Assembly: GCA_965199495.1 (NCBI GenBank)
Contig: CBDASK010000003.1
Span: 2,080,001 to 2,144,000, forward strand
From: Abditibacterium sp.
Lineage (GTDB): Bacteria > Armatimonadota > Abditibacteriia > Abditibacteriales > Abditibacteriaceae
Direction: 5' to 3'
Length of the DNA stretch: 64,000 nt
A program made the position numbers and the translations under genes. The notes under the pieces were generated by a model, which had not been told where the DNA came from, made no database searches, and worked only from the letters and a program-made list of their open reading frames with translations. Positions 1 to 64,000 of the stretch are shown one piece after another. The first letter of the stretch is position 1; every line of letters starts with the position of its first letter.

Positions 1-9
1 ATGTTTTGT

Positions 10-33
10 GTTACGATATAATTAATTCGTAAC
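10..33. promoter_or_regulatory. Candidate operator palindrome GTTACGA-N10-TCGTAAC upstream of the TonB receptor
   Basis: Perfect 7-bp inverted repeat with an all-A/T spacer, about 50 bp upstream of the ATG. Confidence 0.4.
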
Positions 34-81
34 CAACGCTTTGTGCTTCTGTCGTTTGCAAAGCGCCATTTTGCTTTCGAC

Positions 82-2379
82 ATGAATCCAAAGTATTCTC
101 CTTTTATTTTGTGTTTGGTCGCGCCGTGTGCCTGCGCCGCCCTCGCCCAAAACACCGTCCCCACCGCGTCCGCCCCGACTTCCTCCGATGCAGCCACGCC
201 GCCCGTATCTGTGCCGGGCAAAAAATATGCTTCTGCCACACCGCCCATTATTTTGCCAGCCAAACGGCTCGCGCAGGCTCCGGCTTCCGCGCCCGCCAGC
301 GACGGCGCTTCGGTCGCGGGCGATGGCACTGCCGCGCAAAACCCCGGCACGGCGCCGACCGATACTTCGGCGATGCCCGCCGATGCCACTCCCAAAACCG
401 ACGATTCGGAAATCGAAACGGTGATTTCAGTGGTGCGCGAGCGTTCCAATTCGTTGATTGGCAAAGCCAACGCGGCGTCCGAAGGCGTCGTCGGGCCGCG
501 CCAGTTGGAGCGCCGCCCGATTCTGCGTCCGGGCGAATTATTGGAAACCGTGCCGGGCGTGATTATCACGCAGCATTCGGGTTCGGGTAAGGCCAACCAG
601 TATTTCCTGCGCGGCTTCAACCTCGATCACGGAACCGATTTGGCGGTTTCGCTCAACGGCATTCCGATTAACCTGCCGACGCACGCGCACGGGCAGGGCT
701 ACACCGACCTCAACTTTCTGATTCCCGAACTGGTCTCGCAACTGCGCTATCGCAAAGGCTCCTACGAAGCCGATCAAGGCGATTTCTCGTCGGCTGGCTC
801 GATTGATTTGAGTTACGCGCGCCATTTGGGGCGCGACCAGAACGGCGTGCCGCAAACGCAATCATTGGAACTTGGCAGCTTCGGATTTGAGCGTTTACTG
901 CTCACCGGCAACGCCAACAAACAGGTGATTTACGGTTTGGAATTGCAGCATTCCGACAGTTCGTTTCAACTCAAAGAAGATTTTCGCAAGCTCAACGGCA
1001 TCGTCAGTTACGACCGGGGCGACGCCAAACGCGGCGTTTCGGCGACGGCTTACGCTTACGATGGCAAATGGAATTCGTCGGATCAGATTCCCCAGCGCGC
1101 CGTTGACGCCGGTCTCATCGGACGCTTTGGCAACATTGACCCGACCGACGGCGGCAAATCGCGGCGTCTGGCTTTGTCGGGCGAAGTGCGCCGCGACAAA
1201 ACCAATTTGACCGCCTACGCGATGAATTACAAGTTGAACTTGTTTTCCAACTTCACTTATTTTCTCGATAATCCGGTTCAGGGCGACCAGTTCGAGCAGG
1301 AAGATCGGCGCAATTATTACGGTTTTCATCTGCGCCAGCAAGTCGGCGAAAGCAGCGGCAAGTTCACCACGTTCGTCGGTTTACAGGGCCGCTACGACGA
1401 CATCGGTCGCGTCGGTTTGTTCCACAACCAAAACCGCGTGCGCTTCGAGACGGTGCGCCAGGATCGCGTCAAAGAAAGCTCGATTGCGCCTTATATTCAG
1501 GCCGAATATAAGTTCAATCCGCGATTGCGCGCCAGCGTCGGCGGGCGCTACGATTATTACCGTTTCGACGTGGATTCGAGCATCGCGGCCAACAGCGGCA
1601 AAGTCAACGACTCGCTATTTTCGCCCAAGGGTTCGCTGGCCTATCGCGTCGGCAAATACGACGAAACCTATTTTTCCATCGGGCGCGGTTTTCACTCCAA
1701 CGACGCGCGCGGCACGACGATCACGGTTGATCCCAACGATCCCAACGTGCCCGCCGACCGCGTGACGCCCCTTGTGCGCTCGAACTTCGCCGAAATCGGC
1801 GTGCGCCACGCGCGCGGTGGCTTGCAGTCTACGCTCGCACTTTTCGGATTGGATTCGGCGTCGGAATTAGTCTTCGTCGGCGACGCGGGCACGACCGAGC
1901 CGTCGCGTCCATCGCGGCGCGCGGGCATCGAGTTCACCAACTATTATAACGTCGGCAACGGCCTGATTTTGGACGCCGACTTCGCTTATGCGCGCGCCCG
2001 TTTTCGCGATTCCGACCCGGTCGGCAACCGCATTCCCGGCGCATTGGAAGGCATCATCGCGCTGGGCGCGACTTACGAACGCGAGCGCGGCATTACCGGC
2101 GCGCTCCGTCTGCGTTATTTCGGGCCGCGCCCGCTCATCGAAGACAACAGCCAGCGTTCGGATTCGTCGGCTCTGGTCAACGCCAGAGTTGGTTACAAAT
2201 GGAAGAAAGGTTTGCGATTGAACGTGGACGTTTACAATTTGTTCAACTCCGCCGTCAGCGATATTGACTATTATTACGCCTCGCGCTTGCCCGGCGAACC
2301 GGCGGCGGGCGTGGACGATACGCATTTTCATCCGTCGGAAAAACGCAGTTTGCGCGTCGGAATCGTGCGGCAATTTTAG
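82..2379 (+). CDS. TonB-dependent outer-membrane receptor with an Ala/Pro-rich N-terminal linker
   Basis: Signal peptide; plug motif 'LLETVPGV...HSGSGKANQYFLRGFNLDHGTD'; barrel end 'NVDVYNLFN' and C-terminal Phe. ATG at 82 preferred over the ORF-track start at 43. Confidence 0.92.
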   Translation: MNPKYSPFILCLVAPCACAALAQNTVPTASAPTSSDAATPPVSVPGKKYASATPPIILPAKRLAQAPASAPASDGASVAGDGTAAQNPGTAPTDTSAMPADATPKTDDSEIETVISVVRERSNSLIGKANAASEGVVGPRQLERRPILRPGELLETVPGVIITQHSGSGKANQYFLRGFNLDHGTDLAVSLNGIPINLPTHAHGQGYTDLNFLIPELVSQLRYRKGSYEADQGDFSSAGSIDLSYARHLGRDQNGVPQTQSLELGSFGFERLLLTGNANKQVIYGLELQHSDSSFQLKEDFRKLNGIVSYDRGDAKRGVSATAYAYDGKWNSSDQIPQRAVDAGLIGRFGNIDPTDGGKSRRLALSGEVRRDKTNLTAYAMNYKLNLFSNFTYFLDNPVQGDQFEQEDRRNYYGFHLRQQVGESSGKFTTFVGLQGRYDDIGRVGLFHNQNRVRFETVRQDRVKESSIAPYIQAEYKFNPRLRASVGGRYDYYRFDVDSSIAANSGKVNDSLFSPKGSLAYRVGKYDETYFSIGRGFHSNDARGTTITVDPNDPNVPADRVTPLVRSNFAEIGVRHARGGLQSTLALFGLDSASELVFVGDAGTTEPSRPSRRAGIEFTNYYNVGNGLILDADFAYARARFRDSDPVGNRIPGALEGIIALGATYERERGITGALRLRYFGPRPLIEDNSQRSDSSALVNARVGYKWKKGLRLNVDVYNLFNSAVSDIDYYYASRLPGEPAAGVDDTHFHPSEKRSLRVGIVRQF

Positions 2380-2391
2380 AACATAAAGCTC

Positions 2392-2430
2392 AAAAAGCCT
2401 CGGCATTCTCTTGATAATGCCGAGGCTTTT
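2392..2430 (+). terminator. Intrinsic terminator, probably bidirectional
   Basis: AAAAAGCCTCGGCATT-N8-AATGCCGAGGCTTTT just after the receptor stop codon. Confidence 0.85.
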
Positions 2431-2456
2431 GCGCGTTTTATAATTTCCTATAGCGT

Positions 2457-2576
2457 TTTTCACGGCGAAGGTTAAACAAGCGGGGCTGACGCACCCTTTC
2501 AATCGGCGATTTTTCGAGACACTCCACCGATTGGAAGGGTGCGTCAGCCCCGCTTGTTTAACCTTCGCCGTGAAAA
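2457..2576. repeat. Long inverted repeat (50-bp arms, 1 mismatch, 20-bp spacer), REPIN/MITE-like
   Basis: 2457-2506 TTTTCACGGCGAAGG...CCCTTTCAATCGG pairs with 2527-2576 CCGATTGGAAGGG...CGCCGTGAAAA. Confidence 0.9.
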
Positions 2577-2597
2577 TCTCTCTATCTCTTTCTAAAT

Positions 2598-2858
2598 TTA
2601 CTCGATAATCGAGACGCGTTCGCCGTAAACTTCGCGCACGCCGCGCACCGAGTGAATCTGAGTTTTGATGATCTGAAACTCTTTGCGCACGTTGACGCTG
2701 CCGGCGGCGCCGCGTGGCGCGCGCACTTTGCCGTCCATTTCGATGATGCCGCCGCGACACGCGATGTTGAGTTGCGTGATGTCCAAGCTGGTGCGGGCAA
2801 TGGCCGCGCGCGCGGTTTTCGCGAGGGCGCGGTCGTCGTCTCTGCTGGTTCCTGCCAT
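2598..2858 (-). CDS. Small BON-domain-like protein
   Basis: 'DDRALAKTARAAIAR..LDITQLNIACRGGIIEMDGKV...SVRGVREV' follows the BON pattern; ATG at 2858. Confidence 0.6.
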   Translation of the reverse strand: MAGTSRDDDRALAKTARAAIARTSLDITQLNIACRGGIIEMDGKVRAPRGAAGSVNVRKEFQIIKTQIHSVRGVREVYGERVSIIE

Positions 2859-2943
2859 GATGTGATGCCTCCTGACGCGGCGAATGGCGCCGCTTTTGTT
2901 TATCGCGACTTTCCCCATCGAAGCCGCTCGGTAGTTTCACTCT

Positions 2944-3609
2944 TTATTTTCCCACTTTTGGCGCCTTTTGCATAGGAGATGCCATTGATTTCGCTGAAAT
3001 TGGCGCCTTCATTTCAATGGCGGCGCGCACTTCAAATTGCCGGTATTGCGCGGCCCAGAACGTCAATTGTAGTGGCAAAACCGCGCCATTTTTCTCCGTT
3101 TTGCCGGGCATGAAAACCATCTTGATAATCGAATTGCGCGGCAATTCGTCCCACCCATAATAACGGCCCTGACCGCGCATTTCGGTCGTATCGGGCGGAG
3201 GCTGCACGTTGACAACGACGACGTGGCTCTGCGTTTGCTGGCTGAGGCGCAGACTGACGGTTTCAAAGTTATTGTCCGCTTCTTTCAACGCGGAATCGAG
3301 CGTGAATTGCGCTGTGGCCATCTGCCCCACTCGCACTGTGCGCGGAATTTGCGAGTAAATTAGCAATGGTTTGTCGCCCAAATTTCGGGTTTCCGCCGCC
3401 AGATTGGCGATGGCCAGAGCCAACATCGCTAAACCACTGCCGACGGCCAATATCCAGTAAAAAGGCCGCACCGGTCGCCGCAACTTGCCGCGCCAGCGCG
3501 CGGGTTTTTCCGGTTGCGCCAACAGTGCGCCGCAAGCGGCGCAGTGCGGGAAAGAGACGAATTGATCCAAATTCACCAATCCGCACTGGCCGCACACGAC
3601 TTTTTTCAT
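2944..3609 (-). CDS. Hypothetical membrane-anchored protein with an N-terminal zinc ribbon
   Basis: CGQC...CAAC, then one TM helix and a beta-rich domain; ATG at 3609. Confidence 0.7.
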   Translation of the reverse strand: MKKVVCGQCGLVNLDQFVSFPHCAACGALLAQPEKPARWRGKLRRPVRPFYWILAVGSGLAMLALAIANLAAETRNLGDKPLLIYSQIPRTVRVGQMATAQFTLDSALKEADNNFETVSLRLSQQTQSHVVVVNVQPPPDTTEMRGQGRYYGWDELPRNSIIKMVFMPGKTEKNGAVLPLQLTFWAAQYRQFEVRAAIEMKAPISAKSMASPMQKAPKVGK

Positions 3610-3622
3610 GAAGTTTTCGCGC

Positions 3623-4306
3623 TCAAAACGCGCGCTCGATGGCGACGCGCATCTCCTCGACGCTGGTTTGTAAACGCTCGTGCGCGCCAAAGATTCCCGA
3701 TCCGCTCACGATGATGTCGGCTCCCGCGCGCACCACGGTCTCGACGTTAGCAGCAGATACGCCGCCGTCCACCTGAATTTTAAAGCTCAATCCACGCTCA
3801 TCCCGCAAGCGCGCCAGATGCTCGATTTTCTTCAGCGCCATCGGCAAAAACTTCTGGCCGCCAAAGCCGGGATTGACGCTCATTACCAAAACGTAATCCA
3901 AATCGGGCAAAATCACGTCGAGCGTTTCGATGGGCGTCGCCGGATTCAAAACCGCGCCGCCCATCGCTCCGGCGTCTTTGATATGCCAGATGAGTTTGTG
4001 CAAATGCGGCTGACATTCGACGTGAACGCTGATGCTCTGCGCGCCCGCTTCGAGAAATTCGTCCAAACGGTCGGCGGGATTGGAAACCATCAAATGCGCG
4101 TCGAAGTGCATGCGGCAGTGCGGGCGCATCGCTTTCAAAAAGAGCGCGCCAAACGACAAATTGGGCACGAAATGCCCGTCCATCGCGTCGAAGTGCAGCC
4201 ACTGCACGCCCGCTTCGTCCAAAGCGCGCACCTGCTCGCCCGCGCGCGACCAATCCGCCGCCAACAGCGACGGCGCCAACCAGACATCTTGAGAATTACG
4301 TGTCAT
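3623..4306 (-). CDS. rpe: Ribulose-phosphate 3-epimerase
   Basis: Motifs APSLLAAD, HFDAMDGHFVPN, DAHLMV, MSVNPGFGGQ, VDGG. Confidence 0.97.
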   Translation of the reverse strand: MTRNSQDVWLAPSLLAADWSRAGEQVRALDEAGVQWLHFDAMDGHFVPNLSFGALFLKAMRPHCRMHFDAHLMVSNPADRLDEFLEAGAQSISVHVECQPHLHKLIWHIKDAGAMGGAVLNPATPIETLDVILPDLDYVLVMSVNPGFGGQKFLPMALKKIEHLARLRDERGLSFKIQVDGGVSAANVETVVRAGADIIVSGSGIFGAHERLQTSVEEMRVAIERAF

Positions 4307-4309
4307 TTT

Positions 4310-4582
4310 TTATAATGGATGCGAATCGGAAACCGGCTTTTCGATCATCACGGATTGAACATCGGATTGCGCGCGCGTTTGATTTTCCACCGCTTGTTGT
4401 TGCATCTGGTGTTGTTGCATTAAAAGCCACGCTTCGGCGACATCGGCCATGCGGTCGAGACCGGCGGCGGCGCGATTGAGGCAATAAAGAACGTAAAGTC
4501 CGCCTAAGACAAATATCAGCGCGCCGCCGATTTGCAACAGTAAAAGCAGGCCCAGTATGGTGCCGGGAGAATTGGATTCCAT
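4310..4582 (-). CDS. Small membrane protein
   Basis: 90-aa ORF with one long hydrophobic helix, ending 3 bp before rpe. Confidence 0.65.
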   Translation of the reverse strand: MESNSPGTILGLLLLLQIGGALIFVLGGLYVLYCLNRAAAGLDRMADVAEAWLLMQQHQMQQQAVENQTRAQSDVQSVMIEKPVSDSHPL

Positions 4583-4660
4583 GAGAATGGGTGACCGAAA
4601 AAGTTCACTTGTCAGTTTGACTTATCGGGGCCGTTAGTCGCTTGACTTTTAAAAATCTTC

Positions 4661-4750
4661 GTAGAGACGCCGATTTACCGCGTTTAAAAAGCTTGAACGT
4701 GCTTCAAATTTATGGAGAATTAAACGTTTTAGACGCGATCATCCGGCGTC
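4661..4750. repeat. Degenerate GTAG-REP doublet (REPIN), copy 1
   Basis: GTAGAGACGCCGATTTACCGCGTTTAAAA ... TTTTAGACGCGATCATCCGGCGTC; same family as the copies at 7903, 34939 and 63386. Confidence 0.75.
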
Positions 4751-5470
4751 ATTCCGCTCGTCATACAGCGCCGCCGCGTAACCAATTTTTTGCAATGGTC
4801 GCCAGAGTCCCAGCACCAAAAGCGGCGTGATGCACGCATAAAACCACAACAATTTGCCCGCGCCTTCGTGTTCAAAACGCCGTCCGCTCGTGCCCAACGG
4901 CACCAACAATTGCCGGTGCAAACCGTAGCGCGGGCACAACTTGCGAATCAGTTGCACGTCTTCGCCCAGATGCAGCGATTCATCGAAACCGCCGCAACTT
5001 TGGAAGGCGGCGCGCGGCGCGATGAGACACACGCCCGAACCCATGCGCAACGTGGATTGGCCCAGCCAGAATCCGACGTTAAACCCAAAATAAATCGCGC
5101 GCGTCAAAACATTGCCGTCGTGCGCCACGAACCACGGACAAGCCACGGCGAACGGCAAGCGGCGATAAGCGTTCGCCACATCGGCCAAAAATTGCGGCGG
5201 CGGCATATCGTCGGCATCAAGAAAAACCAGCAATTCGCCCGTTGCCGCGCCCGCGCCCGCGTTGCGTTGGCGCGCGACGCCGCGCTCGCAATTTAAGAAT
5301 TCAACGCCCGCAAATTCGCCGACGACGCGCGCGGTTTCATCATCGGAATCGCCGTCGGCGACGATGATTTGTGCGCTCACCGTTTGCAATTCCAGCGCGC
5401 GCAACAATTCGCCGATGCGCGCGGCTTCGTTGAGCGTGGGAATGACGACCGAAAGCGTGGGAAGTGACAC
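4739..5470 (-). CDS. Glycosyltransferase family 2
   Basis: Motifs SVVIPTLNE, DGDSDD, RNAGA, FLDAD, GGFDE, GED. Confidence 0.92.
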   Translation of the reverse strand: MSLPTLSVVIPTLNEAARIGELLRALELQTVSAQIIVADGDSDDETARVVGEFAGVEFLNCERGVARQRNAGAGAATGELLVFLDADDMPPPQFLADVANAYRRLPFAVACPWFVAHDGNVLTRAIYFGFNVGFWLGQSTLRMGSGVCLIAPRAAFQSCGGFDESLHLGEDVQLIRKLCPRYGLHRQLLVPLGTSGRRFEHEGAGKLLWFYACITPLLVLGLWRPLQKIGYAAALYDERNDAG

Positions 5471-5478
5471 GACGTAAC

Positions 5479-6168
5479 TTAATCGAACAACGTTTGCGCC
5501 GCTTTCACTGGGTCGGCGGCGCTGGTAATCGGGCGCCCAACGACCAGATAATTGGCGCCCGCTTTTAACGCTTCCGTTGGCGTCAGCACGCGCTTTTGAT
5601 CGCCCAATGCGGAATTAGCGGGCCGAATGCCCGGCGTGACGAGCATAAAATCGTCACCGCACGCCGCGCGCACCGGCAAGATTTCGCGCGCCGAACAAAC
5701 GACGCCATCCAAACCAGCTTCTTGCGCCAACATCGCCAGACGCGGCACGGCTTCGCGCGGCGTTTCGCTCAGACCAATTTTCGCCAGCGAATCGCTATCG
5801 TGTGAAGTCAAAATCGTGACGCCGATGACCTTCACATCGGGATTGGTTTCACGCGCGGCGTCGGCGGCGGCGCGCATCATTTCCAGTCCGCCCAGACAAT
5901 GCACGTTGAAAATATGCACGCCCAACCGCGCCGCCACGCGCGAGGCGGCGGCGACCGTGTTGGGAATATCGTGAAATTTCAAATCCAAAAACACGCGCTT
6001 TGGCCCGATTTCTTCGACGATTTGCGGGCCGCACGCGCAAAACAATTCCAAACCAATTTTTATCCCGCCGACGTGGCTGCTCAGTTGAGTGGCCAATTCG
6101 AGCGCCCGTTCGCGCGTCGGCACATCAAGCGCCACCAAAACCGATTGTTGAGGAGAATCCAAATTCAT
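5479..6168 (-). CDS. pyrF: Orotidine-5'-phosphate decarboxylase
   Basis: Motifs VALD, FLDLKFHDIPNTV, VTPGIRP, DQKR, VVGRPIT. Confidence 0.97.
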   Translation of the reverse strand: MNLDSPQQSVLVALDVPTRERALELATQLSSHVGGIKIGLELFCACGPQIVEEIGPKRVFLDLKFHDIPNTVAAASRVAARLGVHIFNVHCLGGLEMMRAAADAARETNPDVKVIGVTILTSHDSDSLAKIGLSETPREAVPRLAMLAQEAGLDGVVCSAREILPVRAACGDDFMLVTPGIRPANSALGDQKRVLTPTEALKAGANYLVVGRPITSAADPVKAAQTLFD

Positions 6169-6179
6169 CGCGCGTCAGT

Positions 6180-6680
6180 TTAAGCCGTCGGATCGTTATC
6201 GTCCAAAACGCGTTGCGTTTGGGCGGCGCGAAATTCGTCCAACTTTTGCGCGATTGCGGGATATTTATTGCCTGTAATCGAAGCCGCCAACAGCGCCGCG
6301 TTAGTCGCGCCTGCCTTGCCAATCGCCAACGTCGCGACAGGAATTCCGGCGGGCATTTGCGCAATCGAAAGCAACGAATCCAGACCGTTCAAAGCCTTCG
6401 ATTGAACGGGCACGCCCAAAACCGGCAGCGACGTTTGGCTGGCGCACATGCCGGGCAAATGCGCCGCGCCGCCCGCTCCAGCGATGATCACTTCGAGGCC
6501 GCGCCCGCGCGCGGATTTGGCGTATTCAAACAATAAATCGGGCGTGCGATGCGCTGAAACAACGCGCGTTTCGTGCGGAATTTCGAGTTGTTCTAAAGTT
6601 TCGACGCAATGTTTCATGGTTTCCCAATCGGATTTGGAACCCATAATCACGCCGACGAGCGGTTTGGTTTGTTCGGGCAT
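6180..6680 (-). CDS. purE: N5-CAIR mutase
   Basis: Motifs [34 protein letters not shown]. Confidence 0.98.
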
Positions 6681-6704
6681 AATTTAAAATTTCAGCGTGG
6701 GGAG

Positions 6705-6823
6705 TTTCACACAAAGAAACAAAGAACGGCACAGAGGACACAAAGGGAAAGAAGAAAATAAAATCTAAAATTTCTTCTGACTCTTTGTGTCCTCTGTGCC
6801 GTTCTTTGTTTCTTTGTGTGAAA
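6705..6823. repeat. Perfect 41-bp inverted-repeat element (CACAAAG-type)
   Basis: TTTCACACAAAGAAACAAAGAACGGCACAGAGGACACAAAG at 6705-6745; exact reverse complement at 6783-6823. Confidence 0.92.
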
Positions 6824-6832
6824 TCCCAAATC

Positions 6833-7885
6833 TCAAAACCCGACGGCTGATGGATCGAATCCCATTTTACTCAACAATTCGCGAAAGCGTTCGGGTGGCA
6901 AAATGCCGCCCGACGCTTGATCATGGCCGTGACCGAAACTGCCATCGCCCTCGGATAATTCAAAACTCTTGAGAAAATCCAAAACGCTCAAACCTTTGGC
7001 CGAGCGCGCCGAGAAGTTCACTCGGTCTTTCATGTAGCCTTTGTTGGCGCAAATCACATGATATTTCGGCAAGCGCCCGCGCCAAATCTGCGCGATGAGC
7101 GGATGAATCTGGCAGGGCGAATCAATCGTAATCAGCGCGACTTGACCGGCGAATTTGGGTGCGGCTTTTTTGGCTTCGTTCATCTCGGCTTTGACTTCTT
7201 CGCGCGCGTTTTTCAAAGTTTGCACGTCGGGCGCGTCCGAATTGCACAAATCTTTGGGATTATCGAATTGCGTTAAAGCGCGCGCGGCGGCTTCGGGATC
7301 GAAATTCGACGCGCGACGCGGCGCGTTAATTAAGGCCGTGGCTTCTTTAAGCCACTTGGCGGTATATTTTTTCTTGGCCTCGTCAATGAGCAGCCACGGC
7401 GCCTTTTCGCCCAAATCCGACAGCGTGCCGATGACCGCAATCCAATCCATATCTTCGATTTCGACTTTGCCGCGCGCCAATTCATAAGTCATCCACGAAG
7501 TGTTGGGCACGCAGGGCCAACCGTAGCCGGTAATTAAAAAGTCTTCGTCTAAAACTCCTTCGGGACGGTGATGATCCAAAAACGCGGTCGGCACGCCGTC
7601 GAGAACTTTTTCGTCGCGACAACCCAAATCCAAAACCCACAAAAAATTGGGTTTCACAGCGGCGATGAGCGCGCGATTCGATTCCGTCCAAACGTTGCGC
7701 TCGCGATTGGTGGGTAGTCGTGCGACGCGGAAATTCAAACGCTCCAACACGCGTTGCCAAACCACGCCCGCCGTCACGCCATCGGCGTCCACATCGTGAA
7801 CGAGGCCAATAATTCCGTCACGCGGCATTTTTTCTAAAACGGCATCGAAAGTTTGGCGGGCGGAAGCGAATTCTTGGTCGAGCAT
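6833..7885 (-). CDS. DHH/DHHA1-family phosphoesterase (RecJ-like)
   Basis: Motifs HDVDADG, LDLG, LDHH, GTLSD, FSAR, GHGHDQASGG. Confidence 0.9.
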   Translation of the reverse strand: MLDQEFASARQTFDAVLEKMPRDGIIGLVHDVDADGVTAGVVWQRVLERLNFRVARLPTNRERNVWTESNRALIAAVKPNFLWVLDLGCRDEKVLDGVPTAFLDHHRPEGVLDEDFLITGYGWPCVPNTSWMTYELARGKVEIEDMDWIAVIGTLSDLGEKAPWLLIDEAKKKYTAKWLKEATALINAPRRASNFDPEAAARALTQFDNPKDLCNSDAPDVQTLKNAREEVKAEMNEAKKAAPKFAGQVALITIDSPCQIHPLIAQIWRGRLPKYHVICANKGYMKDRVNFSARSAKGLSVLDFLKSFELSEGDGSFGHGHDQASGGILPPERFRELLSKMGFDPSAVGF

Positions 7886-7902
7886 AAAGTTAATTTGGAT
7901 CC

Positions 7903-7995
7903 GTAGAGACACCGATTTATCGTGTCTAAAACGTAAAATCGCTTTAATCTAACGGCAACTCCAACATTTTAGACACGATAAATCGGTGTCTCTAC
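7903..7995. repeat. GTAG-REP doublet (REPIN), copy 2
   Basis: GTAGAGACACCGATTTATCGTGTCTAAAA ... TTTTAGACACGATAAATCGGTGTCTCTAC, perfect 29-bp arms. Confidence 0.92.
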
Positions 7996-8007
7996 GAATG
8001 AGACATA

Positions 8008-8688
8008 TTACGGTAGCGTCACGACTTGCAAATCGCGGATATTTGCGAACGGGCGCGGCGTGCGCGTGACGAGCGGGATTTCATGGGCAATCGCCGTGGC
8101 TGCGATCAGCGCATCGAGCGCGCTCAAGTCGGGGTCGCCGCTTTCGAGCATTAATTGGGCGGCGCGCGTCGAGGCCATCGGGCCGAGGCTCAAAACCGCG
8201 AACGGTTGCACGAACGCTTTGACGCGCGCGCGCTCGTTTTCGTCGGCGCAGTGTTCGAGCAAATATAAATAAGTCGCCGTCGCCAAACGCACTTCAACCG
8301 GCGGATTGCTCCAAAACGTTTGCGTCGGCGCCAGATTCATCGCCAGCGCCATCACCGCCGAAGTGTGAACCACGACCGGCGAACCGGCGGGCAAACTCGA
8401 AACTTCATCGGCGTTGGCGTTTTCATCGGCGCGCGCATCGTCGGCTTTTAATTCGGCCCACATTCCGCGAATCGCGTCGGGGCCGGGCTGGGCGTTGGAC
8501 GCGCCGACATCCAAAACGGCGTGGCCGCGTTCGGCTTCGCGCCACGTTTTGGCATCGGGGCGCGCGGGCGCCGCCATTTGCAGCGTGGCGCGCGGCGCGA
8601 GTTTTAAACCTAAAGCCTGCGCCAAACGTTCGCGCTCGGCGAGCGGCAATTTGACGGCGGCGGATACGGCATCTTCGTAAAGGGACAT
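8008..8688 (-). CDS. PIN (VapC-like) domain protein with an antitoxin-like N-terminal extension; catalytic residues degenerate
   Basis: C-terminal 'LSALDALIAATAIAHEIPLVTR..RPF'; N-terminal 'AVKLPLAERERLAQAL'; ATG at 8688. Confidence 0.8.
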   Translation of the reverse strand: MSLYEDAVSAAVKLPLAERERLAQALGLKLAPRATLQMAAPARPDAKTWREAERGHAVLDVGASNAQPGPDAIRGMWAELKADDARADENANADEVSSLPAGSPVVVHTSAVMALAMNLAPTQTFWSNPPVEVRLATATYLYLLEHCADENERARVKAFVQPFAVLSLGPMASTRAAQLMLESGDPDLSALDALIAATAIAHEIPLVTRTPRPFANIRDLQVVTLP

Positions 8689-8835
8689 GGGCGCGCCCTT
8701 GTCGCAAAAGCGGCGCCGTGGCTGCGGTTGCGCCCGTGAAAATGATAAAATCAAAGCGGCGTTTGCGCGCCGCAAATATGAAAACGATTTTCCGACTCCA
8801 TCTCTTTTAACGGCCTTGGCCGTAAGGAGATAACA

Positions 8836-9081
8836 ATGAGTCGTTCCTATCTGCGCACGCCTATCTGCGGAAATTTCTTCTGCGGAGATTGCAGCGAAAA
8901 AGCAGACAAGCGCATTTGGCATCGCCGGATGCGCGCCGCAATTCTGGTGCGTTTGCACAACGCCGATGCCGATGAAATCGTGTTGCCCCACGAACGCGAA
9001 GTGTCGAACGTTTGGGCAATGGCCAAAGACGGCAAATGTCGCTTTGACCCGCGTGAGCATCCTAAATTGATGCGCAAATAA
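8836..9081 (+). CDS. Small basic hypothetical protein (MSRS...EKxDKRxWHRRMR...SNxWxMxKDGK type)
   Basis: Strong Shine-Dalgarno (AAGGAG) upstream; 81-aa basic ORF with a motif pattern I recognise from conserved hypothetical proteins. Confidence 0.75.
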   Translation: MSRSYLRTPICGNFFCGDCSEKADKRIWHRRMRAAILVRLHNADADEIVLPHEREVSNVWAMAKDGKCRFDPREHPKLMRK

Positions 9082-9146
9082 ATAAAGATGGCTCGCGTCT
9101 TTCGGGGCGCGAGACCTTTATTCGTCAGATTGCTTCCTGCTTCCTT

Positions 9147-9995
9147 ATGTTCCCATTGCCGTTCGTTGATTTTCCCGGCCCAATCTTGGCCGCGATTCTC
9201 TTTCTCTCGCTGCTTTACCTGCAAGCGCGCCGACCTTTGCGCGTTCAGCGATTTGGCGCGTGGACGCGCATTTTTCGCAACTTGGTTCTGGCTGCGCCCG
9301 CGCTGGTTTTACTACGTTTGATTCTCATTCCAATTCCTTATTTCGTCGCGATTTGGGCGCAGCATCACGGCGTGGGCATTTTGAACTGGTTGCATCTGCC
9401 GTTCTGGATAGCAGCCACGGTGGGCGCGTTGGGGTTCGATTACGCTTATTATTGGTGGCACGTCGGCACCCATCGCATTCCTTTGTTGTGGCGTTTTCAC
9501 AACGTGCATCACACCGATTTGGATATGGACGTTTCGACGGCGGCGCGCTTTCACTTTCTCGAAACCGCGATTTCCGTGGTTTATCGCGTCGCCGTCGTTT
9601 TGTTGATTGGCATCGCGCCGCTCGTTTATTTGTTCTACGAAATGGTTTTTGAACTCGCGACGCAATTTCATCATTCCAACTGGCGTTTGCCGCGCCGCGT
9701 CGAAGCGATTCTCAATCTGTTCATCGTCACGCCGCGCATGCACGGCATTCATCATTCAATTGTAAAAGGCGAAACCGATTCCAATTGGAGCACGGTTTTT
9801 TGTTGGTGGGACAGATTACATGGCTCGCATCGCATGGACATCGCGCAGGACGAAATAATTATCGGCGTTCCGGCTTATCGCGACGAACGCGAATTAACGC
9901 TGGGCGATTTATGGCGGATGCCATTTCGTCCGATTCGCGATTGGCGCTTGCCCGATGGCGAAGTGCCGACGCGCGAAAAATCCGCGCGAAATTAA
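9147..9995 (+). CDS. Sterol desaturase / fatty acid hydroxylase family protein
   Basis: His boxes YWWHVGTH, FHNVHH, FHHSN, HGIHH, plus TM helices. Confidence 0.92.
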   Translation: MFPLPFVDFPGPILAAILFLSLLYLQARRPLRVQRFGAWTRIFRNLVLAAPALVLLRLILIPIPYFVAIWAQHHGVGILNWLHLPFWIAATVGALGFDYAYYWWHVGTHRIPLLWRFHNVHHTDLDMDVSTAARFHFLETAISVVYRVAVVLLIGIAPLVYLFYEMVFELATQFHHSNWRLPRRVEAILNLFIVTPRMHGIHHSIVKGETDSNWSTVFCWWDRLHGSHRMDIAQDEIIIGVPAYRDERELTLGDLWRMPFRPIRDWRLPDGEVPTREKSARN

Positions 9996-10043
9996 TTTCG
10001 CGCGGACTCAAAAGTTGACTTCACTTATTTGATGTTGACGCCT

Positions 10044-10442
10044 TTATCGTTTATCGTTGGCGCCCATACGGGGTTTGCCATCCAAACGCTCGACGGTGGG
10101 ACGATCATAATCGTCGGCGCTATCGCTGGCTTTGGCGCGCAGCAAACGCACGTTGGCGTCGTAAATCACTTTGCCCAATGGATGCCCATAAACGCGGACT
10201 TGGTCGCCGCCGTGAATCTCTTTCATGTTGACTTTGGCGTGAAACTTCACCCGATAAATGCCCGCTCTGGTGCGCAGTTGGAAATCGGTGGCGCTCGGCG
10301 CGCCCGCGACGATGCCAGTGGCCGCCACCGATTTCGATTTGGGATTGGATTTGGGTTGGGCCTGCACGAGCGTGGGCGCCATCGCGAAAGTGCCCAGCAC
10401 GAGGGCGGTGGCTGTCAGGGGAAACGTGAAACGTGGAAACAT
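10044..10442 (-). CDS. Small secreted hypothetical protein
   Basis: Signal peptide ending in 'VQA', followed by a short beta-rich domain. Confidence 0.6.
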   Translation of the reverse strand: MFPRFTFPLTATALVLGTFAMAPTLVQAQPKSNPKSKSVAATGIVAGAPSATDFQLRTRAGIYRVKFHAKVNMKEIHGGDQVRVYGHPLGKVIYDANVRLLRAKASDSADDYDRPTVERLDGKPRMGANDKR

Positions 10443-10488
10443 AGTGAAATTTGTTTTGGCAAAACTCATTCCAAATGCCCATCGGAAA

Positions 10489-12417
10489 TTATTTTGCGCG
10501 CGGCATCAGAAACGGAACGCCCGCGTCTGCAAAGGCGCGCGTGACAATGCGTGTGCCCGCCACGTTTTGCGTGCGTCGCAGCGCGCTCAGACGAAACGGC
10601 GATGGAACTTCGCCCAACGGAATACGCATTTCGATATTGGCAAACCCGGCGAACGTTTTGATTTTCGCCTCAAAATCCGACATTTGGGCCTCGAATCGCC
10701 CATCACGCGTCCATTTTTCGACGACAGTTTTGCCCTGAAGCGTCGCCACAAAGCGCCATTTTTCTGGCGTCTTGCCCACGTCAACCGGCGCGATTTCCGC
10801 CGCGACCCAATCGCCGTTTTGCGGCGATTGAACGCGAAACGCCAAAGTTAAAAATTTGTCGTCGCGTCGCGCCCACATTTTGGTCGCGGGCCACTCGCTT
10901 TCGATTGTTCCATCGCGCGTAAAATGAATAAATTTATCGGCGGCCCATTCGGTTAAATTGCCGTCCAACTCAACGGGCGCGCCGCGCGAAATTGAAAAAT
11001 CGGGCAACGCCGCTTTATCGCGCGGGAAAATCGGCAGTGCGCTCGCGCGTTTCAGTTCGTAATCTTCGATGGCATCGCGCAAAAGCATCAGACGAATCGA
11101 AGGCAATGGCCCGACGTGTCCGACAATTTCGCCGGGATAAAGCAAGGTGCCATCGCCGTTGGTCTCGCCAAACGATGGCAAAGTGTCCAGCGGTTTTGGC
11201 CCCCAGCCGTGCGCCATTGAATAGACGAAACTGCTAAATCCATATTTGCGCCAGAACGCGCCGTATGCGCGCACGCTTTGGCCGTCGTCGTCGAGCAGCC
11301 ACGTCGGGTAAGGGAACTTTGGCTCGAACATCGTGTAAAGCCAAGTTTCGTGGCCCGCAACGCGTTCTCGTTTGAGCGCGTCGAAATCCAAACCGCCGAT
11401 ACCAAAAAAATCGCCGATGTTGGGCGCCCAAATATCCACGCTATCTTTGAGCGATTGATTGGGATGCGCCGTCACCAAATGTTTAATACCCAACGCGCGT
11501 AGTCTCGCCGTGGCGGCACGCGCGGCGGCGTAGCGCGGTTCGTCAGTCGGTTCGTCTATCCAATAATAAATCGCTTTAGGCAGCGTTTTAGTCGCGCGCA
11601 ACTTTTCCAGCGCGATGTCGAATTCGGGCGTGTCCAGTGGCGGCACGCGCACGCTCAGGACGCGCGTATCCAACAGATATTTCTCGGCGAGCGGCGAACT
11701 CCAACTCACGGGCAAATCGTAGGCGTTGAGGCGATAATCGAGCAGAAATTCGTAATATTTGCGCTTCTGGATTTCCCATTCTTCGTCGGTAAAACTCTGG
11801 CCCAGATTTTTGCGATACCAATCGCGCAAAACGTCGTAATAAACCGCGACAGTCGCGCGAAACGTCGGCGCTGGCAAAGTCTGATCGTCCACGCGTAACG
11901 TCAGCGCCAGACGCCGGTTTTCGCCGTCGGCATTTACGTCTAATTCGCCGAAATAATCGCCCGCGACGGCATCTTGGGGCACGCGAATCGTCGCCCAGAA
12001 AACCGCGCTTTGCCCGGCTTCGATGCGCGCGGTTTTATCCAACGGCAACAACGCGTCGGGCCAATAGAGCGGGCGCAGTTCGCGGTTGCCGCTCGGTTTG
12101 GCGACGTAAACATAGTTTTCGCGCCAAATTTCCAACTGCTTCGATTCAATGAACTCGGCGCCGATTGTCGCCAAGCCGTTGGGCGTGATTTGCAAATTTT
12201 CGATGGGTTTTGCGCCCGCCGTCACCACAAATTGAAAGCTCTCCCACTCGCCGCGCGCCGCGCGCATGACGACGGGGTCGGCCCCAAACGGCAGCAAAAC
12301 GCCCGGTTTGGATGCGACCAATTTGCGCGTTGACGCAACCGGCGTTAGCGACCATTTCGCGGGCGCGGCGAGAACGGGCATGGCGAGCAAAAGCACAATG
12401 GCGAAAAGGCGGAGCAT
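10489..12417 (-). CDS. Secreted glycoside-hydrolase-like protein (DUF4091/GH123-like) with a C-terminal CBM9-like domain
   Basis: Motifs 'AARGEWESFQ', 'WPDAL', 'WIDEP', 'NGDGTLLYPG...PSIRLMLLRDAIEDYE'; C-terminal 'LDGNLTEW'. Confidence 0.75.
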   Translation of the reverse strand: MLRLFAIVLLLAMPVLAAPAKWSLTPVASTRKLVASKPGVLLPFGADPVVMRAARGEWESFQFVVTAGAKPIENLQITPNGLATIGAEFIESKQLEIWRENYVYVAKPSGNRELRPLYWPDALLPLDKTARIEAGQSAVFWATIRVPQDAVAGDYFGELDVNADGENRRLALTLRVDDQTLPAPTFRATVAVYYDVLRDWYRKNLGQSFTDEEWEIQKRKYYEFLLDYRLNAYDLPVSWSSPLAEKYLLDTRVLSVRVPPLDTPEFDIALEKLRATKTLPKAIYYWIDEPTDEPRYAAARAATARLRALGIKHLVTAHPNQSLKDSVDIWAPNIGDFFGIGGLDFDALKRERVAGHETWLYTMFEPKFPYPTWLLDDDGQSVRAYGAFWRKYGFSSFVYSMAHGWGPKPLDTLPSFGETNGDGTLLYPGEIVGHVGPLPSIRLMLLRDAIEDYELKRASALPIFPRDKAALPDFSISRGAPVELDGNLTEWAADKFIHFTRDGTIESEWPATKMWARRDDKFLTLAFRVQSPQNGDWVAAEIAPVDVGKTPEKWRFVATLQGKTVVEKWTRDGRFEAQMSDFEAKIKTFAGFANIEMRIPLGEVPSPFRLSALRRTQNVAGTRIVTRAFADAGVPFLMPRAK

Positions 12418-12430
12418 GAATAGACAAAAT

Positions 12431-13126
12431 TTACTGCGCCGACTGCGCCATTAAATCGCGGGCGGCGGCGTTGGTTTTCGCTTCGGTTTCCACGTCGCTG
12501 AACTCGCCGTGGCCGCATAAAATTTGGGTTTGTGGCGCCATCTTCATGACGCGCGCGAGCGAGTTGGCCAAGTGCGCCGCGTTGGCGCCGGGCAGGTCAA
12601 CGCGTCCGTAAGATTGGCGAAAAATCACGTCGCCGCTGACGAGATGGCCGTCGAACTCAAACGCGACCGAACCGGGCGAATGGCCGGGCAGTTCGATGAC
12701 TTGAACTGCCAAATCGCCGATTTTCAAGGTTTGGCCTTCATGCAAGGGTTCGTCGGGCTGCACGACTTCGGGCTGCGCTAAGCCAAAAAACAACGATTGC
12801 TCGCGCAGATGCTCCAAGAAAAAATGGTCGGCGGGATGGCAATAAATCGGCGCGCCAAATTCGGCTTTCCAGACGGCGTTGTCGTAAACGTGATCGATGT
12901 GGCCGTGCGTGTTCCAAATCGCGACGAGTCGGACGCCCTCGTTTTGCAAGGCGCGCATTTTTTCCAGCAGTTCATCGGCGCCAATCGAAGGGTCTATGAT
13001 GACGGCCTCACGGCCCTGCCACAGCAAAAACGAGTTGGTTTGCATTGGCCCACAGTTTTGCGTGGCCAAATGCCAATCGGGACGGGAGTCGGGAACAGAA
13101 TCGGGACGAGGAGAATCGGAATGCAC
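12431..13126 (-). CDS. MBL-fold metallo-hydrolase (glyoxalase II-like)
   Basis: Motifs THGHIDH, PGHSPG, SGD, GRVDLPG, GHG. Confidence 0.93.
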   Translation of the reverse strand: MHSDSPRPDSVPDSRPDWHLATQNCGPMQTNSFLLWQGREAVIIDPSIGADELLEKMRALQNEGVRLVAIWNTHGHIDHVYDNAVWKAEFGAPIYCHPADHFFLEHLREQSLFFGLAQPEVVQPDEPLHEGQTLKIGDLAVQVIELPGHSPGSVAFEFDGHLVSGDVIFRQSYGRVDLPGANAAHLANSLARVMKMAPQTQILCGHGEFSDVETEAKTNAAARDLMAQSAQ

Positions 13127-13314
13127 CGATAGAGTTTAAAATAACGCGCGCTTTGATTGGCCAAACGCGACTTTGTGTTTAGAAAATCGCTCAAATGGGT
13201 AAAATTGAAGCTGCGATGTGGCACACTTGCGTGTCTCGCGCGTCCAAAAGATAAGTATTCGATTTCTCAAAAGTTTCCGACAACCGGAATAACCGGGAAA
13301 TTTCAGGTTCCGCT

Positions 13315-15258
13315 ATGCGCATTTCTCCCAAATCTCCTTCTCCTGCCGAGGCTCTCGCCGATGACGCGCGCCTCGAAGCGTTGGCCGCCGAAGCCGCCGA
13401 GGAACAGGCGCCCAAAACTTCGCCCGGCGAAATTGATGCTCGTCGCGCGCAGCAACTTTTGGAGCGCTCCGCCTCGCTCGCCGGGCGCGGCGATATGAGC
13501 GCGGCCCTTTTGGCGACGCGTCAGGCGTTGGCGCTGGCGCCCACCAATATCGAGGGCCATCTTTTGTTGGCTCGCTTGCTCGAACGCGGGCGCGACTTCG
13601 GCGGCGCGCGCGCCGCCTACGAAAAAATCGTCCAACTCGCGCCTGAACGCACCACCGCGCGCGAAAATCTCCTGCGCCTCAGCACGTATTTGGAGCAATC
13701 GCAGGACGCGGCGGGCCAATTCCATTTCAACTCCGACGAACTTTTCAGTTCCGAAGCCAAATCGGACGCGGCGCCCGCAGCAGCCACGTCGGCTGAGTCT
13801 TTGGCACAGGCTTCGGTTGCCGACGCGGCTTTAGATGACGATCCGATGGAAATGCTCGATCAATCCATGTTGCCGGTTGTCGAAGCGCGTCTGCCGCCCA
13901 CGCGATTGGAAACGCCGAGCGAAAAACCCATCGAGACGCCGGTAATTGCTGGTGCCACCGCGCCCGCCGCACCTTTTGAGGAACGGCGCAAAAATAATAT
14001 TCCGGTCGCAACCGAGCGACGCCGCGCGCCCTCGCTCGTCGCGGCACCCCTTGTTCCAACGCCGATTCAGGCGCCAACTCCGGTTGCGTCGGCGCCCTTG
14101 GTTGCCAAACCATTGTCGGCGCGCGCTTCCGATAACATTTTCGATTTGGACGCGGGCCTCAACGCGGGCGCGCCGCCCCGGACGCCGCGCGCGGCGTTAG
14201 ACCTCGATATGCCCGGCGCCACCAACGTGCCGTTGTGGCAACAGGTCGCGGCGCGTCCGTCGTTTTTCGCGCGCACCCTACCTGTTGTCGCGGTCGCGTT
14301 GCTCAGCCTTGGGTTCTTGAGTTGGGCGCGCGGACGCGCCGTCTCGAAAATCGTGGCGCCCGACCCAACTGCGTTAGCACAGGCCGCTGCGCCCACGACG
14401 CAAGAGGTTTCGACTTCGACGGGAACCACCAATTCCGGCGCCGTCGCGCCCGCGAATAACGCCGCCAACGGCAACGCGCCCACGACGGATGCGGCGGGTT
14501 TCCCGATTTCCAATGTGCCCGCGACCTTCACTGCGCCGCCCGCGCCCAACTCGTCGGGCGGCGCGCCCAATCCAGCCACGGGCGGCAATAACGCGCCTTC
14601 GACCACGGCGCGCGCCAGCAATCGCGCCAATAACAATGGCAACGGGCGCGCGCCGCGCCGGAATTTCCCGTCGCCGCGTCCGGTGCCGAGTTTCCCCAGC
14701 GTTTCGCTGGCGCCCGCGCCGATTCCTCCGGCCAGCGTGCGCAATCAACTGCCGAGCGCGGGCGGACAAAACGGCGGCGGCAACATCATTTTGCCCAGCC
14801 CGTCCATCGAAATGCCGAGCGCGCCCGTGCAACGTCAGCGCGTGTTGCCACCGACCGATAACGGCTTGAACCCGGCGGGTGCGCCGGGGCGTGGCTACGT
14901 TCGCGTCACCGAAGGTCGCGTCGGCAGCGGCGTAATGCCTTCGCAACCGAGCAACGTCGCGCGCGAGAACGAGAATAACGCCAATGCTGCGGCGCGCAAC
15001 GGCCAGACCGATCAGGCGATTTCGCAGATGTCGCAGGCGATTCGCGCCGATAGCGACAACGCCGGTTTTCGCTATCAGCAACGCGCGATGCTGTTTTTGC
15101 AACGCGGCGATTACAACCGCGCCAGCGACGATTTTCAATCCGCGATTTCGGCCTACCAGAGCCAAATTAGCAACGGCGACAACGTCGCTCAAGCCAAAAG
15201 TGGTTTGAATTCGGCGCGTAGCGGTTTAACGCTGGCGCTGGCGGGCAAACGCGGCTAA
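13315..15258 (+). CDS. TPR protein with a central TM helix and Pro/Ala/Asn-rich linkers
   Basis: TPR-like repeats at both termini; TM segment 'LPVVAVALLSLGFLSW'. Confidence 0.8.
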   Translation: MRISPKSPSPAEALADDARLEALAAEAAEEQAPKTSPGEIDARRAQQLLERSASLAGRGDMSAALLATRQALALAPTNIEGHLLLARLLERGRDFGGARAAYEKIVQLAPERTTARENLLRLSTYLEQSQDAAGQFHFNSDELFSSEAKSDAAPAAATSAESLAQASVADAALDDDPMEMLDQSMLPVVEARLPPTRLETPSEKPIETPVIAGATAPAAPFEERRKNNIPVATERRRAPSLVAAPLVPTPIQAPTPVASAPLVAKPLSARASDNIFDLDAGLNAGAPPRTPRAALDLDMPGATNVPLWQQVAARPSFFARTLPVVAVALLSLGFLSWARGRAVSKIVAPDPTALAQAAAPTTQEVSTSTGTTNSGAVAPANNAANGNAPTTDAAGFPISNVPATFTAPPAPNSSGGAPNPATGGNNAPSTTARASNRANNNGNGRAPRRNFPSPRPVPSFPSVSLAPAPIPPASVRNQLPSAGGQNGGGNIILPSPSIEMPSAPVQRQRVLPPTDNGLNPAGAPGRGYVRVTEGRVGSGVMPSQPSNVARENENNANAAARNGQTDQAISQMSQAIRADSDNAGFRYQQRAMLFLQRGDYNRASDDFQSAISAYQSQISNGDNVAQAKSGLNSARSGLTLALAGKRG

Positions 15259-15581
15259 ACGATGTGGCAAATGTGCGCGACAGAATGACAGAACAGCGAA
15301 CTTTAGAACGGGCACGCCGCGTTAAATAAGCCACGTCGCTTCCGCTCCGCGTTCTGTTTCAGCGTTCATTCGAGAGCTGTTTATCGTGCTTTCGCCGCGA
15401 ACCGATTTGGATTATCGCGAAATTGTGCGCCGGGTGCGCTAAACTTTTGGGAGCTGGCTCTGTCAAACCCCATGATCTAATCAGAGTTGCGCGCCAAACG
15501 GAATTTTTTTGACAAATTTCGTTCAAAAGACAGCGCGCATTTTGTCGCGTCGTTGGGGCGCACAACCTTCCGTTTCCGATA

Positions 15582-17789
15582 ATGAAAATTTCTCCCATTT
15601 CGCCGAACTCTACGCGCGCCAATCCGATTAAACAGCTCGGCGGTTTTGCGCTCGGCCTGACATTGGGTTGCGCTGCGCTCGCCGGAGCGCAAAACGCGCC
15701 GATTAGCGTCGCTCCCGTTGCCAATGTCCCGGCGCCGGTGGCTGCTAACGCCGCCGCGCCCGTTTCGTCCAATATCAGCGTTTTGATCGTGGCGCTCGAT
15801 GATTTGGGCGCGCCGGGCGCGGGTATGGTGCCGCTGATTTCGCCGCCCATTGTGCCTGCGACGGCGCCGCCCGTCATCGCGCCCGCCGATGGGATGCCGC
15901 CGCTCGTGACGCCGACCGGATTTGACAAAAGACCGCTGTGGCAATGGCGCGTTTCCGCGCAGAAGAAAACCAAAGCAGAAAAAAAACGCGAGAAAGAAGC
16001 GGAAGACGCCCGACTTTTTAATCCCAATCCCGTCCCGATTACGCCCTACACGCCGCCCGGCAGAACTCCCAACCCGCTAACCGATAACCGCCCGGCGTTC
16101 GCCGCCGCGCCGCCCGACGGCAGTCTGGCGCCCATTGTGCGCGCGCCCGGCGCCGGGATTTTCGTTGATCCGTCGGCGTCTAACACCGCGCCCGACACTT
16201 CGGCGCCGGGGCGTTCGCAGTTGATGGCGGTGCCGCTCCGCCGCATTTTGGTTTCGCAGGGTTACAAAGATGTGCAGGTCGTCACGCCCGCCAGCAACGC
16301 CATCGTGCGCGCGATTGGCGAGGCGCGATTGTCGCCGCGCGTGTTGGACGAACTCAAGCGCTCGCTGGCGACTTTGGCCGCCAACAACGCTGCTGGCGAA
16401 CCCGCCGACGTGAGCGCGACCATCGCGGCGGGACGCGCGGCGTCGCGCATCGGTCAGGCGACCGGTTATCGCGCGGTCGTCGGTTTTTACGTCGCCGATC
16501 CAACGATGATTAACTTGGTCGGCGCTACAGCCACGCCCGATGCCAAGACGCAAAAAATCGCCGTCAACATGGTCGTGGCCGATGCGCAACGCGAAAGCGT
16601 CGAGCCATTGCAGTTCATTGAAACCGGCGATACCGAAGAAATTTGGCGCGAAACCGGCGCCGGTGCGGGCGCCAAAATGCTCGACGAAACCCTGAAAGAT
16701 TGGCCCGCTAATTCGTCGGCCAACCGCGACAAATTGGCGCAGGTTCACTTCGACGCCGCGCGCGCCGCCTACGAAGACAGCGATTTGCCCCGCGCGCAGG
16801 ACGAATTGAATCAATCGCTTTCGCTCGACCCGACTCGTCCCGACGCGTTTTTGCTGCGCGGCGATATTCTCAACGCCCTTGATCCGGGCGACGGTTTGGC
16901 GGCTTACCAAAAGGCAATCGAACTCAACTCAACCAACGGGCAAGATTGGGCGCGCATCGCCGTCGCATATGCGAATGCCAACGCCAACACCAACACGCCC
17001 GATTGGGGCCCCGCGTGGGAGGCAGGCAAAAAAGCTCTCTCGCTCAACTACGATTCGGCGGCGTTGCGCGTGACACTCGCCACCATTCAATATGGGCGCG
17101 CCGAATTGTTTCGCAAAGCCCAATATCCCAATCAGGCCGAAGAAGCCGAAGCCGACGCGCGCACAAATTTGGATCGCGCTCTGCAACTGGCGCCTGACGA
17201 TCCCACAGCGGTGCGTCTGTTGTCGCGAAATTTGATCGCCACGCGCCGCTACGAAGAGGCCGCGCGCACGCTCGACCGCATCGCGCCCAATTATCCCAAA
17301 GATTTGGAAATTCAGAGCCAATATGCCCTCGCTCTGGGCAGCCAAACCGGGCGCGAAGAAGATGCGTTTGCCGCCTACGCCCGCGTGTGGAAATTGAGCG
17401 GACAAACTAAAGTCACCGTGGATGCCGCGCTTTATCGCACGCTGGCCAGCGGTTTTGACCAGCGCTTATTCAACTTGGGCAGACTCGCGATTCAATTGGC
17501 GCGCGGCGTCGAAGCGCGCGCCGTTTTGCGCGAATCCGCGCTGATTCAACTGACCAAACTCAAAGAAGAGATGGACACGGCCAAAGACGCCATCAGCATT
17601 ATGCAGCCCACGGCGGCTATCGCCATTACGACGACCAATTCGCGCGTATTCGCCGCCAACCTGATGGATCAATCGCTCGAATCGCTGCAAACCTATCTCG
17701 ATACCGGCCAGGCCGATTACTTCCAAACCGGCGATGGTCTCTATCGCCAGGCCGTGGCTCAACTGAATACAGCGCGCGGCGGACAGTAA
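15582..17789 (+). CDS. Secreted TPR-repeat protein
   Basis: Signal peptide, Pro-rich N-terminal region, several TPR-like helical pairs (e.g. 'ALQLAPDDPTA'). Confidence 0.8.
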   Translation: MKISPISPNSTRANPIKQLGGFALGLTLGCAALAGAQNAPISVAPVANVPAPVAANAAAPVSSNISVLIVALDDLGAPGAGMVPLISPPIVPATAPPVIAPADGMPPLVTPTGFDKRPLWQWRVSAQKKTKAEKKREKEAEDARLFNPNPVPITPYTPPGRTPNPLTDNRPAFAAAPPDGSLAPIVRAPGAGIFVDPSASNTAPDTSAPGRSQLMAVPLRRILVSQGYKDVQVVTPASNAIVRAIGEARLSPRVLDELKRSLATLAANNAAGEPADVSATIAAGRAASRIGQATGYRAVVGFYVADPTMINLVGATATPDAKTQKIAVNMVVADAQRESVEPLQFIETGDTEEIWRETGAGAGAKMLDETLKDWPANSSANRDKLAQVHFDAARAAYEDSDLPRAQDELNQSLSLDPTRPDAFLLRGDILNALDPGDGLAAYQKAIELNSTNGQDWARIAVAYANANANTNTPDWGPAWEAGKKALSLNYDSAALRVTLATIQYGRAELFRKAQYPNQAEEAEADARTNLDRALQLAPDDPTAVRLLSRNLIATRRYEEAARTLDRIAPNYPKDLEIQSQYALALGSQTGREEDAFAAYARVWKLSGQTKVTVDAALYRTLASGFDQRLFNLGRLAIQLARGVEARAVLRESALIQLTKLKEEMDTAKDAISIMQPTAAIAITTTNSRVFAANLMDQSLESLQTYLDTGQADYFQTGDGLYRQAVAQLNTARGGQ

Positions 17790-17838
17790 AGAGAATTTCG
17801 CTTGAGTCGTTAAGCGTTTCAATTCTCCGTTTTCCCCG

Positions 17839-19011
17839 ATGCTCACTCGCGAACTTGATTTCGATTTGCCGCCCGAACGGATCGCGCAAACGCCGCTCGA
17901 ACCGCGCGACGCGGCGCGTCTGCTTTGTCTCAACTGCGCCGATGAGGTTTTGACGCATCACATCGTGCGCGATTTACCCGATTTATTGCGCGCGGGCGAT
18001 TTATTGGTTTTGAACGACACCCGCGTTTTGCGCGCGCGCTTGCAGGGCCAAAAGCCCAGCGGCGGGCGCGTCGAAGCGCTGTTGCTGAAAGAAGAACGCG
18101 CCAGCGAACACGGATTGGATGTCTGGGAAGCGCTACTCAAACCTTCGGCGCGTTTGCAAATCGGTGGCGTTGTCTGGTTTCGCGGCGAAGCAAACGGCGA
18201 ACCCATCGCCGTGCGCGCCGAATTATTGGAGCGGCGCGACGCGGCGTGGCTGCTACAATTCTCGTCGAACAATGGACAACCCCTGCGCGAACTTTTGCCA
18301 ATTTTGGGCGAAGTTCCGCTGCCGCCTTATATTCACGAAAAGGCCGACGAGGCGCGTTATCAAACGACGTTCGCGCGTGCAAAGCCGGACGCAGATTCGG
18401 ACGCAAATCCGCTCGATTCGGCGGCGGCGCCGACGGCGGGGCTGCATTTCACGCCCGAACTGTTTGAGCGTTTGGAACAGCGCGGCATCGAGCGCGTCTT
18501 CGTAACGCTGGCGGTCGGCGCGGGCACCTTTCGTCCGGTGAAAGTCGAAAACTTGGATCAGCACGACATGCACGCCGAAGAGTTTTGGATTTCGCCTGAA
18601 ACCGCCGCGCGTATCAACGCTCACAAAAAAGCGGGCGGGCGCGTCGTGGCTGTTGGCACGACGACGGTGCGCGCGCTCGAAAGCGCGGCGCGAATCAACG
18701 GAAATGGCGCGGTCGTGGCGGGTGCGGGCGAGACGCGTTTGTTTCTGCAACCCGGCGCGCCGTTTTACGTGGTAGACGCGCTGATGACGAATTTTCACCT
18801 GCCGCGCTCGACGTTGTTGGCCCTCGTTGCGGCTTTTGTGGAGAGCCGGTTAGAACGCGCGAAAAACGCGGAAAACTCAAATGGCGAAAACAGTTCTACT
18901 AAGTCAATCGTTGGCGGCGATGGCCTCGCGATAACGCAAAGCGCGTATCGCGAGGCAATTGCCAACAACTACCGATTCTTCTCGTTTGGCGACGCTATGC
19001 TAATCGAGTAA
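17839..19011 (+). CDS. queA: S-adenosylmethionine:tRNA ribosyltransferase-isomerase
   Basis: Motifs DFDLPPERIAQTP, NDTRV, PLPPYI, AAPTAGLHFT, TNFHLPRST, YRFFSFGDAM. Confidence 0.97.
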   Translation: MLTRELDFDLPPERIAQTPLEPRDAARLLCLNCADEVLTHHIVRDLPDLLRAGDLLVLNDTRVLRARLQGQKPSGGRVEALLLKEERASEHGLDVWEALLKPSARLQIGGVVWFRGEANGEPIAVRAELLERRDAAWLLQFSSNNGQPLRELLPILGEVPLPPYIHEKADEARYQTTFARAKPDADSDANPLDSAAAPTAGLHFTPELFERLEQRGIERVFVTLAVGAGTFRPVKVENLDQHDMHAEEFWISPETAARINAHKKAGGRVVAVGTTTVRALESAARINGNGAVVAGAGETRLFLQPGAPFYVVDALMTNFHLPRSTLLALVAAFVESRLERAKNAENSNGENSSTKSIVGGDGLAITQSAYREAIANNYRFFSFGDAMLIE

Positions 19012-19059
19012 CGCCCGAACTCACTGGCCGTAACGCGAGCGTTTGGGTTTTCCGAAGCA

Positions 19060-19515
19060 ATGAAGCTCTCATCGACCGCTGGAATTTTATCCTCATCGCC
19101 TCTGACCGCGCCACCAAAAATGGCGGCCAGCGCGGCGGATTCGCGTGCCAATGTGCCGCGCACCGCATCGCCCGCCGAGCCGCAGAAAAAGCCGGCGGAT
19201 GCCGCCAAAACTCGCGAAGTCGTTATCGAACGAAAACCCAAAAAAGCGGGCGACGACCAAAAAGATGACGGCGAAAAGAAACCCAAAAAGCGCGTGCGCC
19301 TCAAGCCCGAAACGCCCGAAAAACTGATCGAACGCCTGCGCAACCCGCAGCTTTCGCTGCACGAAGCCTCGATTTTATTGCGCGTCAGCCGCGCGACGGT
19401 GCGCCGTTACGCCGATTCGGGCCGTTTGGTTTGCCAGCGCACGCCCGGCGGCCAACGCCGCTTTTTCCTGCGCGACATCGAAAATTTTTATCGCCAGTTG
19501 AAATTAAAAAGGTAA
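19060..19515 (+). CDS. MerR/Xis-superfamily (BldC-like) helix-turn-helix protein; start uncertain
   Basis: C-terminal 'LSLHEASILLRVSRATVRRYADSGRLVCQRTPGGQRRF'; Lys-rich, probably disordered N-terminus. Confidence 0.8.
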   Translation: MKLSSTAGILSSSPLTAPPKMAASAADSRANVPRTASPAEPQKKPADAAKTREVVIERKPKKAGDDQKDDGEKKPKKRVRLKPETPEKLIERLRNPQLSLHEASILLRVSRATVRRYADSGRLVCQRTPGGQRRFFLRDIENFYRQLKLKR

Positions 19516-19630
19516 ATTTCGGATTTCAGATTTCGGATGCCAGAAATCGGATAAGTTTGAGGAGAGTTAAACTCTAAAGTTCACTCTCAAACCTATCCGA
19601 TTTCCGACATCTTGCTATCCGATATCCGAT
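19516..19630. repeat. Inverted pair of 7-bp tandem-repeat arrays (ATTTCGG/ATTTCAG type)
   Basis: ATTTCGG ATTTCAG ATTTCGG ATGCCAG AAATCGG ... TATCCGA TTTCCGA ... ATATCCG. Confidence 0.75.
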
Positions 19631-19642
19631 AAATTTTAAATT

Positions 19643-20476
19643 ATGAATCCCGAAGAATACGAGCGAATGCACGCGCTGGAGACTGATTATTGGTGGTTCG
19701 TCGGGCGGCGCAATTTGGTGGCGCAGTTGCTCAAAGCCACGCTTCCCACCATCGAAACCGAGGCGCCGCAGTTGGTGGACATAGGTTGTGGAACGGGTGC
19801 TAATTTGCCGATGTTACGCGAAGCCGTCGGCCCCAAAGGTTCGGTTTTCGGCCTCGATTTTTCGCCTTTAGCGCTGCAATGGGCGCGCACCGAAGGCGGC
19901 ATTGAAAACGGACAAATTCATCTTTCGCAGGGCGACGCGTTGTCGCTGCCATTGCGCGACAACTGCGCCGACATTGTGACGATGTTAGACGTTTTGGAAC
20001 ACCTGAGCGACGACGGCACCGCGCTGCGCGAAGTGCGCCGCATTCTCAAACCGGGCGGCGCGCTAATTTTGTCGGTTCCGGCCTACCAACATTTGTGGAG
20101 CGCGCACGACGAGGCGTTGCACCATTTCCGGCGCTACGAGAAAGCCGGTCTGAATCGCGTTTTGAATCGCGCCGGTTTTCAGGTTTGGCGCCTCTCGTTC
20201 GCGATGTCGGCGATGCCGCCCGTGGCTTGGTTGTGGCGCCGCTTCGTTTTGCCATTCGCCGAACGTCGCCCGCGCGATGCCGCGCGCCATTCGCAGGGCG
20301 CGGTTTTGCCCGCCGTGCCGCCCGCCATCAACCAAATGTTGGTGCGCTATGTCGGCGCCGAAGGGAAAATTATTCCCAAACGCCCGCTGCGTTTCGGCAC
20401 TTCCCTCGTCACTATCGCGTTCGCGCCCAAACACGACCGGCGCAAGGGCGACCGGCGCAAAAGCGGCAACGATTAA
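19643..20476 (+). CDS. Class I SAM-dependent methyltransferase
   Basis: Motifs YWWF, VDIGCGTG, GDALSLP, DVLEH, LKPGG, WSAHD. Confidence 0.92.
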   Translation: MNPEEYERMHALETDYWWFVGRRNLVAQLLKATLPTIETEAPQLVDIGCGTGANLPMLREAVGPKGSVFGLDFSPLALQWARTEGGIENGQIHLSQGDALSLPLRDNCADIVTMLDVLEHLSDDGTALREVRRILKPGGALILSVPAYQHLWSAHDEALHHFRRYEKAGLNRVLNRAGFQVWRLSFAMSAMPPVAWLWRRFVLPFAERRPRDAARHSQGAVLPAVPPAINQMLVRYVGAEGKIIPKRPLRFGTSLVTIAFAPKHDRRKGDRRKSGND

Positions 20477-20503
20477 CGAAGCGAAAAATTATACTACGGG
20501 GCG

Positions 20504-21004
20504 ATGACACCTTTTCGCGTCGCCTTCATTTTCTGCAAAGCCTTATCGCTAAGCCTGTGGATTAACGCGGTTTTCGGATTGATTGGTTTGATCTTTACGC
20601 TGGTTTTCGCAGGATTGGGATTTCCGACGTTTGGTGTTTTTAGCGGCGTCAGTTGGTTCGCCGACGGGATTTTGGCGTTGATAATAGGAGCCACGGCGTC
20701 CAGCTTGAGCGCGAGTTTGGCCGGACAACCGACGCTCGAAGGCGAAGCAATCGCGGCGCGGCGCGCTCTGGCGCCCGAAGAACAAAATTTGGTGCGCGCC
20801 GGAACTGGATTACTCACGCTAACGTTTGGCCTTTCCGCCTGGATTTCTTATGCACCCGCGCTTTATTCGTATTGGACAATAAGCAAAACTGGCCCCAATT
20901 TCCTGCCATTGATGGCTGGTAATTTAACCTTAATTACCGTCAAAATCGCGCTCGGTTTTCTGCTTGCCTTTGGCGTCGTGTTGCGCCGCAATATCGCGCG
21001 CTGA
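20504..21004 (+). CDS. Hypothetical membrane protein (about 4 TM)
   Basis: Several hydrophobic helices; operonic position. Confidence 0.7.
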   Translation: MTPFRVAFIFCKALSLSLWINAVFGLIGLIFTLVFAGLGFPTFGVFSGVSWFADGILALIIGATASSLSASLAGQPTLEGEAIAARRALAPEEQNLVRAGTGLLTLTFGLSAWISYAPALYSYWTISKTGPNFLPLMAGNLTLITVKIALGFLLAFGVVLRRNIAR

Positions 21005-21011
21005 CAAAAAT

Positions 21012-21767
21012 ATGAACATCAACATTTCCAAAGATATTCCCTACAAATCCGGCGAACTTTCGGCGGGCGAACGCGCGCTGTGCAAACTCGATGTTTACGC
21101 GCCCGATGGCGCCGATAATTTGCCGGTTCTGGTGTTTTTTCACGGCGGCGGCCTGACCGAAGGCGACAAAGCCGATGAATGGATCGCGCCTTTAGCGGGC
21201 GCGGGTTTGGTCATCGCTTTGGCCAATTATCGGTTGTATCCCGACCATCAATTCCCAACTTTTGTCGAGGACGCGGCGGCGGCAGTCGCGTGGATGCGCA
21301 TTCATGCGCGCGATTATGGCGGCGGCGACTCGCTGTTTATCGGTGGCCATTCAGCGGGCGGCTATTTGGCGGCGTTGCTGGGAACCGACGCCACTTATTT
21401 GGCCGCGCACGACATGACTTTCCGCGACATCGCTGGAGTTATTGCGCTGAGTGGCCAGATGATCACGCATTTTTCGGTGCGCGCCGAGCGCGGCGCGCCC
21501 GAAACGACGATTCGCGTGGACGAAGCGGCGCCGCTTTATCATGTGAACGGTGAAACGCCGCCGTTTTTGTTGGGATTCGGCGAAAACGACATGGCGATGC
21601 GCCCCGAAGAGAATCGCCTGATGGCGGTGGCTCTACGCAACGCGGGCAACGCCGACGTGAAGTGCATCGAACTCGCGGGGCGCGATCACGATACGATTTC
21701 GCAAATGACGCGCGCCGACGATATTTTGCGCGGCGAAATTTTGGAGTGGATTGGCGCGCATTCCTAA
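21012..21767 (+). CDS. Alpha/beta hydrolase (HSL-like esterase)
   Basis: Motifs LDVY, FHGGG, NYRL, GHSAGG, C-terminal His. Confidence 0.92.
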   Translation: MNINISKDIPYKSGELSAGERALCKLDVYAPDGADNLPVLVFFHGGGLTEGDKADEWIAPLAGAGLVIALANYRLYPDHQFPTFVEDAAAAVAWMRIHARDYGGGDSLFIGGHSAGGYLAALLGTDATYLAAHDMTFRDIAGVIALSGQMITHFSVRAERGAPETTIRVDEAAPLYHVNGETPPFLLGFGENDMAMRPEENRLMAVALRNAGNADVKCIELAGRDHDTISQMTRADDILRGEILEWIGAHS

Positions 21768-21874
21768 TTTTAGATAGGATGAACAGAATATGACAGGATA
21801 AATTCAAAATAAAATGTTCGAGTATCAAAACTTTAAATACTCGAATCTATCCCGTCAAATCCTGTCTAAAATTA
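21765..21874. repeat. Nested imperfect inverted-repeat element (ACAGGAT-type)
   Basis: TAATTTTAGATAGGAT...GACAGGATA...TTCGAGTAT pairs with ATACTCGAA...TATCCCGTC...ATCCTGTCTAAAATTA. Confidence 0.7.
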
Positions 21875-21875
21875 C

Positions 21876-21911
21876 AAAAAAGCGGGCATTGAACTCAATG
21901 CCCGCTTTTTT
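21876..21911. terminator. Bidirectional intrinsic terminator
   Basis: AAAAAAGCGGGCATTGA-AC-TCAATGCCCGCTTTTTT between convergent genes. Confidence 0.88.
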
Positions 21912-21925
21912 AGTCTCCAGCGTTT

Positions 21926-22795
21926 TTAACAAGCGCTGAGGAACTGCGCGCCCGCGATGAAACCAGCTTTTTCGTTGGCTTCCGTGCCATCGAAGTTAGC
22001 GTCTTCCAACTCGATACAAATCGCGCCTTCATATTTGTTCTGGTTGAGAATGCGACAAATTTCGCTCCAATTCGACTGGCCTTGGCCGGGAATCGTGTAA
22101 CGCCACGCCGCCGAGCCGTGGCGCGGGCTTTTCTTGAAAGTGGCGGGTTGTTCCCAGCCGTATTCGTATAAATCCTCGGTCTTAATTTCGCAATCTTTGC
22201 CGTGAACGTGATGAACGCGCGCGACGAATTCGTTCAAGAAACGAATCGGATCGATGCCCATGCGCACCAGATGCGACGGATCGTAATTGATGCCCATGCT
22301 TTTTGACGGCACGGCCTCAAACAGCGCGCGGTAGCTTTCGGGCGTGCAACAGAGCGCGCCCGGCCCCGGCCAACCTTCGATGACGACCTGCGAATTGTGC
22401 GCTTCCAGAATCGGAGCCAGCGCGCTCATACCCTCGACGACATAGCCGAAATTTTCGGCGCGCGGCAGTTTCGGATCGGCGGGCAAAACCACCGCGAAAA
22501 AGTTGTGCGCGCCCGCATCGGCGGCGCGCGCGATGTATTCTCTATTTTTCTCGATGGCCTCGTCGCGCGCCGCTTTATCGGCGCCAAAAAGCGGCTGCCA
22601 CGCGCCCAGATCAATCGAGCCGACACGAAGTCCGGCGTCCTGAACTTTGGCGATGTCGTCGAGGTTGCGGCCCAAATCGAGCGCACCAAAACCGTTGTCG
22701 CGCGCCCAACTGGTGAGCGACGAAATATCTTTTTGCCAGTCGCTGCCTCCGCGACGAAAACCGATGGGGAAATTTCCCGTGCGTGTTGTAAACAT
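21926..22795 (-). CDS. Sugar phosphate isomerase/epimerase (xylose-isomerase-like TIM barrel)
   Basis: Motifs IEGWP, NYDPSH, HVHGKD, IPGQG, IELED. Confidence 0.88.
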   Translation of the reverse strand: MFTTRTGNFPIGFRRGGSDWQKDISSLTSWARDNGFGALDLGRNLDDIAKVQDAGLRVGSIDLGAWQPLFGADKAARDEAIEKNREYIARAADAGAHNFFAVVLPADPKLPRAENFGYVVEGMSALAPILEAHNSQVVIEGWPGPGALCCTPESYRALFEAVPSKSMGINYDPSHLVRMGIDPIRFLNEFVARVHHVHGKDCEIKTEDLYEYGWEQPATFKKSPRHGSAAWRYTIPGQGQSNWSEICRILNQNKYEGAICIELEDANFDGTEANEKAGFIAGAQFLSAC

Positions 22796-22807
22796 GAACC
22801 CTTTTGT

Positions 22808-23608
22808 TTACCGTAAATCGCCCCTTTCGCGCCGCACTAAATCGCGCACTTTCCCCGCTAATTCTTGTAAATCATGCGCGCGCGTGCCCAACATCGAAAC
22901 CATTAAACCGCCACTTTCCAGCGCGCTGGCGCCCGCGTAAACCAAAGTTTGACTTTCTATTGTTTCCCAAATCGTCTCGATTAAGTTTTCGTTTAGCGTT
23001 GGCCCAAACGCCCAAAAATTGCCGGAATGCGTGCAATTATCCCATGCGCCCAATTGTCTCGGCTCGAAGTTTTGCGGCGCCAAATCGAGCGACGAAGCGA
23101 AAACCGGCGCGCCCGCGCGCGCGATATTCCAGCGACTTCGATAGCGCGCAAAATCCCATTTCTCGCCGCGCCCGATGCGGCCCGCGCACCAAATATCACT
23201 CGCCAAAAACGTCGCTGTCGGCGCTAAATCAACCGTCGTTTGCGCGTTTAAATCGGCGTCGGCGTAAAGCATCAAAGGTTCGGGAAACCATTCCAGACGC
23301 GCGTGTTCGCCGATATTTAAACGCGTTTGCAATGCACACGGATTGTCGCGCGATGGATGAACGCGCGTGAAACCCTGCGTCGTGACTTCGACGCGCGCAT
23401 CGGCGCCCAAATTGAAATCGAATTGGTAACAATCGCCCGCCAACATTCCGGGCGACGCGTCCATAAGACACACGCCCAACGCGCCATGTTCCAGCGCGAA
23501 CGTGCGCGCGATTTTGAGCGGCGCGCTTTGCACCAAACGCGCGGCGCGCGTGCGCCCGTCGCGCGCTTCAAAAACCGCCGTAATGCCCGCGTTATTTACA
23601 AAGTTCAC
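22808..23608 (-). CDS. ureD: Urease accessory protein UreD/UreH
   Basis: 'SPGMLAGD', 'TTQGFTRV', 'LEWFPEP', 'GRIGRGE'; GTGA overlap with ureG. Confidence 0.9.
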
Positions 23609-24297
23609 GACGCCGTGGCTGCATCGAGCGTCCCGATGTTTTCGTCGTGCAACGCGTGTTCGAGCCAGTGCGCGATTTCGCCGACGCCATCGCCGGTTTT
23701 CATGTTGGTTAGCAAAAACGGTTTGTCGCCGCGCATCTTGCGCGAATCGTCGCTCATCACCTGCAAACTGGCGCCGACATAGGGCGCCAGATCGGTTTTG
23801 TTGATAATCAGCAAATCCGATTGGCGAATGCCCGGCCCGCCTTTACGCGGGATTTTTTCGCCCTGCGCCACGTCAATAATATAGATGAAAACGTCGGCCA
23901 ATTCGGGCGAAAACGCCGCCGCCAAGTTGTCGCCGCCGCTTTCGATGAAGACGATTTGCAAATCGGGAAATTTCTCGTTGAGTTCGTCCAAAGCCTCGAA
24001 ATTCATCGAAGCGTCTTCACGAATCGCGGTGTGCGGGCAACCGCCGGTTTCGACGCCGACAATGCGCTCGGCGGGCAAAGCGTCGGCGCGCATCAAAATC
24101 AGCGCATCTTCGCGCGTAAAAATATCGTTGGTAATGGCCGCCAGTGAATATTGGTCGCGCATGGTTTTACAAAGCTGCTCGACCAAAGCGGTCTTGCCCG
24201 ACCCAACCGGGCCGCCGATGCCCACGCGAAGCGGGCCGTCATGAGTGCGCGCGGCGGGACGCTCCCAGCCGCCGTGTCCTTCGGTTCCGATGTGCAT
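23605..24297 (-). CDS. ureG: Urease accessory GTPase UreG
   Basis: Motifs [33 protein letters not shown]. Confidence 0.98.
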
Positions 24298-24307
24298 GAT
24301 TTTTTAG

Positions 24308-24426
24308 AGTGACAAGTGGCAAGGGACAAGTGGCAAGGGACAAGTGACAAGAGCAGAAATTCGCAGTTTTTACCTTTCCGTTCGTTTGCGAACCTTGCCA
24401 CTTGCTCCTTGTCACTTGTCCCTGCC
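24308..24426. repeat. Inverted pair of 7-bp tandem arrays (GACAAGT/GGCAAGG type) between ureF and ureG
   Basis: GACAAGT GGCAAGG GACAAGT GGCAAGG GACAAGT GACAAGA ... CCTTGCC ACTTGCT CCTTGTC ACTTGTC. Confidence 0.85.
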
Positions 24427-24427
24427 G

Positions 24428-25123
24428 TTAAGACATAAACAAGCGCGAATACAAACGCGCGTGGCGCATTTGCGCGATTTCGAGTTGCGGCGCGTTGGCG
24501 GCCCAATCGCCCGGCGACTTGCCTTTGTTTTGCAGCCACGCTGCCTCGATTTGCGGCAGCAGTTCGCCGATGATTTGCTGACCTTGAGTTTGGCCGATTC
24601 GCATCGCCCGCGTGGCGTTGTTCACGCAACTGCTGAGATTGGCGAACAAAAAACCCGTCGCGGCTTCATCCAAACGGACGTTTAACTCGCGGCAAACCCA
24701 ACCGTAAATCGTCGGATAGGCGCCGACGCACTCGCCGCTCGTAACAGCCACGGCGAGCGGCTCGAAGTCCATGTTTGGATAAAGTGCGCGCGCCAACTGC
24801 AACAAACGCTTGCCGATTTTGCGCTGTCCATCGCGCGCCTCAAACGCCGCGCGCGCGGCGTGTAATTCGCGGTCTAAACGCCAAATTTGCGCGCTTTCCA
24901 GTTCGTAATTCGCTTTAACCAGCATCGCATCGCACGGCGCCCACACGCCAAAAAGCGCGGTTTCGCAAAACGCGCGCAAATCGTCGGCGCCCGCGATTTT
25001 TTCTTCTTGAACCAAAGTTTCCAGTCCGAAAGAATGAGAAAACGCGCCGATGGGCAATGCGCTGTCGAGCAGTTGCAAATGTTGAAGCCGCATGAAAATG
25101 AACTCGAACCGAGGTTGCGTCAT
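24428..25123 (-). CDS. ureF: Urease accessory protein UreF
   Basis: Motifs QLLDSALPIGAFSHSFGLE, IGQTQGQ, C-terminal 'HARLYSRLFMS'. Confidence 0.96.
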   Translation of the reverse strand: MTQPRFEFIFMRLQHLQLLDSALPIGAFSHSFGLETLVQEEKIAGADDLRAFCETALFGVWAPCDAMLVKANYELESAQIWRLDRELHAARAAFEARDGQRKIGKRLLQLARALYPNMDFEPLAVAVTSGECVGAYPTIYGWVCRELNVRLDEAATGFLFANLSSCVNNATRAMRIGQTQGQQIIGELLPQIEAAWLQNKGKSPGDWAANAPQLEIAQMRHARLYSRLFMS

Positions 25124-25339
25124 TTCATTTTGCGCGGTTCGCGCGCTTTTGCAAAGAGCGAAATTCGGAGCTTACGCGACGAAATTAACGAATTTAACGC
25201 AGGTGAAACAAGGCGGAAATAATTGAGGCCAAAGATAATGCGGCAAACGCGAGCGAACAAAAGCGAAAATTACATAAATATTATTTTTCGGGAACAATTG
25301 TTTTGGCTTCGGCATTGGGAACACTGGAACTTCTCCAAA

Positions 25340-25999
25340 ATGAAACCATCTCTTTCGTCGTCAAAATTGACGCACCATCTGTTGTTCGCCGTGGCTGCAA
25401 CGGCCCTCGTCGCCGGATGCAACGTCGCGCCCGCCCAAGATGCCACGCCCGACGCGATGGCCCCCGACACAATGGCGGCGGATGCTCCTGCTCAAGCGCC
25501 CGCAACGCCCGCAGTCGGCGATATGGCGCCCGATTTCGAGTTGACATCGCTGAGCGGCGACCAAGTCAAACTTTCCGACACGCTCGCTAAAGGCCCGGTT
25601 GTGTTGGTGATGTTGCGCGGTTATCCGGGCTATCAGTGCCCGTTTTGCACCGCGCAAGTCGGCGGTATGATCAACAAAGCCAAAGCGTTGGCCGACAAGG
25701 GCGCCAACGTTTTGCTGGTGTATCCCGGCCCCGCCAACGGCCTGAAAGATCACGCTTCCGAGTTCGTGCAGGGCAAAGACATTCCCGCCAATTTCGATTT
25801 GCTGCTCGACCCCGATTATACGTTCACCAATCTCTATAATTTGCGTTGGGAAGCCAAAAATGAGACTTCTTATCCTTCGACTTTTGTATTGGATGAAGAT
25901 GGCAAAGTCTTGTTCGCCAAAGTCAGCTACGAGCATGGCGACCGCGCCAAAATGGCCGATGTTTTGGCGGCGTTGCCCGCAAAGACCGAAACCGAATAA
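25340..25999 (+). CDS. Peroxiredoxin-like (AhpC/TSA) redoxin lipoprotein
   Basis: Lipobox LVAGC; VGDMAPDFEL, CPFC, PSTFVLD; ATG at 25340. Confidence 0.85.
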   Translation: MKPSLSSSKLTHHLLFAVAATALVAGCNVAPAQDATPDAMAPDTMAADAPAQAPATPAVGDMAPDFELTSLSGDQVKLSDTLAKGPVVLVMLRGYPGYQCPFCTAQVGGMINKAKALADKGANVLLVYPGPANGLKDHASEFVQGKDIPANFDLLLDPDYTFTNLYNLRWEAKNETSYPSTFVLDEDGKVLFAKVSYEHGDRAKMADVLAALPAKTETE

Positions 26000-26019
26000 G
26001 TTTTTAACCAATCACAACC

Positions 26020-26062
26020 AAAACGGCTCGCGCTTGAATTGTTCAAGCACGAGCCGTTTTTT
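26020..26062. terminator. Bidirectional intrinsic terminator
   Basis: AAAACGGCTCGCGCTTGAA...TTCAAGCACGAGCCGTTTTTT. Confidence 0.8.
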
Positions 26063-26077
26063 ATGCGACCGATACCA

Positions 26078-27166
26078 TCAATCCAAGGCTTCGCGCGTTG
26101 GCGGTTTCGCATCGCGCGGGCTTTGCTGAATCAGGCGTTTGGCTTCGGCGGAAAGCGCTTCGGGGCCGATGGCTTCGGGCGGCTTTCTCATCAACGGAAC
26201 CGCGCCGAAGTAAGGCGCGCTGCCATCAACGGTTTGAATTGTCGCCTTGAAGAAATAGGCGGGCTGAATGTAGCCGCCATCGCCATCGTAGTAGTTGATC
26301 GAAACGTCGTTGAGGCTGATTTTGGCGTCTTTGCCCCACTCGCTGCTCAGCAAACGACTGATTTCGGCTTGCGCCTCGCGCTGACTTTTGACATCGTTCG
26401 CAGCGATGGGCTGAGCCTTGCCGACCTCGCGCCACTTGCGATCTAAGCCGATGACTTCGCCTTTATCGCCGATATGCACCACGATTTTGGAGCCGGTGCC
26501 CAGCACTTTTTGCCCATCCAACAGGCGCCCATAAGTCAGCGTGCGCGATTTGTCTATAACCGGGCCGCCTTTGCCGCTATTGGCTTCCGTCATGCGCATA
26601 CCGCCCGTGTGAATCAGGCGCAAATCGGAGGGATTCGCGGGCATCAGACCGGTTTCTTTGAGATAGGACATCGCCAAGTCCTGAGCTTTTCGAGGATCGG
26701 GCAAGTCGGGTTTTGCCTCGCCGAAATATTTGGCCATGCTGCCCGTATAGCTGAGGTTGCCCGTTTTGCGGTCTTGCATAAAGAACGCCGACGGGTCTTT
26801 GGGATCGGCAAAAGTCAGTTCCTCTGCGCCCTCGCCCATTTTGCCCTGCATACCGCCGGGCAACGTGCGCTGGATAATCCGTTGAAAATCGTCGCCATTG
26901 ACGCGCGGCGTTTCAAGGGCGTAGAAGTTCCACTTGGGCCGCCGAATTTGTGGCCCGCCCGGTTTGATTAAGATCGGTTTATCGCCTGCGGGTAACTGTA
27001 AAATCGTCGGATTTTGCAGGGCCGGGCGCCCGGTGGCTGGTTTGTCCACGACGGGTTTGCGCCCCTGAGCCAGCACTGTCCACGCGCCCGAAAGCGCGAC
27101 CAAAGTTAGCGCGGCGGCCATGTGCGGGCGCCGAATTTTCTTGATGATTCCGAAAATATTGTTCAT
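26078..27166 (-). CDS. Secreted hypothetical protein, PepSY/YcdB-propeptide-like; partner of the DUF6345-like gene
   Basis: SD AGGAGG; signal peptide; 'AQDLAMSYL...TYGRLLDGQKVLGTGSKIVVHIGDKGEVI...IQPAYFF'. Confidence 0.7.
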   Translation of the reverse strand: MNNIFGIIKKIRRPHMAAALTLVALSGAWTVLAQGRKPVVDKPATGRPALQNPTILQLPAGDKPILIKPGGPQIRRPKWNFYALETPRVNGDDFQRIIQRTLPGGMQGKMGEGAEELTFADPKDPSAFFMQDRKTGNLSYTGSMAKYFGEAKPDLPDPRKAQDLAMSYLKETGLMPANPSDLRLIHTGGMRMTEANSGKGGPVIDKSRTLTYGRLLDGQKVLGTGSKIVVHIGDKGEVIGLDRKWREVGKAQPIAANDVKSQREAQAEISRLLSSEWGKDAKISLNDVSINYYDGDGGYIQPAYFFKATIQTVDGSAPYFGAVPLMRKPPEAIGPEALSAEAKRLIQQSPRDAKPPTREALD

Positions 27167-27184
27167 GGTTGACCTCCTGTCTTA

Positions 27185-27970
27185 TTAATACTGCCAGTAA
27201 GTGCGGAGCGAATTGTGGTTGGCGGGTGGGTCGTTGCCGTAACTGCCCAGCGAATCGTTATCGAGGCCCGGATAAAGCACGACGCTGGCAAAGCCGGGAT
27301 AGGGCAAATCGTCGCCGTCCCATACGCGCTCGCTGTTGACGGCGGCAAACCACGCGGGCCACATCGCCTGAGAACCGCGCAGACGTTTGCCGAAATCGTT
27401 GGGAATGCCGTTGTCCGACCAACTCAAAGTGCGATAGCCCAACGCCTGATGCAAACCCTGAAAAATATGTTTGCCCCCGGCATCGCGCAGCCACGGGCTA
27501 TACCAATCGGTCAGTTCGGGCGCCGAGGGCACAACCGAACAACTCTCGAAGATGATGAACTCCAAATCGCCGCCTTTGGCGAGGTCGCCATAACCGGTGG
27601 CATCGCGGAAATCGACATCGGCGGTTTTGTTGTGACAGGCCATTCTAAAGTTGGCGCCGTGCCCCGAAAAGAACGCTAAATCCTGCGAGTCCACGTAAGA
27701 GCTTTTGTTGCCCAAAAAGACGTAGGGTTCGGCCCAGTAATATTGGTCATACTTCCACTTGTGGGCGCCCACGCTTTGCGGACTCTTGAAATTCTTGATG
27801 AAGTTCCACACGTTGCGCTGAAAGCGCGGCTCGGCCTGCGCGACATATCCGCCAATCTGGCGATCATCCGCGTTAGCGGGCGTCGCTGGCGCCAACAAAG
27901 TGCCGCACAAAAAGAGCGCACTTCCCATCGCGCCCACGACTTTTCGCTTGCTTTGGCTAATTTTGAACAT
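27185..27970 (-). CDS. Secreted DUF6345-like protein, putative His/Cys (clan CD-like) peptidase
   Basis: SD GGAGG before ATG at 27970; signal peptide; 'DLAFFSGHG', 'GDLEFIIFESCSV', 'FQGLHQALGY'. Confidence 0.7.
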   Translation of the reverse strand: MFKISQSKRKVVGAMGSALFLCGTLLAPATPANADDRQIGGYVAQAEPRFQRNVWNFIKNFKSPQSVGAHKWKYDQYYWAEPYVFLGNKSSYVDSQDLAFFSGHGANFRMACHNKTADVDFRDATGYGDLAKGGDLEFIIFESCSVVPSAPELTDWYSPWLRDAGGKHIFQGLHQALGYRTLSWSDNGIPNDFGKRLRGSQAMWPAWFAAVNSERVWDGDDLPYPGFASVVLYPGLDNDSLGSYGNDPPANHNSLRTYWQY

Positions 27971-28244
27971 ACGGTTTACCTCCGGTGTATTGACTTCATT
28001 CACACATTTTATACTATTAGATATAAAATATGTGAATAATCTCAGAAAATTGCAAATATTATTCCTTAAAATATATCTTTATATTTGACAATGTCGTTTA
28101 TCCATTGTATTTGAATGCGTTGGGAATAGGGATTGAAACACGACAATTAGAGTTGTCAACATTTAAGTTTCGCGGGCTTGCGAACTCGCGCTGGCGCAGA
28201 ATCCGCTTGAACCACGATTAATCCCAAATAGTGGAAATAAAATC

Positions 28245-29255
28245 ATGGAACAAAACCAACAAATTCATCTCGTCAGCCGCCCGCAGGGCACGCCGACGCC
28301 CGACAATTTCAAGATCGTGGACGCAACGACGACCCAACCCACAGACGGCGAAGTCTTGGTGCGCGCGCTTTATCTCTCGGTTGACCCGTATATGCGGGGC
28401 CGCATGAGCGACCGTAAATCGTATGTCCCGCCATTCCAACTCAACGAAACGATGGGCGGCGCCGTCGTCGGTCAAGTCGTCGAATCGAAGTTCGACGGCC
28501 TACAAAAAGGCGACATCGTGATGGGCCATCTGCTGTGGCAAAAGTTCGCCGTCGCGCCCGGCAAGGAACTATTAAAAGTTGACCCGAATCGCGCGCCGAT
28601 TTCGACCGCGTTGGGCGTTTTGGGCATGACTGGTTTGACGGCCTATTTTGGATTGTTAAAAGTCGCCGCGCCGAAAGAGGGCGAAACCGTCGTCGTTTCG
28701 GGCGCGGCGGGCGCGGTTGGCAGCGTCGTCGGGCAAATCGCGAAAATCAAAGGTTGCCGCATCGTCGGCATCGCGGGCGAAGACGAAAAATGCGCTTATC
28801 TGCGCGACGAATTGGGTTTCGACGCGACGATTAATTACAAGACCGACGACGTGGCTGCATCGCTGGCCAAAGCCTGTCCCGATGGCGTTGATGTATATTT
28901 CGACAACGTCGGCGGCGAAATCTCGGATGCGGTTTTGCGTCTCATCAATCACGGCGCGCGCATTTCGGTGTGCGGCCAAATCTCGATGTATAATATGGAA
29001 AAGCCCGACGAAGGCCCGCGCCCGCAACCGCTTTTGCTGACCAACAGCGCGAAGATGCAAGGCTTCATCGTCGGCGATTTTAGCGCCGATTTTGCCGAAG
29101 GACGCGAACAATTGACGCAGTGGTTTAGCGCGGGCAAATTGAAATATGCCGAAAATATCGTCGAAGGTTTCGAGAACACTCCCGATGCGTTTTTGGGTTT
29201 GTTCGAGGGCGAAAATACCGGCAAACAGTTGGTCAAAGTCGGCGAAATGGAGTAG
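28245..29255 (+). CDS. NADP-dependent oxidoreductase (CurA/YncB, PTGR-like MDR family)
   Basis: Motifs LSVDPYMRGRM, LGMTGLTAY, SGAAGAVGS, YFDNVGG, GENTGK. Confidence 0.93.
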   Translation: MEQNQQIHLVSRPQGTPTPDNFKIVDATTTQPTDGEVLVRALYLSVDPYMRGRMSDRKSYVPPFQLNETMGGAVVGQVVESKFDGLQKGDIVMGHLLWQKFAVAPGKELLKVDPNRAPISTALGVLGMTGLTAYFGLLKVAAPKEGETVVVSGAAGAVGSVVGQIAKIKGCRIVGIAGEDEKCAYLRDELGFDATINYKTDDVAASLAKACPDGVDVYFDNVGGEISDAVLRLINHGARISVCGQISMYNMEKPDEGPRPQPLLLTNSAKMQGFIVGDFSADFAEGREQLTQWFSAGKLKYAENIVEGFENTPDAFLGLFEGENTGKQLVKVGEME

Positions 29256-29268
29256 AAACTATTTGATG

Positions 29269-29308
29269 AAAAAGCGCCCCGCAATTTTATGTTGTGGGGC
29301 GCTTTTTA
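29269..29308. terminator. Bidirectional intrinsic terminator
   Basis: AAAAAGCGCCCCGCAA...TTGTGGGGCGCTTTTT. Confidence 0.85.
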
Positions 29309-29334
29309 TGTTTACAATAATAATTGCGGAGTGA

Positions 29335-29811
29335 CTAATTTGGACTATCGCGACGATATTGTTCTTCGCTGACCTCGTCATCCTCCAACGAACGGAGCGC
29401 CACCCAGTAAATTTCCATAAGTTTCAAACGCACTTCGGTATTGTTTCTCTTTTCGCCTTTGACATCTGTGTGCGCACGATTGCCTTCTGGAGTTTCGGGG
29501 CAGCACTGAATCGGCGTGTGTTCCACTCTTTGAAGTGGCACACGACGCGTTGGCCCAACCCTCAATCCCACAATGATGTTATCCGCAGGAACTTTGGCTT
29601 TCTGCAATGATTGATGAGCCGTCGAGTAGCGGTTCCAATCCGTGGACATTCCATCGTTGGGAGATAAGGGCTGACCTTCAGGAGGGCGGTTTCTAAAAGC
29701 TGCGGCCTTAGGTTTCCCGTTCTCCTGAAAACCTTTGTGAACACGATAATAAAGAACGGCATCGTCTGGTATTCCCTCTACTGGCCAATCTGCATCGCTT
29801 GATGATGACAT
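29335..29811 (-). CDS. Hypothetical protein, ADP-ribosyltransferase (RES/Tse2-like) fold candidate
   Basis: Motif order LYYRV...AF...GMSTDW...V.HTP...NRAH; third gene of the low-GC cassette. Confidence 0.6.
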   Translation of the reverse strand: MSSSSDADWPVEGIPDDAVLYYRVHKGFQENGKPKAAAFRNRPPEGQPLSPNDGMSTDWNRYSTAHQSLQKAKVPADNIIVGLRVGPTRRVPLQRVEHTPIQCCPETPEGNRAHTDVKGEKRNNTEVRLKLMEIYWVALRSLEDDEVSEEQYRRDSPN

Positions 29812-29845
29812 AATGTTTTCGGATAGTGGCTCAACTCAACATAAA

Positions 29846-30466
29846 CTATTTGCGAGTGGGTTGCGCAGCCCATAGCAGTAACCAAGGCTCAATATGAGAT
29901 GTGTTTAGAGAACCACGCGTTTCGCTACCATCCATCCTGTGACCGTAGTAGTTAGCAGGAGATTCCAACTCAACAGGAATGTTGAGTAGCAACTTTGCAT
30001 GGGGCGTTTCCCAATACAGGTCTATGGTTCCTTCGGGGCCATTTTGCACCTTGGGAATGGCGAACACCAAACCCAACTCCTGAACAAACTTCGCGCTGTC
30101 GATGAGAAAGCGCGCCGCACGTTCCCAGGTCGCTTCGGCATAACCAGGACTACCTTCATCGTCCCAGTTGTTGTGTAAGGCCAGCATCCATCGGGACTCA
30201 TTGAGCGCCTCGGTCAAACCCTTTAACTCCATTGGCAACTCTTCGTCCAATCCAGTAACGCGGGGCAATTGTGGTGAACGAACATCCGCACTCGGCAACA
30301 CCAATATTATTCTCGTTGTTGCATCTTCGCGTCTCGAAGTCGGGCGCTTGATCTGAGATTGCCTTGAAGCATTATCTGATGGCAGTGTGATCCACCATGA
30401 TGGCTCTTCTGTATATTCAAAAAATGAGGTGCATTTACGCACATTAGCAGCAATGCTTAAGCTCAT
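29846..30466 (-). CDS. Hypothetical protein with an NWD-x-x-G...P...G-x-I-x-L-x-W domain (antitoxin/immunity candidate)
   Basis: 'LHNNWDDEGSPG...AARFL...PKVQNGPEGTIDLYWE'; ATGA overlap with the upstream gene. Confidence 0.6.
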   Translation of the reverse strand: MSLSIAANVRKCTSFFEYTEEPSWWITLPSDNASRQSQIKRPTSRREDATTRIILVLPSADVRSPQLPRVTGLDEELPMELKGLTEALNESRWMLALHNNWDDEGSPGYAEATWERAARFLIDSAKFVQELGLVFAIPKVQNGPEGTIDLYWETPHAKLLLNIPVELESPANYYGHRMDGSETRGSLNTSHIEPWLLLWAAQPTRK

Positions 30467-31170
30467 GAGAGATTCCTTTTAGGTGTCAACTGAGGGACGC
30501 CCGACCTTTCCAACAACTGCGCCGTGACTTGTGCTTTCTGCTCGGCGCGCTGGAGCTTAGTAATGAGTTCGGCTACATCTTTAGGGGAAAGCGTGAGATG
30601 CAGTTGGCGCCAGCCATCGCCTTCCATGTAATCCAGACTCAAAGTGTGAAGCACCAAGGCTCCGGTGATTGCCGTCGCTGAGTTATTAAAGATGTGCCGC
30701 ACATCGGTGTAAACGGCGCTTTCACGCAAAACGCACTGAAAGTCAAAGAGCAACTCGCGCGCCTTGGACATAATGACGATTGCACTCTCTTCTCCCCACG
30801 CTGGAGCGATAATTTCGACACATTCCAACCACTTTTGTCTCACCTCATCCGTCCAGTCGGGAAATTGGCTCTGCTCTAATCCTTTGGCGAATGCCTCGGC
30901 AACAGAAAAGGTCACGTCATTTTCATTCTCAGAGAAATCACGTTCCAAGCGGCTAATGTTAAGTGCCAGAAACAGAACTGACTCAACAATCGTGGGCGTA
31001 ATCTGTTCGCGCCCAATTTGTGTGGAGCAAGCCACAGCTAAATCTTCAACATCCGAGCAGGGTTGAGCGGTCTCCAAATAAGTGGAAATGGCGCGCAGAT
31101 CATCCAATTCAAGATTAAGAATAGCCTGAATATGTGGCCATGCGACTTTAGAAATTTGCACGGGAGGCAT
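30463..31170 (-). CDS. Hypothetical protein, COMMD-like candidate (helical N-domain plus a 3-strand/helix C-domain)
   Basis: C-terminal 'VYTDVRHIF...LVLHTLSLDY...LHLTLSPKDVAELITKLQRAEQK'; ATG at 31170. Confidence 0.55.
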   Translation of the reverse strand: MPPVQISKVAWPHIQAILNLELDDLRAISTYLETAQPCSDVEDLAVACSTQIGREQITPTIVESVLFLALNISRLERDFSENENDVTFSVAEAFAKGLEQSQFPDWTDEVRQKWLECVEIIAPAWGEESAIVIMSKARELLFDFQCVLRESAVYTDVRHIFNNSATAITGALVLHTLSLDYMEGDGWRQLHLTLSPKDVAELITKLQRAEQKAQVTAQLLERSGVPQLTPKRNLS

Positions 31171-31308
31171 GAGATGAACCGGAAAATGACAAAGACACAA
31201 TCGGACAGCGCCTTGAAGAATTTCAGTGTTCTAATAATATACCTTTAAATTGCCAATTCAGTCCACCAAAGGATTACTAAAAGTGAATTTTTGAGTGCCG
31301 GACAAATT

Positions 31309-33024
31309 TCAAAACAAGAAATAACGTTGCGTCATCGGCAATTCCGTCGCCGGTTCGCAGGTCAACAGTTCGCCATCGGCGCGAACTTCGTAAGTTTCAG
31401 GATTGACGCTAATTTCGGGCGTCGCGTCGTTGTGAATCATGTCGGCTTTGCTCACATCGCGGCAATTGCGCACCGCTTCGATGCGGCGTTCCAATCCCAA
31501 TTTTTCCGGCAAACCTTCGTCTAAAGCGATTTGCGAAACGAAAGTCAAACTCGTCTGGCGGCGCGCGAGGCCGAAATTGGCGAACATCGGGCGGCCCCAT
31601 TGCGGTTGCGGCGTGGGAATCGAGGCGTTCGGGTCGCCCATCTGGGCGTAGGCGATGGCGCCGCCTTTGAGAACCATTTCGGGTTTGACGCCGAAAAACG
31701 CCGGATTCCAGATCACTAAATCGGCGAATTTGCCGACTTCGATTGAGCCGACCAAATGCGCGATGCCGTGCGCGCGCGCCGGGTTGATGCCGACTTTGGC
31801 GATGTAACGTTTGATGCGCGCGTTGTCGGAATGGTTATCGTCGCCGCTTAAAGCGCCGCGTTGCGTTTTCATTTTGTGCGCGGTTTGCCAGGTGCGCGTG
31901 ATGACTTCGCCGATGCGGCCCATCGCCTGCGAATCGGAACTGATCATCGAAAAGACGCCCAAATCGTGCAAAATATCTTCGGCGGCGATAGTTTCCGAGC
32001 GAATTCTGGAATCGGCAAACGCGACATCTTCGGGAATTGACGGATCGAGATGATGGCAAACCATCAGCATATCCAAATGTTCCTCGACGGTGTTAATCGT
32101 AAAGGGCCGCGTCGGATTGGTCGAAGACGGCAAAACGTTGGGTTGCGCCGCGATGCGAATAATATCGGGCGCGTGGCCACCTCCGGCGCCCTCGGTGTGA
32201 TAGGTGTGAATCGTGCGCCCGCCAATCGCGCGAATCGTGTCTTCGACGAAACCGGATTCGTTGAGCGTATCGGTGTGAATCGCGACTTGAACATCGAATT
32301 CGTCGGCGACATTCAAACAGGTATCAATCGCTTTGGGCGTGCTGCCCCAATCTTCGTGCAACTTCAAACCGATGGCGCCCGCGCGGATTTGTTCGCGCAA
32401 TGGTTGCGGCGTCGAGCAGTTGCCTTTGCCCAAAAAACCCAGGTTCATCGGAAACGCTTCGGCGCTTTCCAGCATTCGCGCCAAATGCCAACTTCCCGGC
32501 GTGCAAGTCGTGGCCGATGTGCCCGCCGCCGGGCCGGTTCCGCCGCCGAGCATTGTCGTAATGCCGCTCGCCAGCGCCACTTCGATTTGCTGCGGGCAGA
32601 TGAAATGAATGTGCGAATCAATCGCGCCCGCCGTCACGATGCGATTTTCGCCCGCAATAACTTCGGTCGAGGCGCCCACGACCATGTTAGCAGCCACGCC
32701 GTCCTGCAAGTCGGGATTGCCCGATTTGCCGATGCCAACGATTACGCCATCGCGCAAACCAATATCGGCCTTGACGATGCCCCAATGATCGATAATCAGC
32801 GCGTTGGTAATCACCGTATCCAAAACGCCGTCGGCGCGCGTGGCGCGCGCGCTTTGGCCCATGCCGTCACGGATAACTTTGCCGCCGCCGAACTTGATTT
32901 CGTCGCCGTAAACGGTAAAATCTTTTTCAACGCGCGCCCACAAATCGGTATCGGCCAGACGCACGCAATCGCCGGTCGTCGGGCCAAACATCGCAGCGTA
33001 AGATTGGCGGTTTTGATAACTCAT
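31309..33024 (-). CDS. ureC: Urease alpha subunit
   Basis: Motifs [51 protein letters not shown]. Confidence 0.99.
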
Positions 33025-33025
33025 T

Positions 33026-33424
33026 TTAGAGAAAGTAATGCGACAGACAAATCGAGACTGCGAGTTCGCCGCTCAGACGCAGCAATTCAACAGGCAGCAA
33101 ATCGTATTGCGCTGGGAACTCATTGGGATTTTTGCGGCCAATACCAAAGTCAAGCTGTGCATCGGCGTTAAATCCCGCTAATTTTCGCAAATCGCTTTCG
33201 TGAGCGCGCAGAAAAGCGAGCGAATCTTCAATTTGAGCGGGCAAATCGTCGGCATCGCTCACGTCAACTTTGAAACCGTTGTCATCGAAACGGCCCAGTT
33301 TTTTGGCGCCGGGAATAACTTCTTCGCCCACGCGATAAACCTGGTAAGGCTGCAAATTCGTCTCGCCCAAAAAGGCGCCGACATCGAAATCATCGCCGCT
33401 CACGCGCAAAACACATCCGGCCAT
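33026..33424 (-). CDS. DUF4279-like hypothetical protein between ureB and ureC
   Basis: '[10 protein letters not shown]...[12 protein letters not shown]...[16 protein letters not shown]'; abuts ureB and ureC. Confidence 0.65.
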
Positions 33425-33775
33425 TTAAAGGTTCTCCCACGCGCTCAATCGCGTTTTGACTTCATCAAAATCCGTTGCGCCCGCCGTTAAATCATTGAAG
33501 CCAAACACCAATTTCGCGCCGCCGATTTCGACTAAGTTCACCGGCTTCTCTTCGCCCGGCTCGAACCGAACGGCAGTGCCCGCAGGAATATCGAGGCGCA
33601 TTCCAAACGCCGCTTCGCGGTCGAATTGTAGCGCGCGATTGACCTCGAAAAACGCGTAATGCGAGCCGACTTGGATCGGACGGTCGCCGACGTTTGTCAC
33701 GTCAATCGAGAGCGTGCGCCGACCGGCGTTAAGTTCGATGTCGCCGTCTGCGACGCGGTATTCTCCGGGAATCAT
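33425..33775 (-). CDS. ureB: Urease beta subunit
   Basis: Motifs [30 protein letters not shown]. Confidence 0.98.
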
Positions 33776-33779
33776 AAGA

Positions 33780-34577
33780 TTATTCGTTCCAATTGGCGCG
33801 AGCTTTTGCCATCGTGTCGTTGAATTGGTTGAAAAATTCGTCGTATTTATGCGTGGTGTTGTCGCTCAATCCGGCGAAACGTTGGGCTTTGACGCGCTCA
33901 ACTGTAATTTCGCTCGCGTCGGGTTGCGTTTCGATGAGTTGCATCGCTTCGGCAATGAATTCATCCAATGGCATCGCATTGGGATCGTTGGCTTGCTTGT
34001 CACCTTGCAGCGACGTGGCGACATACGGCGGCACCAATTCCACGACTTCAACGTTGGTTTCTTTTAACTGATAACGCAAAGTTTGCGTGTAAGAATGAAT
34101 CGCGGCTTTAGTCGCGCAATACGTCGGATCGAGAAATAACGGCACATAAGCTAATCCGCTCGTCACCGTCATAATTGTGGCGTTTGTTTGTTGTTGCAAA
34201 TGCGGCAACAGATGCGCCGTCAAGCGAATTGGGCCGAGCAGATTAATATCAATCGTATTTTCGGCGATTCCAAGCGCGGCTGTGGGGTCATTGAGAATGT
34301 CCTCCGCTTGCATGATGCCCGCGTTGTTGATGAGAACATTCAATTCGGGAAATTGCGCTTTGACTTGCTGTGCCAATTCGCGCGTGCTGTCCGCATCAGC
34401 CACGTCGGCTTGCAGATACTTCATGCCTTCGTTGGCGGCGGCGACTTCGCGCAAAGTCTCTTCGTTGCGTCCGACGATAACGACTTGATTGCCTTTGCGG
34501 TGAAACGCCTCGGCTAACCCGCGCCCGATGCCGCTGTTGCCGCCGGTGATTAAGATGGTGTTGCCTGTAATTTTCAT
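33780..34577 (-). CDS. Short-chain dehydrogenase (DltE-like SDR) between ureA and ureB
   Basis: Motifs [24 protein letters not shown]. Confidence 0.93.
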
Positions 34578-34610
34578 GTGGAAGTCAAACTTTCAAATCC
34601 GACGCCTCGA

Positions 34611-34913
34611 TTATTGGATCGGTTGGTGAATCGTCACCAGTTTGGTGCCGTCGGGAAAAGTCGCTTCGACTTGCACTTCGCCGAGCATTTCGGGCACGCC
34701 TTCCATCACTTGATCGCGCCGCAGAATTTCGCGGCCCGAACTCATCAGTTGCGCCACCGAATTTCCGTCGCGCGCGCCTTCCATGATTTCGGCGGTGATG
34801 AGCGCCACGCATTCGGGATAATTCAATTTCACGCCGCGACTTAGACGCCGCCGCGAGACATCAGCCGCGACGACGATGAGCAATTTTTCTTTTTCGCGTT
34901 CGGTCAAAAACAT
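34611..34913 (-). CDS. ureA: Urease gamma subunit
   Basis: Motifs [26 protein letters not shown]. Confidence 0.98.
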
Positions 34914-34938
34914 GGGGAAAGTGTAGCGATTGCGATCT

Positions 34939-35032
34939 GTAGAGACACCGACTTGTCGTGTCTAAAATGTCGGATTTACCGTAACGTTAAAGCAAATCGA
35001 ACGTTTTAGACACGACAAGTCGGTGTCTCTAC
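34939..35032. repeat. GTAG-REP doublet (REPIN), copy 3
   Basis: GTAGAGACACCGACTTGTCGTGTCTAAAA ... TTTTAGACACGACAAGTCGGTGTCTCTAC. Confidence 0.92.
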
Positions 35033-35040
35033 GGAGTGCA

Positions 35041-35748
35041 TCAAACAGTCAAATGGCCGCGCAGAACTTCTTCCGACAATTCGTTTGGCCCGCCCTGCGC
35101 GACGATTGTGCCCTTGTCCATCACATACGAATAATCGGCGACTTTGGTGGCGAAATCCAGACTCTGCTCGACCAGCAAAACCGCGATTTCGCGTTTTTTC
35201 TTGAGCGATTCGATGAAATGTTCGATGTCCTGCACCACCGAAGGCTGGATGCCTTCCATCGGTTCGTCCAAAATCAGAATCTGCGGCGCGGTTGCCAGAG
35301 CGCGGCCAATCGCCAATTGTTGTTGTTGGCCGCCCGATAATTGGCCGCCGCGCCGAATCAGCATTTTGCCCAGCATCGGGAACGAATCGAAGATGATGTC
35401 GGGCAGTTTGTCGGGCCGCTTACCAGCCACGTCGGGCGCGGCTTCGAGGCCCAACTCCAAATTTTCCTCGACCGACAGTTGCGGGAAAATATCGCGGCCC
35501 TGCGGCACGTAACCCAAACCGGCGCGCGCGCGTTTGTCGGGCGTTGTCTTCGTAATGTCAACGCCGCCCAATTCGATTGTCCCATGCGTCGGGCGCAAAA
35601 GTCCCATGATTGATTTCAGCAGCGTCGTTTTGCCGACGCCGTTGCGACCCATGACGCACACGACCTGGCCTTTGCCGACTTCCATATTAAGGCGGTGCAA
35701 AACGGTCGCGCCGTCGTAGCCGACTTCCAAATCTTTGACTTTAAGCAT
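35041..35748 (-). CDS. urtE: Urea ABC transporter ATPase UrtE
   Basis: Motifs GRNGVGKT, VPQGRDIF, LSGGQQQQLAI, LDEPMEGIQPS. Confidence 0.93.
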   Translation of the reverse strand: MLKVKDLEVGYDGATVLHRLNMEVGKGQVVCVMGRNGVGKTTLLKSIMGLLRPTHGTIELGGVDITKTTPDKRARAGLGYVPQGRDIFPQLSVEENLELGLEAAPDVAGKRPDKLPDIIFDSFPMLGKMLIRRGGQLSGGQQQQLAIGRALATAPQILILDEPMEGIQPSVVQDIEHFIESLKKKREIAVLLVEQSLDFATKVADYSYVMDKGTIVAQGGPNELSEEVLRGHLTV

Positions 35749-36526
35749 CGACAACTCTCCTTTGCAGATAAACCTGCGCCACGCGCTCGTCGGCCTGCAC
35801 TTCGTCCATCGTGCCCTCGCACAAGATTTTGCCTTCGTGCATCACCGTCACGGTCTGCGCGTATTTGCGCACGAATTCCATGTCGTGTTCGACCACCAAA
35901 ATTGAAATATCGTCGCCCAGTTTGTTGAGCAACTGTCCCAAATCGTCGGTTTCCTGATCGGTCATGCCCGCCGCCGGTTCGTCCAACAACAAAACGTCGG
36001 GCTTTTGCGCCAACGTCATGCCGATTTCGAGCCACTGCTTTTGCCCGTGCGCCAACGGCCCGGCCAAGCGTTGCGCCTCGTCTTGCAAACCGATGGTTTC
36101 GAGCCAATTCTCGATTTCGGCTTTCTGCGAATTGGTCGCTTTGGCGCGCAACGTCGCCCATAAACCACGCGGTGCGCGTAGTGCCAGCGCCAGATTATCC
36201 CAAACGGTCAGCGAGCCGAAAACCGAGGGCGTCTGGAACTTGCGCGCGATGCCGCGCGCCACGATTTGGTGTTCCTGCAACTTGCCCAAGTTGGTGCCAT
36301 CGGCCATCAAGACGCGGCCTTTGGTTGGCTCGATGCGCCCGCAAATCACGTCCAAAAGCGTGGTTTTTCCGGCTCCGTTGGGGCCAATCAAAAAGCGCAG
36401 TTCGCCTTTGTTGAGCTTGAAATTCAAACCCTCGACGGCCTTGAAGCCAGAAAATTCGACGGTGACATCTTCGGTGCGCAATGCGGGCAAGCCCGGCGTG
36501 GCTGCATCTGCGTTAAGGGGAGACAT
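35741..36526 (-). CDS. urtD: Urea ABC transporter ATPase UrtD
   Basis: Motifs IGPNGAGKT, RKFQTP, LAHGQKQWLEIGM, VEHDM; ATG at 36526 chosen. Confidence 0.93.
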   Translation of the reverse strand: MSPLNADAATPGLPALRTEDVTVEFSGFKAVEGLNFKLNKGELRFLIGPNGAGKTTLLDVICGRIEPTKGRVLMADGTNLGKLQEHQIVARGIARKFQTPSVFGSLTVWDNLALALRAPRGLWATLRAKATNSQKAEIENWLETIGLQDEAQRLAGPLAHGQKQWLEIGMTLAQKPDVLLLDEPAAGMTDQETDDLGQLLNKLGDDISILVVEHDMEFVRKYAQTVTVMHEGKILCEGTMDEVQADERVAQVYLQRRVVDA

Positions 36527-37610
36527 CGGCGATAACGGATTGACGTTCGGCACTTTTCCACCTCCCGCGCGCGGCGCTCAGGCTTTTGCTGCCGCTGACT
36601 TGCTTGAGCCATCCCATAATGCCCTGCGGCAAAAATAGAACCACAAAAATAAATAATCCGCCCAACATATACGACCAAGTTTCGGGATATTGTTCGCTTA
36701 AAAAGTTCTCGCCGCTATTGACCAAAAGCGCGCCCAGAATCGCGCCAACTAAAGTCGCGCGACCGCCGATGGCAACCCATAGCACCATTTCGATGGAGAT
36801 TAATATATCCATTTTAACCGGTGTAATTAATCCTTCCTGCAATACGAAAAGCATTCCAGCCAAACCTGCCAGCGCCGCCGATAAACCGAACACGAAGGTT
36901 TGATAAATCACCGGATTGTATCCGGTAAAACGCGCGCGATTTTCGCCGTCGCGAATGGCGATTAACACTTTGCCAACTTTGCCATTGACCAAAGCGCGGC
37001 AACCGAAGTAGACCGCGACCAAGGCTGCGACGGTGATGTAATAAAGCGCGCGGTCGGTTTTGGGATCGTTGAGATCGTAGCCCAGAAACGTCTTGAAGTT
37101 CGTCATGCCGTTGGTGCCGCCGGTGTAGCCCTGCTGACCGACGAATAGCGTGACCATAACGAGCGCCAAGGCTTGCGACAGAATCGAGAAGAACACGCCT
37201 TTGATGCGATTGCGAAACGCCGCGTAACCGATTAAAGCGCCCAAGATTCCCGGCACGGCGATGGCGCCCAAAATGCCCATCGCCGGATAGCGGAACGGCT
37301 CGTAGAACCACGGCAATTTATCCAAATCGCTCCACGCCATGAAGTCGGGCAAACGCCCGCCCGACGCTTCGAGTTTCAGGTAAAGCGCCGTGCAATACGC
37401 GCCCAAACCGAAGAAAACGCCGTGTCCCAGCGATAGAATTCCGGCGTAACCCCAGATCAAGTCAATGCCCAACGCGACGATGGCGTAGCAGAGAAACCGC
37501 GCCAACAAATTGACGCGAAAATCGGGCAAAACAAACGGCGCAACGATGAGTAAACCGACGAGAAACGCGGTCACTAACCATTGAACTTTGGAATTTTTTA
37601 GTTTTTCCAT
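36513..37610 (-). CDS. urtC: Urea ABC transporter permease UrtC
   Basis: 'DLIWGYAGILSLGHG', 'LPDFM.W', 'AIRDGENR', 'WVAIGGRATL'; ATG at 37610. Confidence 0.93.
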   Translation of the reverse strand: MEKLKNSKVQWLVTAFLVGLLIVAPFVLPDFRVNLLARFLCYAIVALGIDLIWGYAGILSLGHGVFFGLGAYCTALYLKLEASGGRLPDFMAWSDLDKLPWFYEPFRYPAMGILGAIAVPGILGALIGYAAFRNRIKGVFFSILSQALALVMVTLFVGQQGYTGGTNGMTNFKTFLGYDLNDPKTDRALYYITVAALVAVYFGCRALVNGKVGKVLIAIRDGENRARFTGYNPVIYQTFVFGLSAALAGLAGMLFVLQEGLITPVKMDILISIEMVLWVAIGGRATLVGAILGALLVNSGENFLSEQYPETWSYMLGGLFIFVVLFLPQGIMGWLKQVSGSKSLSAARGRWKSAERQSVIADVSP

Positions 37611-37622
37611 GATGAAGCGATG

Positions 37623-37718
37623 TTTCACACAAAGAAACAAAGATCGCACAAAGGGGACAAAAGGTTTTCTTGAGTTCTCTTTGTTTTCTTCGTGTGATCT
37701 TTGTTTCTTTGTGAGAAA
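37623..37718. repeat. Imperfect inverted-repeat element, same family as 6705-6823
   Basis: Starts with TTTCACACAAAGAAACAAAGA (21 nt identical to the 6705 copy) and ends TCTTTGTTTCTTTGTGAGAAA. Confidence 0.82.
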
Positions 37719-37732
37719 AACTAATCTAAAAA

Positions 37733-38638
37733 CTAATCTAAAGCCCGGCTCCTTGTCGCGATGATACCTGCGGGCTTCCATTGCAAGAACAAAATGATGC
37801 AAACGAAAGTTAATACTTTGCCCAACGAAGCGGTCGTTTCGTATTCCCAACCGGTGTTCAAGCCGCCCATGCCAAGGGCACCAGCTACGGCGCCGACCAG
37901 AGAACCGACGCCGCCCAAAACTACGACCATAAACGAGTCCACGATGTATTTCGAGCCGACGCTGGGATTGATCGAAGACAGCAGCGTCAGGGCGCAACCG
38001 GCGATGCCCGCGACGCCCGAACCGACGGCGAAAGTTAAGGCATCCACGCGGCGGGTCGAGATGCCGACGCACGCGGCCATTTCGCGGTTTTGCATCGTCG
38101 CCTGAATGCGCCGTCCGTTGGCGGTTTTATATAGAAAATACCACATTCCAAACAAACTTAATGCCGCAATTAAAAGTATGAACAACCGATTATAAGGCAT
38201 TACCAATGTGCCAATCGTTAATTGATCGTTCAACCATTTCGGCGTGGCGACGTTGACGCCCAACGGCCCAAATATCGAGCGCGCCGCTTGCTGCAAAATC
38301 AGACTCACGCCCCACGTTGCCAAAAGCGTATCGAGCGGGCGTCCGTATAAGCGGCGCACGACGGTCGCTTCGAGCGCCCAACCCATAATTGCGGTGACGA
38401 CGAAAGCGAACGGAATCGCGGCGATGAAGAAAAAGCCCATCGCGCCCGGCGCGAATTTGGCGAACAAATTTTGCATCACATAGGCCGCATAAGCGCCCGC
38501 CATGATAAATTCGCCATGCGCCATATTAATTACGCCCATCAAGCCGAAAGTAACGGCTAAACCGAGCGCGACTAATAATAGGATGGAGCCTAAACTAATT
38601 GCGTTAAAGATGTTGGAAGCGAGTGCGGAAGTGTTCAT
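37733..38638 (-). CDS. urtB: Urea ABC transporter permease UrtB
   Basis: 'GLAVTFGLMGVINMAHGE', 'LYGRPLDTLLATWG', 'FMVVVLGGVG'. Confidence 0.95.
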   Translation of the reverse strand: MNTSALASNIFNAISLGSILLLVALGLAVTFGLMGVINMAHGEFIMAGAYAAYVMQNLFAKFAPGAMGFFFIAAIPFAFVVTAIMGWALEATVVRRLYGRPLDTLLATWGVSLILQQAARSIFGPLGVNVATPKWLNDQLTIGTLVMPYNRLFILLIAALSLFGMWYFLYKTANGRRIQATMQNREMAACVGISTRRVDALTFAVGSGVAGIAGCALTLLSSINPSVGSKYIVDSFMVVVLGGVGSLVGAVAGALGMGGLNTGWEYETTASLGKVLTFVCIILFLQWKPAGIIATRSRALD

Positions 38639-38643
38639 ATCTT

Positions 38644-38752
38644 AAGGGACAAGTAACAAGTGACAGGGAACAAGTGGCAGGGAAAGATTGAAATTTGCCA
38701 GAGCAGCTTTAAATTTCCGCCCTTGTTCCCTGTCCCTTGCTCCTTGTCCCTT
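38644..38752. repeat. Inverted pair of 7-bp tandem arrays (AAGKGAC type) between urtA and urtB
   Basis: AAGGGAC AAGTAAC AAGTGAC AGGGAAC AAGTGGC ... GCCCTT GTTCCCT GTCCCTT GCTCCTT GTCCCTT. Confidence 0.85.
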
Positions 38753-38756
38753 CCGA

Positions 38757-40151
38757 TTACGAAGTCTTCAACTTCTCTTTCAGACCTTTGGCCCACGGAT
38801 AACCGTCCAAATACGGATCGGGTTTGACCGGGCCGCTCGAACTCCAGACCTGCTTGAACTGGCCGTTGGGCATGATTTGTCCGATGCGCGCGGTCTTGTA
38901 AATGTGCTGCGTCGGGCCGTCGATTTTGATCTGGCCTTCGGGCGCGTCGAACGTGATGCCGCCCGCCGCTGCCTTGACCTTAGCCACGTCGAACGACTTG
39001 GCTTTCTCGACCGAAGCTTTCCACAGGTAAACCGCGTCGTAGGCGGCTTCCATCGGGTCGTCGGTGTAGGGCGTTTTCGGGTTGGCCTTGATGAAATCGG
39101 CCACGAATTTCTTGTTGGCGGGCGTATCGGTCGTCTGGAAATAGTTCCAGGCCGCGTAATGTCCGGCCAGCTTGTCCGCACCAATCGCCGCGATTTCGGG
39201 TTCGGCAATCGAAACCGACATCACCGGCAACTGCTGCGCGGTGATGCCAACCGCTTTCATCTGCTTGAAAAACTCGACGTTCGAGTCGCCGTTGAGCGAG
39301 TTGAAAACCACGTCCGGTTGCGCTGCCTTGATTTTATCGACCAGAGTCGCGTAATCGCGATGGCCGAGGGGCGTATATTCTTCGCCAACCGGCGTCAAAC
39401 CGGCGCCTTTGAGTTGCGCTTTAATTTCGGCGTTGGCGGTGCGCGGGAAGACGTAATCTGAGCCGAGCAAAAAGAACTTTTTCTTGCCCGATTTCAGCAG
39501 CCAATCGACGGCGGGCGAAATCTGTTGGTTTGTGGTGGCTCCGGTATAAAAGATGTTGGGCGAAGTTTCCATGCCCTCGTATTGGACGGGATAATACAAC
39601 AATCCATTGTATTTCTCGAAGACGGGCAGCACGGTTTTGCGCGAAACGCTCGTCCAGCAACCGAAGACGGCGGCGACTTTGTCCTGCGTCAACAGTTTCT
39701 CGGCTTTGGTTTTGAAAGTGTCCCAATCCGACGCGCCATCTTCGGTGACGGGCTTGATTTGCTTGCCCATCACGCCGCCTTTGGCGTTGATCTCGTTGAT
39801 GGCCAGCATTTCGGCGTCTTTGACGGTCGTCTCGGAAATCGCCATCGTGCCGGTCAGCGAATGCAAAATGCCGACGGGCACTTCTTTGACATCGGCTTTA
39901 TCGTAAACCGAGGCATCCACTTTGTCGCCCGTCGCGGCGGCGTCGGTCGACGTGGCTGCTGCGTTGGCGTCGCTCATGGCGGGCGCGGCGTTGTCGGCGG
40001 GTGCTTCCTGTTTGCCGCCGCAACCGGCGATGCCCAACATGGCAACGCCCAAAAGCGCGCTCGACCACAGCAGTTTTTGGGGAAGGTTAATGCGGCTTTC
40101 GACGCGCGGGGCGCCAGCAACAGAAGAAGGAGTTAGGGAAGGGATATTCAT
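38757..40151 (-). CDS. urtA: Urea ABC transporter substrate-binding lipoprotein UrtA
   Basis: Motifs VGILHSLTGTMAISE, EDGASD, FGCWTSVSRK, YPVQYEG, GSDYVFP; lipobox IAGC. Confidence 0.96.
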   Translation of the reverse strand: MNIPSLTPSSVAGAPRVESRINLPQKLLWSSALLGVAMLGIAGCGGKQEAPADNAAPAMSDANAAATSTDAAATGDKVDASVYDKADVKEVPVGILHSLTGTMAISETTVKDAEMLAINEINAKGGVMGKQIKPVTEDGASDWDTFKTKAEKLLTQDKVAAVFGCWTSVSRKTVLPVFEKYNGLLYYPVQYEGMETSPNIFYTGATTNQQISPAVDWLLKSGKKKFFLLGSDYVFPRTANAEIKAQLKGAGLTPVGEEYTPLGHRDYATLVDKIKAAQPDVVFNSLNGDSNVEFFKQMKAVGITAQQLPVMSVSIAEPEIAAIGADKLAGHYAAWNYFQTTDTPANKKFVADFIKANPKTPYTDDPMEAAYDAVYLWKASVEKAKSFDVAKVKAAAGGITFDAPEGQIKIDGPTQHIYKTARIGQIMPNGQFKQVWSSSGPVKPDPYLDGYPWAKGLKEKLKTS

Positions 40152-40445
40152 AACCAGTTGTAAATCGTGCGCTGCCGGGAAAGGGCGCCGAAACCACGAA
40201 TTCGTGGCACGGCGAGGATTTTAGGTGGCACTTGTTACCAACTGGTTTCTTTAAGGTAAATTTAAACTCTTTTTGTTGTCGCAAAAAAGATACGTTAATG
40301 AAATGAAAACGAAACAAAAGGGATTTAACATCTTTGGGACGATGCGACGGGCGCTTTGAATTCGTTCGTTTTTCGCGCTGGCAACATGGAAACAGTGCCA
40401 ACAAACGTTTGAATTGAGCTTTCGCACGCAATCACCCCAGAGATT

Positions 40446-41270
40446 ATGAATTCAATTCACTCCCCACAAAAGACGTTTTCCCTGTCGCGCCCTGCCGCCC
40501 TTTTGGTCGCTGGCGCTCTGATCGGTGCGCTCGCCGCTCCTGCCGCTCACGCGACCGATTCTGGTCTGGGTTTTTACCCGACCGCCGACATTTATCCGTC
40601 GGGCAACTATCACTTCGACGCCGACAGCTTTGGTAGCGGCATCAAAACCAACTTGACCAACTCGGTCGGTCTGGAATACGGTTTTGGCGGCGACCGCGAC
40701 GGATTATTTGGCCGCAACGAAGTCGGCTTCGATTACGGCGTCTCGAACTTTCTCGATGACCGGCCCGGCGACCGCGTTTCGCTGAACTTCAAGACGCAGC
40801 TTTATAACAACACCGCCAAAACCGAGCGCATTTCGCTGGGCTTTGGCGGGCTGGGCAGCAGCAACACTTTTTCCAGCACAAATATCCGTTTGTTGGGCTA
40901 CAAAGGCTTCAGTTTCGGGCGCGTTCACGCGGGCGTTTACAAGGACATCAAACGCAAAAGCGGCGGCTCCGATACCGGCGGCATCCAGTTGGGTTTCGAC
41001 CGTTCGGTCGGCAAACACATCATCGTTGGCGGCGACTATCGCAGCGGCCCATCGGGTTTTCTGGCGCCCTGTATCATCTACAATTTCAACGATAAAGCCG
41101 ACGTTGAATTGTGCCTTGGTATCGCCAACAATTCCAACGTTTCGCCGCGCAACCAGACTTATATCGGCTTCGACTATAACTTCGACTTCAAGAAAAACAG
41201 AGATGTCTCGCCGGTCAATCCGCCCAACCTCGACACCACGCCGGGCGATGCCAACCCCGGCCCGCAGTAG
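40446..41270 (+). CDS. Secreted protein, putative outer-membrane beta-barrel
   Basis: Signal peptide ending AHA; alternating Gly/aromatic beta-strands; 'TYIGFDYNF' near the end. Confidence 0.6.
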   Translation: MNSIHSPQKTFSLSRPAALLVAGALIGALAAPAAHATDSGLGFYPTADIYPSGNYHFDADSFGSGIKTNLTNSVGLEYGFGGDRDGLFGRNEVGFDYGVSNFLDDRPGDRVSLNFKTQLYNNTAKTERISLGFGGLGSSNTFSSTNIRLLGYKGFSFGRVHAGVYKDIKRKSGGSDTGGIQLGFDRSVGKHIIVGGDYRSGPSGFLAPCIIYNFNDKADVELCLGIANNSNVSPRNQTYIGFDYNFDFKKNRDVSPVNPPNLDTTPGDANPGPQ

Positions 41271-41283
41271 AAATTAAACGCAG

Positions 41284-41330
41284 AAAACGCCGATGGCTAT
41301 CCGAGAAGCCATCGGCGTTTTCGCGTTTTT
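41284..41330. terminator. Intrinsic terminator between convergent genes
   Basis: AAAACGCCGATGGCT-N8-AGCCATCGGCGTTTT. Confidence 0.85.
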
Positions 41331-41342
41331 TAACGCGCTTTT

Positions 41343-43430
41343 TCAACGCCCGATGCGTTCCAAAATTAGCGCGCGCGAGCCGTCGTCGCCGTTGAATTCG
41401 TGAACCGCGTAACCCGCCGCGCGCGCTTGGTTTGCATCGGGCGTTTGCCAGTTCGGTTTATTGCGCCCGAAGAAAACGTAGCGCGCGCCCAAATCGCTGG
41501 CGCCGCGCGCGGTATCGAGCGCCGAGGGCAAGCGATAAAGCGCCGCGATTTTTTGGCCGCGCGCCATCACTTCGCCGTAATTGCCGTCCCATCCCCAGAC
41601 GTGTTGCGGCCAGCCCAAAGTCGAACTCAACCCCGAAAACGCGCCGATAATGCCCCAGTTGGGATCGTAATCGCCGCCCGGCAAACCGTCGGGATTGATG
41701 GATACGTCTTCCATCGCGACTTCGCCCGCGCGCCCGTTGCGCTGCAACCATTCGATAGCGCGCCGGTCGGCGGCGGGCAAATAACGCATTCCGTCGAGAG
41801 AAGCGCCCAAAACCGGCGCGCTGCTCAGCGTCACGGCGCGCGCCCAAATCGTGGACGCGGGCGCCAGCGCCAACACCGGCGCAACGCAAATCAAGGCGAG
41901 CGCGACGACCACTTTCGGCGTTTTGGCAAGCGCCCTAAAGCGCGCGCCCAACTCGGCGCTCAAGCCGACGCCGAGCAAAATCCACGCTTGCAAACCGAAT
42001 TTGAAAACCGTGTCCTGATGGCGCAATTCGCCGTCTCCAAACGCGCCCTTAATATAGAAGAGAAACGGTATCAAAAGCGCCAACAATCCGGCGCCCAGCA
42101 ACACGAGCCGAAAGCGCGCGCGGGCGTCGTGGCTCGTTGCGGGCAGCAACAGCGTGAGCGCGCCCAAGAGTATCCAGCCGCCCCACAATAGAGCGAATGA
42201 AAGCAAATCGGGCATCCACGGATCGCGCACGACGCCGCCAACGGGCGATTTGAATTTCCAGAAATAAAGCGCCGCCGCCAAAATCGCGACCACAAACGGA
42301 GCTATAACCGACGCAATCGCGCGCGTTTTGCTTTGGTTTGGCGCGCGCGTCAGCCAAATCGAGGCGCCGAAAAGCAAGCCAAAAACCGGCGCGTCCCAAG
42401 TGTTGGTCATCAGCCACGCGCCCAGAACCAAGCCGCCGATAACTATAATCGCGCGGCGCGGCGAAGGTTTAGGGGTGGGGCTTGCGCTCCCTTTCAATCG
42501 GGATTTTTTCTTCGCACCCCGATTGGAAGAGGGCGCAAGCTCCGCTCCTACTTCATCTCTTTCGGGGGGCGCGAACAAACTCCACGCCAGCGAGAGCCAC
42601 AGCGCCGCGAAACTGAGCGCATAAAAATGCGCGTGCGCGTCGCCAATCGCCATCGTAAATGCCGGATATTCGTTGATGGTATTGGGAATCACCCGCGAAG
42701 TCGAGAACCAATCGAAAGGCCACATCCAACCTTTTTCGCTCCACTGGCGCAACGGCTCCAACGGCCCGCTCAGGCCGACCAAAAGCATCGTGACAACGCC
42801 CCAAATTTTCGAGCGCGTCAGGGCCGCACCCAGCGCCCACGTCGTCGAAAGGAAGAACGCGCAAAACGCCGGTTGAACCAAATTATAAGCGAAATTGGGC
42901 GTCGTATTGAGCGCGCGCCCCATCAACGCGCCCATCAGCGGCCCGAAATAATAGTAGTTGGTGAAACTGGCGCCGCCCCACCACGGATGGGCAAACGGCA
43001 ACCAATCGGCTTTCCACGCCGCGCTTAACAAGGCGGCGTCCATCGGTTTTTCCAAGTTGTTGATTTCGGGATGCTGCAAGCGAATCCACAAGAACGCCGC
43101 CCAACTCAACAAAAATATCGCGTCCGAAATCAATAATGATTTAACGTTCTGGCGCGCCCACTCGCGCGCCGATTTATCGCGCCAACCCGCCGCGCACACG
43201 ATGGCGGCGAGGGCAGCCACGGGAGGCGCCAGCTTGAGCGGCACGAGATGCAACGTCGCGCCCCAAAACGAAAACAGCGCGACCAAAACGACAAATAAGA
43301 CGCGTCCGGCGGCCAAACCGCCGTCGGGCAAACTCGCGAACAAGCGCCGCGAAATCGGCAACGCCAGCCAACCCAGCGCCCACAGGGCGAGCGTCCAAAT
43401 TAAAATCGTGCTGACCAGAGAAAAAGGCAC
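41343..43430 (-). CDS. DUF2298 ('YYY') polytopic membrane protein, GT-C glycosyltransferase-like
   Basis: Motifs EKPMD, NYYYFG, SRVIPNTINEYP, GDAHAH, TNTWD, DTVFKF, LGWPQH. Confidence 0.85.
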   Translation of the reverse strand: MPFSLVSTILIWTLALWALGWLALPISRRLFASLPDGGLAAGRVLFVVLVALFSFWGATLHLVPLKLAPPVAALAAIVCAAGWRDKSAREWARQNVKSLLISDAIFLLSWAAFLWIRLQHPEINNLEKPMDAALLSAAWKADWLPFAHPWWGGASFTNYYYFGPLMGALMGRALNTTPNFAYNLVQPAFCAFFLSTTWALGAALTRSKIWGVVTMLLVGLSGPLEPLRQWSEKGWMWPFDWFSTSRVIPNTINEYPAFTMAIGDAHAHFYALSFAALWLSLAWSLFAPPERDEVGAELAPSSNRGAKKKSRLKGSASPTPKPSPRRAIIVIGGLVLGAWLMTNTWDAPVFGLLFGASIWLTRAPNQSKTRAIASVIAPFVVAILAAALYFWKFKSPVGGVVRDPWMPDLLSFALLWGGWILLGALTLLLPATSHDARARFRLVLLGAGLLALLIPFLFYIKGAFGDGELRHQDTVFKFGLQAWILLGVGLSAELGARFRALAKTPKVVVALALICVAPVLALAPASTIWARAVTLSSAPVLGASLDGMRYLPAADRRAIEWLQRNGRAGEVAMEDVSINPDGLPGGDYDPNWGIIGAFSGLSSTLGWPQHVWGWDGNYGEVMARGQKIAALYRLPSALDTARGASDLGARYVFFGRNKPNWQTPDANQARAAGYAVHEFNGDDGSRALILERIGR

Positions 43431-43511
43431 CCTTCTATTTTATTTCAGATGTCGGGTTGCGGATGTCAGATAATATTTGCTTCCCGATTTACAACTTTGG
43501 GCGACTTCACT

Positions 43512-44549
43512 ATGAAAATTGGATTTATCGTCAACCGCATCGAAACCGAAATGCCCGTCTACACCACGACTCGATTGGCTCACGCCGCGCACCGGCGCGG
43601 ACATCGGGCTTATATTATCGGCGTCGGCGATTTGGTGCAAAAGAGCGATGGCATCCTTCACGCGCGCGCCAAGTGCGCGCCCGCCAAGAAATATGGCAGC
43701 AACGAAACTTATTTTAACGCGCTGCAAAAATCCGAGAAAGTGATTGTCGAGGCCGACGATTTCGACGTCATTATGCTGCGCAACGACCCCGCCGATGCCG
43801 TCGAGCATCCGTGGGCCTCGGTTTCGGGTTATGTTTGGGGCCAACTGGCGAGCCAGCGCGGCATTTTGGTGGTCAACGATCCGCATTCTTTGGCCGATGC
43901 CGTCAACAAAATGTATTTTCAGCACTTCCCCGCGCAAGTGCGTCCGGCCACTTTGATTACGCGCGCCGTCGAAGATGTGCGCGAGTTTTACGACGAACAC
44001 CAATCGAATATCGTGCTGAAACCGTTGCAGGGTTCGGGCGGCGCCAGCGTGTTTTTGGCCGGGCCGGGCGATAAGCCGAACCTGAATCAGATGGTCGAGG
44101 CGATCACGCGCGACGGTTATATCGTGGCGCAGGAAAACTTGGCCGAAGCCAAAAATGGCGACGTGCGATTGTTCGTGATGAACGGCAGACCGTTGCAGGT
44201 CAAAGGCAAAACCGCGTTGTTTCGGCGCGTCAACAAAACCGACGATTTGAGATCGAATATGCACGTCGGCGGCAAATCGGAGGCGGCGGAATATACTCCC
44301 GAAATGGAGCGCATCGTCGAAACGGTGCGCCCCAAACTGGTCGCCGACGGTATGTTTTTAGTCGGCATTGACATCGTCGGCGATAAGTTGATGGAAATCA
44401 ACGTGTTTTCGCCCGGTGGCTTCGGCTCGACGCACCGCTTCACCGGCATCGAATTTTCGCTGGCTGTCATCGAAGATTTGGAGCGCAAGGTGTTTTATAA
44501 ATCGCTCTACAAACACAAAGTGCCCAACCAAACTTTGGCCACGATTTGA
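43512..44549 (+). CDS. gshB: Glutathione synthetase-like ATP-grasp enzyme
   Basis: Motifs MLRNDP, VVNDP, KPLQGSGG, GDVRL, RSNMHVGG, GIDIVG, EINVFSPGG; ATG at 43512. Confidence 0.75.
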   Translation: MKIGFIVNRIETEMPVYTTTRLAHAAHRRGHRAYIIGVGDLVQKSDGILHARAKCAPAKKYGSNETYFNALQKSEKVIVEADDFDVIMLRNDPADAVEHPWASVSGYVWGQLASQRGILVVNDPHSLADAVNKMYFQHFPAQVRPATLITRAVEDVREFYDEHQSNIVLKPLQGSGGASVFLAGPGDKPNLNQMVEAITRDGYIVAQENLAEAKNGDVRLFVMNGRPLQVKGKTALFRRVNKTDDLRSNMHVGGKSEAAEYTPEMERIVETVRPKLVADGMFLVGIDIVGDKLMEINVFSPGGFGSTHRFTGIEFSLAVIEDLERKVFYKSLYKHKVPNQTLATI

Positions 44550-44645
44550 AGGGGCCATTGCTTCTTCTCTGACGAGAATATTCGCAAAAAGAAGCGGCGA
44601 AATCAAAAGCGCCTCGTGCGACGCGGCGCGCTGTCGAAAACGCGC

Positions 44646-46703
44646 ATGAAAACTTTTTGGATCGTGGCATCGCTTGGTTTAGCGGCGCCGTTGGCGCGCG
44701 CGCAAAATACGCCCGCCATTGCGATTTCCGCGTCTGAGGCCGCGATTTTGGCGCCGCGCGCGGGCGAAATCCTGCTCGAAGGCGAAATCGTGAAGACGAG
44801 CGCCGACGGGCAGAATTTGGAAATTCTGGCGCGCGCGTTTTCGACGCCCTCCAACCGGCGCGAATTGGAAACGCCGCGCGCCAAAACGCTCGTCATCAAC
44901 GCCCAAACGCAATTGCTGGGCGCCAAACGTCCGTTGCAAACGCTGCCGCCGCAAACGCTGGTGCGCGTTGTGGGACGCGAAATCGCCGAACAGCCGTTCG
45001 TGGCGCGCGCCCTGCTGTGGGGCGACGCAGCTCAACCTGCCACAACCGCGCCCGCCGCCACCCACTCCGCTGTGCCGGTGGCTGGTGACGCGACTATCGA
45101 GGGCGACGCGACGGTGCCCGACGCGGTCGCCCAAATTTTGCCCGCGCCACGTCAAATCGCGGGCGCGAGCGTGCGCCTCGTGGACGCCGGTTTTCGACTC
45201 GACAAGAGGATTCCGCTCGCGCCGGTTTTCTACTTTGTGGTGCGCGCGACGCCGGGCGCCAAAGTGAGTTTGCTCAACATCGTGGGGCCGGATTTACAAT
45301 TGGCCACCTATTCGGCGGTGCCCACCCAGACCGGCGATGGGCACGCCGCCGAAAATTGGATCGCGCCCTACGTGGATGCGCGCTGGGATCACGTGCGCGT
45401 GTTCATGGAAGTTACCGCGCCCGACGCGCCCGCAGACGCGCGCGGTTCGTTCGTGCAGAACTTTCCCGTTGAACTGCCGTTGCCCGCGTTGGGACAAACC
45501 ATTCCGCTCCATAAAACGATTGCCACGCCGCACGGCAGCACCGTCGAAATCAGCGAAATCTCCAACAATAAGCCGCAAAAAGATGGCAACGGCGACCGTT
45601 TAAGCAACGCCGACGGCACCTTGAGCATCGAGATTCGCAGTCAAAAACCCGGTGATGCGCCCGATGCCAAAATTGGTCTGTGGCTGAAAGATTATCAAGT
45701 CGAAAACAAAGATTGGTATCCCAACAGCAGTGGCTCGGAAGGCAGCGCGGACAAAACCACGCTGCACCTGTCGCGCCCGCCCGCCGCGATTAAGACGATG
45801 ACGGCGAATTTGGAAGTCAGCGAATCGGCGCCTCAATGGGTGATGCCGCAGTATTTCGGCGTCGCCACATTCGAGTTGCCGGTGGCCGCATTGTTGAAAG
45901 CGCGCCCGCCCGCAACGCCCGCAGATGCGCCGCAATTGTTCGAGGCGCAGACGCCGGGCGGCGTGGCCCGAATAAGCGCGCCGCAATGGATTGACGGCGC
46001 CTGGCAAATGCGTTTGTGGACGCAACGCCACGATGTCGCCGGTTTGCCGGAAAGCAATCCGAATGTCGCCACGCGTTTGGTCGTGACCGAGGTTGTGGCG
46101 AAGAGCGCGCGGGGCCACGAGTTTTCGTGGAGCAACGGCGGTCATAGCGGCGACCTGTTTTTGACGCCCGATAACACGCCTCTGGCGCGCGACGAGGCCG
46201 CGCACCGCGTCATTTTTCGCGAGGCGACAGAGCTGGACGCGCCCGTTCAACTGACCGCGACCGCGCAGGAGCGCCGCTTCTATTCGTCCATGCACGATTT
46301 TCGCGGTTTGCCCATTCCGCCGCGCGGCCAAACTCTCGAACTGGGCGAAAAGTGGAGCGATGAAAGCGCGCAACTGGCGCGCATCGGCTGGACGAAAGGG
46401 GGTCAGTTGGTGGTGATTTGCGAGAACATCAGTTTATGGAACGGCTCTTTTAGCGCCTCGCCCGCCGCCACGACTAAAGGTGCGACCGGCGGCGCAGCCG
46501 ATAGCGCGCAGGCGCTGAAGCTGACTTCGCAGGGCACTTACGATCCGTTGGGCGGCGCTGGACTGAAGCCCGGCGCCCTCGCTCTGACGTTCGAGGCGCC
46601 ATTGCCCGGCGCTCAGACGCTCGATTTAATTTATGGCGTTACCGAAATCGCCTCCGATTCCAAACGCACTTTTCACTGGGATTTGAGCAAAAACGCGAAC
46701 TAA
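44646..46703 (+). CDS. Large secreted hypothetical protein
   Basis: Signal peptide 'MKTFWIVASLGLAAPLARA'; host-like codon usage; no recognisable motif. Confidence 0.7.
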   Translation: MKTFWIVASLGLAAPLARAQNTPAIAISASEAAILAPRAGEILLEGEIVKTSADGQNLEILARAFSTPSNRRELETPRAKTLVINAQTQLLGAKRPLQTLPPQTLVRVVGREIAEQPFVARALLWGDAAQPATTAPAATHSAVPVAGDATIEGDATVPDAVAQILPAPRQIAGASVRLVDAGFRLDKRIPLAPVFYFVVRATPGAKVSLLNIVGPDLQLATYSAVPTQTGDGHAAENWIAPYVDARWDHVRVFMEVTAPDAPADARGSFVQNFPVELPLPALGQTIPLHKTIATPHGSTVEISEISNNKPQKDGNGDRLSNADGTLSIEIRSQKPGDAPDAKIGLWLKDYQVENKDWYPNSSGSEGSADKTTLHLSRPPAAIKTMTANLEVSESAPQWVMPQYFGVATFELPVAALLKARPPATPADAPQLFEAQTPGGVARISAPQWIDGAWQMRLWTQRHDVAGLPESNPNVATRLVVTEVVAKSARGHEFSWSNGGHSGDLFLTPDNTPLARDEAAHRVIFREATELDAPVQLTATAQERRFYSSMHDFRGLPIPPRGQTLELGEKWSDESAQLARIGWTKGGQLVVICENISLWNGSFSASPAATTKGATGGAADSAQALKLTSQGTYDPLGGAGLKPGALALTFEAPLPGAQTLDLIYGVTEIASDSKRTFHWDLSKNAN

Positions 46704-46753
46704 AACTTGCGTTGCATCGGATGAAATTTGGCAAACTCCAAGCAGTAAATCTA

Positions 46754-48286
46754 ATGATGAACTGTTGTATTTCGTGGCGTCGCGCTCTGTTGCTTTGCTG
46801 TTTGACTGGTCTGGGCGCCGCTTCTTTGTCGAGTTGCGGCGGCGGTGGCTCCAACCTGCCGACGCCCGCTCCATCGAATCCCGATGCGCAGACGCAAAGC
46901 ATCGCGCGCTGGCAACCAGTGATTTCCGCCGACGCCGGACAAACCGAGGCGCCGCCGGTTGCGGGCGGCGCCATCGCCAACGCCGAAATCGCGCAACTGT
47001 TGGCGCTGCAAAGCGCGCGCACTCCAGCGCAAATCGCGATTTTCAATAAATGGAACAATCGCGCCGCTTCGCAATGGAACGAAATCGCGCGCGATCTGGT
47101 CATCGCAAACGGCACGACGCCGCCGATTTCCTCGCGCGTTTACGCCGCGCTCAGCGTCGCGCAATATGACGCGACCATCGCCGCCGCGCGCGCGCAAATC
47201 ACTTTTAATCGCGCCGCGCCCGCCCAAGTGGATGTGCGCATCCAACCGCTTTCCCCAATTCGCGATGGTTATCCCTCGCGCACATGGGCACTGTGTCGCG
47301 CCAGCGCCGACGTTTTGAAGTCGCTTTATCCGGGCGATAAAGCGCAACTCGAAAGCGCCGAATCCGAATGCGAAACTTCGCGATTGGTCGGCGGCGTCAA
47401 TTTTCCCTCGGATATCGAAGCGGGCAATCAGGTCGGCGCCGCCGTGGCTGCTAAAGTCATCGCGCGTTTGGCGAACGATGGCGCCGACAAAGCCGCGCAA
47501 ACTTTGCCACAACCCAGCGGCCCCGGATATTGGACGGGTAAAGGCGGTTTGTTGCCTTCTTGGAAGTTCGTCAAGCCGTGGCTGACAACCGACATCAGCC
47601 AGTTTCGCGCGCCCGCGCCGCCCGCGTTTGGTTCGCCGCAGTTCAATCAAGATTTGGCCGAGGTGCGCCAAATCTCGGACAATCGCACGCCGGAGCAGTC
47701 CGCAATCGCCGATTTCTGGGCCGACGCCGCGCAAACCTTCACGCCGCCGGGACATTGGAACTTATTTGCAGATCGGATCATCGCCAGCCACAATTTGAGC
47801 GACGCGCAGGCCGCGCGCGTTTACGCGTTGCTGAACATGGCCGAGCAGGATTCGGGGATTTCGTGCTGGAACAGCAAATTTACCTATTGGGTCATTCGCC
47901 CGTCGCAAGCCGACCCGCAAATCACGACGCCAGTCGGTTTGCCCGATTTCCCATCGTATACGTCGGGCCACTCGAACTTTTCGGGCGCGGGCGCGTGGGT
48001 TTTGGGCGCGCTGTTTCCCGACGAAAAACCAATCGTTGACGCTCTGGCGCAAGAAGCCTCAGTTTCGCGCATCTACGGCGGCATTCATTATCGCTTCGAC
48101 GCCGACGGCGGCATCAATAACGGCCACGCCGTCGCCGACCTCGCTGTTGCGCGCTCGCAAAGCGACGGCTACACCGATGGCGTCCCAACGGGCCGCACGT
48201 TGTCGTTCGAGGAATTGAAAAATGACACCAACGCCGAATTAAACCGGCGCGCGCCGGGCACGCGTAAATCGGCGAACTGGGATTGA
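46754..48286 (+). CDS. PAP2 / vanadium-haloperoxidase family lipoprotein with a duplicated domain
   Basis: Lipobox LSSC; C-domain K...RP, YTSGHS, SRIYGGIHY; degenerate N-domain YPSRT, SRLVGGVNFPSD. Confidence 0.85.
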   Translation: MMNCCISWRRALLLCCLTGLGAASLSSCGGGGSNLPTPAPSNPDAQTQSIARWQPVISADAGQTEAPPVAGGAIANAEIAQLLALQSARTPAQIAIFNKWNNRAASQWNEIARDLVIANGTTPPISSRVYAALSVAQYDATIAAARAQITFNRAAPAQVDVRIQPLSPIRDGYPSRTWALCRASADVLKSLYPGDKAQLESAESECETSRLVGGVNFPSDIEAGNQVGAAVAAKVIARLANDGADKAAQTLPQPSGPGYWTGKGGLLPSWKFVKPWLTTDISQFRAPAPPAFGSPQFNQDLAEVRQISDNRTPEQSAIADFWADAAQTFTPPGHWNLFADRIIASHNLSDAQAARVYALLNMAEQDSGISCWNSKFTYWVIRPSQADPQITTPVGLPDFPSYTSGHSNFSGAGAWVLGALFPDEKPIVDALAQEASVSRIYGGIHYRFDADGGINNGHAVADLAVARSQSDGYTDGVPTGRTLSFEELKNDTNAELNRRAPGTRKSANWD

Positions 48287-48381
48287 CGAAGACGCTTTAA
48301 CGCGCCAAATTCTCCGCGTGCGGAACGTCAACGCGGGGTTATCAGTCTTTTAAAACAGCCGAAAAACGGGCTAACAGACTT

Positions 48382-50145
48382 ATGGCCAAAAATCGCAATC
48401 GCCGCGACGATTCCTTTGAAGATTCCGGCGCCAATCCTTTCCAAAATTTCCCCGAAACGCAACTCGATGCGCCGGGACTTTTAGACGAAATTCTCAATTC
48501 GGGCCGCGTTGACGATTCGCGCACTTACAACACGTTGTTGCTGCTGCGCCATCAACTCGAAACCGACAAAAAACAACTCGAAGAAGCCGCCGAAGTTATC
48601 GGTCAATACGAGGAGGCTTATAACAAACTCACCCAGCCCGCCAATCGCATCGGCGTTTATCTGGGCAAACCGCCCGAAGAACGCGTCAAACGCAAAGTCG
48701 AACCCGAAAAACCCGACGAATTGGCGCTCATCGCCGTCGGCGATCAGGAATTCGTGGTGCAGGTTGACCCGAACATTGACGAACCCAAATTCGACATCGG
48801 CACGCGCGTCAAAGTCAACGAGGGTTACGCCGTCGTCGGCGATATGGGGCCAGCCGAAAACGGGCCAATCGCCAAAATTTCCGAAGTCATGGACGACGGG
48901 CGACTGCGCGTCTCGTCCGATCCGCAGGGAATGCAGGGCCGCATCGTCTATCGCGGCGAGAAGATTTTGGGCACCGAACTCAAAGTCGGCGACGAAGTGC
49001 GCATGGAGCCGTTTTTCAAAGTCGCGCTCGAACTTTTCGTCGGCAATGAAACGCGCGATTATTTTCTGGAAGAAGTGCCCGAACTGCCGTGGGAGAAAAT
49101 CGGCGGCCAGGAAGAAGCGATTCAATTGATCCGCGATACCATCGAGATGCCGCTTTTGTATCCCGAATTGTTCGAGCGTTTCGGCAAAAAACCGATCAAG
49201 GGCATTTTGCTGTTCGGCCCGCCCGGATGCGGCAAAACTTTGATTGGCAAGGCGACGGCTTACAACCTGACGCGCGCTTTCAACGAGCGCACGGGACAGG
49301 ATTTGAAAGAATATTTCATGCTCATCAACGGGCCGCAAATTTTGAATATGTGGCTGGGCGAAAGCGAGCGCCAAGTGCGCGAGATTTTCCAGACCGCGCG
49401 CGAAAAAGCCAAAGAAGGCCACTTGGTTTTCATCTTCATTGACGAAGCCGAATCGTTGCTCCGCACGCGTTCTTCGGGGAGAATGGGCAACATCAACAAC
49501 ACTTTGGTGCCGCAGTTCGCCGCCGAAATGGACGGCTTGGTTTCGATGGAAAACGTCGTGGTGATGCTGACATCGAACCGGCCCGACTACATCGACCCGG
49601 CGATTTTGCGTCCCTCGCGTATTGATCGCAAAGTCAAGATTCGGCGACCCGACAAAGCGGCGTCGCGCGACATCTTCGAGATTTATTTGCGCGAAGATTT
49701 GCCCTACGATCCGGCGCTACTCAAGAGCCACGGCGGCGACGTGGCTGCATCGCGCGCACAGTTGGCAAACATGGCGACCGATTACACGTTTCGTCGCACG
49801 CCGGAAACCGAGTTTTTGGAGGTCTACACGCGCGCGGGCGGCGTCGAGACTTTGCACTACAAAGATTTAGTTTCGGGCGCTCTCATCGAGAGCATCGTCG
49901 AGCGCGCCAAGGATTTCGTTATCAAACGTTCGATTGACGTGAAATCGAGTCAGGAAGGTTTGGGCGAAGACGACTTGAAAAAAGCGATTGACGCCGAGTT
50001 CAAGGAAAACGAGATTTTCCCCAAGACCGACAATATCGAGGATTGGATGAAGTTGCTCGATTACGATCAGGAAAATGTGGTGACGCTCAAGCCGATTCGT
50101 CCGGGTTCGCGTGACCGCGAACGCAGTGTGCGCGGCGTGATTTAG
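48382..50145 (+). CDS. arc: ARC/Mpa-type proteasome-associated AAA+ ATPase
   Basis: N-terminal coiled coil plus OB region; 'LEEVP...IGG', GPPGCGKT, FIDEAE, SNRPDYIDPAILRP, 'VSGALIESIVERAK'. Confidence 0.88.
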   Translation: MAKNRNRRDDSFEDSGANPFQNFPETQLDAPGLLDEILNSGRVDDSRTYNTLLLLRHQLETDKKQLEEAAEVIGQYEEAYNKLTQPANRIGVYLGKPPEERVKRKVEPEKPDELALIAVGDQEFVVQVDPNIDEPKFDIGTRVKVNEGYAVVGDMGPAENGPIAKISEVMDDGRLRVSSDPQGMQGRIVYRGEKILGTELKVGDEVRMEPFFKVALELFVGNETRDYFLEEVPELPWEKIGGQEEAIQLIRDTIEMPLLYPELFERFGKKPIKGILLFGPPGCGKTLIGKATAYNLTRAFNERTGQDLKEYFMLINGPQILNMWLGESERQVREIFQTAREKAKEGHLVFIFIDEAESLLRTRSSGRMGNINNTLVPQFAAEMDGLVSMENVVVMLTSNRPDYIDPAILRPSRIDRKVKIRRPDKAASRDIFEIYLREDLPYDPALLKSHGGDVAASRAQLANMATDYTFRRTPETEFLEVYTRAGGVETLHYKDLVSGALIESIVERAKDFVIKRSIDVKSSQEGLGEDDLKKAIDAEFKENEIFPKTDNIEDWMKLLDYDQENVVTLKPIRPGSRDRERSVRGVI

Positions 50146-50164
50146 TTGCCGGTTCGGTTAAAAT

Positions 50165-50198
50165 AAAACGGCGCGTTCCTGCGGGAGCGCGCCGTTTT
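50165..50198 (+). terminator. Terminator-like hairpin after arc
   Basis: AAAACGGCGCGTTCC-TGCG-GGAGCGCGCCGTTTT. Confidence 0.7.
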
Positions 50199-50201
50199 GC
50201 T

Positions 50202-51485
50202 ATGCCCGCCAATTTTCCAACACAAATCAGCGCCGACGGGCGTTTCTTGCAAACCGCCGACGGCACGCCGTTTTTCTGGCTCGCCGATACCGCATGGGAA
50301 CTGTTTCACCGTTTGTCGCGCGAAGAGGCCGATTTTTATCTGCAAACGCGCGCCCGCCAGGGCTACACCGTGATTCAAGCCGTCGTTTTGGCCGAGTTCG
50401 ACGGTTTGCACGAGCCCAATTTTTATGGCGATTTGCCGTTGCAGGGCGACGATCCGACCAAGCCCATCGAAGCGTATTTCGCTCATGTGGATTGGGTCGT
50501 GAAGCGCGCCAACGCGCTGGGCCTGACCATCGGGATGTTGCCGACTTGGGGCGACAAATGGAACAAAAAGTGGGGCGTTGGGCCAGAAATTTTTACGCCC
50601 GAAAACGCGCGGATTTACGGAAATTGGTTGGGTAATCGTTACCAAAACGCGGCGATTGTGTGGATTTTAGGAGGCGACCGGCCCATCGAAAACGAAACGC
50701 ACCGCGCCATTGTGGAAAGCATGGCGGCGGGCGTGGCTGCAAGCTCGAAGCACCTGAAAACGTTGCATCCCAACGGCGGCCAAACTTCGGCGCAATGGTT
50801 TCACGACGCGCCGTGGCTCGATTTCAACATGATGCAAACTGGGCATGGGCGCAACTCGGCTAATTACCAAAAAATCGCCGAAGATTACGCGCGCACTCCC
50901 GTCAAGCCGGTCATTGATGGCGAGCCGGGCTACGAAGATCATCCCGCCGGATTTCAGATAGAAAACGGTTATTTGGACGATTATGACAACCGCAAAAGTT
51001 TGTATTGGGCGCTGTTGTCGGGCACGGCGGGCCACACCTACGGTTGCCACGCCGTCTGGCAGATGCTGAGTCCGAAGCATCCGGCGATTAATCATCCGCG
51101 TTTGCCGTGGCGACAATCGCTGGAACTGGCGGGCGCACGGCAAATGCACCTGGCAAGGCAAATTTTGGCGCCGAGCTGGGGCCATCTCGTGCCCGATCAA
51201 TCTTTGATTATCGAGCAGCCACGCCAGGACGGGCAAGCCTTGGATTACGCGCACCTCGCCGCCGCGCGCGAGGCCAACGGCGCACGCGTCTGGATTTACT
51301 GTCCGCTCGATTGGGCCTTTGAAGTGGACACTTCCAATTTGCCCGACGCGCATCTGCGCGCCCATTGGATCGACCCGCGAACCGGCGAAGCTATGCCCGG
51401 CGAAGAGTTCGCGCGCGGCGCGCGGCGTAAGTTTCAGGCGCCGGGCTGGGGGCCGGATTGGATTTTAAGTTTGCAAGCCGTCTGA
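50202..51485 (+). CDS. GH140/DUF4038 apiosidase-like glycoside hydrolase with a C-terminal beta domain
   Basis: Motifs DGTPFFWLADTAW, WILGGD, FNMMQTGH, KPVIDGEPGYE, GHTYG, WIDPRTG. Confidence 0.88.
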   Translation: MPANFPTQISADGRFLQTADGTPFFWLADTAWELFHRLSREEADFYLQTRARQGYTVIQAVVLAEFDGLHEPNFYGDLPLQGDDPTKPIEAYFAHVDWVVKRANALGLTIGMLPTWGDKWNKKWGVGPEIFTPENARIYGNWLGNRYQNAAIVWILGGDRPIENETHRAIVESMAAGVAASSKHLKTLHPNGGQTSAQWFHDAPWLDFNMMQTGHGRNSANYQKIAEDYARTPVKPVIDGEPGYEDHPAGFQIENGYLDDYDNRKSLYWALLSGTAGHTYGCHAVWQMLSPKHPAINHPRLPWRQSLELAGARQMHLARQILAPSWGHLVPDQSLIIEQPRQDGQALDYAHLAAAREANGARVWIYCPLDWAFEVDTSNLPDAHLRAHWIDPRTGEAMPGEEFARGARRKFQAPGWGPDWILSLQAV

Positions 51486-51664
51486 AAAAGGGCGCATCAG
51501 AAAAGTTAGGCTTATTTTGAGCGCACCGGAGCAACACTTTGCGCAATTTTCGTTGGAGTCGCGCGCGGCTCTTGCGCGTTGCTGACAAACCGAATAATTT
51601 TCGAGACGTTCTATACTGGCGTTTCTCGTTTGAACTTTGGTCGAACTCAAGCGTAGCTCAAGTT

Positions 51665-52633
51665 ATGTCCCTTCAAAAAATTCTGCTCGTGCAGCCGCGC
51701 GGCTTTTGCGCCGGAGTCGTGCGCGCGGTCGCCATCGTCGAAGAAGCCCTCGAAATTACCACGCCGATTTATGTGCGCAAAGAAATCGTGCATAACAAAC
51801 ACGTCGTGCAGGATTTGCGCGAGCGCGGCGCGGTTTTCGTCAACGAAATCGAGGAAATTCCTGCGGGCGAGCCGGGCAAACCCAGCGTTTGCATCTTTTC
51901 GGCGCACGGCGTCTCGCCCGAAGTGCGTCGTCAGGCCCGCGAAAAAAGCTTGTTTGTCATTGACGCGACTTGCCCGCTCGTCACCAAAGTTCACATGGAG
52001 GCGATTCGTTTCGCCAAAGAGGGCTACTCGATTATTCTCATCGGGCACAACGGCCACGAGGAAGTCGAGGGCACGATGGGCGAAGCGCCCTTTGCCATGA
52101 CGCTGGTCGAATCGGTCGAAGACGTGGAAAATTTGACCTTGCCCGATCCGGAAAAATTGATTTATCTGACGCAAACCACTTTGTCCGTTGACGATACGGC
52201 GGCGATTATCGAAGCGTTGAAACTCAAGTTTCCGCAAATGACGCCGCCGCCCAAAGAAGATATTTGCTATGCGACGACCAACCGCCAGCACGCCGTCAAG
52301 CAGTTGGCGCCTTTATGCGATTTGATTCTGGTCATCGGCGCCAAAAATAGTTCCAACTCGGCGCGCTTGCGCGAAACGGCGGAACTGTGCGGCACGACTT
52401 CTTATTTGATTGACGATCAAACGCAAATCCGCGACGAATGGTTCGACGGCGTAGCGACCGTCGGCATCACGGCGGGCGCGAGTGCGCCGGAAATTTTGGT
52501 GGATCGCGTCATCGAAAATTTGCACGGACGCGGCCCGGACGTGAAAGTCGAAACCCTCGACATTGCCGAAGAAGACGTGTTTTTCAAGTTGCCGACGACG
52601 ATCCAAAAATTGCCAGTTTTGATGAATAATTAG
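51665..52633 (+). CDS. ispH: 4-hydroxy-3-methylbut-2-enyl diphosphate reductase
   Basis: Motifs PRGFCAGV, IVHN, SAHG, DATCPLV, QTT, ICYAT, SSNS, TAGASAP. Confidence 0.98.
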   Translation: MSLQKILLVQPRGFCAGVVRAVAIVEEALEITTPIYVRKEIVHNKHVVQDLRERGAVFVNEIEEIPAGEPGKPSVCIFSAHGVSPEVRRQAREKSLFVIDATCPLVTKVHMEAIRFAKEGYSIILIGHNGHEEVEGTMGEAPFAMTLVESVEDVENLTLPDPEKLIYLTQTTLSVDDTAAIIEALKLKFPQMTPPPKEDICYATTNRQHAVKQLAPLCDLILVIGAKNSSNSARLRETAELCGTTSYLIDDQTQIRDEWFDGVATVGITAGASAPEILVDRVIENLHGRGPDVKVETLDIAEEDVFFKLPTTIQKLPVLMNN

Positions 52634-52738
52634 CCACGAAAAAGCACAAAAGCAACAAAAAAGTTTGGAAGAAAGCGTTTAAAATGCGGGCGCTTTCTTC
52701 CAAACTTTTTTGTTGCTTTTGTGCTTTTTCGTAGCTAA
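52630..52738. repeat. 48-bp inverted repeat (1 mismatch) between convergent ispH and the pfk-like gene; may also act as a terminator
   Basis: TTAGCCACGAAAAAGCACAAAAGCAAC...GAAAGCG pairs with CGCTTTC...GTGCTTTTTCGTAGCTAA. Confidence 0.9.
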
Positions 52739-52740
52739 AA

Positions 52741-53874
52741 TTAACTTAAAGCCGCGTATTCCGGTAACGCGCCGCCCAAAAGTGGGCGCGCCCAATCCAA
52801 AAATTCGTCCGAGACATTGGTTTCGCCCGCGATGAATTCGTCGGGGAAAACGCGCGGGAACTCTTCGACTTGATCGAGTTGAAGCGTCTGCTCGATGACT
52901 TTGTAACCGCGTTCGCCGCGCGCTTCGCCTTCGCGGCCAATTGCCACGACGTAACCGCTCAAATCGTCGTCGGCCAAGCGCACGATGAGTTGGCCCAGAT
53001 TATAGGCTTCCTCGGCGTCGCCGCGCGCGATGTTGGCGCCCGAAACGCTGGTCGTCAGGCCCAAGCGGTCGTATCTGGCGGGCAAATTCAATCTTGTCGA
53101 AAGTTGTTCGGTCAGGCTGGCGGCGTCCAAAGCATTGCCGTTTTTGTCGCGCGCGGCGTCGGTCGTCACGACGACGACATAGCCGTGTTTCTGGTGCGCG
53201 CGGCGCATTTCCTCGACCAATTCATCCAGATCAACCTGCCGTTCGGGCAGCAAAATCGCGTGGGGCGCCGAGTTGAACTCGTCGCGCGCCAGCGCCGTGG
53301 CTGCTGCCAGCCAACCGGCTCCGGCGCCGCCAAATTCCAACACCACAATCGGTTCTTCGCCGCCCATCGCGCCGCGCCCGGCGTCGCGCGCCAGCAGCGC
53401 CGCCGCGCGCGCCGCGCTGCCATAGCCGGGGCAATGATCGCCCGCCGCAACTTCGTTTTCGGGCGAAACCGGCACGCACAAAACGCTCAATTCGTAACCG
53501 GCGGTTTTCGCGGCTTTGACGGCGAATTTGGCGCCTTCGATGGCGGGCAAACCGCCGATGAAAATCAGTGTGCCGATCTCGCGTTTGGTCAACGCTTCGA
53601 TGAGTTTGGGGCCATCTTCGTCGGTCATGGCGCGTGTGCGCCCACCCAAGATCGAGCCGGGCGTGCGCCGCAACGCCTCGACGGTTTTATGCTTTTGCAT
53701 GCCCAAATCAATGATGCGGTCGTCCAAAACGCCGGGCAAACCAGCGATGGCGCCCCACACTTCCAACAAATCGGCGCCTTCGCCGACCTGATCTAAAACG
53801 CCCGCGATGACGCCGTTGGTGATCGCCGTTGGCGCGCCCGCCGCTACAATTAATCCGTTTTCGCCTCTTGCCAT
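52741..53874 (-). CDS. Phosphofructokinase-family (PPi-PFK-like) protein with degenerate catalytic motifs
   Basis: PFK fold motifs in order (GAPTAITN, TPGSILG, FIGG, DHCPGYGSAA, AGWLAAA, APHAILLPE, DAEEAY.LG, FLDWARPL); ATG at 53874. Confidence 0.85.
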   Translation of the reverse strand: MARGENGLIVAAGAPTAITNGVIAGVLDQVGEGADLLEVWGAIAGLPGVLDDRIIDLGMQKHKTVEALRRTPGSILGGRTRAMTDEDGPKLIEALTKREIGTLIFIGGLPAIEGAKFAVKAAKTAGYELSVLCVPVSPENEVAAGDHCPGYGSAARAAALLARDAGRGAMGGEEPIVVLEFGGAGAGWLAAATALARDEFNSAPHAILLPERQVDLDELVEEMRRAHQKHGYVVVVTTDAARDKNGNALDAASLTEQLSTRLNLPARYDRLGLTTSVSGANIARGDAEEAYNLGQLIVRLADDDLSGYVVAIGREGEARGERGYKVIEQTLQLDQVEEFPRVFPDEFIAGETNVSDEFLDWARPLLGGALPEYAALS

Positions 53875-53899
53875 AATATTAGTAATTTTATCCTCTGTT

Positions 53900-54066
53900 T
53901 TGATCGAAACGCGCCGGAGACCGCTCGCAAATCCCAAAAGAAAAGCCGATGGCGCCAATGGCGCCTCGGCTCTTGCTTCTCTCACTGCGGTTGCGGCAAC
54001 GGCTGCAACCTTCCACTGCGTTTCAACTCTTACTTTTAAGGTTATCATTTCGGGCGCGTCTCAACA
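53900..54066. ncRNA. Candidate structured RNA (6S-like, or a leader/attenuator) between the pfk-like gene and ygfA
   Basis: Ends pair (GAAACGCGCC / GGGCGCGTCTC); two internal hairpins; lies upstream of ygfA, the usual 6S RNA locus. Confidence 0.3.
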
Positions 54067-54105
54067 ATCGCACGCCACCAAAATCTGACGTTCAATCGCA
54101 CTTTC

Positions 54106-54684
54106 ATGACGCTTTCTCCCGCCGATATTTCGCGCCAAAAAGCCGAGTTGCGCCGCGAAATGAAGTCATATCGCGCGCAACTCGGCGAACAAGAACGCGC
54201 CCGCGCGTCGCAGAAATTATGCGATATTTTGTCAAATTGGCTGCGCACGCGCGATGAAAATCGCATCGCGATTTATCTGGCGTTGCCCACCGAAATCAAT
54301 CTGGATGCGCTGGGCGCCGAATTAATCGAACGCGATAAAATCGTGTGCGCCCCGCGCTTGGATACAGCCACGGGCACGATGTGTTTCGCGCGCTTGCCCG
54401 ATTTAGACGCTGTGACGCGCGGCGCTTACGGCGTGCGCGAACCGGTTGCGAGCGAGATTGTGCGCCCGCAACTGGCACTCGTGCCCGCTTTGGCTTTCGA
54501 CCAAACCGGCGGACGATTGGGCATGGGCGGCGGCTGGTATGACCGCGCTTTGTCCGATATTTCGGTCAAAGTTGGCGTGGGTTTCGGTGCCCAAATCGTG
54601 GCAAACGTTCCGGTTGAGGCGCACGATATTAAAATGGATTGGTTGGCCAGTGAAACCGGTTTGTGGCGCGTGCAAACGCGTTGA
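54106..54684 (+). CDS. ygfA: 5-formyltetrahydrofolate cyclo-ligase
   Basis: Motifs KAELR, EIN, GVREP, VPALAFD..GGRLGMGGGWYDR, HDIKMD. Confidence 0.94.
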   Translation: MTLSPADISRQKAELRREMKSYRAQLGEQERARASQKLCDILSNWLRTRDENRIAIYLALPTEINLDALGAELIERDKIVCAPRLDTATGTMCFARLPDLDAVTRGAYGVREPVASEIVRPQLALVPALAFDQTGGRLGMGGGWYDRALSDISVKVGVGFGAQIVANVPVEAHDIKMDWLASETGLWRVQTR

Positions 54685-54737
54685 TCCATTCGCGGGAACA
54701 TTTTTTCTCGCAATCCGGTCACACTTTCCGATAACCG

Positions 54738-57700
54738 ATGAAATCCCTCTTTCGATTCGCCGCTCTGGCGACGCTGCTCCTGTTTTTCTGCGCTGTTTCG
54801 GCGCGCGCACAAAACGCTATGAAACCTAATTTGCGCCAACAGGCCGATGCCGCGTTTAACGAGAAATCGTATGCGCGCGCCGTCGAGCTTTACCGTCAAG
54901 TCAAAGCCGCCGGGCCGTCGCTCGACGAAGCGATTGTCAATTATAATATCGCGGTCTCGCTTTTCAAAATGGAAAAGTGGGACGACGCGATTAAAGCGGC
55001 CAATTACACCCTCGAAAACTCCGATTGGAAGGCGCGCGTTTTGTATTTGCTGGGCCAAATTTACGTCAAAGTTCCGCATCAGGGCTACGAAGTGAACGGC
55101 CAAATTTATCGCGGCGACGAATATCCCGTCGTCGCGGGCGCCGAAAAACCGGAATTGAAATATATCGCGAACGAAGACCAGAAACAGGCGCTCGATTATT
55201 TCGAGAGCGCCAAAGTCGCCGCGCAAAAAGAGCGTTATAACGCCGAACATAATAAATATTTCGCGCCGATTTACCCGATGGCCGCGCGCGAAGAGATCGA
55301 TTTGAATTTCGATCTCGCGGCTTATTTGCCAATTGCCAGTTTCGACGAGTTCATTAAACAGATGGACGCCGACCCGCAACTCAAAGGCGGCGCAATTGAC
55401 CCGCAGCAAAATTACGATGTCGAATGGATTTTGCCGCGTAAAGTTCTGACGCTTTACGCCGAAATCCGCGCGTTAGATAACGCCGATAAAAAGCCCGATG
55501 CCGCGCCTTCGTTTTACGCGCAAGGTTTGTTCGAGCGCGCTTATCGCCAGCGCATGGACGGTTGGGCGCGCAAATACGACGAGAAAACCCAAACCACCAT
55601 CACGCGGCCCTATCCGTATAACGACCGCACCGCCGTGGCTTCGTGGCGCGCCCTCGTGACGCAATTTCCCGATTCGAGTCTGGCTCCGCAATGTCTGATT
55701 CTCATCTCGCAAACGCAGCAGCAAGATAGCGACCTGATAGCAGCCACGGCGACGCTGCGCGAACTGATCCAGAAATATCCCAAAACGAAATGGGTTTCCG
55801 ATGCGCGCGCGACTATCGCGCAAATCGAGAAACACGAGGTTTCGTTTGGCATTTCGGAAGCCACGCGGCCCGGCGTGCAGCCGAAATTGAGCGTCAGCGC
55901 GCGCAACGTCAAGACAGTTAATTTCGCGGCTTATAAAGTGAAGTTGGAAGATACTCTGGCGGCGCCGGGCAACCTGAAAAACGCCGATACGCAATTCACC
56001 GAGTTTTCCGAGAATTTCGGCACTATCGCGGCGGCGACCAAAAAATTCGGCCAACCGGTCGCGACGTGGAAATTCGACACGCAGACCAAATCGGATTACC
56101 AACCCACGAACGGCGAAACCCGCGTTCCGGTCGAGAAAATCGGCGCGTATGCGGTTGTCGCCGAAGCGGGCGGCGTGCGGTTCGCTCAAATCGTGGTGAT
56201 TACCGATTTGACGTTGCTCAAGAAAGTGGATAAAAACGGCAGTTTCGTGTTCGTCGCTAACGACAAAACGGGCGAAGCCGTGAACGGCGTCAATGTCATT
56301 TTGAAAGAAACCTGGGATTACAATCCGCGCCTGACCGAATTTGCTCAGGGCCAGTCGAACGATGGCGGATTTTTCGACAAAACACGCAGCTCCAAGGCAG
56401 ATGATAATCGTCAGGTCGAGGCGTTCGCGTGGAGCGGCGACCGTTATGCGCTGACCGGCGCGCAGGGCAACTATTTTGGATACAACGGTGACGGCGAAGA
56501 TCAACGCGCGTTGGGCACGACCGACCGGCCCGTTTATCGGCCCGGCCAGAAAGTCAATTTTCGCCAGATTTTGACGGCGCGCAAAGGCGGCGATTGGAAT
56601 CCACTTGTGGGCGCCACGATTCGCGTGACGGCCACAAATCCCAAAGGCGAAGAGATTTATCGCAAAGATTTCACGTCGAGCGAATTTGGAACTGTTAATG
56701 GCGACTTCCAATTGCCCACCGAAACGCCATTGGGCGTTTACAATGTCAGCGCAATTCTGATTAAAGCCGATAAATCCGAAGACGGTCTGGGCGGCACGCA
56801 ATTTCGCGTTGAAGAATATAAACGGCCCGAATTTGAAGTCACGGTTTCGGCGCCGACCGAAGCCAAACGGCCCGGCGAAGTTGTGGCGGCGCGCATCAAC
56901 GCGAAGTATTATTTCGGCGCGCCCGTTCCCAATGCCAAGGTGAAATATACGGTTCGCAAAGCCAGCTGGTATGCGGGTTATCATTTCCCGTCGCCCTACG
57001 ATTGGCTGTATGCGAGTTGGGGCGTCGGCGATTACGATACCGGACGCCGCAACATCGGTGGCGAAGGTTCGGGCAAGATTATCAAAGAAGGCGAAGTGAC
57101 GACCGACGACAAAGGGTTCGCCGAATTGAGTTTTAAAACCGATGAAATCGAGCCGATTGACGATAACAATTGGTGGGCGCGCTATTCCAATCCGCTTTAT
57201 ACGATTGAAGCCGAAGTGACGGATGCTTCGCGGCGCACGATTGAGGCGCAAGGGCAAGTCAAAGTCGCGCGCCAGCAGTATTTCGCTTTTTTGAATACCG
57301 ACAACGGCTATTTCCAGCAGGGCGACCGCGTGCCAGTTGAACTGCGCACGCAGGACGCCAACGAACAGCCGGTGGCTGCATCGGGCAAGATGGTGGTTTA
57401 CCGTCTGTTGCCGGGCGATAAAGAAGAAAAAGTCTTCGAGCAAGCGATTTCGACCAACGCGCAGGGTTACGCCAAATGGATTTGGGAAGCCAAAGATTCG
57501 GGGCAATTTCGCGTCGAATATCAGGCGACTGACGAGTGGAATCAGGAAGTCAAAGCGTCGCAGGAAATCTGGGTTGTCGGCGACCAAATCGGCGCGGTTC
57601 GCTTGCGCGGCGTGACGATTTTATTGGACAAAGAATCGTATGCCGAAGGCGACACGCTCAAGGCGCGATTGGTGGCTGACAAGCCGGGCGCGACGGTTTT

Positions 57701-60700
57701 GCTGACGCAGGAAGTCGGCGACGAAATTCTGCGGCGCGACGTTTACAAAATTGACGGACAATCGCGCGAAGTTTCGATTCCGATTGACAAATCGAAGGTG
57801 CCGAACTTCTTTTTGTCGGCGGCGTTGGTGCAAGATTATGAGGTTTATCAGGCGCAAACCGAAGTGTTCGTGCCGCCGGTTCGCCAGTTGCTGAACATTA
57901 GTGTGAAAGGCGACAAAGCGGTTTACAAGCCGGGTGAAACCGGAACTTTTGAAGTGACCGCGCTCGATTACGCCGGAAAACCGGCGCGCGCCGAAGTGAG
58001 TCTGGCGCTGATTGACGCGAGTTTGTTTTACATTCAAAAGAGCTTCACGCCCGACGTGCGCGGGTTTTATTACGGCGACCGTCGCAGCGATCAAGTCGGT
58101 CTGGATTCGAGCCGCAGCGGCAACCCGCAGGCGCGGCGCGAAGACGATAACAAATCGCCGAATTACGAAACGCACGGCTTGGAATTGCCCGACGATTTCG
58201 GCCAATTGCAATTGACGCCGGGGCAATTTGGTTACTATTACGGCGGCGGATTTGGCGGGCGCGGCGATATGGAGTTTGCGTCGGCTGTCAATAGAATGCC
58301 GATGAATGCGCCAATGGCAGTTAAGGCGGCGCCCGCACCTCCGGGCGCACCGCGAGCCGCTATGCGAATGAAAGCCGCGAACGAACCCGTGTCCGATGCA
58401 GCCACGCCGTCCGCGCCGCCGGTTGAAGTGCGCTCGAATTTCGCCGAAACCGCATATTGGTCGCCCGCGATTGTCACCGATGGCGGCAAAGCGACGGTGA
58501 AAGTGACTTTCCCCGATTCGCTGACGCAGTGGCACGCTTCGGCTTTGGGTTTGACCAAAACCGTTCAAGTCGGCGAGGCGGAAAGCGATGTCGCGACCAA
58601 AAAAGATTTGCTGGTGCGTTTGCAGGCGCCGCGCTTTTTCGTCGAACGCGACGAAGTGACGATTTCGGCCAACGTGCATAATTACACCGACAAACCACAA
58701 AACGTGACGGTGAATTTAACTTCGCAAGGCGCGACGCAAAGTTTGGACGTAGCTATGGTCAAGCGCGCGCCGCTCGTCATCCAGGCGGGCGAAGAAGCGC
58801 GCGTGGATTGGCCCGTCAAAGTCGTGCGTTCGGGCGAAGCACAAATTCAAGTTACCGCGCAGACAGCCACGGCGTCCGATGGTGTGAAGATGAGTTTTCC
58901 GGTTCTGGTTCATGGCGTGCAGCGCTTCGATGGCAAAGCCGGAGAAATCAAGGGCGACGGCACGACGAAAATCGCGCTCAATTTCCCCCAAGAACGGCAA
59001 TTGGGCGCCAGCCGTTTGAACGTGCAACTCAATCCGAGCTTGGCCGGACAGATGCTCGAAGCGTTGCCGTATTTGGCCGATTATCCTTACGGTTGTGTCG
59101 AGCAAACCATGTCGCGCTTTTTGCCGACCGTCATCGTGCAAAAGACGTTGCGACAAAGCGGCGTTGACCTCGAAACGCTGCGCAAACGCGCGCAGGCTTA
59201 CGACGCGCAAGCCAAAGACGAGCCGGTGAGCGAGCGCATCAAAAACAGCGGTTATTCTTATCCGCAAGGCCAGCCCAACGCGCGCGATTTGAACGAAATG
59301 TCGTCGCAGTTGGGTTATCACGCGCGCTCGAACAATCCGATTTACGACGCCAAAACCGTTGACAAAATGACGCAGGAAGGTTTGCAGCGTTTGGGTTCGA
59401 TGCAACGTAGCGACGGCGGTTGGGGTTGGTGGCCGGGTTCGGAAAACAGCGACGAATATATGTCGGCGTATGTGATGTATGGTTTGTATCAGGCGCGCCG
59501 CGCCGACGTGGCTGTGAAGTCGGACGTCATCAATCGCGGGCGCGATTATCTGGTCAAGCAGATGAAAGATGAAGATAATCTGAATCTGCTGACTTACATC
59601 GCTTATGCGTTGACGCAAGACGCCAATTATAAGTTAGTTGGTCGGCGGCGCGTCATTGCCGATTGGGAAAAAGTCGTGACGGGACGTTTGTTCGAGCAAC
59701 GCGAACGTTTGGCGCCGCTTTCCAAAGCGTATCTGGCGATGACATTGGACAATTTGGGCGACAAAACCAAAGCCAATGTCGTGGTGCGCAATCTCGAAAA
59801 TACCGCCGTGATTGACGCGGCTAACGGCACGGCGCGCTACAAAACGCAACCAGCGTATTGGTATTGGTGGAACAACGATGTCGAAACCGTCGCGTTGGCT
59901 TTGCGCGCGTTCGATCAAATCGAGCCGACTAACAAACTGGCGCCGATGTTGATGAAATGGCTGACGTTGCAAGCGCGCGGCAATCATTATCGCTCGACCA
60001 AAGAAACCGCCGAAGTCGTTTACACGCTCGCCGATTATGTCGTCAAGAACAAGGAATTGGACGTGGATTACACGGTTAAAGTCAATCTCAACGGCAAATT
60101 GGCGCGCACTTATCGCGTCACCAAAGAGAACGCGCTGTGGTTCGATAATCGGTTTATTACCGGGGACGTGTTTTTGCAAGACGGCGAAAATACGTTGACG
60201 ATCGAGAAAGTTGGCAAAGGCAAATTGTATTGGAACGCTTACACCGAATACTTCTCGCTCGAAGAGCCGATCAAAGCGAGCGGCAACGAACTCGAAATTT
60301 CGCGGCGTTTCTTCAAATTGACGCGCAAAGCCGAAACAAAAATCAATCCGATTGTGGAACTCAATCAAATCCCGATAGTTCCGGGACAAAAATTGTTCCG
60401 TAGCAAAATTATCGCGCCAGTTCCGCAGGAAAGTTCCGAACAAGAATACACGCGGACGGAAATCAAGGATGGCGAAACCGTGACGAGCGGCGATTTGATC
60501 GAGGTTGAACTCGTCGTCAACGCCAAAAACGATTACGAATATCTGGTTTTCGAGGACATGAAAGCCGCCGGATTCGAGCCGGTTGATTTGCGTTCGGGCG
60601 CGAGTTACGGCGACGGATTAAGCTCGAACGTCGAACTGCGCGACGAGAAAGTCGCGTTCTTCGTGGATAGATTGCCCCAGGGGCGCCGCGTGTTGCGCTA

Positions 60701-60818
60701 TCGCGTGCGCGCCGAAGTTCCGGGGCAGTTCCACGCGCTTCCGACCAACGGTTACGCGATGTATGCGCCCGAAGTGCGCGCGATTTCGGATGAAATGCGC
60801 GTCGGCGTGAAAGATTAA
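54738..60818 (+). CDS. Bacterial alpha-2-macroglobulin family protein with an N-terminal TPR region
   Basis: TDRPVYRPG, VEEYKRPEFEV, RSNFAETAYW, PDSLTQW, YPYGCVEQT, QRSDGGWGWW, YAMYAPE. Confidence 0.95.
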   Translation: MKSLFRFAALATLLLFFCAVSARAQNAMKPNLRQQADAAFNEKSYARAVELYRQVKAAGPSLDEAIVNYNIAVSLFKMEKWDDAIKAANYTLENSDWKARVLYLLGQIYVKVPHQGYEVNGQIYRGDEYPVVAGAEKPELKYIANEDQKQALDYFESAKVAAQKERYNAEHNKYFAPIYPMAAREEIDLNFDLAAYLPIASFDEFIKQMDADPQLKGGAIDPQQNYDVEWILPRKVLTLYAEIRALDNADKKPDAAPSFYAQGLFERAYRQRMDGWARKYDEKTQTTITRPYPYNDRTAVASWRALVTQFPDSSLAPQCLILISQTQQQDSDLIAATATLRELIQKYPKTKWVSDARATIAQIEKHEVSFGISEATRPGVQPKLSVSARNVKTVNFAAYKVKLEDTLAAPGNLKNADTQFTEFSENFGTIAAATKKFGQPVATWKFDTQTKSDYQPTNGETRVPVEKIGAYAVVAEAGGVRFAQIVVITDLTLLKKVDKNGSFVFVANDKTGEAVNGVNVILKETWDYNPRLTEFAQGQSNDGGFFDKTRSSKADDNRQVEAFAWSGDRYALTGAQGNYFGYNGDGEDQRALGTTDRPVYRPGQKVNFRQILTARKGGDWNPLVGATIRVTATNPKGEEIYRKDFTSSEFGTVNGDFQLPTETPLGVYNVSAILIKADKSEDGLGGTQFRVEEYKRPEFEVTVSAPTEAKRPGEVVAARINAKYYFGAPVPNAKVKYTVRKASWYAGYHFPSPYDWLYASWGVGDYDTGRRNIGGEGSGKIIKEGEVTTDDKGFAELSFKTDEIEPIDDNNWWARYSNPLYTIEAEVTDASRRTIEAQGQVKVARQQYFAFLNTDNGYFQQGDRVPVELRTQDANEQPVAASGKMVVYRLLPGDKEEKVFEQAISTNAQGYAKWIWEAKDSGQFRVEYQATDEWNQEVKASQEIWVVGDQIGAVRLRGVTILLDKESYAEGDTLKARLVADKPGATVLLTQEVGDEILRRDVYKIDGQSREVSIPIDKSKVPNFFLSAALVQDYEVYQAQTEVFVPPVRQLLNISVKGDKAVYKPGETGTFEVTALDYAGKPARAEVSLALIDASLFYIQKSFTPDVRGFYYGDRRSDQVGLDSSRSGNPQARREDDNKSPNYETHGLELPDDFGQLQLTPGQFGYYYGGGFGGRGDMEFASAVNRMPMNAPMAVKAAPAPPGAPRAAMRMKAANEPVSDAATPSAPPVEVRSNFAETAYWSPAIVTDGGKATVKVTFPDSLTQWHASALGLTKTVQVGEAESDVATKKDLLVRLQAPRFFVERDEVTISANVHNYTDKPQNVTVNLTSQGATQSLDVAMVKRAPLVIQAGEEARVDWPVKVVRSGEAQIQVTAQTATASDGVKMSFPVLVHGVQRFDGKAGEIKGDGTTKIALNFPQERQLGASRLNVQLNPSLAGQMLEALPYLADYPYGCVEQTMSRFLPTVIVQKTLRQSGVDLETLRKRAQAYDAQAKDEPVSERIKNSGYSYPQGQPNARDLNEMSSQLGYHARSNNPIYDAKTVDKMTQEGLQRLGSMQRSDGGWGWWPGSENSDEYMSAYVMYGLYQARRADVAVKSDVINRGRDYLVKQMKDEDNLNLLTYIAYALTQDANYKLVGRRRVIADWEKVVTGRLFEQRERLAPLSKAYLAMTLDNLGDKTKANVVVRNLENTAVIDAANGTARYKTQPAYWYWWNNDVETVALALRAFDQIEPTNKLAPMLMKWLTLQARGNHYRSTKETAEVVYTLADYVVKNKELDVDYTVKVNLNGKLARTYRVTKENALWFDNRFITGDVFLQDGENTLTIEKVGKGKLYWNAYTEYFSLEEPIKASGNELEISRRFFKLTRKAETKINPIVELNQIPIVPGQKLFRSKIIAPVPQESSEQEYTRTEIKDGETVTSGDLIEVELVVNAKNDYEYLVFEDMKAAGFEPVDLRSGASYGDGLSSNVELRDEKVAFFVDRLPQGRRVLRYRVRAEVPGQFHALPTNGYAMYAPEVRAISDEMRVGVKD

Positions 60819-60834
60819 AATCGGATTAGCTATA

Positions 60835-60881
60835 AAACAACAAAAGGCGTTGAAACATTATTTCAACGCCTTTTGTTGTTT
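60835..60881 (+). terminator. Intrinsic terminator
   Basis: AAACAACAAAAGGCGTTGAAA...TTTCAACGCCTTTTGTTGTTT. Confidence 0.88.
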
Positions 60882-61032
60882 ATTCCGGTTGTTTCGCGGG
60901 TAATAAAGAAGATAGTTAAAGGAAATTAAATAAATATAAGAGAGAAAACCCTTGTTTGTTAATTTAAGCAACTTTTTTGCATGATAAGCCGTCCTTCTTC
61001 TCATTCATGAGTTGCTATTTGTCAGATTAATC

Positions 61033-62307
61033 ATGCAATTTTCTCCTAAAAACGAAGCCGCCGCGCAGGCGAACGTTCATCTTTATAACGACGATGGCAA
61101 CTACGAACAAGGCGAGCCTTCCGCCGAAGATTTGAAATTAAAAACGCACGAACAAACATTGGCGAGCGAGCTTCAGGGCGCGTGGCATGGTTTGACTTTG
61201 CCGCTCGAAGAAAACGTGCAGGTCGGCGCGCCGCAGTGCCAACGCTGCGAAGTGTTGCCGCGTCCGATGACCGAAGCCGGTCGTTTGGAACTGCGCTTTC
61301 CTCACACGTTCACCTTGGGCAAAACGCTCGAATTTTTGCTCACCAACAAGTGGAAACACTCGCAGCAGGAGGGTTTAGTCAGCATTGGCGTGCCCGCCGG
61401 AATGTTGCCGACGCTGGTTTCGGCGTTGAGCGAACTCATGTCGGGGCCGGAGCAGCGCGACGTGCGCGCGGTTTTCCATTTTGCCGAAGATTTGGTGCAA
61501 AAAGCCGATTACTTCGAGGTCGAATCGTTTCCCGATTTCGTCGAGGAAGTGCGCGCGACGTGGCTGGTCGAAATTCTGCGCGCACAATCTATTTATTCGG
61601 TGTTTCAGCCGATTGTGCGGATGCCGCCAATGGGTGCAACTCCCGAAGTTTTTGGCTACGAATGTTTGATGCGCGGTCAACATAATGGTCAGGTCGTCGC
61701 GCCCAACACCATGTTGCAAATGGCGCGCGGCGCCGATTTAATTTTCCAGCTCGATTTGGCGGCGCGTCGTTCGGCGCTCGTCAGCGCCGGGCGTTATGGC
61801 ATCAAAGAGAAAGTGTTCATCAACTTTTCGCCCAATGCGATTTACGATCCGTGGCATTGTTTGCGTTCGACGGTGAACACCGTCGAGGAAGTCGGTTTGA
61901 CGCGCGAGCAAGTCGTGTTTGAAATCACCGAAACCGAGCGTTTGCCCAGCATCAAACATTTGCGGCGCATCTTGGATTTTTACCGCGAAGAGGGTTTTCA
62001 GGTGGCTTTGGATGATGTCGGTTCGGGTTATTCGTCGCTCAACGTTTTGGTCGAACTCAAACCCGATTTCGTCAAGTTGGACATGGATTTGGTGCGCGAT
62101 GTTGACCGTGACAAAACCAAAACGATTGTGGCGCGCAAGCTCATCGAAACCGTGAGCGAACTGGAACTTTTGACCATCGCCGAAGGCATCGAGCGGCCCG
62201 AAGAATTGAATTGGGTGCGCGCGAGCGGCGCCGATTTCGCGCAGGGCTACTTTTTTGCGCGCCCCGCCGTGCCGCCACCTGCCATTGCGGGTGCGATGAA
62301 TTTATAG
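61033..62307 (+). CDS. EAL-domain c-di-GMP phosphodiesterase
   Basis: Motifs FQPIV, YECLMR, FINFSP, FEITE, ALDDVGSGYSSL, VKLD, AEGIE, QGYFFARP. Confidence 0.93.
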   Translation: MQFSPKNEAAAQANVHLYNDDGNYEQGEPSAEDLKLKTHEQTLASELQGAWHGLTLPLEENVQVGAPQCQRCEVLPRPMTEAGRLELRFPHTFTLGKTLEFLLTNKWKHSQQEGLVSIGVPAGMLPTLVSALSELMSGPEQRDVRAVFHFAEDLVQKADYFEVESFPDFVEEVRATWLVEILRAQSIYSVFQPIVRMPPMGATPEVFGYECLMRGQHNGQVVAPNTMLQMARGADLIFQLDLAARRSALVSAGRYGIKEKVFINFSPNAIYDPWHCLRSTVNTVEEVGLTREQVVFEITETERLPSIKHLRRILDFYREEGFQVALDDVGSGYSSLNVLVELKPDFVKLDMDLVRDVDRDKTKTIVARKLIETVSELELLTIAEGIERPEELNWVRASGADFAQGYFFARPAVPPPAIAGAMNL

Positions 62308-62383
62308 TGCCCAAACGTATGCGCGAAGCGTTCAAACTGATAGCCTAAATAAGAGCGATTTCTTCGGGAAATCCGTTATCTTT

Positions 62384-63370
62384 ATGCAGACTACCGCATT
62401 TCTGGGCGTGGCCCACATTCATACTCCCGGTTTCATCGGCACCATCAAAAAGCGTGACGATGTGACCTGCAAATACGTCCAGGACAACGACGCCGCGCGC
62501 GCCCAAAAACGCGCCGACGAACTGGGCGCCAAAGTCGCCGACGTTGACACGATTTTAGCTGACAAAGAAGTCACCAGCGTGATTATTTGTAGCGAAACCA
62601 GTTTGCACACTTCACTCGTCGAGCGCGCGGCGCAAGCGGGCAAAAATATCTTCGCCGAAAAACCGCTCGCCACGACGCAGGAAGATGCCGAGCGTATGGC
62701 GGCGGCCATCGAAAAGGCGGGCGTTTTGTTCCAGACCGGCTTTTTCATGCGCGGCTGGCCTTCGTGTCAGTTCATCAAACAGGAAGTCGAGGCGGGCCAT
62801 TTGGGCACCGTCACGCGCATGAGCTACACCAATTGCCATCAGGGCGCGTTGGGCGGTTGGTTCGATAGCGAATGGCGCTGGATCGCCGACAAAAAATTGG
62901 CGGGCGGCGGCGGTTTCGCCGATTTGGGCGCGCACGCCCTCGACATCGTTTTGTGGTGCCTGACGCCGACTTGCGGCCCGGTCGTCAAGACCGCCGCGAC
63001 ATTGGGCAACGCGACCGGGCGTTACGGCGATTTGAGCCAGATTGACGAATGGGGCGTCGGTCTCGTCACTTTTGAAAGCGGCGCCGTCGGCATCGTGCAG
63101 GCGGGCTGGGTTGACCCGAAAGGTTCGACGCCGGTCGAGGTTCACGGCACCAAAGGCCACATCATCGTGCGCGATAACAAAGTGTTTTATTTCTCGGAAG
63201 CCGTCGAGGGCGCCGACGGCGGCGAATGGACGGATTTGCCCGCCGAGAAGTCCAACGGTTTTAGTGCGTTCTGGGACAAACTCGAAGGCAAAGGCGACGT
63301 GGCTCTGGTTACGGTGCAACAAGCCGCGCAGGAAAGCAGCGTGATGGCGCGCTTGTATGATTCGGTTTAA
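62384..63370 (+). CDS. Gfo/Idh/MocA family oxidoreductase
   Basis: Motifs AEKPLA, GFFMR, GGGFADLGAHALD. Confidence 0.92.
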   Translation: MQTTAFLGVAHIHTPGFIGTIKKRDDVTCKYVQDNDAARAQKRADELGAKVADVDTILADKEVTSVIICSETSLHTSLVERAAQAGKNIFAEKPLATTQEDAERMAAAIEKAGVLFQTGFFMRGWPSCQFIKQEVEAGHLGTVTRMSYTNCHQGALGGWFDSEWRWIADKKLAGGGGFADLGAHALDIVLWCLTPTCGPVVKTAATLGNATGRYGDLSQIDEWGVGLVTFESGAVGIVQAGWVDPKGSTPVEVHGTKGHIIVRDNKVFYFSEAVEGADGGEWTDLPAEKSNGFSAFWDKLEGKGDVALVTVQQAAQESSVMARLYDSV

Positions 63371-63385
63371 TTTTTCGATAAGCCC

Positions 63386-63480
63386 GTAGAGACGCCGATT
63401 TATCGCGTCTAAAACGTAAATGAACTCGCGAAATTTGCGGGAATATTCAAGATTTAGACGCGATAAATCGGCGTCTCTAC
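63386..63480. repeat. GTAG-REP doublet (REPIN), copy 4
   Basis: GTAGAGACGCCGATTTATCGCGTCTAAA ... TTTAGACGCGATAAATCGGCGTCTCTAC. Confidence 0.92.
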
Positions 63481-63529
63481 GGGACGCGGGCGATATTTTA
63501 CGCGAGTCAAAGTTTCAAACTCCCAATTT

Positions 63530-64000
63530 ATGACCTCCGAAACTCCCCACGCCGCGCTTCCGGTGCGACAGCGCGGCACGCTCGAAATCATTGATACGGC
63601 GCTGAAACTCTACCGGCGCTATTTTGGCGTGTTGATGGGTTGGTCGGCGCTGGTCATTTTCGCCTCGATCATTACTTATCCGGTTGGTTTCGTGCTGGCC
63701 TATCCGTTGATGGCCGGAGTCTGTTCGTGTGCCATCGCGGCGGCGGTGCGCGGTCAGCGCATTTCGTTTGGTCAGGGCTGGGATTTCTCCAAGCCGCGCT
63801 ATGGCGCGCTCGTGCTTATTACTTTTGTCCAAGGTCTGCTCTTGAGCGCGGGCATCGGCGTTATTTCGCTGCTGTGCGTGTTACTCGCGGCGGCGGGCGC
63901 GTGGTTGCTCAGTGCCATTGGAACGCCCGATTCGGTGACCGCCGTTGTGGCGATTGTCGGCATGATCGCCGCCGTTCTGGTGTTCAGCATTTTGAGCGTT
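63530..64000 (+). CDS. Membrane protein, truncated by the window end (not in the ORF track)
   Basis: Hand translation MTSETPHAALPVRQRGTLEIIDTALKLYRRYFGVLMGW..., then several TM helices; frame open to the window end. Confidence 0.8.
   Translation, partial: MTSETPHAALPVRQRGTLEIIDTALKLYRRYFGVLMGWSALVIFASIITYPVGFVLAYPLMAGVCSCAIAAAVRGQRISFGQGWDFSKPRYGALVLITFVQGLLLSAGIGVISLLCVLLAAAGAWLLSAIGTPDSVTAVVAIVGMIAAVLVFSILSV

Follow-up and report, generated by a model that had tools for sequence, protein, structure and literature searches.

Sequence-selective uptake tags are known experimentally from two families. The USS of Pasteurellaceae and the DUS of Neisseriaceae are described, in the passages cited here, as non-palindromic 9-12-mers that occur about once per 1-3 kb on both strands without polarity, arise within genes by point change, skew tripeptide usage, are depleted from acquired DNA, form inverted pairs at gene ends and fall into clade dialects (PMC2397512, PMC7811141, PMC2817400, PMC12616744), and the word described below from Abditibacterium resembles them in all of these respects. 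It differs from them in belonging to another phylum, in its sequence, in its stronger strand-specific spacing and in having palindromes as sister dialects, and its uptake role in the Abditibacteriaceae is putative. HIP1 (GCGATCGC) and the alternate cyanobacterial HIPs, which the cited portions of the literature present as hyper-abundant, conserved, coding words with an unclear reader and a link to transformation (PMC4390886, PMC5861425, PMC13756078, bioRxiv 2024.09.10.611283), are comparable in these traits, and the AGTACT dialects found in relatives are HIP-like palindromes; the present word, in contrast, is asymmetric, and its spacing signal lies at 1 kb per strand whereas the periodicity of HIP1 is reported at 10-90 kb. 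The NTS/Ssn system of Neisseria, in which, according to the section cited, strand-specific DNA reading modulates transformation (PMC11893778), has a counterpart in the Ssn-like genes of Abditibacteriaceae. However, NTS is a clustered hairpin repeat, and the Ssn-like GIY-YIG genes were rejected, being flanked by GTCATT-type hairpins and not by the word.

The word is short and asymmetric, GTGGCT, mostly occurring as CGCCGTGGCTGCT, with thousands of intragenic copies in three related species. In the window, that is, the whole stretch of 64,000 nucleotides analysed (1..64000), there are 25 exact copies of CGTGGCTGC, against a mean of 0.88 and a maximum of 6 in 100 dinucleotide shuffles, in agreement with the one copy or so that the initial annotation had expected by chance. 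All 24 coordinates that it listed are exact matches, its total falling one short through a copy overlooked on the minus strand (51215..51223). The other minus-strand copies lie at 190..198, within genes at 7390..7398, 9411..9419, 11295..11303, 13780..13788, 24532..24540, 27487..27495 and 43213..43221, inside the urease alpha gene ureC (32690..32698) and twice inside one 2,000-codon gene (55740..55748 and 58398..58406). On the plus strand, copies are found inside queA (18245..18253), a curA-like reductase gene (28850..28858) and a proteasome-ATPase-like gene (49740..49748), antisense inside pyrF (6072..6080), ureG (23614..23622), urtD (36497..36505), urtA (39951..39959) and a phosphofructokinase-family gene (53296..53304), within further genes at 8095..8103, 25390..25398, 47443..47451 and 50732..50740, and outside the called gene at 8717..8725. 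The reported preference for A or T at the next base is borne out (21 of 25 copies), as are the six occurrences of the 12-mer CGTGGCTGCATC and all 13 of the one-mismatch sites. The motif had been taken for a 9-mer; the enriched word stands but its extent does not, the full word being CG[CGA]CGTGGCTGC[TA], with graded flanks around a functional, asymmetric core of six bases, GTGGCT/AGCCAC. Beyond 13 bases the flanking sequence is not common to the copies. The core is present 77 times on both strands of the window and CG[ACG]CGTGGCT 34 times, where the density on the chromosome would predict 38. The signal itself extends along the whole chromosome, and the candidate machinery is located beyond the window.

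Over-representation of the word is real and genome-wide. The 4.8-Mb genome (G000) holds 1,783 copies of the 9-mer versus 129.5 expected under an order-4 Markov model, 1,599 of them within called genes, where ten synonymous shuffles give 96 (range 83-111) and five dicodon simulations 245 (range 216-258), so that the enrichment persists under both codon nulls and is not limited to the window. As the initial annotation had proposed, the motif is read in several frames, each of the six exceeding the synonymous-shuffle null, and it brings in rare codons. An explanation of the word through codon or dinucleotide bias, or through the decay of a mobile repeat such as REP or NTS, deserves hardly any credence. 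Three quarters of the coding copies are in just two frames (Val-Ala-Ala and Ala-Ala-Thr), and one related genome, G004, carries an extended, repeat-like form of the word in inverted pairs. The total, however, exceeds the codon nulls 6- to 17-fold in addition to the raised frames and rare codons, the flanks diverge past 13 bases, sites arise in register by substitution (point changes within genes), control words show none of the avoidance described below, and other repeats flank the four RAYT-like genes and the one Ssn-like gene of G000; an origin in such bias or in a mobile repeat is thus already refuted. RAYT/Y1 genes were likewise rejected as the source of the word: they occur in 22 of 27 genomes, were not found in the motif-bearing G017, G014 and G026, and have different flanks. 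VAA, AAT and AVA rank second to fourth among over-represented tripeptides, and a tripeptide skew is a described trait of uptake sequences in the part of the literature cited (PMC2817400).

Ninety percent of the copies are intragenic, and the word is denser in coding DNA (407 per Mb) than in intergenic DNA (195 per Mb), the reverse of USS and DUS. Genic copies have no sense-strand polarity (830 sense, 769 antisense), and the predicted absence of replichore polarity is upheld: the leading-strand share was 953 of 1,780 copies in one count and 1,392 of 2,799 in another (49.7-53.5%, about 50-54%), versus 205 of 225 (91%) for KOPS GGGCAGGG on the same chromosome, with replichores defined by KOPS. 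Accessory DNA is poor in the word, with no copy on the plasmid (14.6 expected), two on the phage contig (38.3 expected) and one on an island (19.9 expected). The 21 genes of repair, replication and competence that were compared are not enriched in the word (22 versus 25.2). The initial annotation had noted no inverted pairs in terminators, which holds for the window but not for the genome, in which the 8-mer forms 86 inverted pairs no more than 40 bp apart, 17 of them intergenic; several lie 8-55 bp downstream of stop codons, at putative terminators.

Among 301 genomes of the phylum the word is enriched in three, which form a single clade (G000, G004 and G011), and 10 of 13 congeners lack it. 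Its sites are kept in G011 in 20 of 27 cases against a mean of 43%, ranking third of 227 hexamers. Other Abditibacteriaceae have AGTAC-centred dialects, including the palindromic AGTACT; G020, G022 and G014 are palindrome genomes, and G017 joins the three of the clade as the fourth genome with a non-palindromic word. The word is thus clade-specific, with other dialects in relatives.

A further property of the word is its spacing. Same-strand copies avoid each other over about 1 kb (26 pairs at 40-500 bp in G000 versus 131.1 expected, ratio 0.20), whereas opposite-strand copies are independent (146 versus 141.1, ratio 1.03). G004, whose sites mostly differ from those of G000 (34 of 187 shared), repeats the pattern, with 16 same-strand pairs versus 33.1 expected and 37 opposite-strand pairs versus 34.2. 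The avoidance disappears when GTGGCT carries an internal substitution (pooled 300 versus 324). No 5'/3' asymmetry was detected in it, and the loss of a site showed no sign of being compensated by a same-strand copy close by (27 versus 29 of 82). A simulation of per-strand saturation reproduces the spacing and a per-duplex simulation fails to do so. Same-strand avoidance was abandoned as a trait setting the word apart from uptake sequences once inverted pairs had been removed and USS added: the Pasteurellaceae USS control shows a weaker likeness (same-strand 20 versus 39.6, ratio 0.51; opposite-strand 39 versus 39.8, ratio 0.98; p 0.01), the avoidance in G000 being stronger (Fisher p 0.004). 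The Neisseria DUS control has no strand difference (14 versus 18.7 and 14 versus 17.4), a comparison of low power on prophage DNA. Our literature searches on the word, Abditibacterium, uptake-sequence spacing, and Armatimonadota and transformation returned no description among the matches listed; the per-strand spacing of the word is a new observation here, while that of USS may already be in print.

The strand-specific spacing weakens the alternative, raised in the initial annotation, of a chromosome-organising protein, since an organiser binding duplex DNA should space both orientations alike. A directional chromosome-maintenance site, serving either such an organiser or a sequence-specific re-priming primase, is very unlikely. 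The per-strand spacing of about 1 kb would match the scale of Okazaki fragments; a replication priming site, however, should favour one strand per replichore, and none is favoured here where KOPS is polarised. RepB'-type and Prim-Pol primases were found in none of five genomes (the RepB' search having no matching control), and the word is missing from most congeners.

Chi is polarised by replichore, and E. coli Chi (GCTGGTGG), the site of RecBCD, resembles the word in being asymmetric, GT-rich, read by orientation and scarce on foreign DNA. A Chi-like role free of replichore bias can be conceived if a helicase-nuclease other than RecBCD or AddAB ceases resecting once it meets the word in the proper orientation and then loads RecA; with two-ended break repair, each strand would need its own even set of copies. 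A gene for a 1,421-residue protein combining PD-(D/E)xK and SF1 helicase domains is present in the four genomes with non-palindromic words. The same gene, however, occurs in G016, where 80 kb of sequence revealed no motif, and no copy of it was detected in the palindrome genomes G020, G022 and G014. In addition, a single UvrD-family helicase was recognised, RecC was found in none of five genomes, nor was any AddAB-like pair (in a genome 95% complete), the word is unpolarised and far more enriched than Chi, and E. coli Chi has no same-strand avoidance (8 versus 8.5 for the first 100 forward sites). We regard a Chi-like signal as improbable.

A HIP1-like intracellular drive, also unlikely but less readily dismissed, would rest on a word, possibly methylated on one strand, that marks, over about 1 kb, the heteroduplex strand to be retained by a recombination or mismatch-repair system; new copies would then convert their alleles, and the bias would be increased by a further copy on the opposite strand but not by one on the same strand. 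It would predict the same strand-specific spacing, and the sharp six-base core, at which the avoidance is lost on substitution, the palindromic dialects of relatives, more like HIP1 than DUS, and the presence of MutS and MutL genes, recognised by motif, are in keeping with it. Against it, no methyltransferase tracks the word among the two candidates compared across relatives (G000 has five more large methylase genes), and the terminator-like pairs and the USS parallel suit uptake tags. Both candidates were rejected as the cognate enzyme: an MmeI-like methylase is found in 3 of 13 genus genomes and is absent from G004 and G011, and a conserved orphan methylase, carried by 21 of 27 genomes, motif-bearing and motif-free alike, and absent from G004, tracks no dialect. 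The latter is likely to read GAATTC because it is closest to M.RsrI (E 5e-32). As for C5 methylases, G000 has one gene with unrelated neighbours and one in a prophage-like region.

We favour, at somewhat better than even confidence, the reading of the word as an uptake-sequence-like tag of kin DNA, spread by transformation drive and counted per strand. In the proposed mechanism a type IV pilus component would bind released DNA at the asymmetric word, whose orientation would set which strand passes through ComEC, and DprA and RecA would integrate the carried strand as a piece of about 1 kb. Molecular drive would follow if DNA with a new copy out-recombines DNA without it; a second same-strand copy on one piece would add nothing, and an opposite-strand copy would open a second route. 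The published uptake models, in the portion cited, have USS recognised as double-stranded DNA (PMC7811141), which by itself predicts no strand-specific spacing, and a reader acting at the level of recombination or repair matches the spacing equally well. The uptake reading of the initial annotation is partly supported: the sequence checks proposed with it all came out in its favour, namely the codon nulls, the genome-wide and unpolarised occurrence, the accessory depletion, the dialects and the competence genes. The last are not discriminating: ComEC (27 of 27 family genomes), ComEA, DprA, secretins (five of five genomes) and a type IV pilin operon are all present, and equally so in relatives in whose sampled sequence no motif appeared. 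An alignment of ComEC revealed nothing specific to motif-bearing genomes, and ComP_DUS (PF16732) was matched in none of five genomes in a search in which no positive-control genome matched either.

A weak candidate for the reader is a 1,330-residue PilX-like, possibly ComZ-like tip pilin that is tandemly duplicated in G000, G004 and G011. Its stem is 0.65 versus 0.34 for the sister clade, six other genes giving ratios of 0.7-0.9, and a second pilin is likewise long-stemmed (ratio 1.5). Several PilX-like paralogues also occur elsewhere in the family, whether or not the genome bears a motif. The tip protein has no sequence relative in the PDB; its structure model (pLDDT 64) gave no Foldseek match and compares with ComZ only at Z 6.2 (rank 36, rmsd 3.8 over 154 residues). 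More broadly, and as a tentative proposal that we hold possible though doubtful, the Abditibacteriaceae may be a third family with sequence-selective uptake, with at least six dialects that switch between AGTACT-centred palindromes and the asymmetric AGCCAC form and are read by a ComZ-like tip pilin of giant size; uptake tags generally, USS included, may be counted per strand, orientation picking the transforming strand.

With asymmetric dialects, palindromic dialects and motif-free close relatives, the Abditibacteriaceae offer a natural series for finding the reader and for linking DUS and USS with HIP1. With the asymmetric word, a property concealed in palindromes becomes visible, namely per-strand saturation over about 1 kb, and the shared pattern in the USS control opens a direct test of whether orientation and strand choice are coupled in transformation. 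Drive and selection are both candidate reasons for the accumulation of uptake words, and a working tag would help the genetic tractability of a little-studied lineage.

The asymmetric 9-mer CGTGGCTGC occurs in 25 exact copies in the window (13 plus, 12 minus) against 0.88 in shuffles; the window sits on the 4.72-Mb main contig of the source genome (G000; 4.81 Mb, 95% complete), about 54 kb from dnaA. Across this genome 1,783 copies stand against 129.5 expected (Markov order 4), and flank profiles extend the full word to CG[CGA]CGTGGCTGC[TA], with nothing common to the copies beyond about 13 bases. With genes called de novo for this analysis (3,817 genes, 82% coding), 171 copies are intergenic and 1,599 coding, the latter against 83-111 in synonymous shuffles and 216-258 in a dicodon simulation. 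Coding copies are read sense 830 times and antisense 769 times, and each of the six frames lies above its count in the shuffles (670/30, 556/15, 155/22, 126/20, 58/4 and 34/5, observed/null); the tripeptides VAA, AAT and AVA are within the top four over-represented. Because the excess goes beyond the codon nulls and every frame is raised, selection or drive acts on the DNA. The urease and urea-transport cluster (window 29846-40151) and a proteasome-ATPase-like gene with its neighbour (window 48382-51485) are ordinary resident genes of normal motif density.

The main new result for the word is its strand-specific spacing. Adjacent copies in G000 tend to alternate strand (1,062 versus 717); same-strand pairs fall to 0.06-0.28 of expectation at 60-500 bp, stand at about 0.45 at 500-750 bp and, by 1.5 kb, have risen to 1, and opposite-strand pairs remain near 1; two control words with sufficient copies show no avoidance. 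With inverted pairs removed, the 40-500 bp range holds 26 same-strand pairs (131.1 expected) and 146 opposite-strand pairs (141.1 expected; p 7e-20). The effect is repeated in 500 kb sampled from the related G004 (same 16/33.1, opposite 37/34.2; p 0.004), where just 34 of 187 coding sites are common with G000. Used as a read-out for the effective core, the avoidance singles out GTGGCT, which among all 4,096 hexamers shows the strongest depletion in the vicinity of strong sites on the same strand (384 versus 698); GGTGGCT is also depleted (63 versus 154), substitution within GTGGCT abolishes the avoidance (pooled 300 versus 324), and no 5'/3' asymmetry is seen. The observed pattern is reproduced when a single copy is simulated to saturate one strand over about 1.2 kb; simulated saturation of the duplex depletes both orientations. 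The asymmetric word, selected or driven, reaches saturation separately on each strand, over a distance of about 1 kb. A HIP1-like role in strand choice during heteroduplex repair is an unlikely reading of it.

The Pasteurellaceae uptake signal sequence (USS), analyzed in dereplicated metagenome loci totalling 596 kb (L376-L451; 317 single sites left after 73 pairs were dropped), gives 20 same-strand pairs against 39.6 at 40-500 bp (0.51) and 39 opposite-strand pairs against 39.8 (0.98; p 0.01). The Neisseriaceae uptake sequence, a low-power control from 377 kb of prophage loci, shows no strand difference (same 14/18.7, opposite 14/17.4), and the first 100 of 499 forward E. coli Chi sites show no avoidance (8 versus 8.5 expected). 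As USS avoids same-strand neighbours and Chi does not, the spacing pattern of the word is like that of USS and unlike that of Chi; a Chi-like stop for an unusual resectase appears improbable. By every sequence criterion tested the word behaves like USS, which makes it a candidate uptake sequence. We lean, with a modest degree of confidence, towards transformation drive, by which the word would have spread and its orientation would pick the strand to be integrated. None of the literature matches listed describes the word or family, and the passages covered of the comparison literature do not state the per-strand spacing of USS (PMC2397512, PMC7811141, PMC1939737, PMC4390886, PMC5861425, PMC12616744, PMC2817400, PMC13756078, PMC11893778, bioRxiv 2025.10.24.684340, bioRxiv 2024.09.10.611283).

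ComEC is present in 27/27 family genomes, and G000 carries ComEA, DprA, secretins and abundant prepilins of the AFTLIELLVV type, which agree loosely with a placement of G000 in the Abditibacteriaceae. The metal-binding residues of the ComEC beta-lactamase-like domain (G000:C3:3065496-3068075, L311) are lost in G000, G004, G009 and G012 and kept in G006 and other genera. A pilus operon in G000, whose genes we take from their sequences to be pilB-pilT-pilC-pilD, also encodes four minor pilins and, side by side, a pair of PilX-like proteins (1,290-1,330 residues); motif-free congeners have the same operon with a single PilX-like gene at the locus, and the duplicate and a long stem are marks of the motif clade. 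The PilX-like model (pLDDT 64) aligns with ComZ end to end at a Z of just 6.2. A 1,421-residue nuclease-helicase gene (PD-(D/E)xK and SF1; G000:C3:4111365-4115630, L315) occurs in 5/27 family genomes: G000, G004, G011, G017 and the motif-free G016, the G011 copy being interrupted. As readers of the word, RecBCD/AddAB, extra primases, a cognate methylase and Ssn or RAYT proteins were sought without support. Also present are an orphan M.RsrI-like methylase (G000:C3:1807692-1808500, outside the window; 21/27 family genomes, 62-88% identity, varying neighbours) that is likely GAATTC-specific, Ssn-like small GIY-YIG genes (G000:C3:3607888, L523, and homologues) with GTCATT-type hairpins on their flanks, 119 copies of a related repeat in G000, RAYT-like genes with REP families of their own, and a CRISPR array of about 131 repeats (G000:C3:2766486-2775009).

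GC skew is weak in G000. The KOPS motif GGGCAGGG lies on the leading strand in 205/225 cases and switches polarity at the dnaA/rpmH/dnaN locus; the leading-strand share is 953/1,780 for the 9-mer (p 0.003, a slight excess) and 1,392/2,799 for the 10-mer CGVCGTGGCT. A primase or organiser site is, in our judgement, an improbable reading. The word marks long-resident chromosomal DNA: the 10-mer has 0 copies on a plasmid contig (14.6 expected), 2 on a phage-like contig (38.3 expected), and 1/19.9, 20/80.1 and 14/40.3 (observed/expected) in three island-like regions, which are not independent tests because they were chosen from the largest motif gaps. Twenty-one repair, replication and competence genes show no enrichment (22 versus 25.2 expected). 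Close inverted pairs number 86 in G000, 17 of them intergenic and several directly behind stop codons. G004 (L147-L151, L336-L355) has an extended GTAGGACGTGGCTGGTGTC-like form, 184 per 500 kb and only 10 on the G000 main contig, often as intergenic inverted pairs about 31 bp apart; here the tag has become the basis of a repeat family.

The 10-mer numbers 2,801 in G000, 2,548 in G011 and 912 in G004 (reversed controls 94, 93 and 115); the rest of 301 phylum genomes lie far below, where the highest ratios, about 5, go with densities of <30 per Mb. In a quick RpoB tree these three form one clade, 96-97% identical and about 80% to other congeners. Core sites of G000 are conserved in G011 at 20/27 (mean hexamer 43%), in G004 at 17/93, in G006 at 0/49 and in G009 at 4/89; non-shared sites align in register, with an amino-acid change of 0.29 against a background of 0.18. 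Samples of 17-300 kb per genome gave further dialects: TCGAGTACTCGA in G020 (also in rpoB loci of G024 and G026), CGAGTACTCG in G022, TGCAAGTACTTGCA in G014, CAAAGTACTTTG in G018 and, chiefly as inverted pairs outside long ORFs, RAGTACGGTCGA in G017; those of G012, G009, G006, G023, G025, G013, G016, G015, G007 and G003 gave no word. RAGTACKS is enriched in 5/251 phylum genomes, all within one Abditibacteriaceae genus; speculatively, AGCCAC and RAGTAC could be versions of one ancestral AG..AC site. GTAC is avoided in G000 (0.10 of expectation). Across the family CTAG is extremely avoided (0.01-0.6), as are palindromic hexamers, CTCGAG, TTCGAA and CTGCAG among them, and, in several genomes, GTAC (0.00-0.10). 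Contigs G005:C98 and G001:C179 are dense in GAGTACTC, their genomes elsewhere avoiding GTAC, and would be DNA of the other genus, either misbinned or acquired recently; the dialects of the family could act as binning checks.
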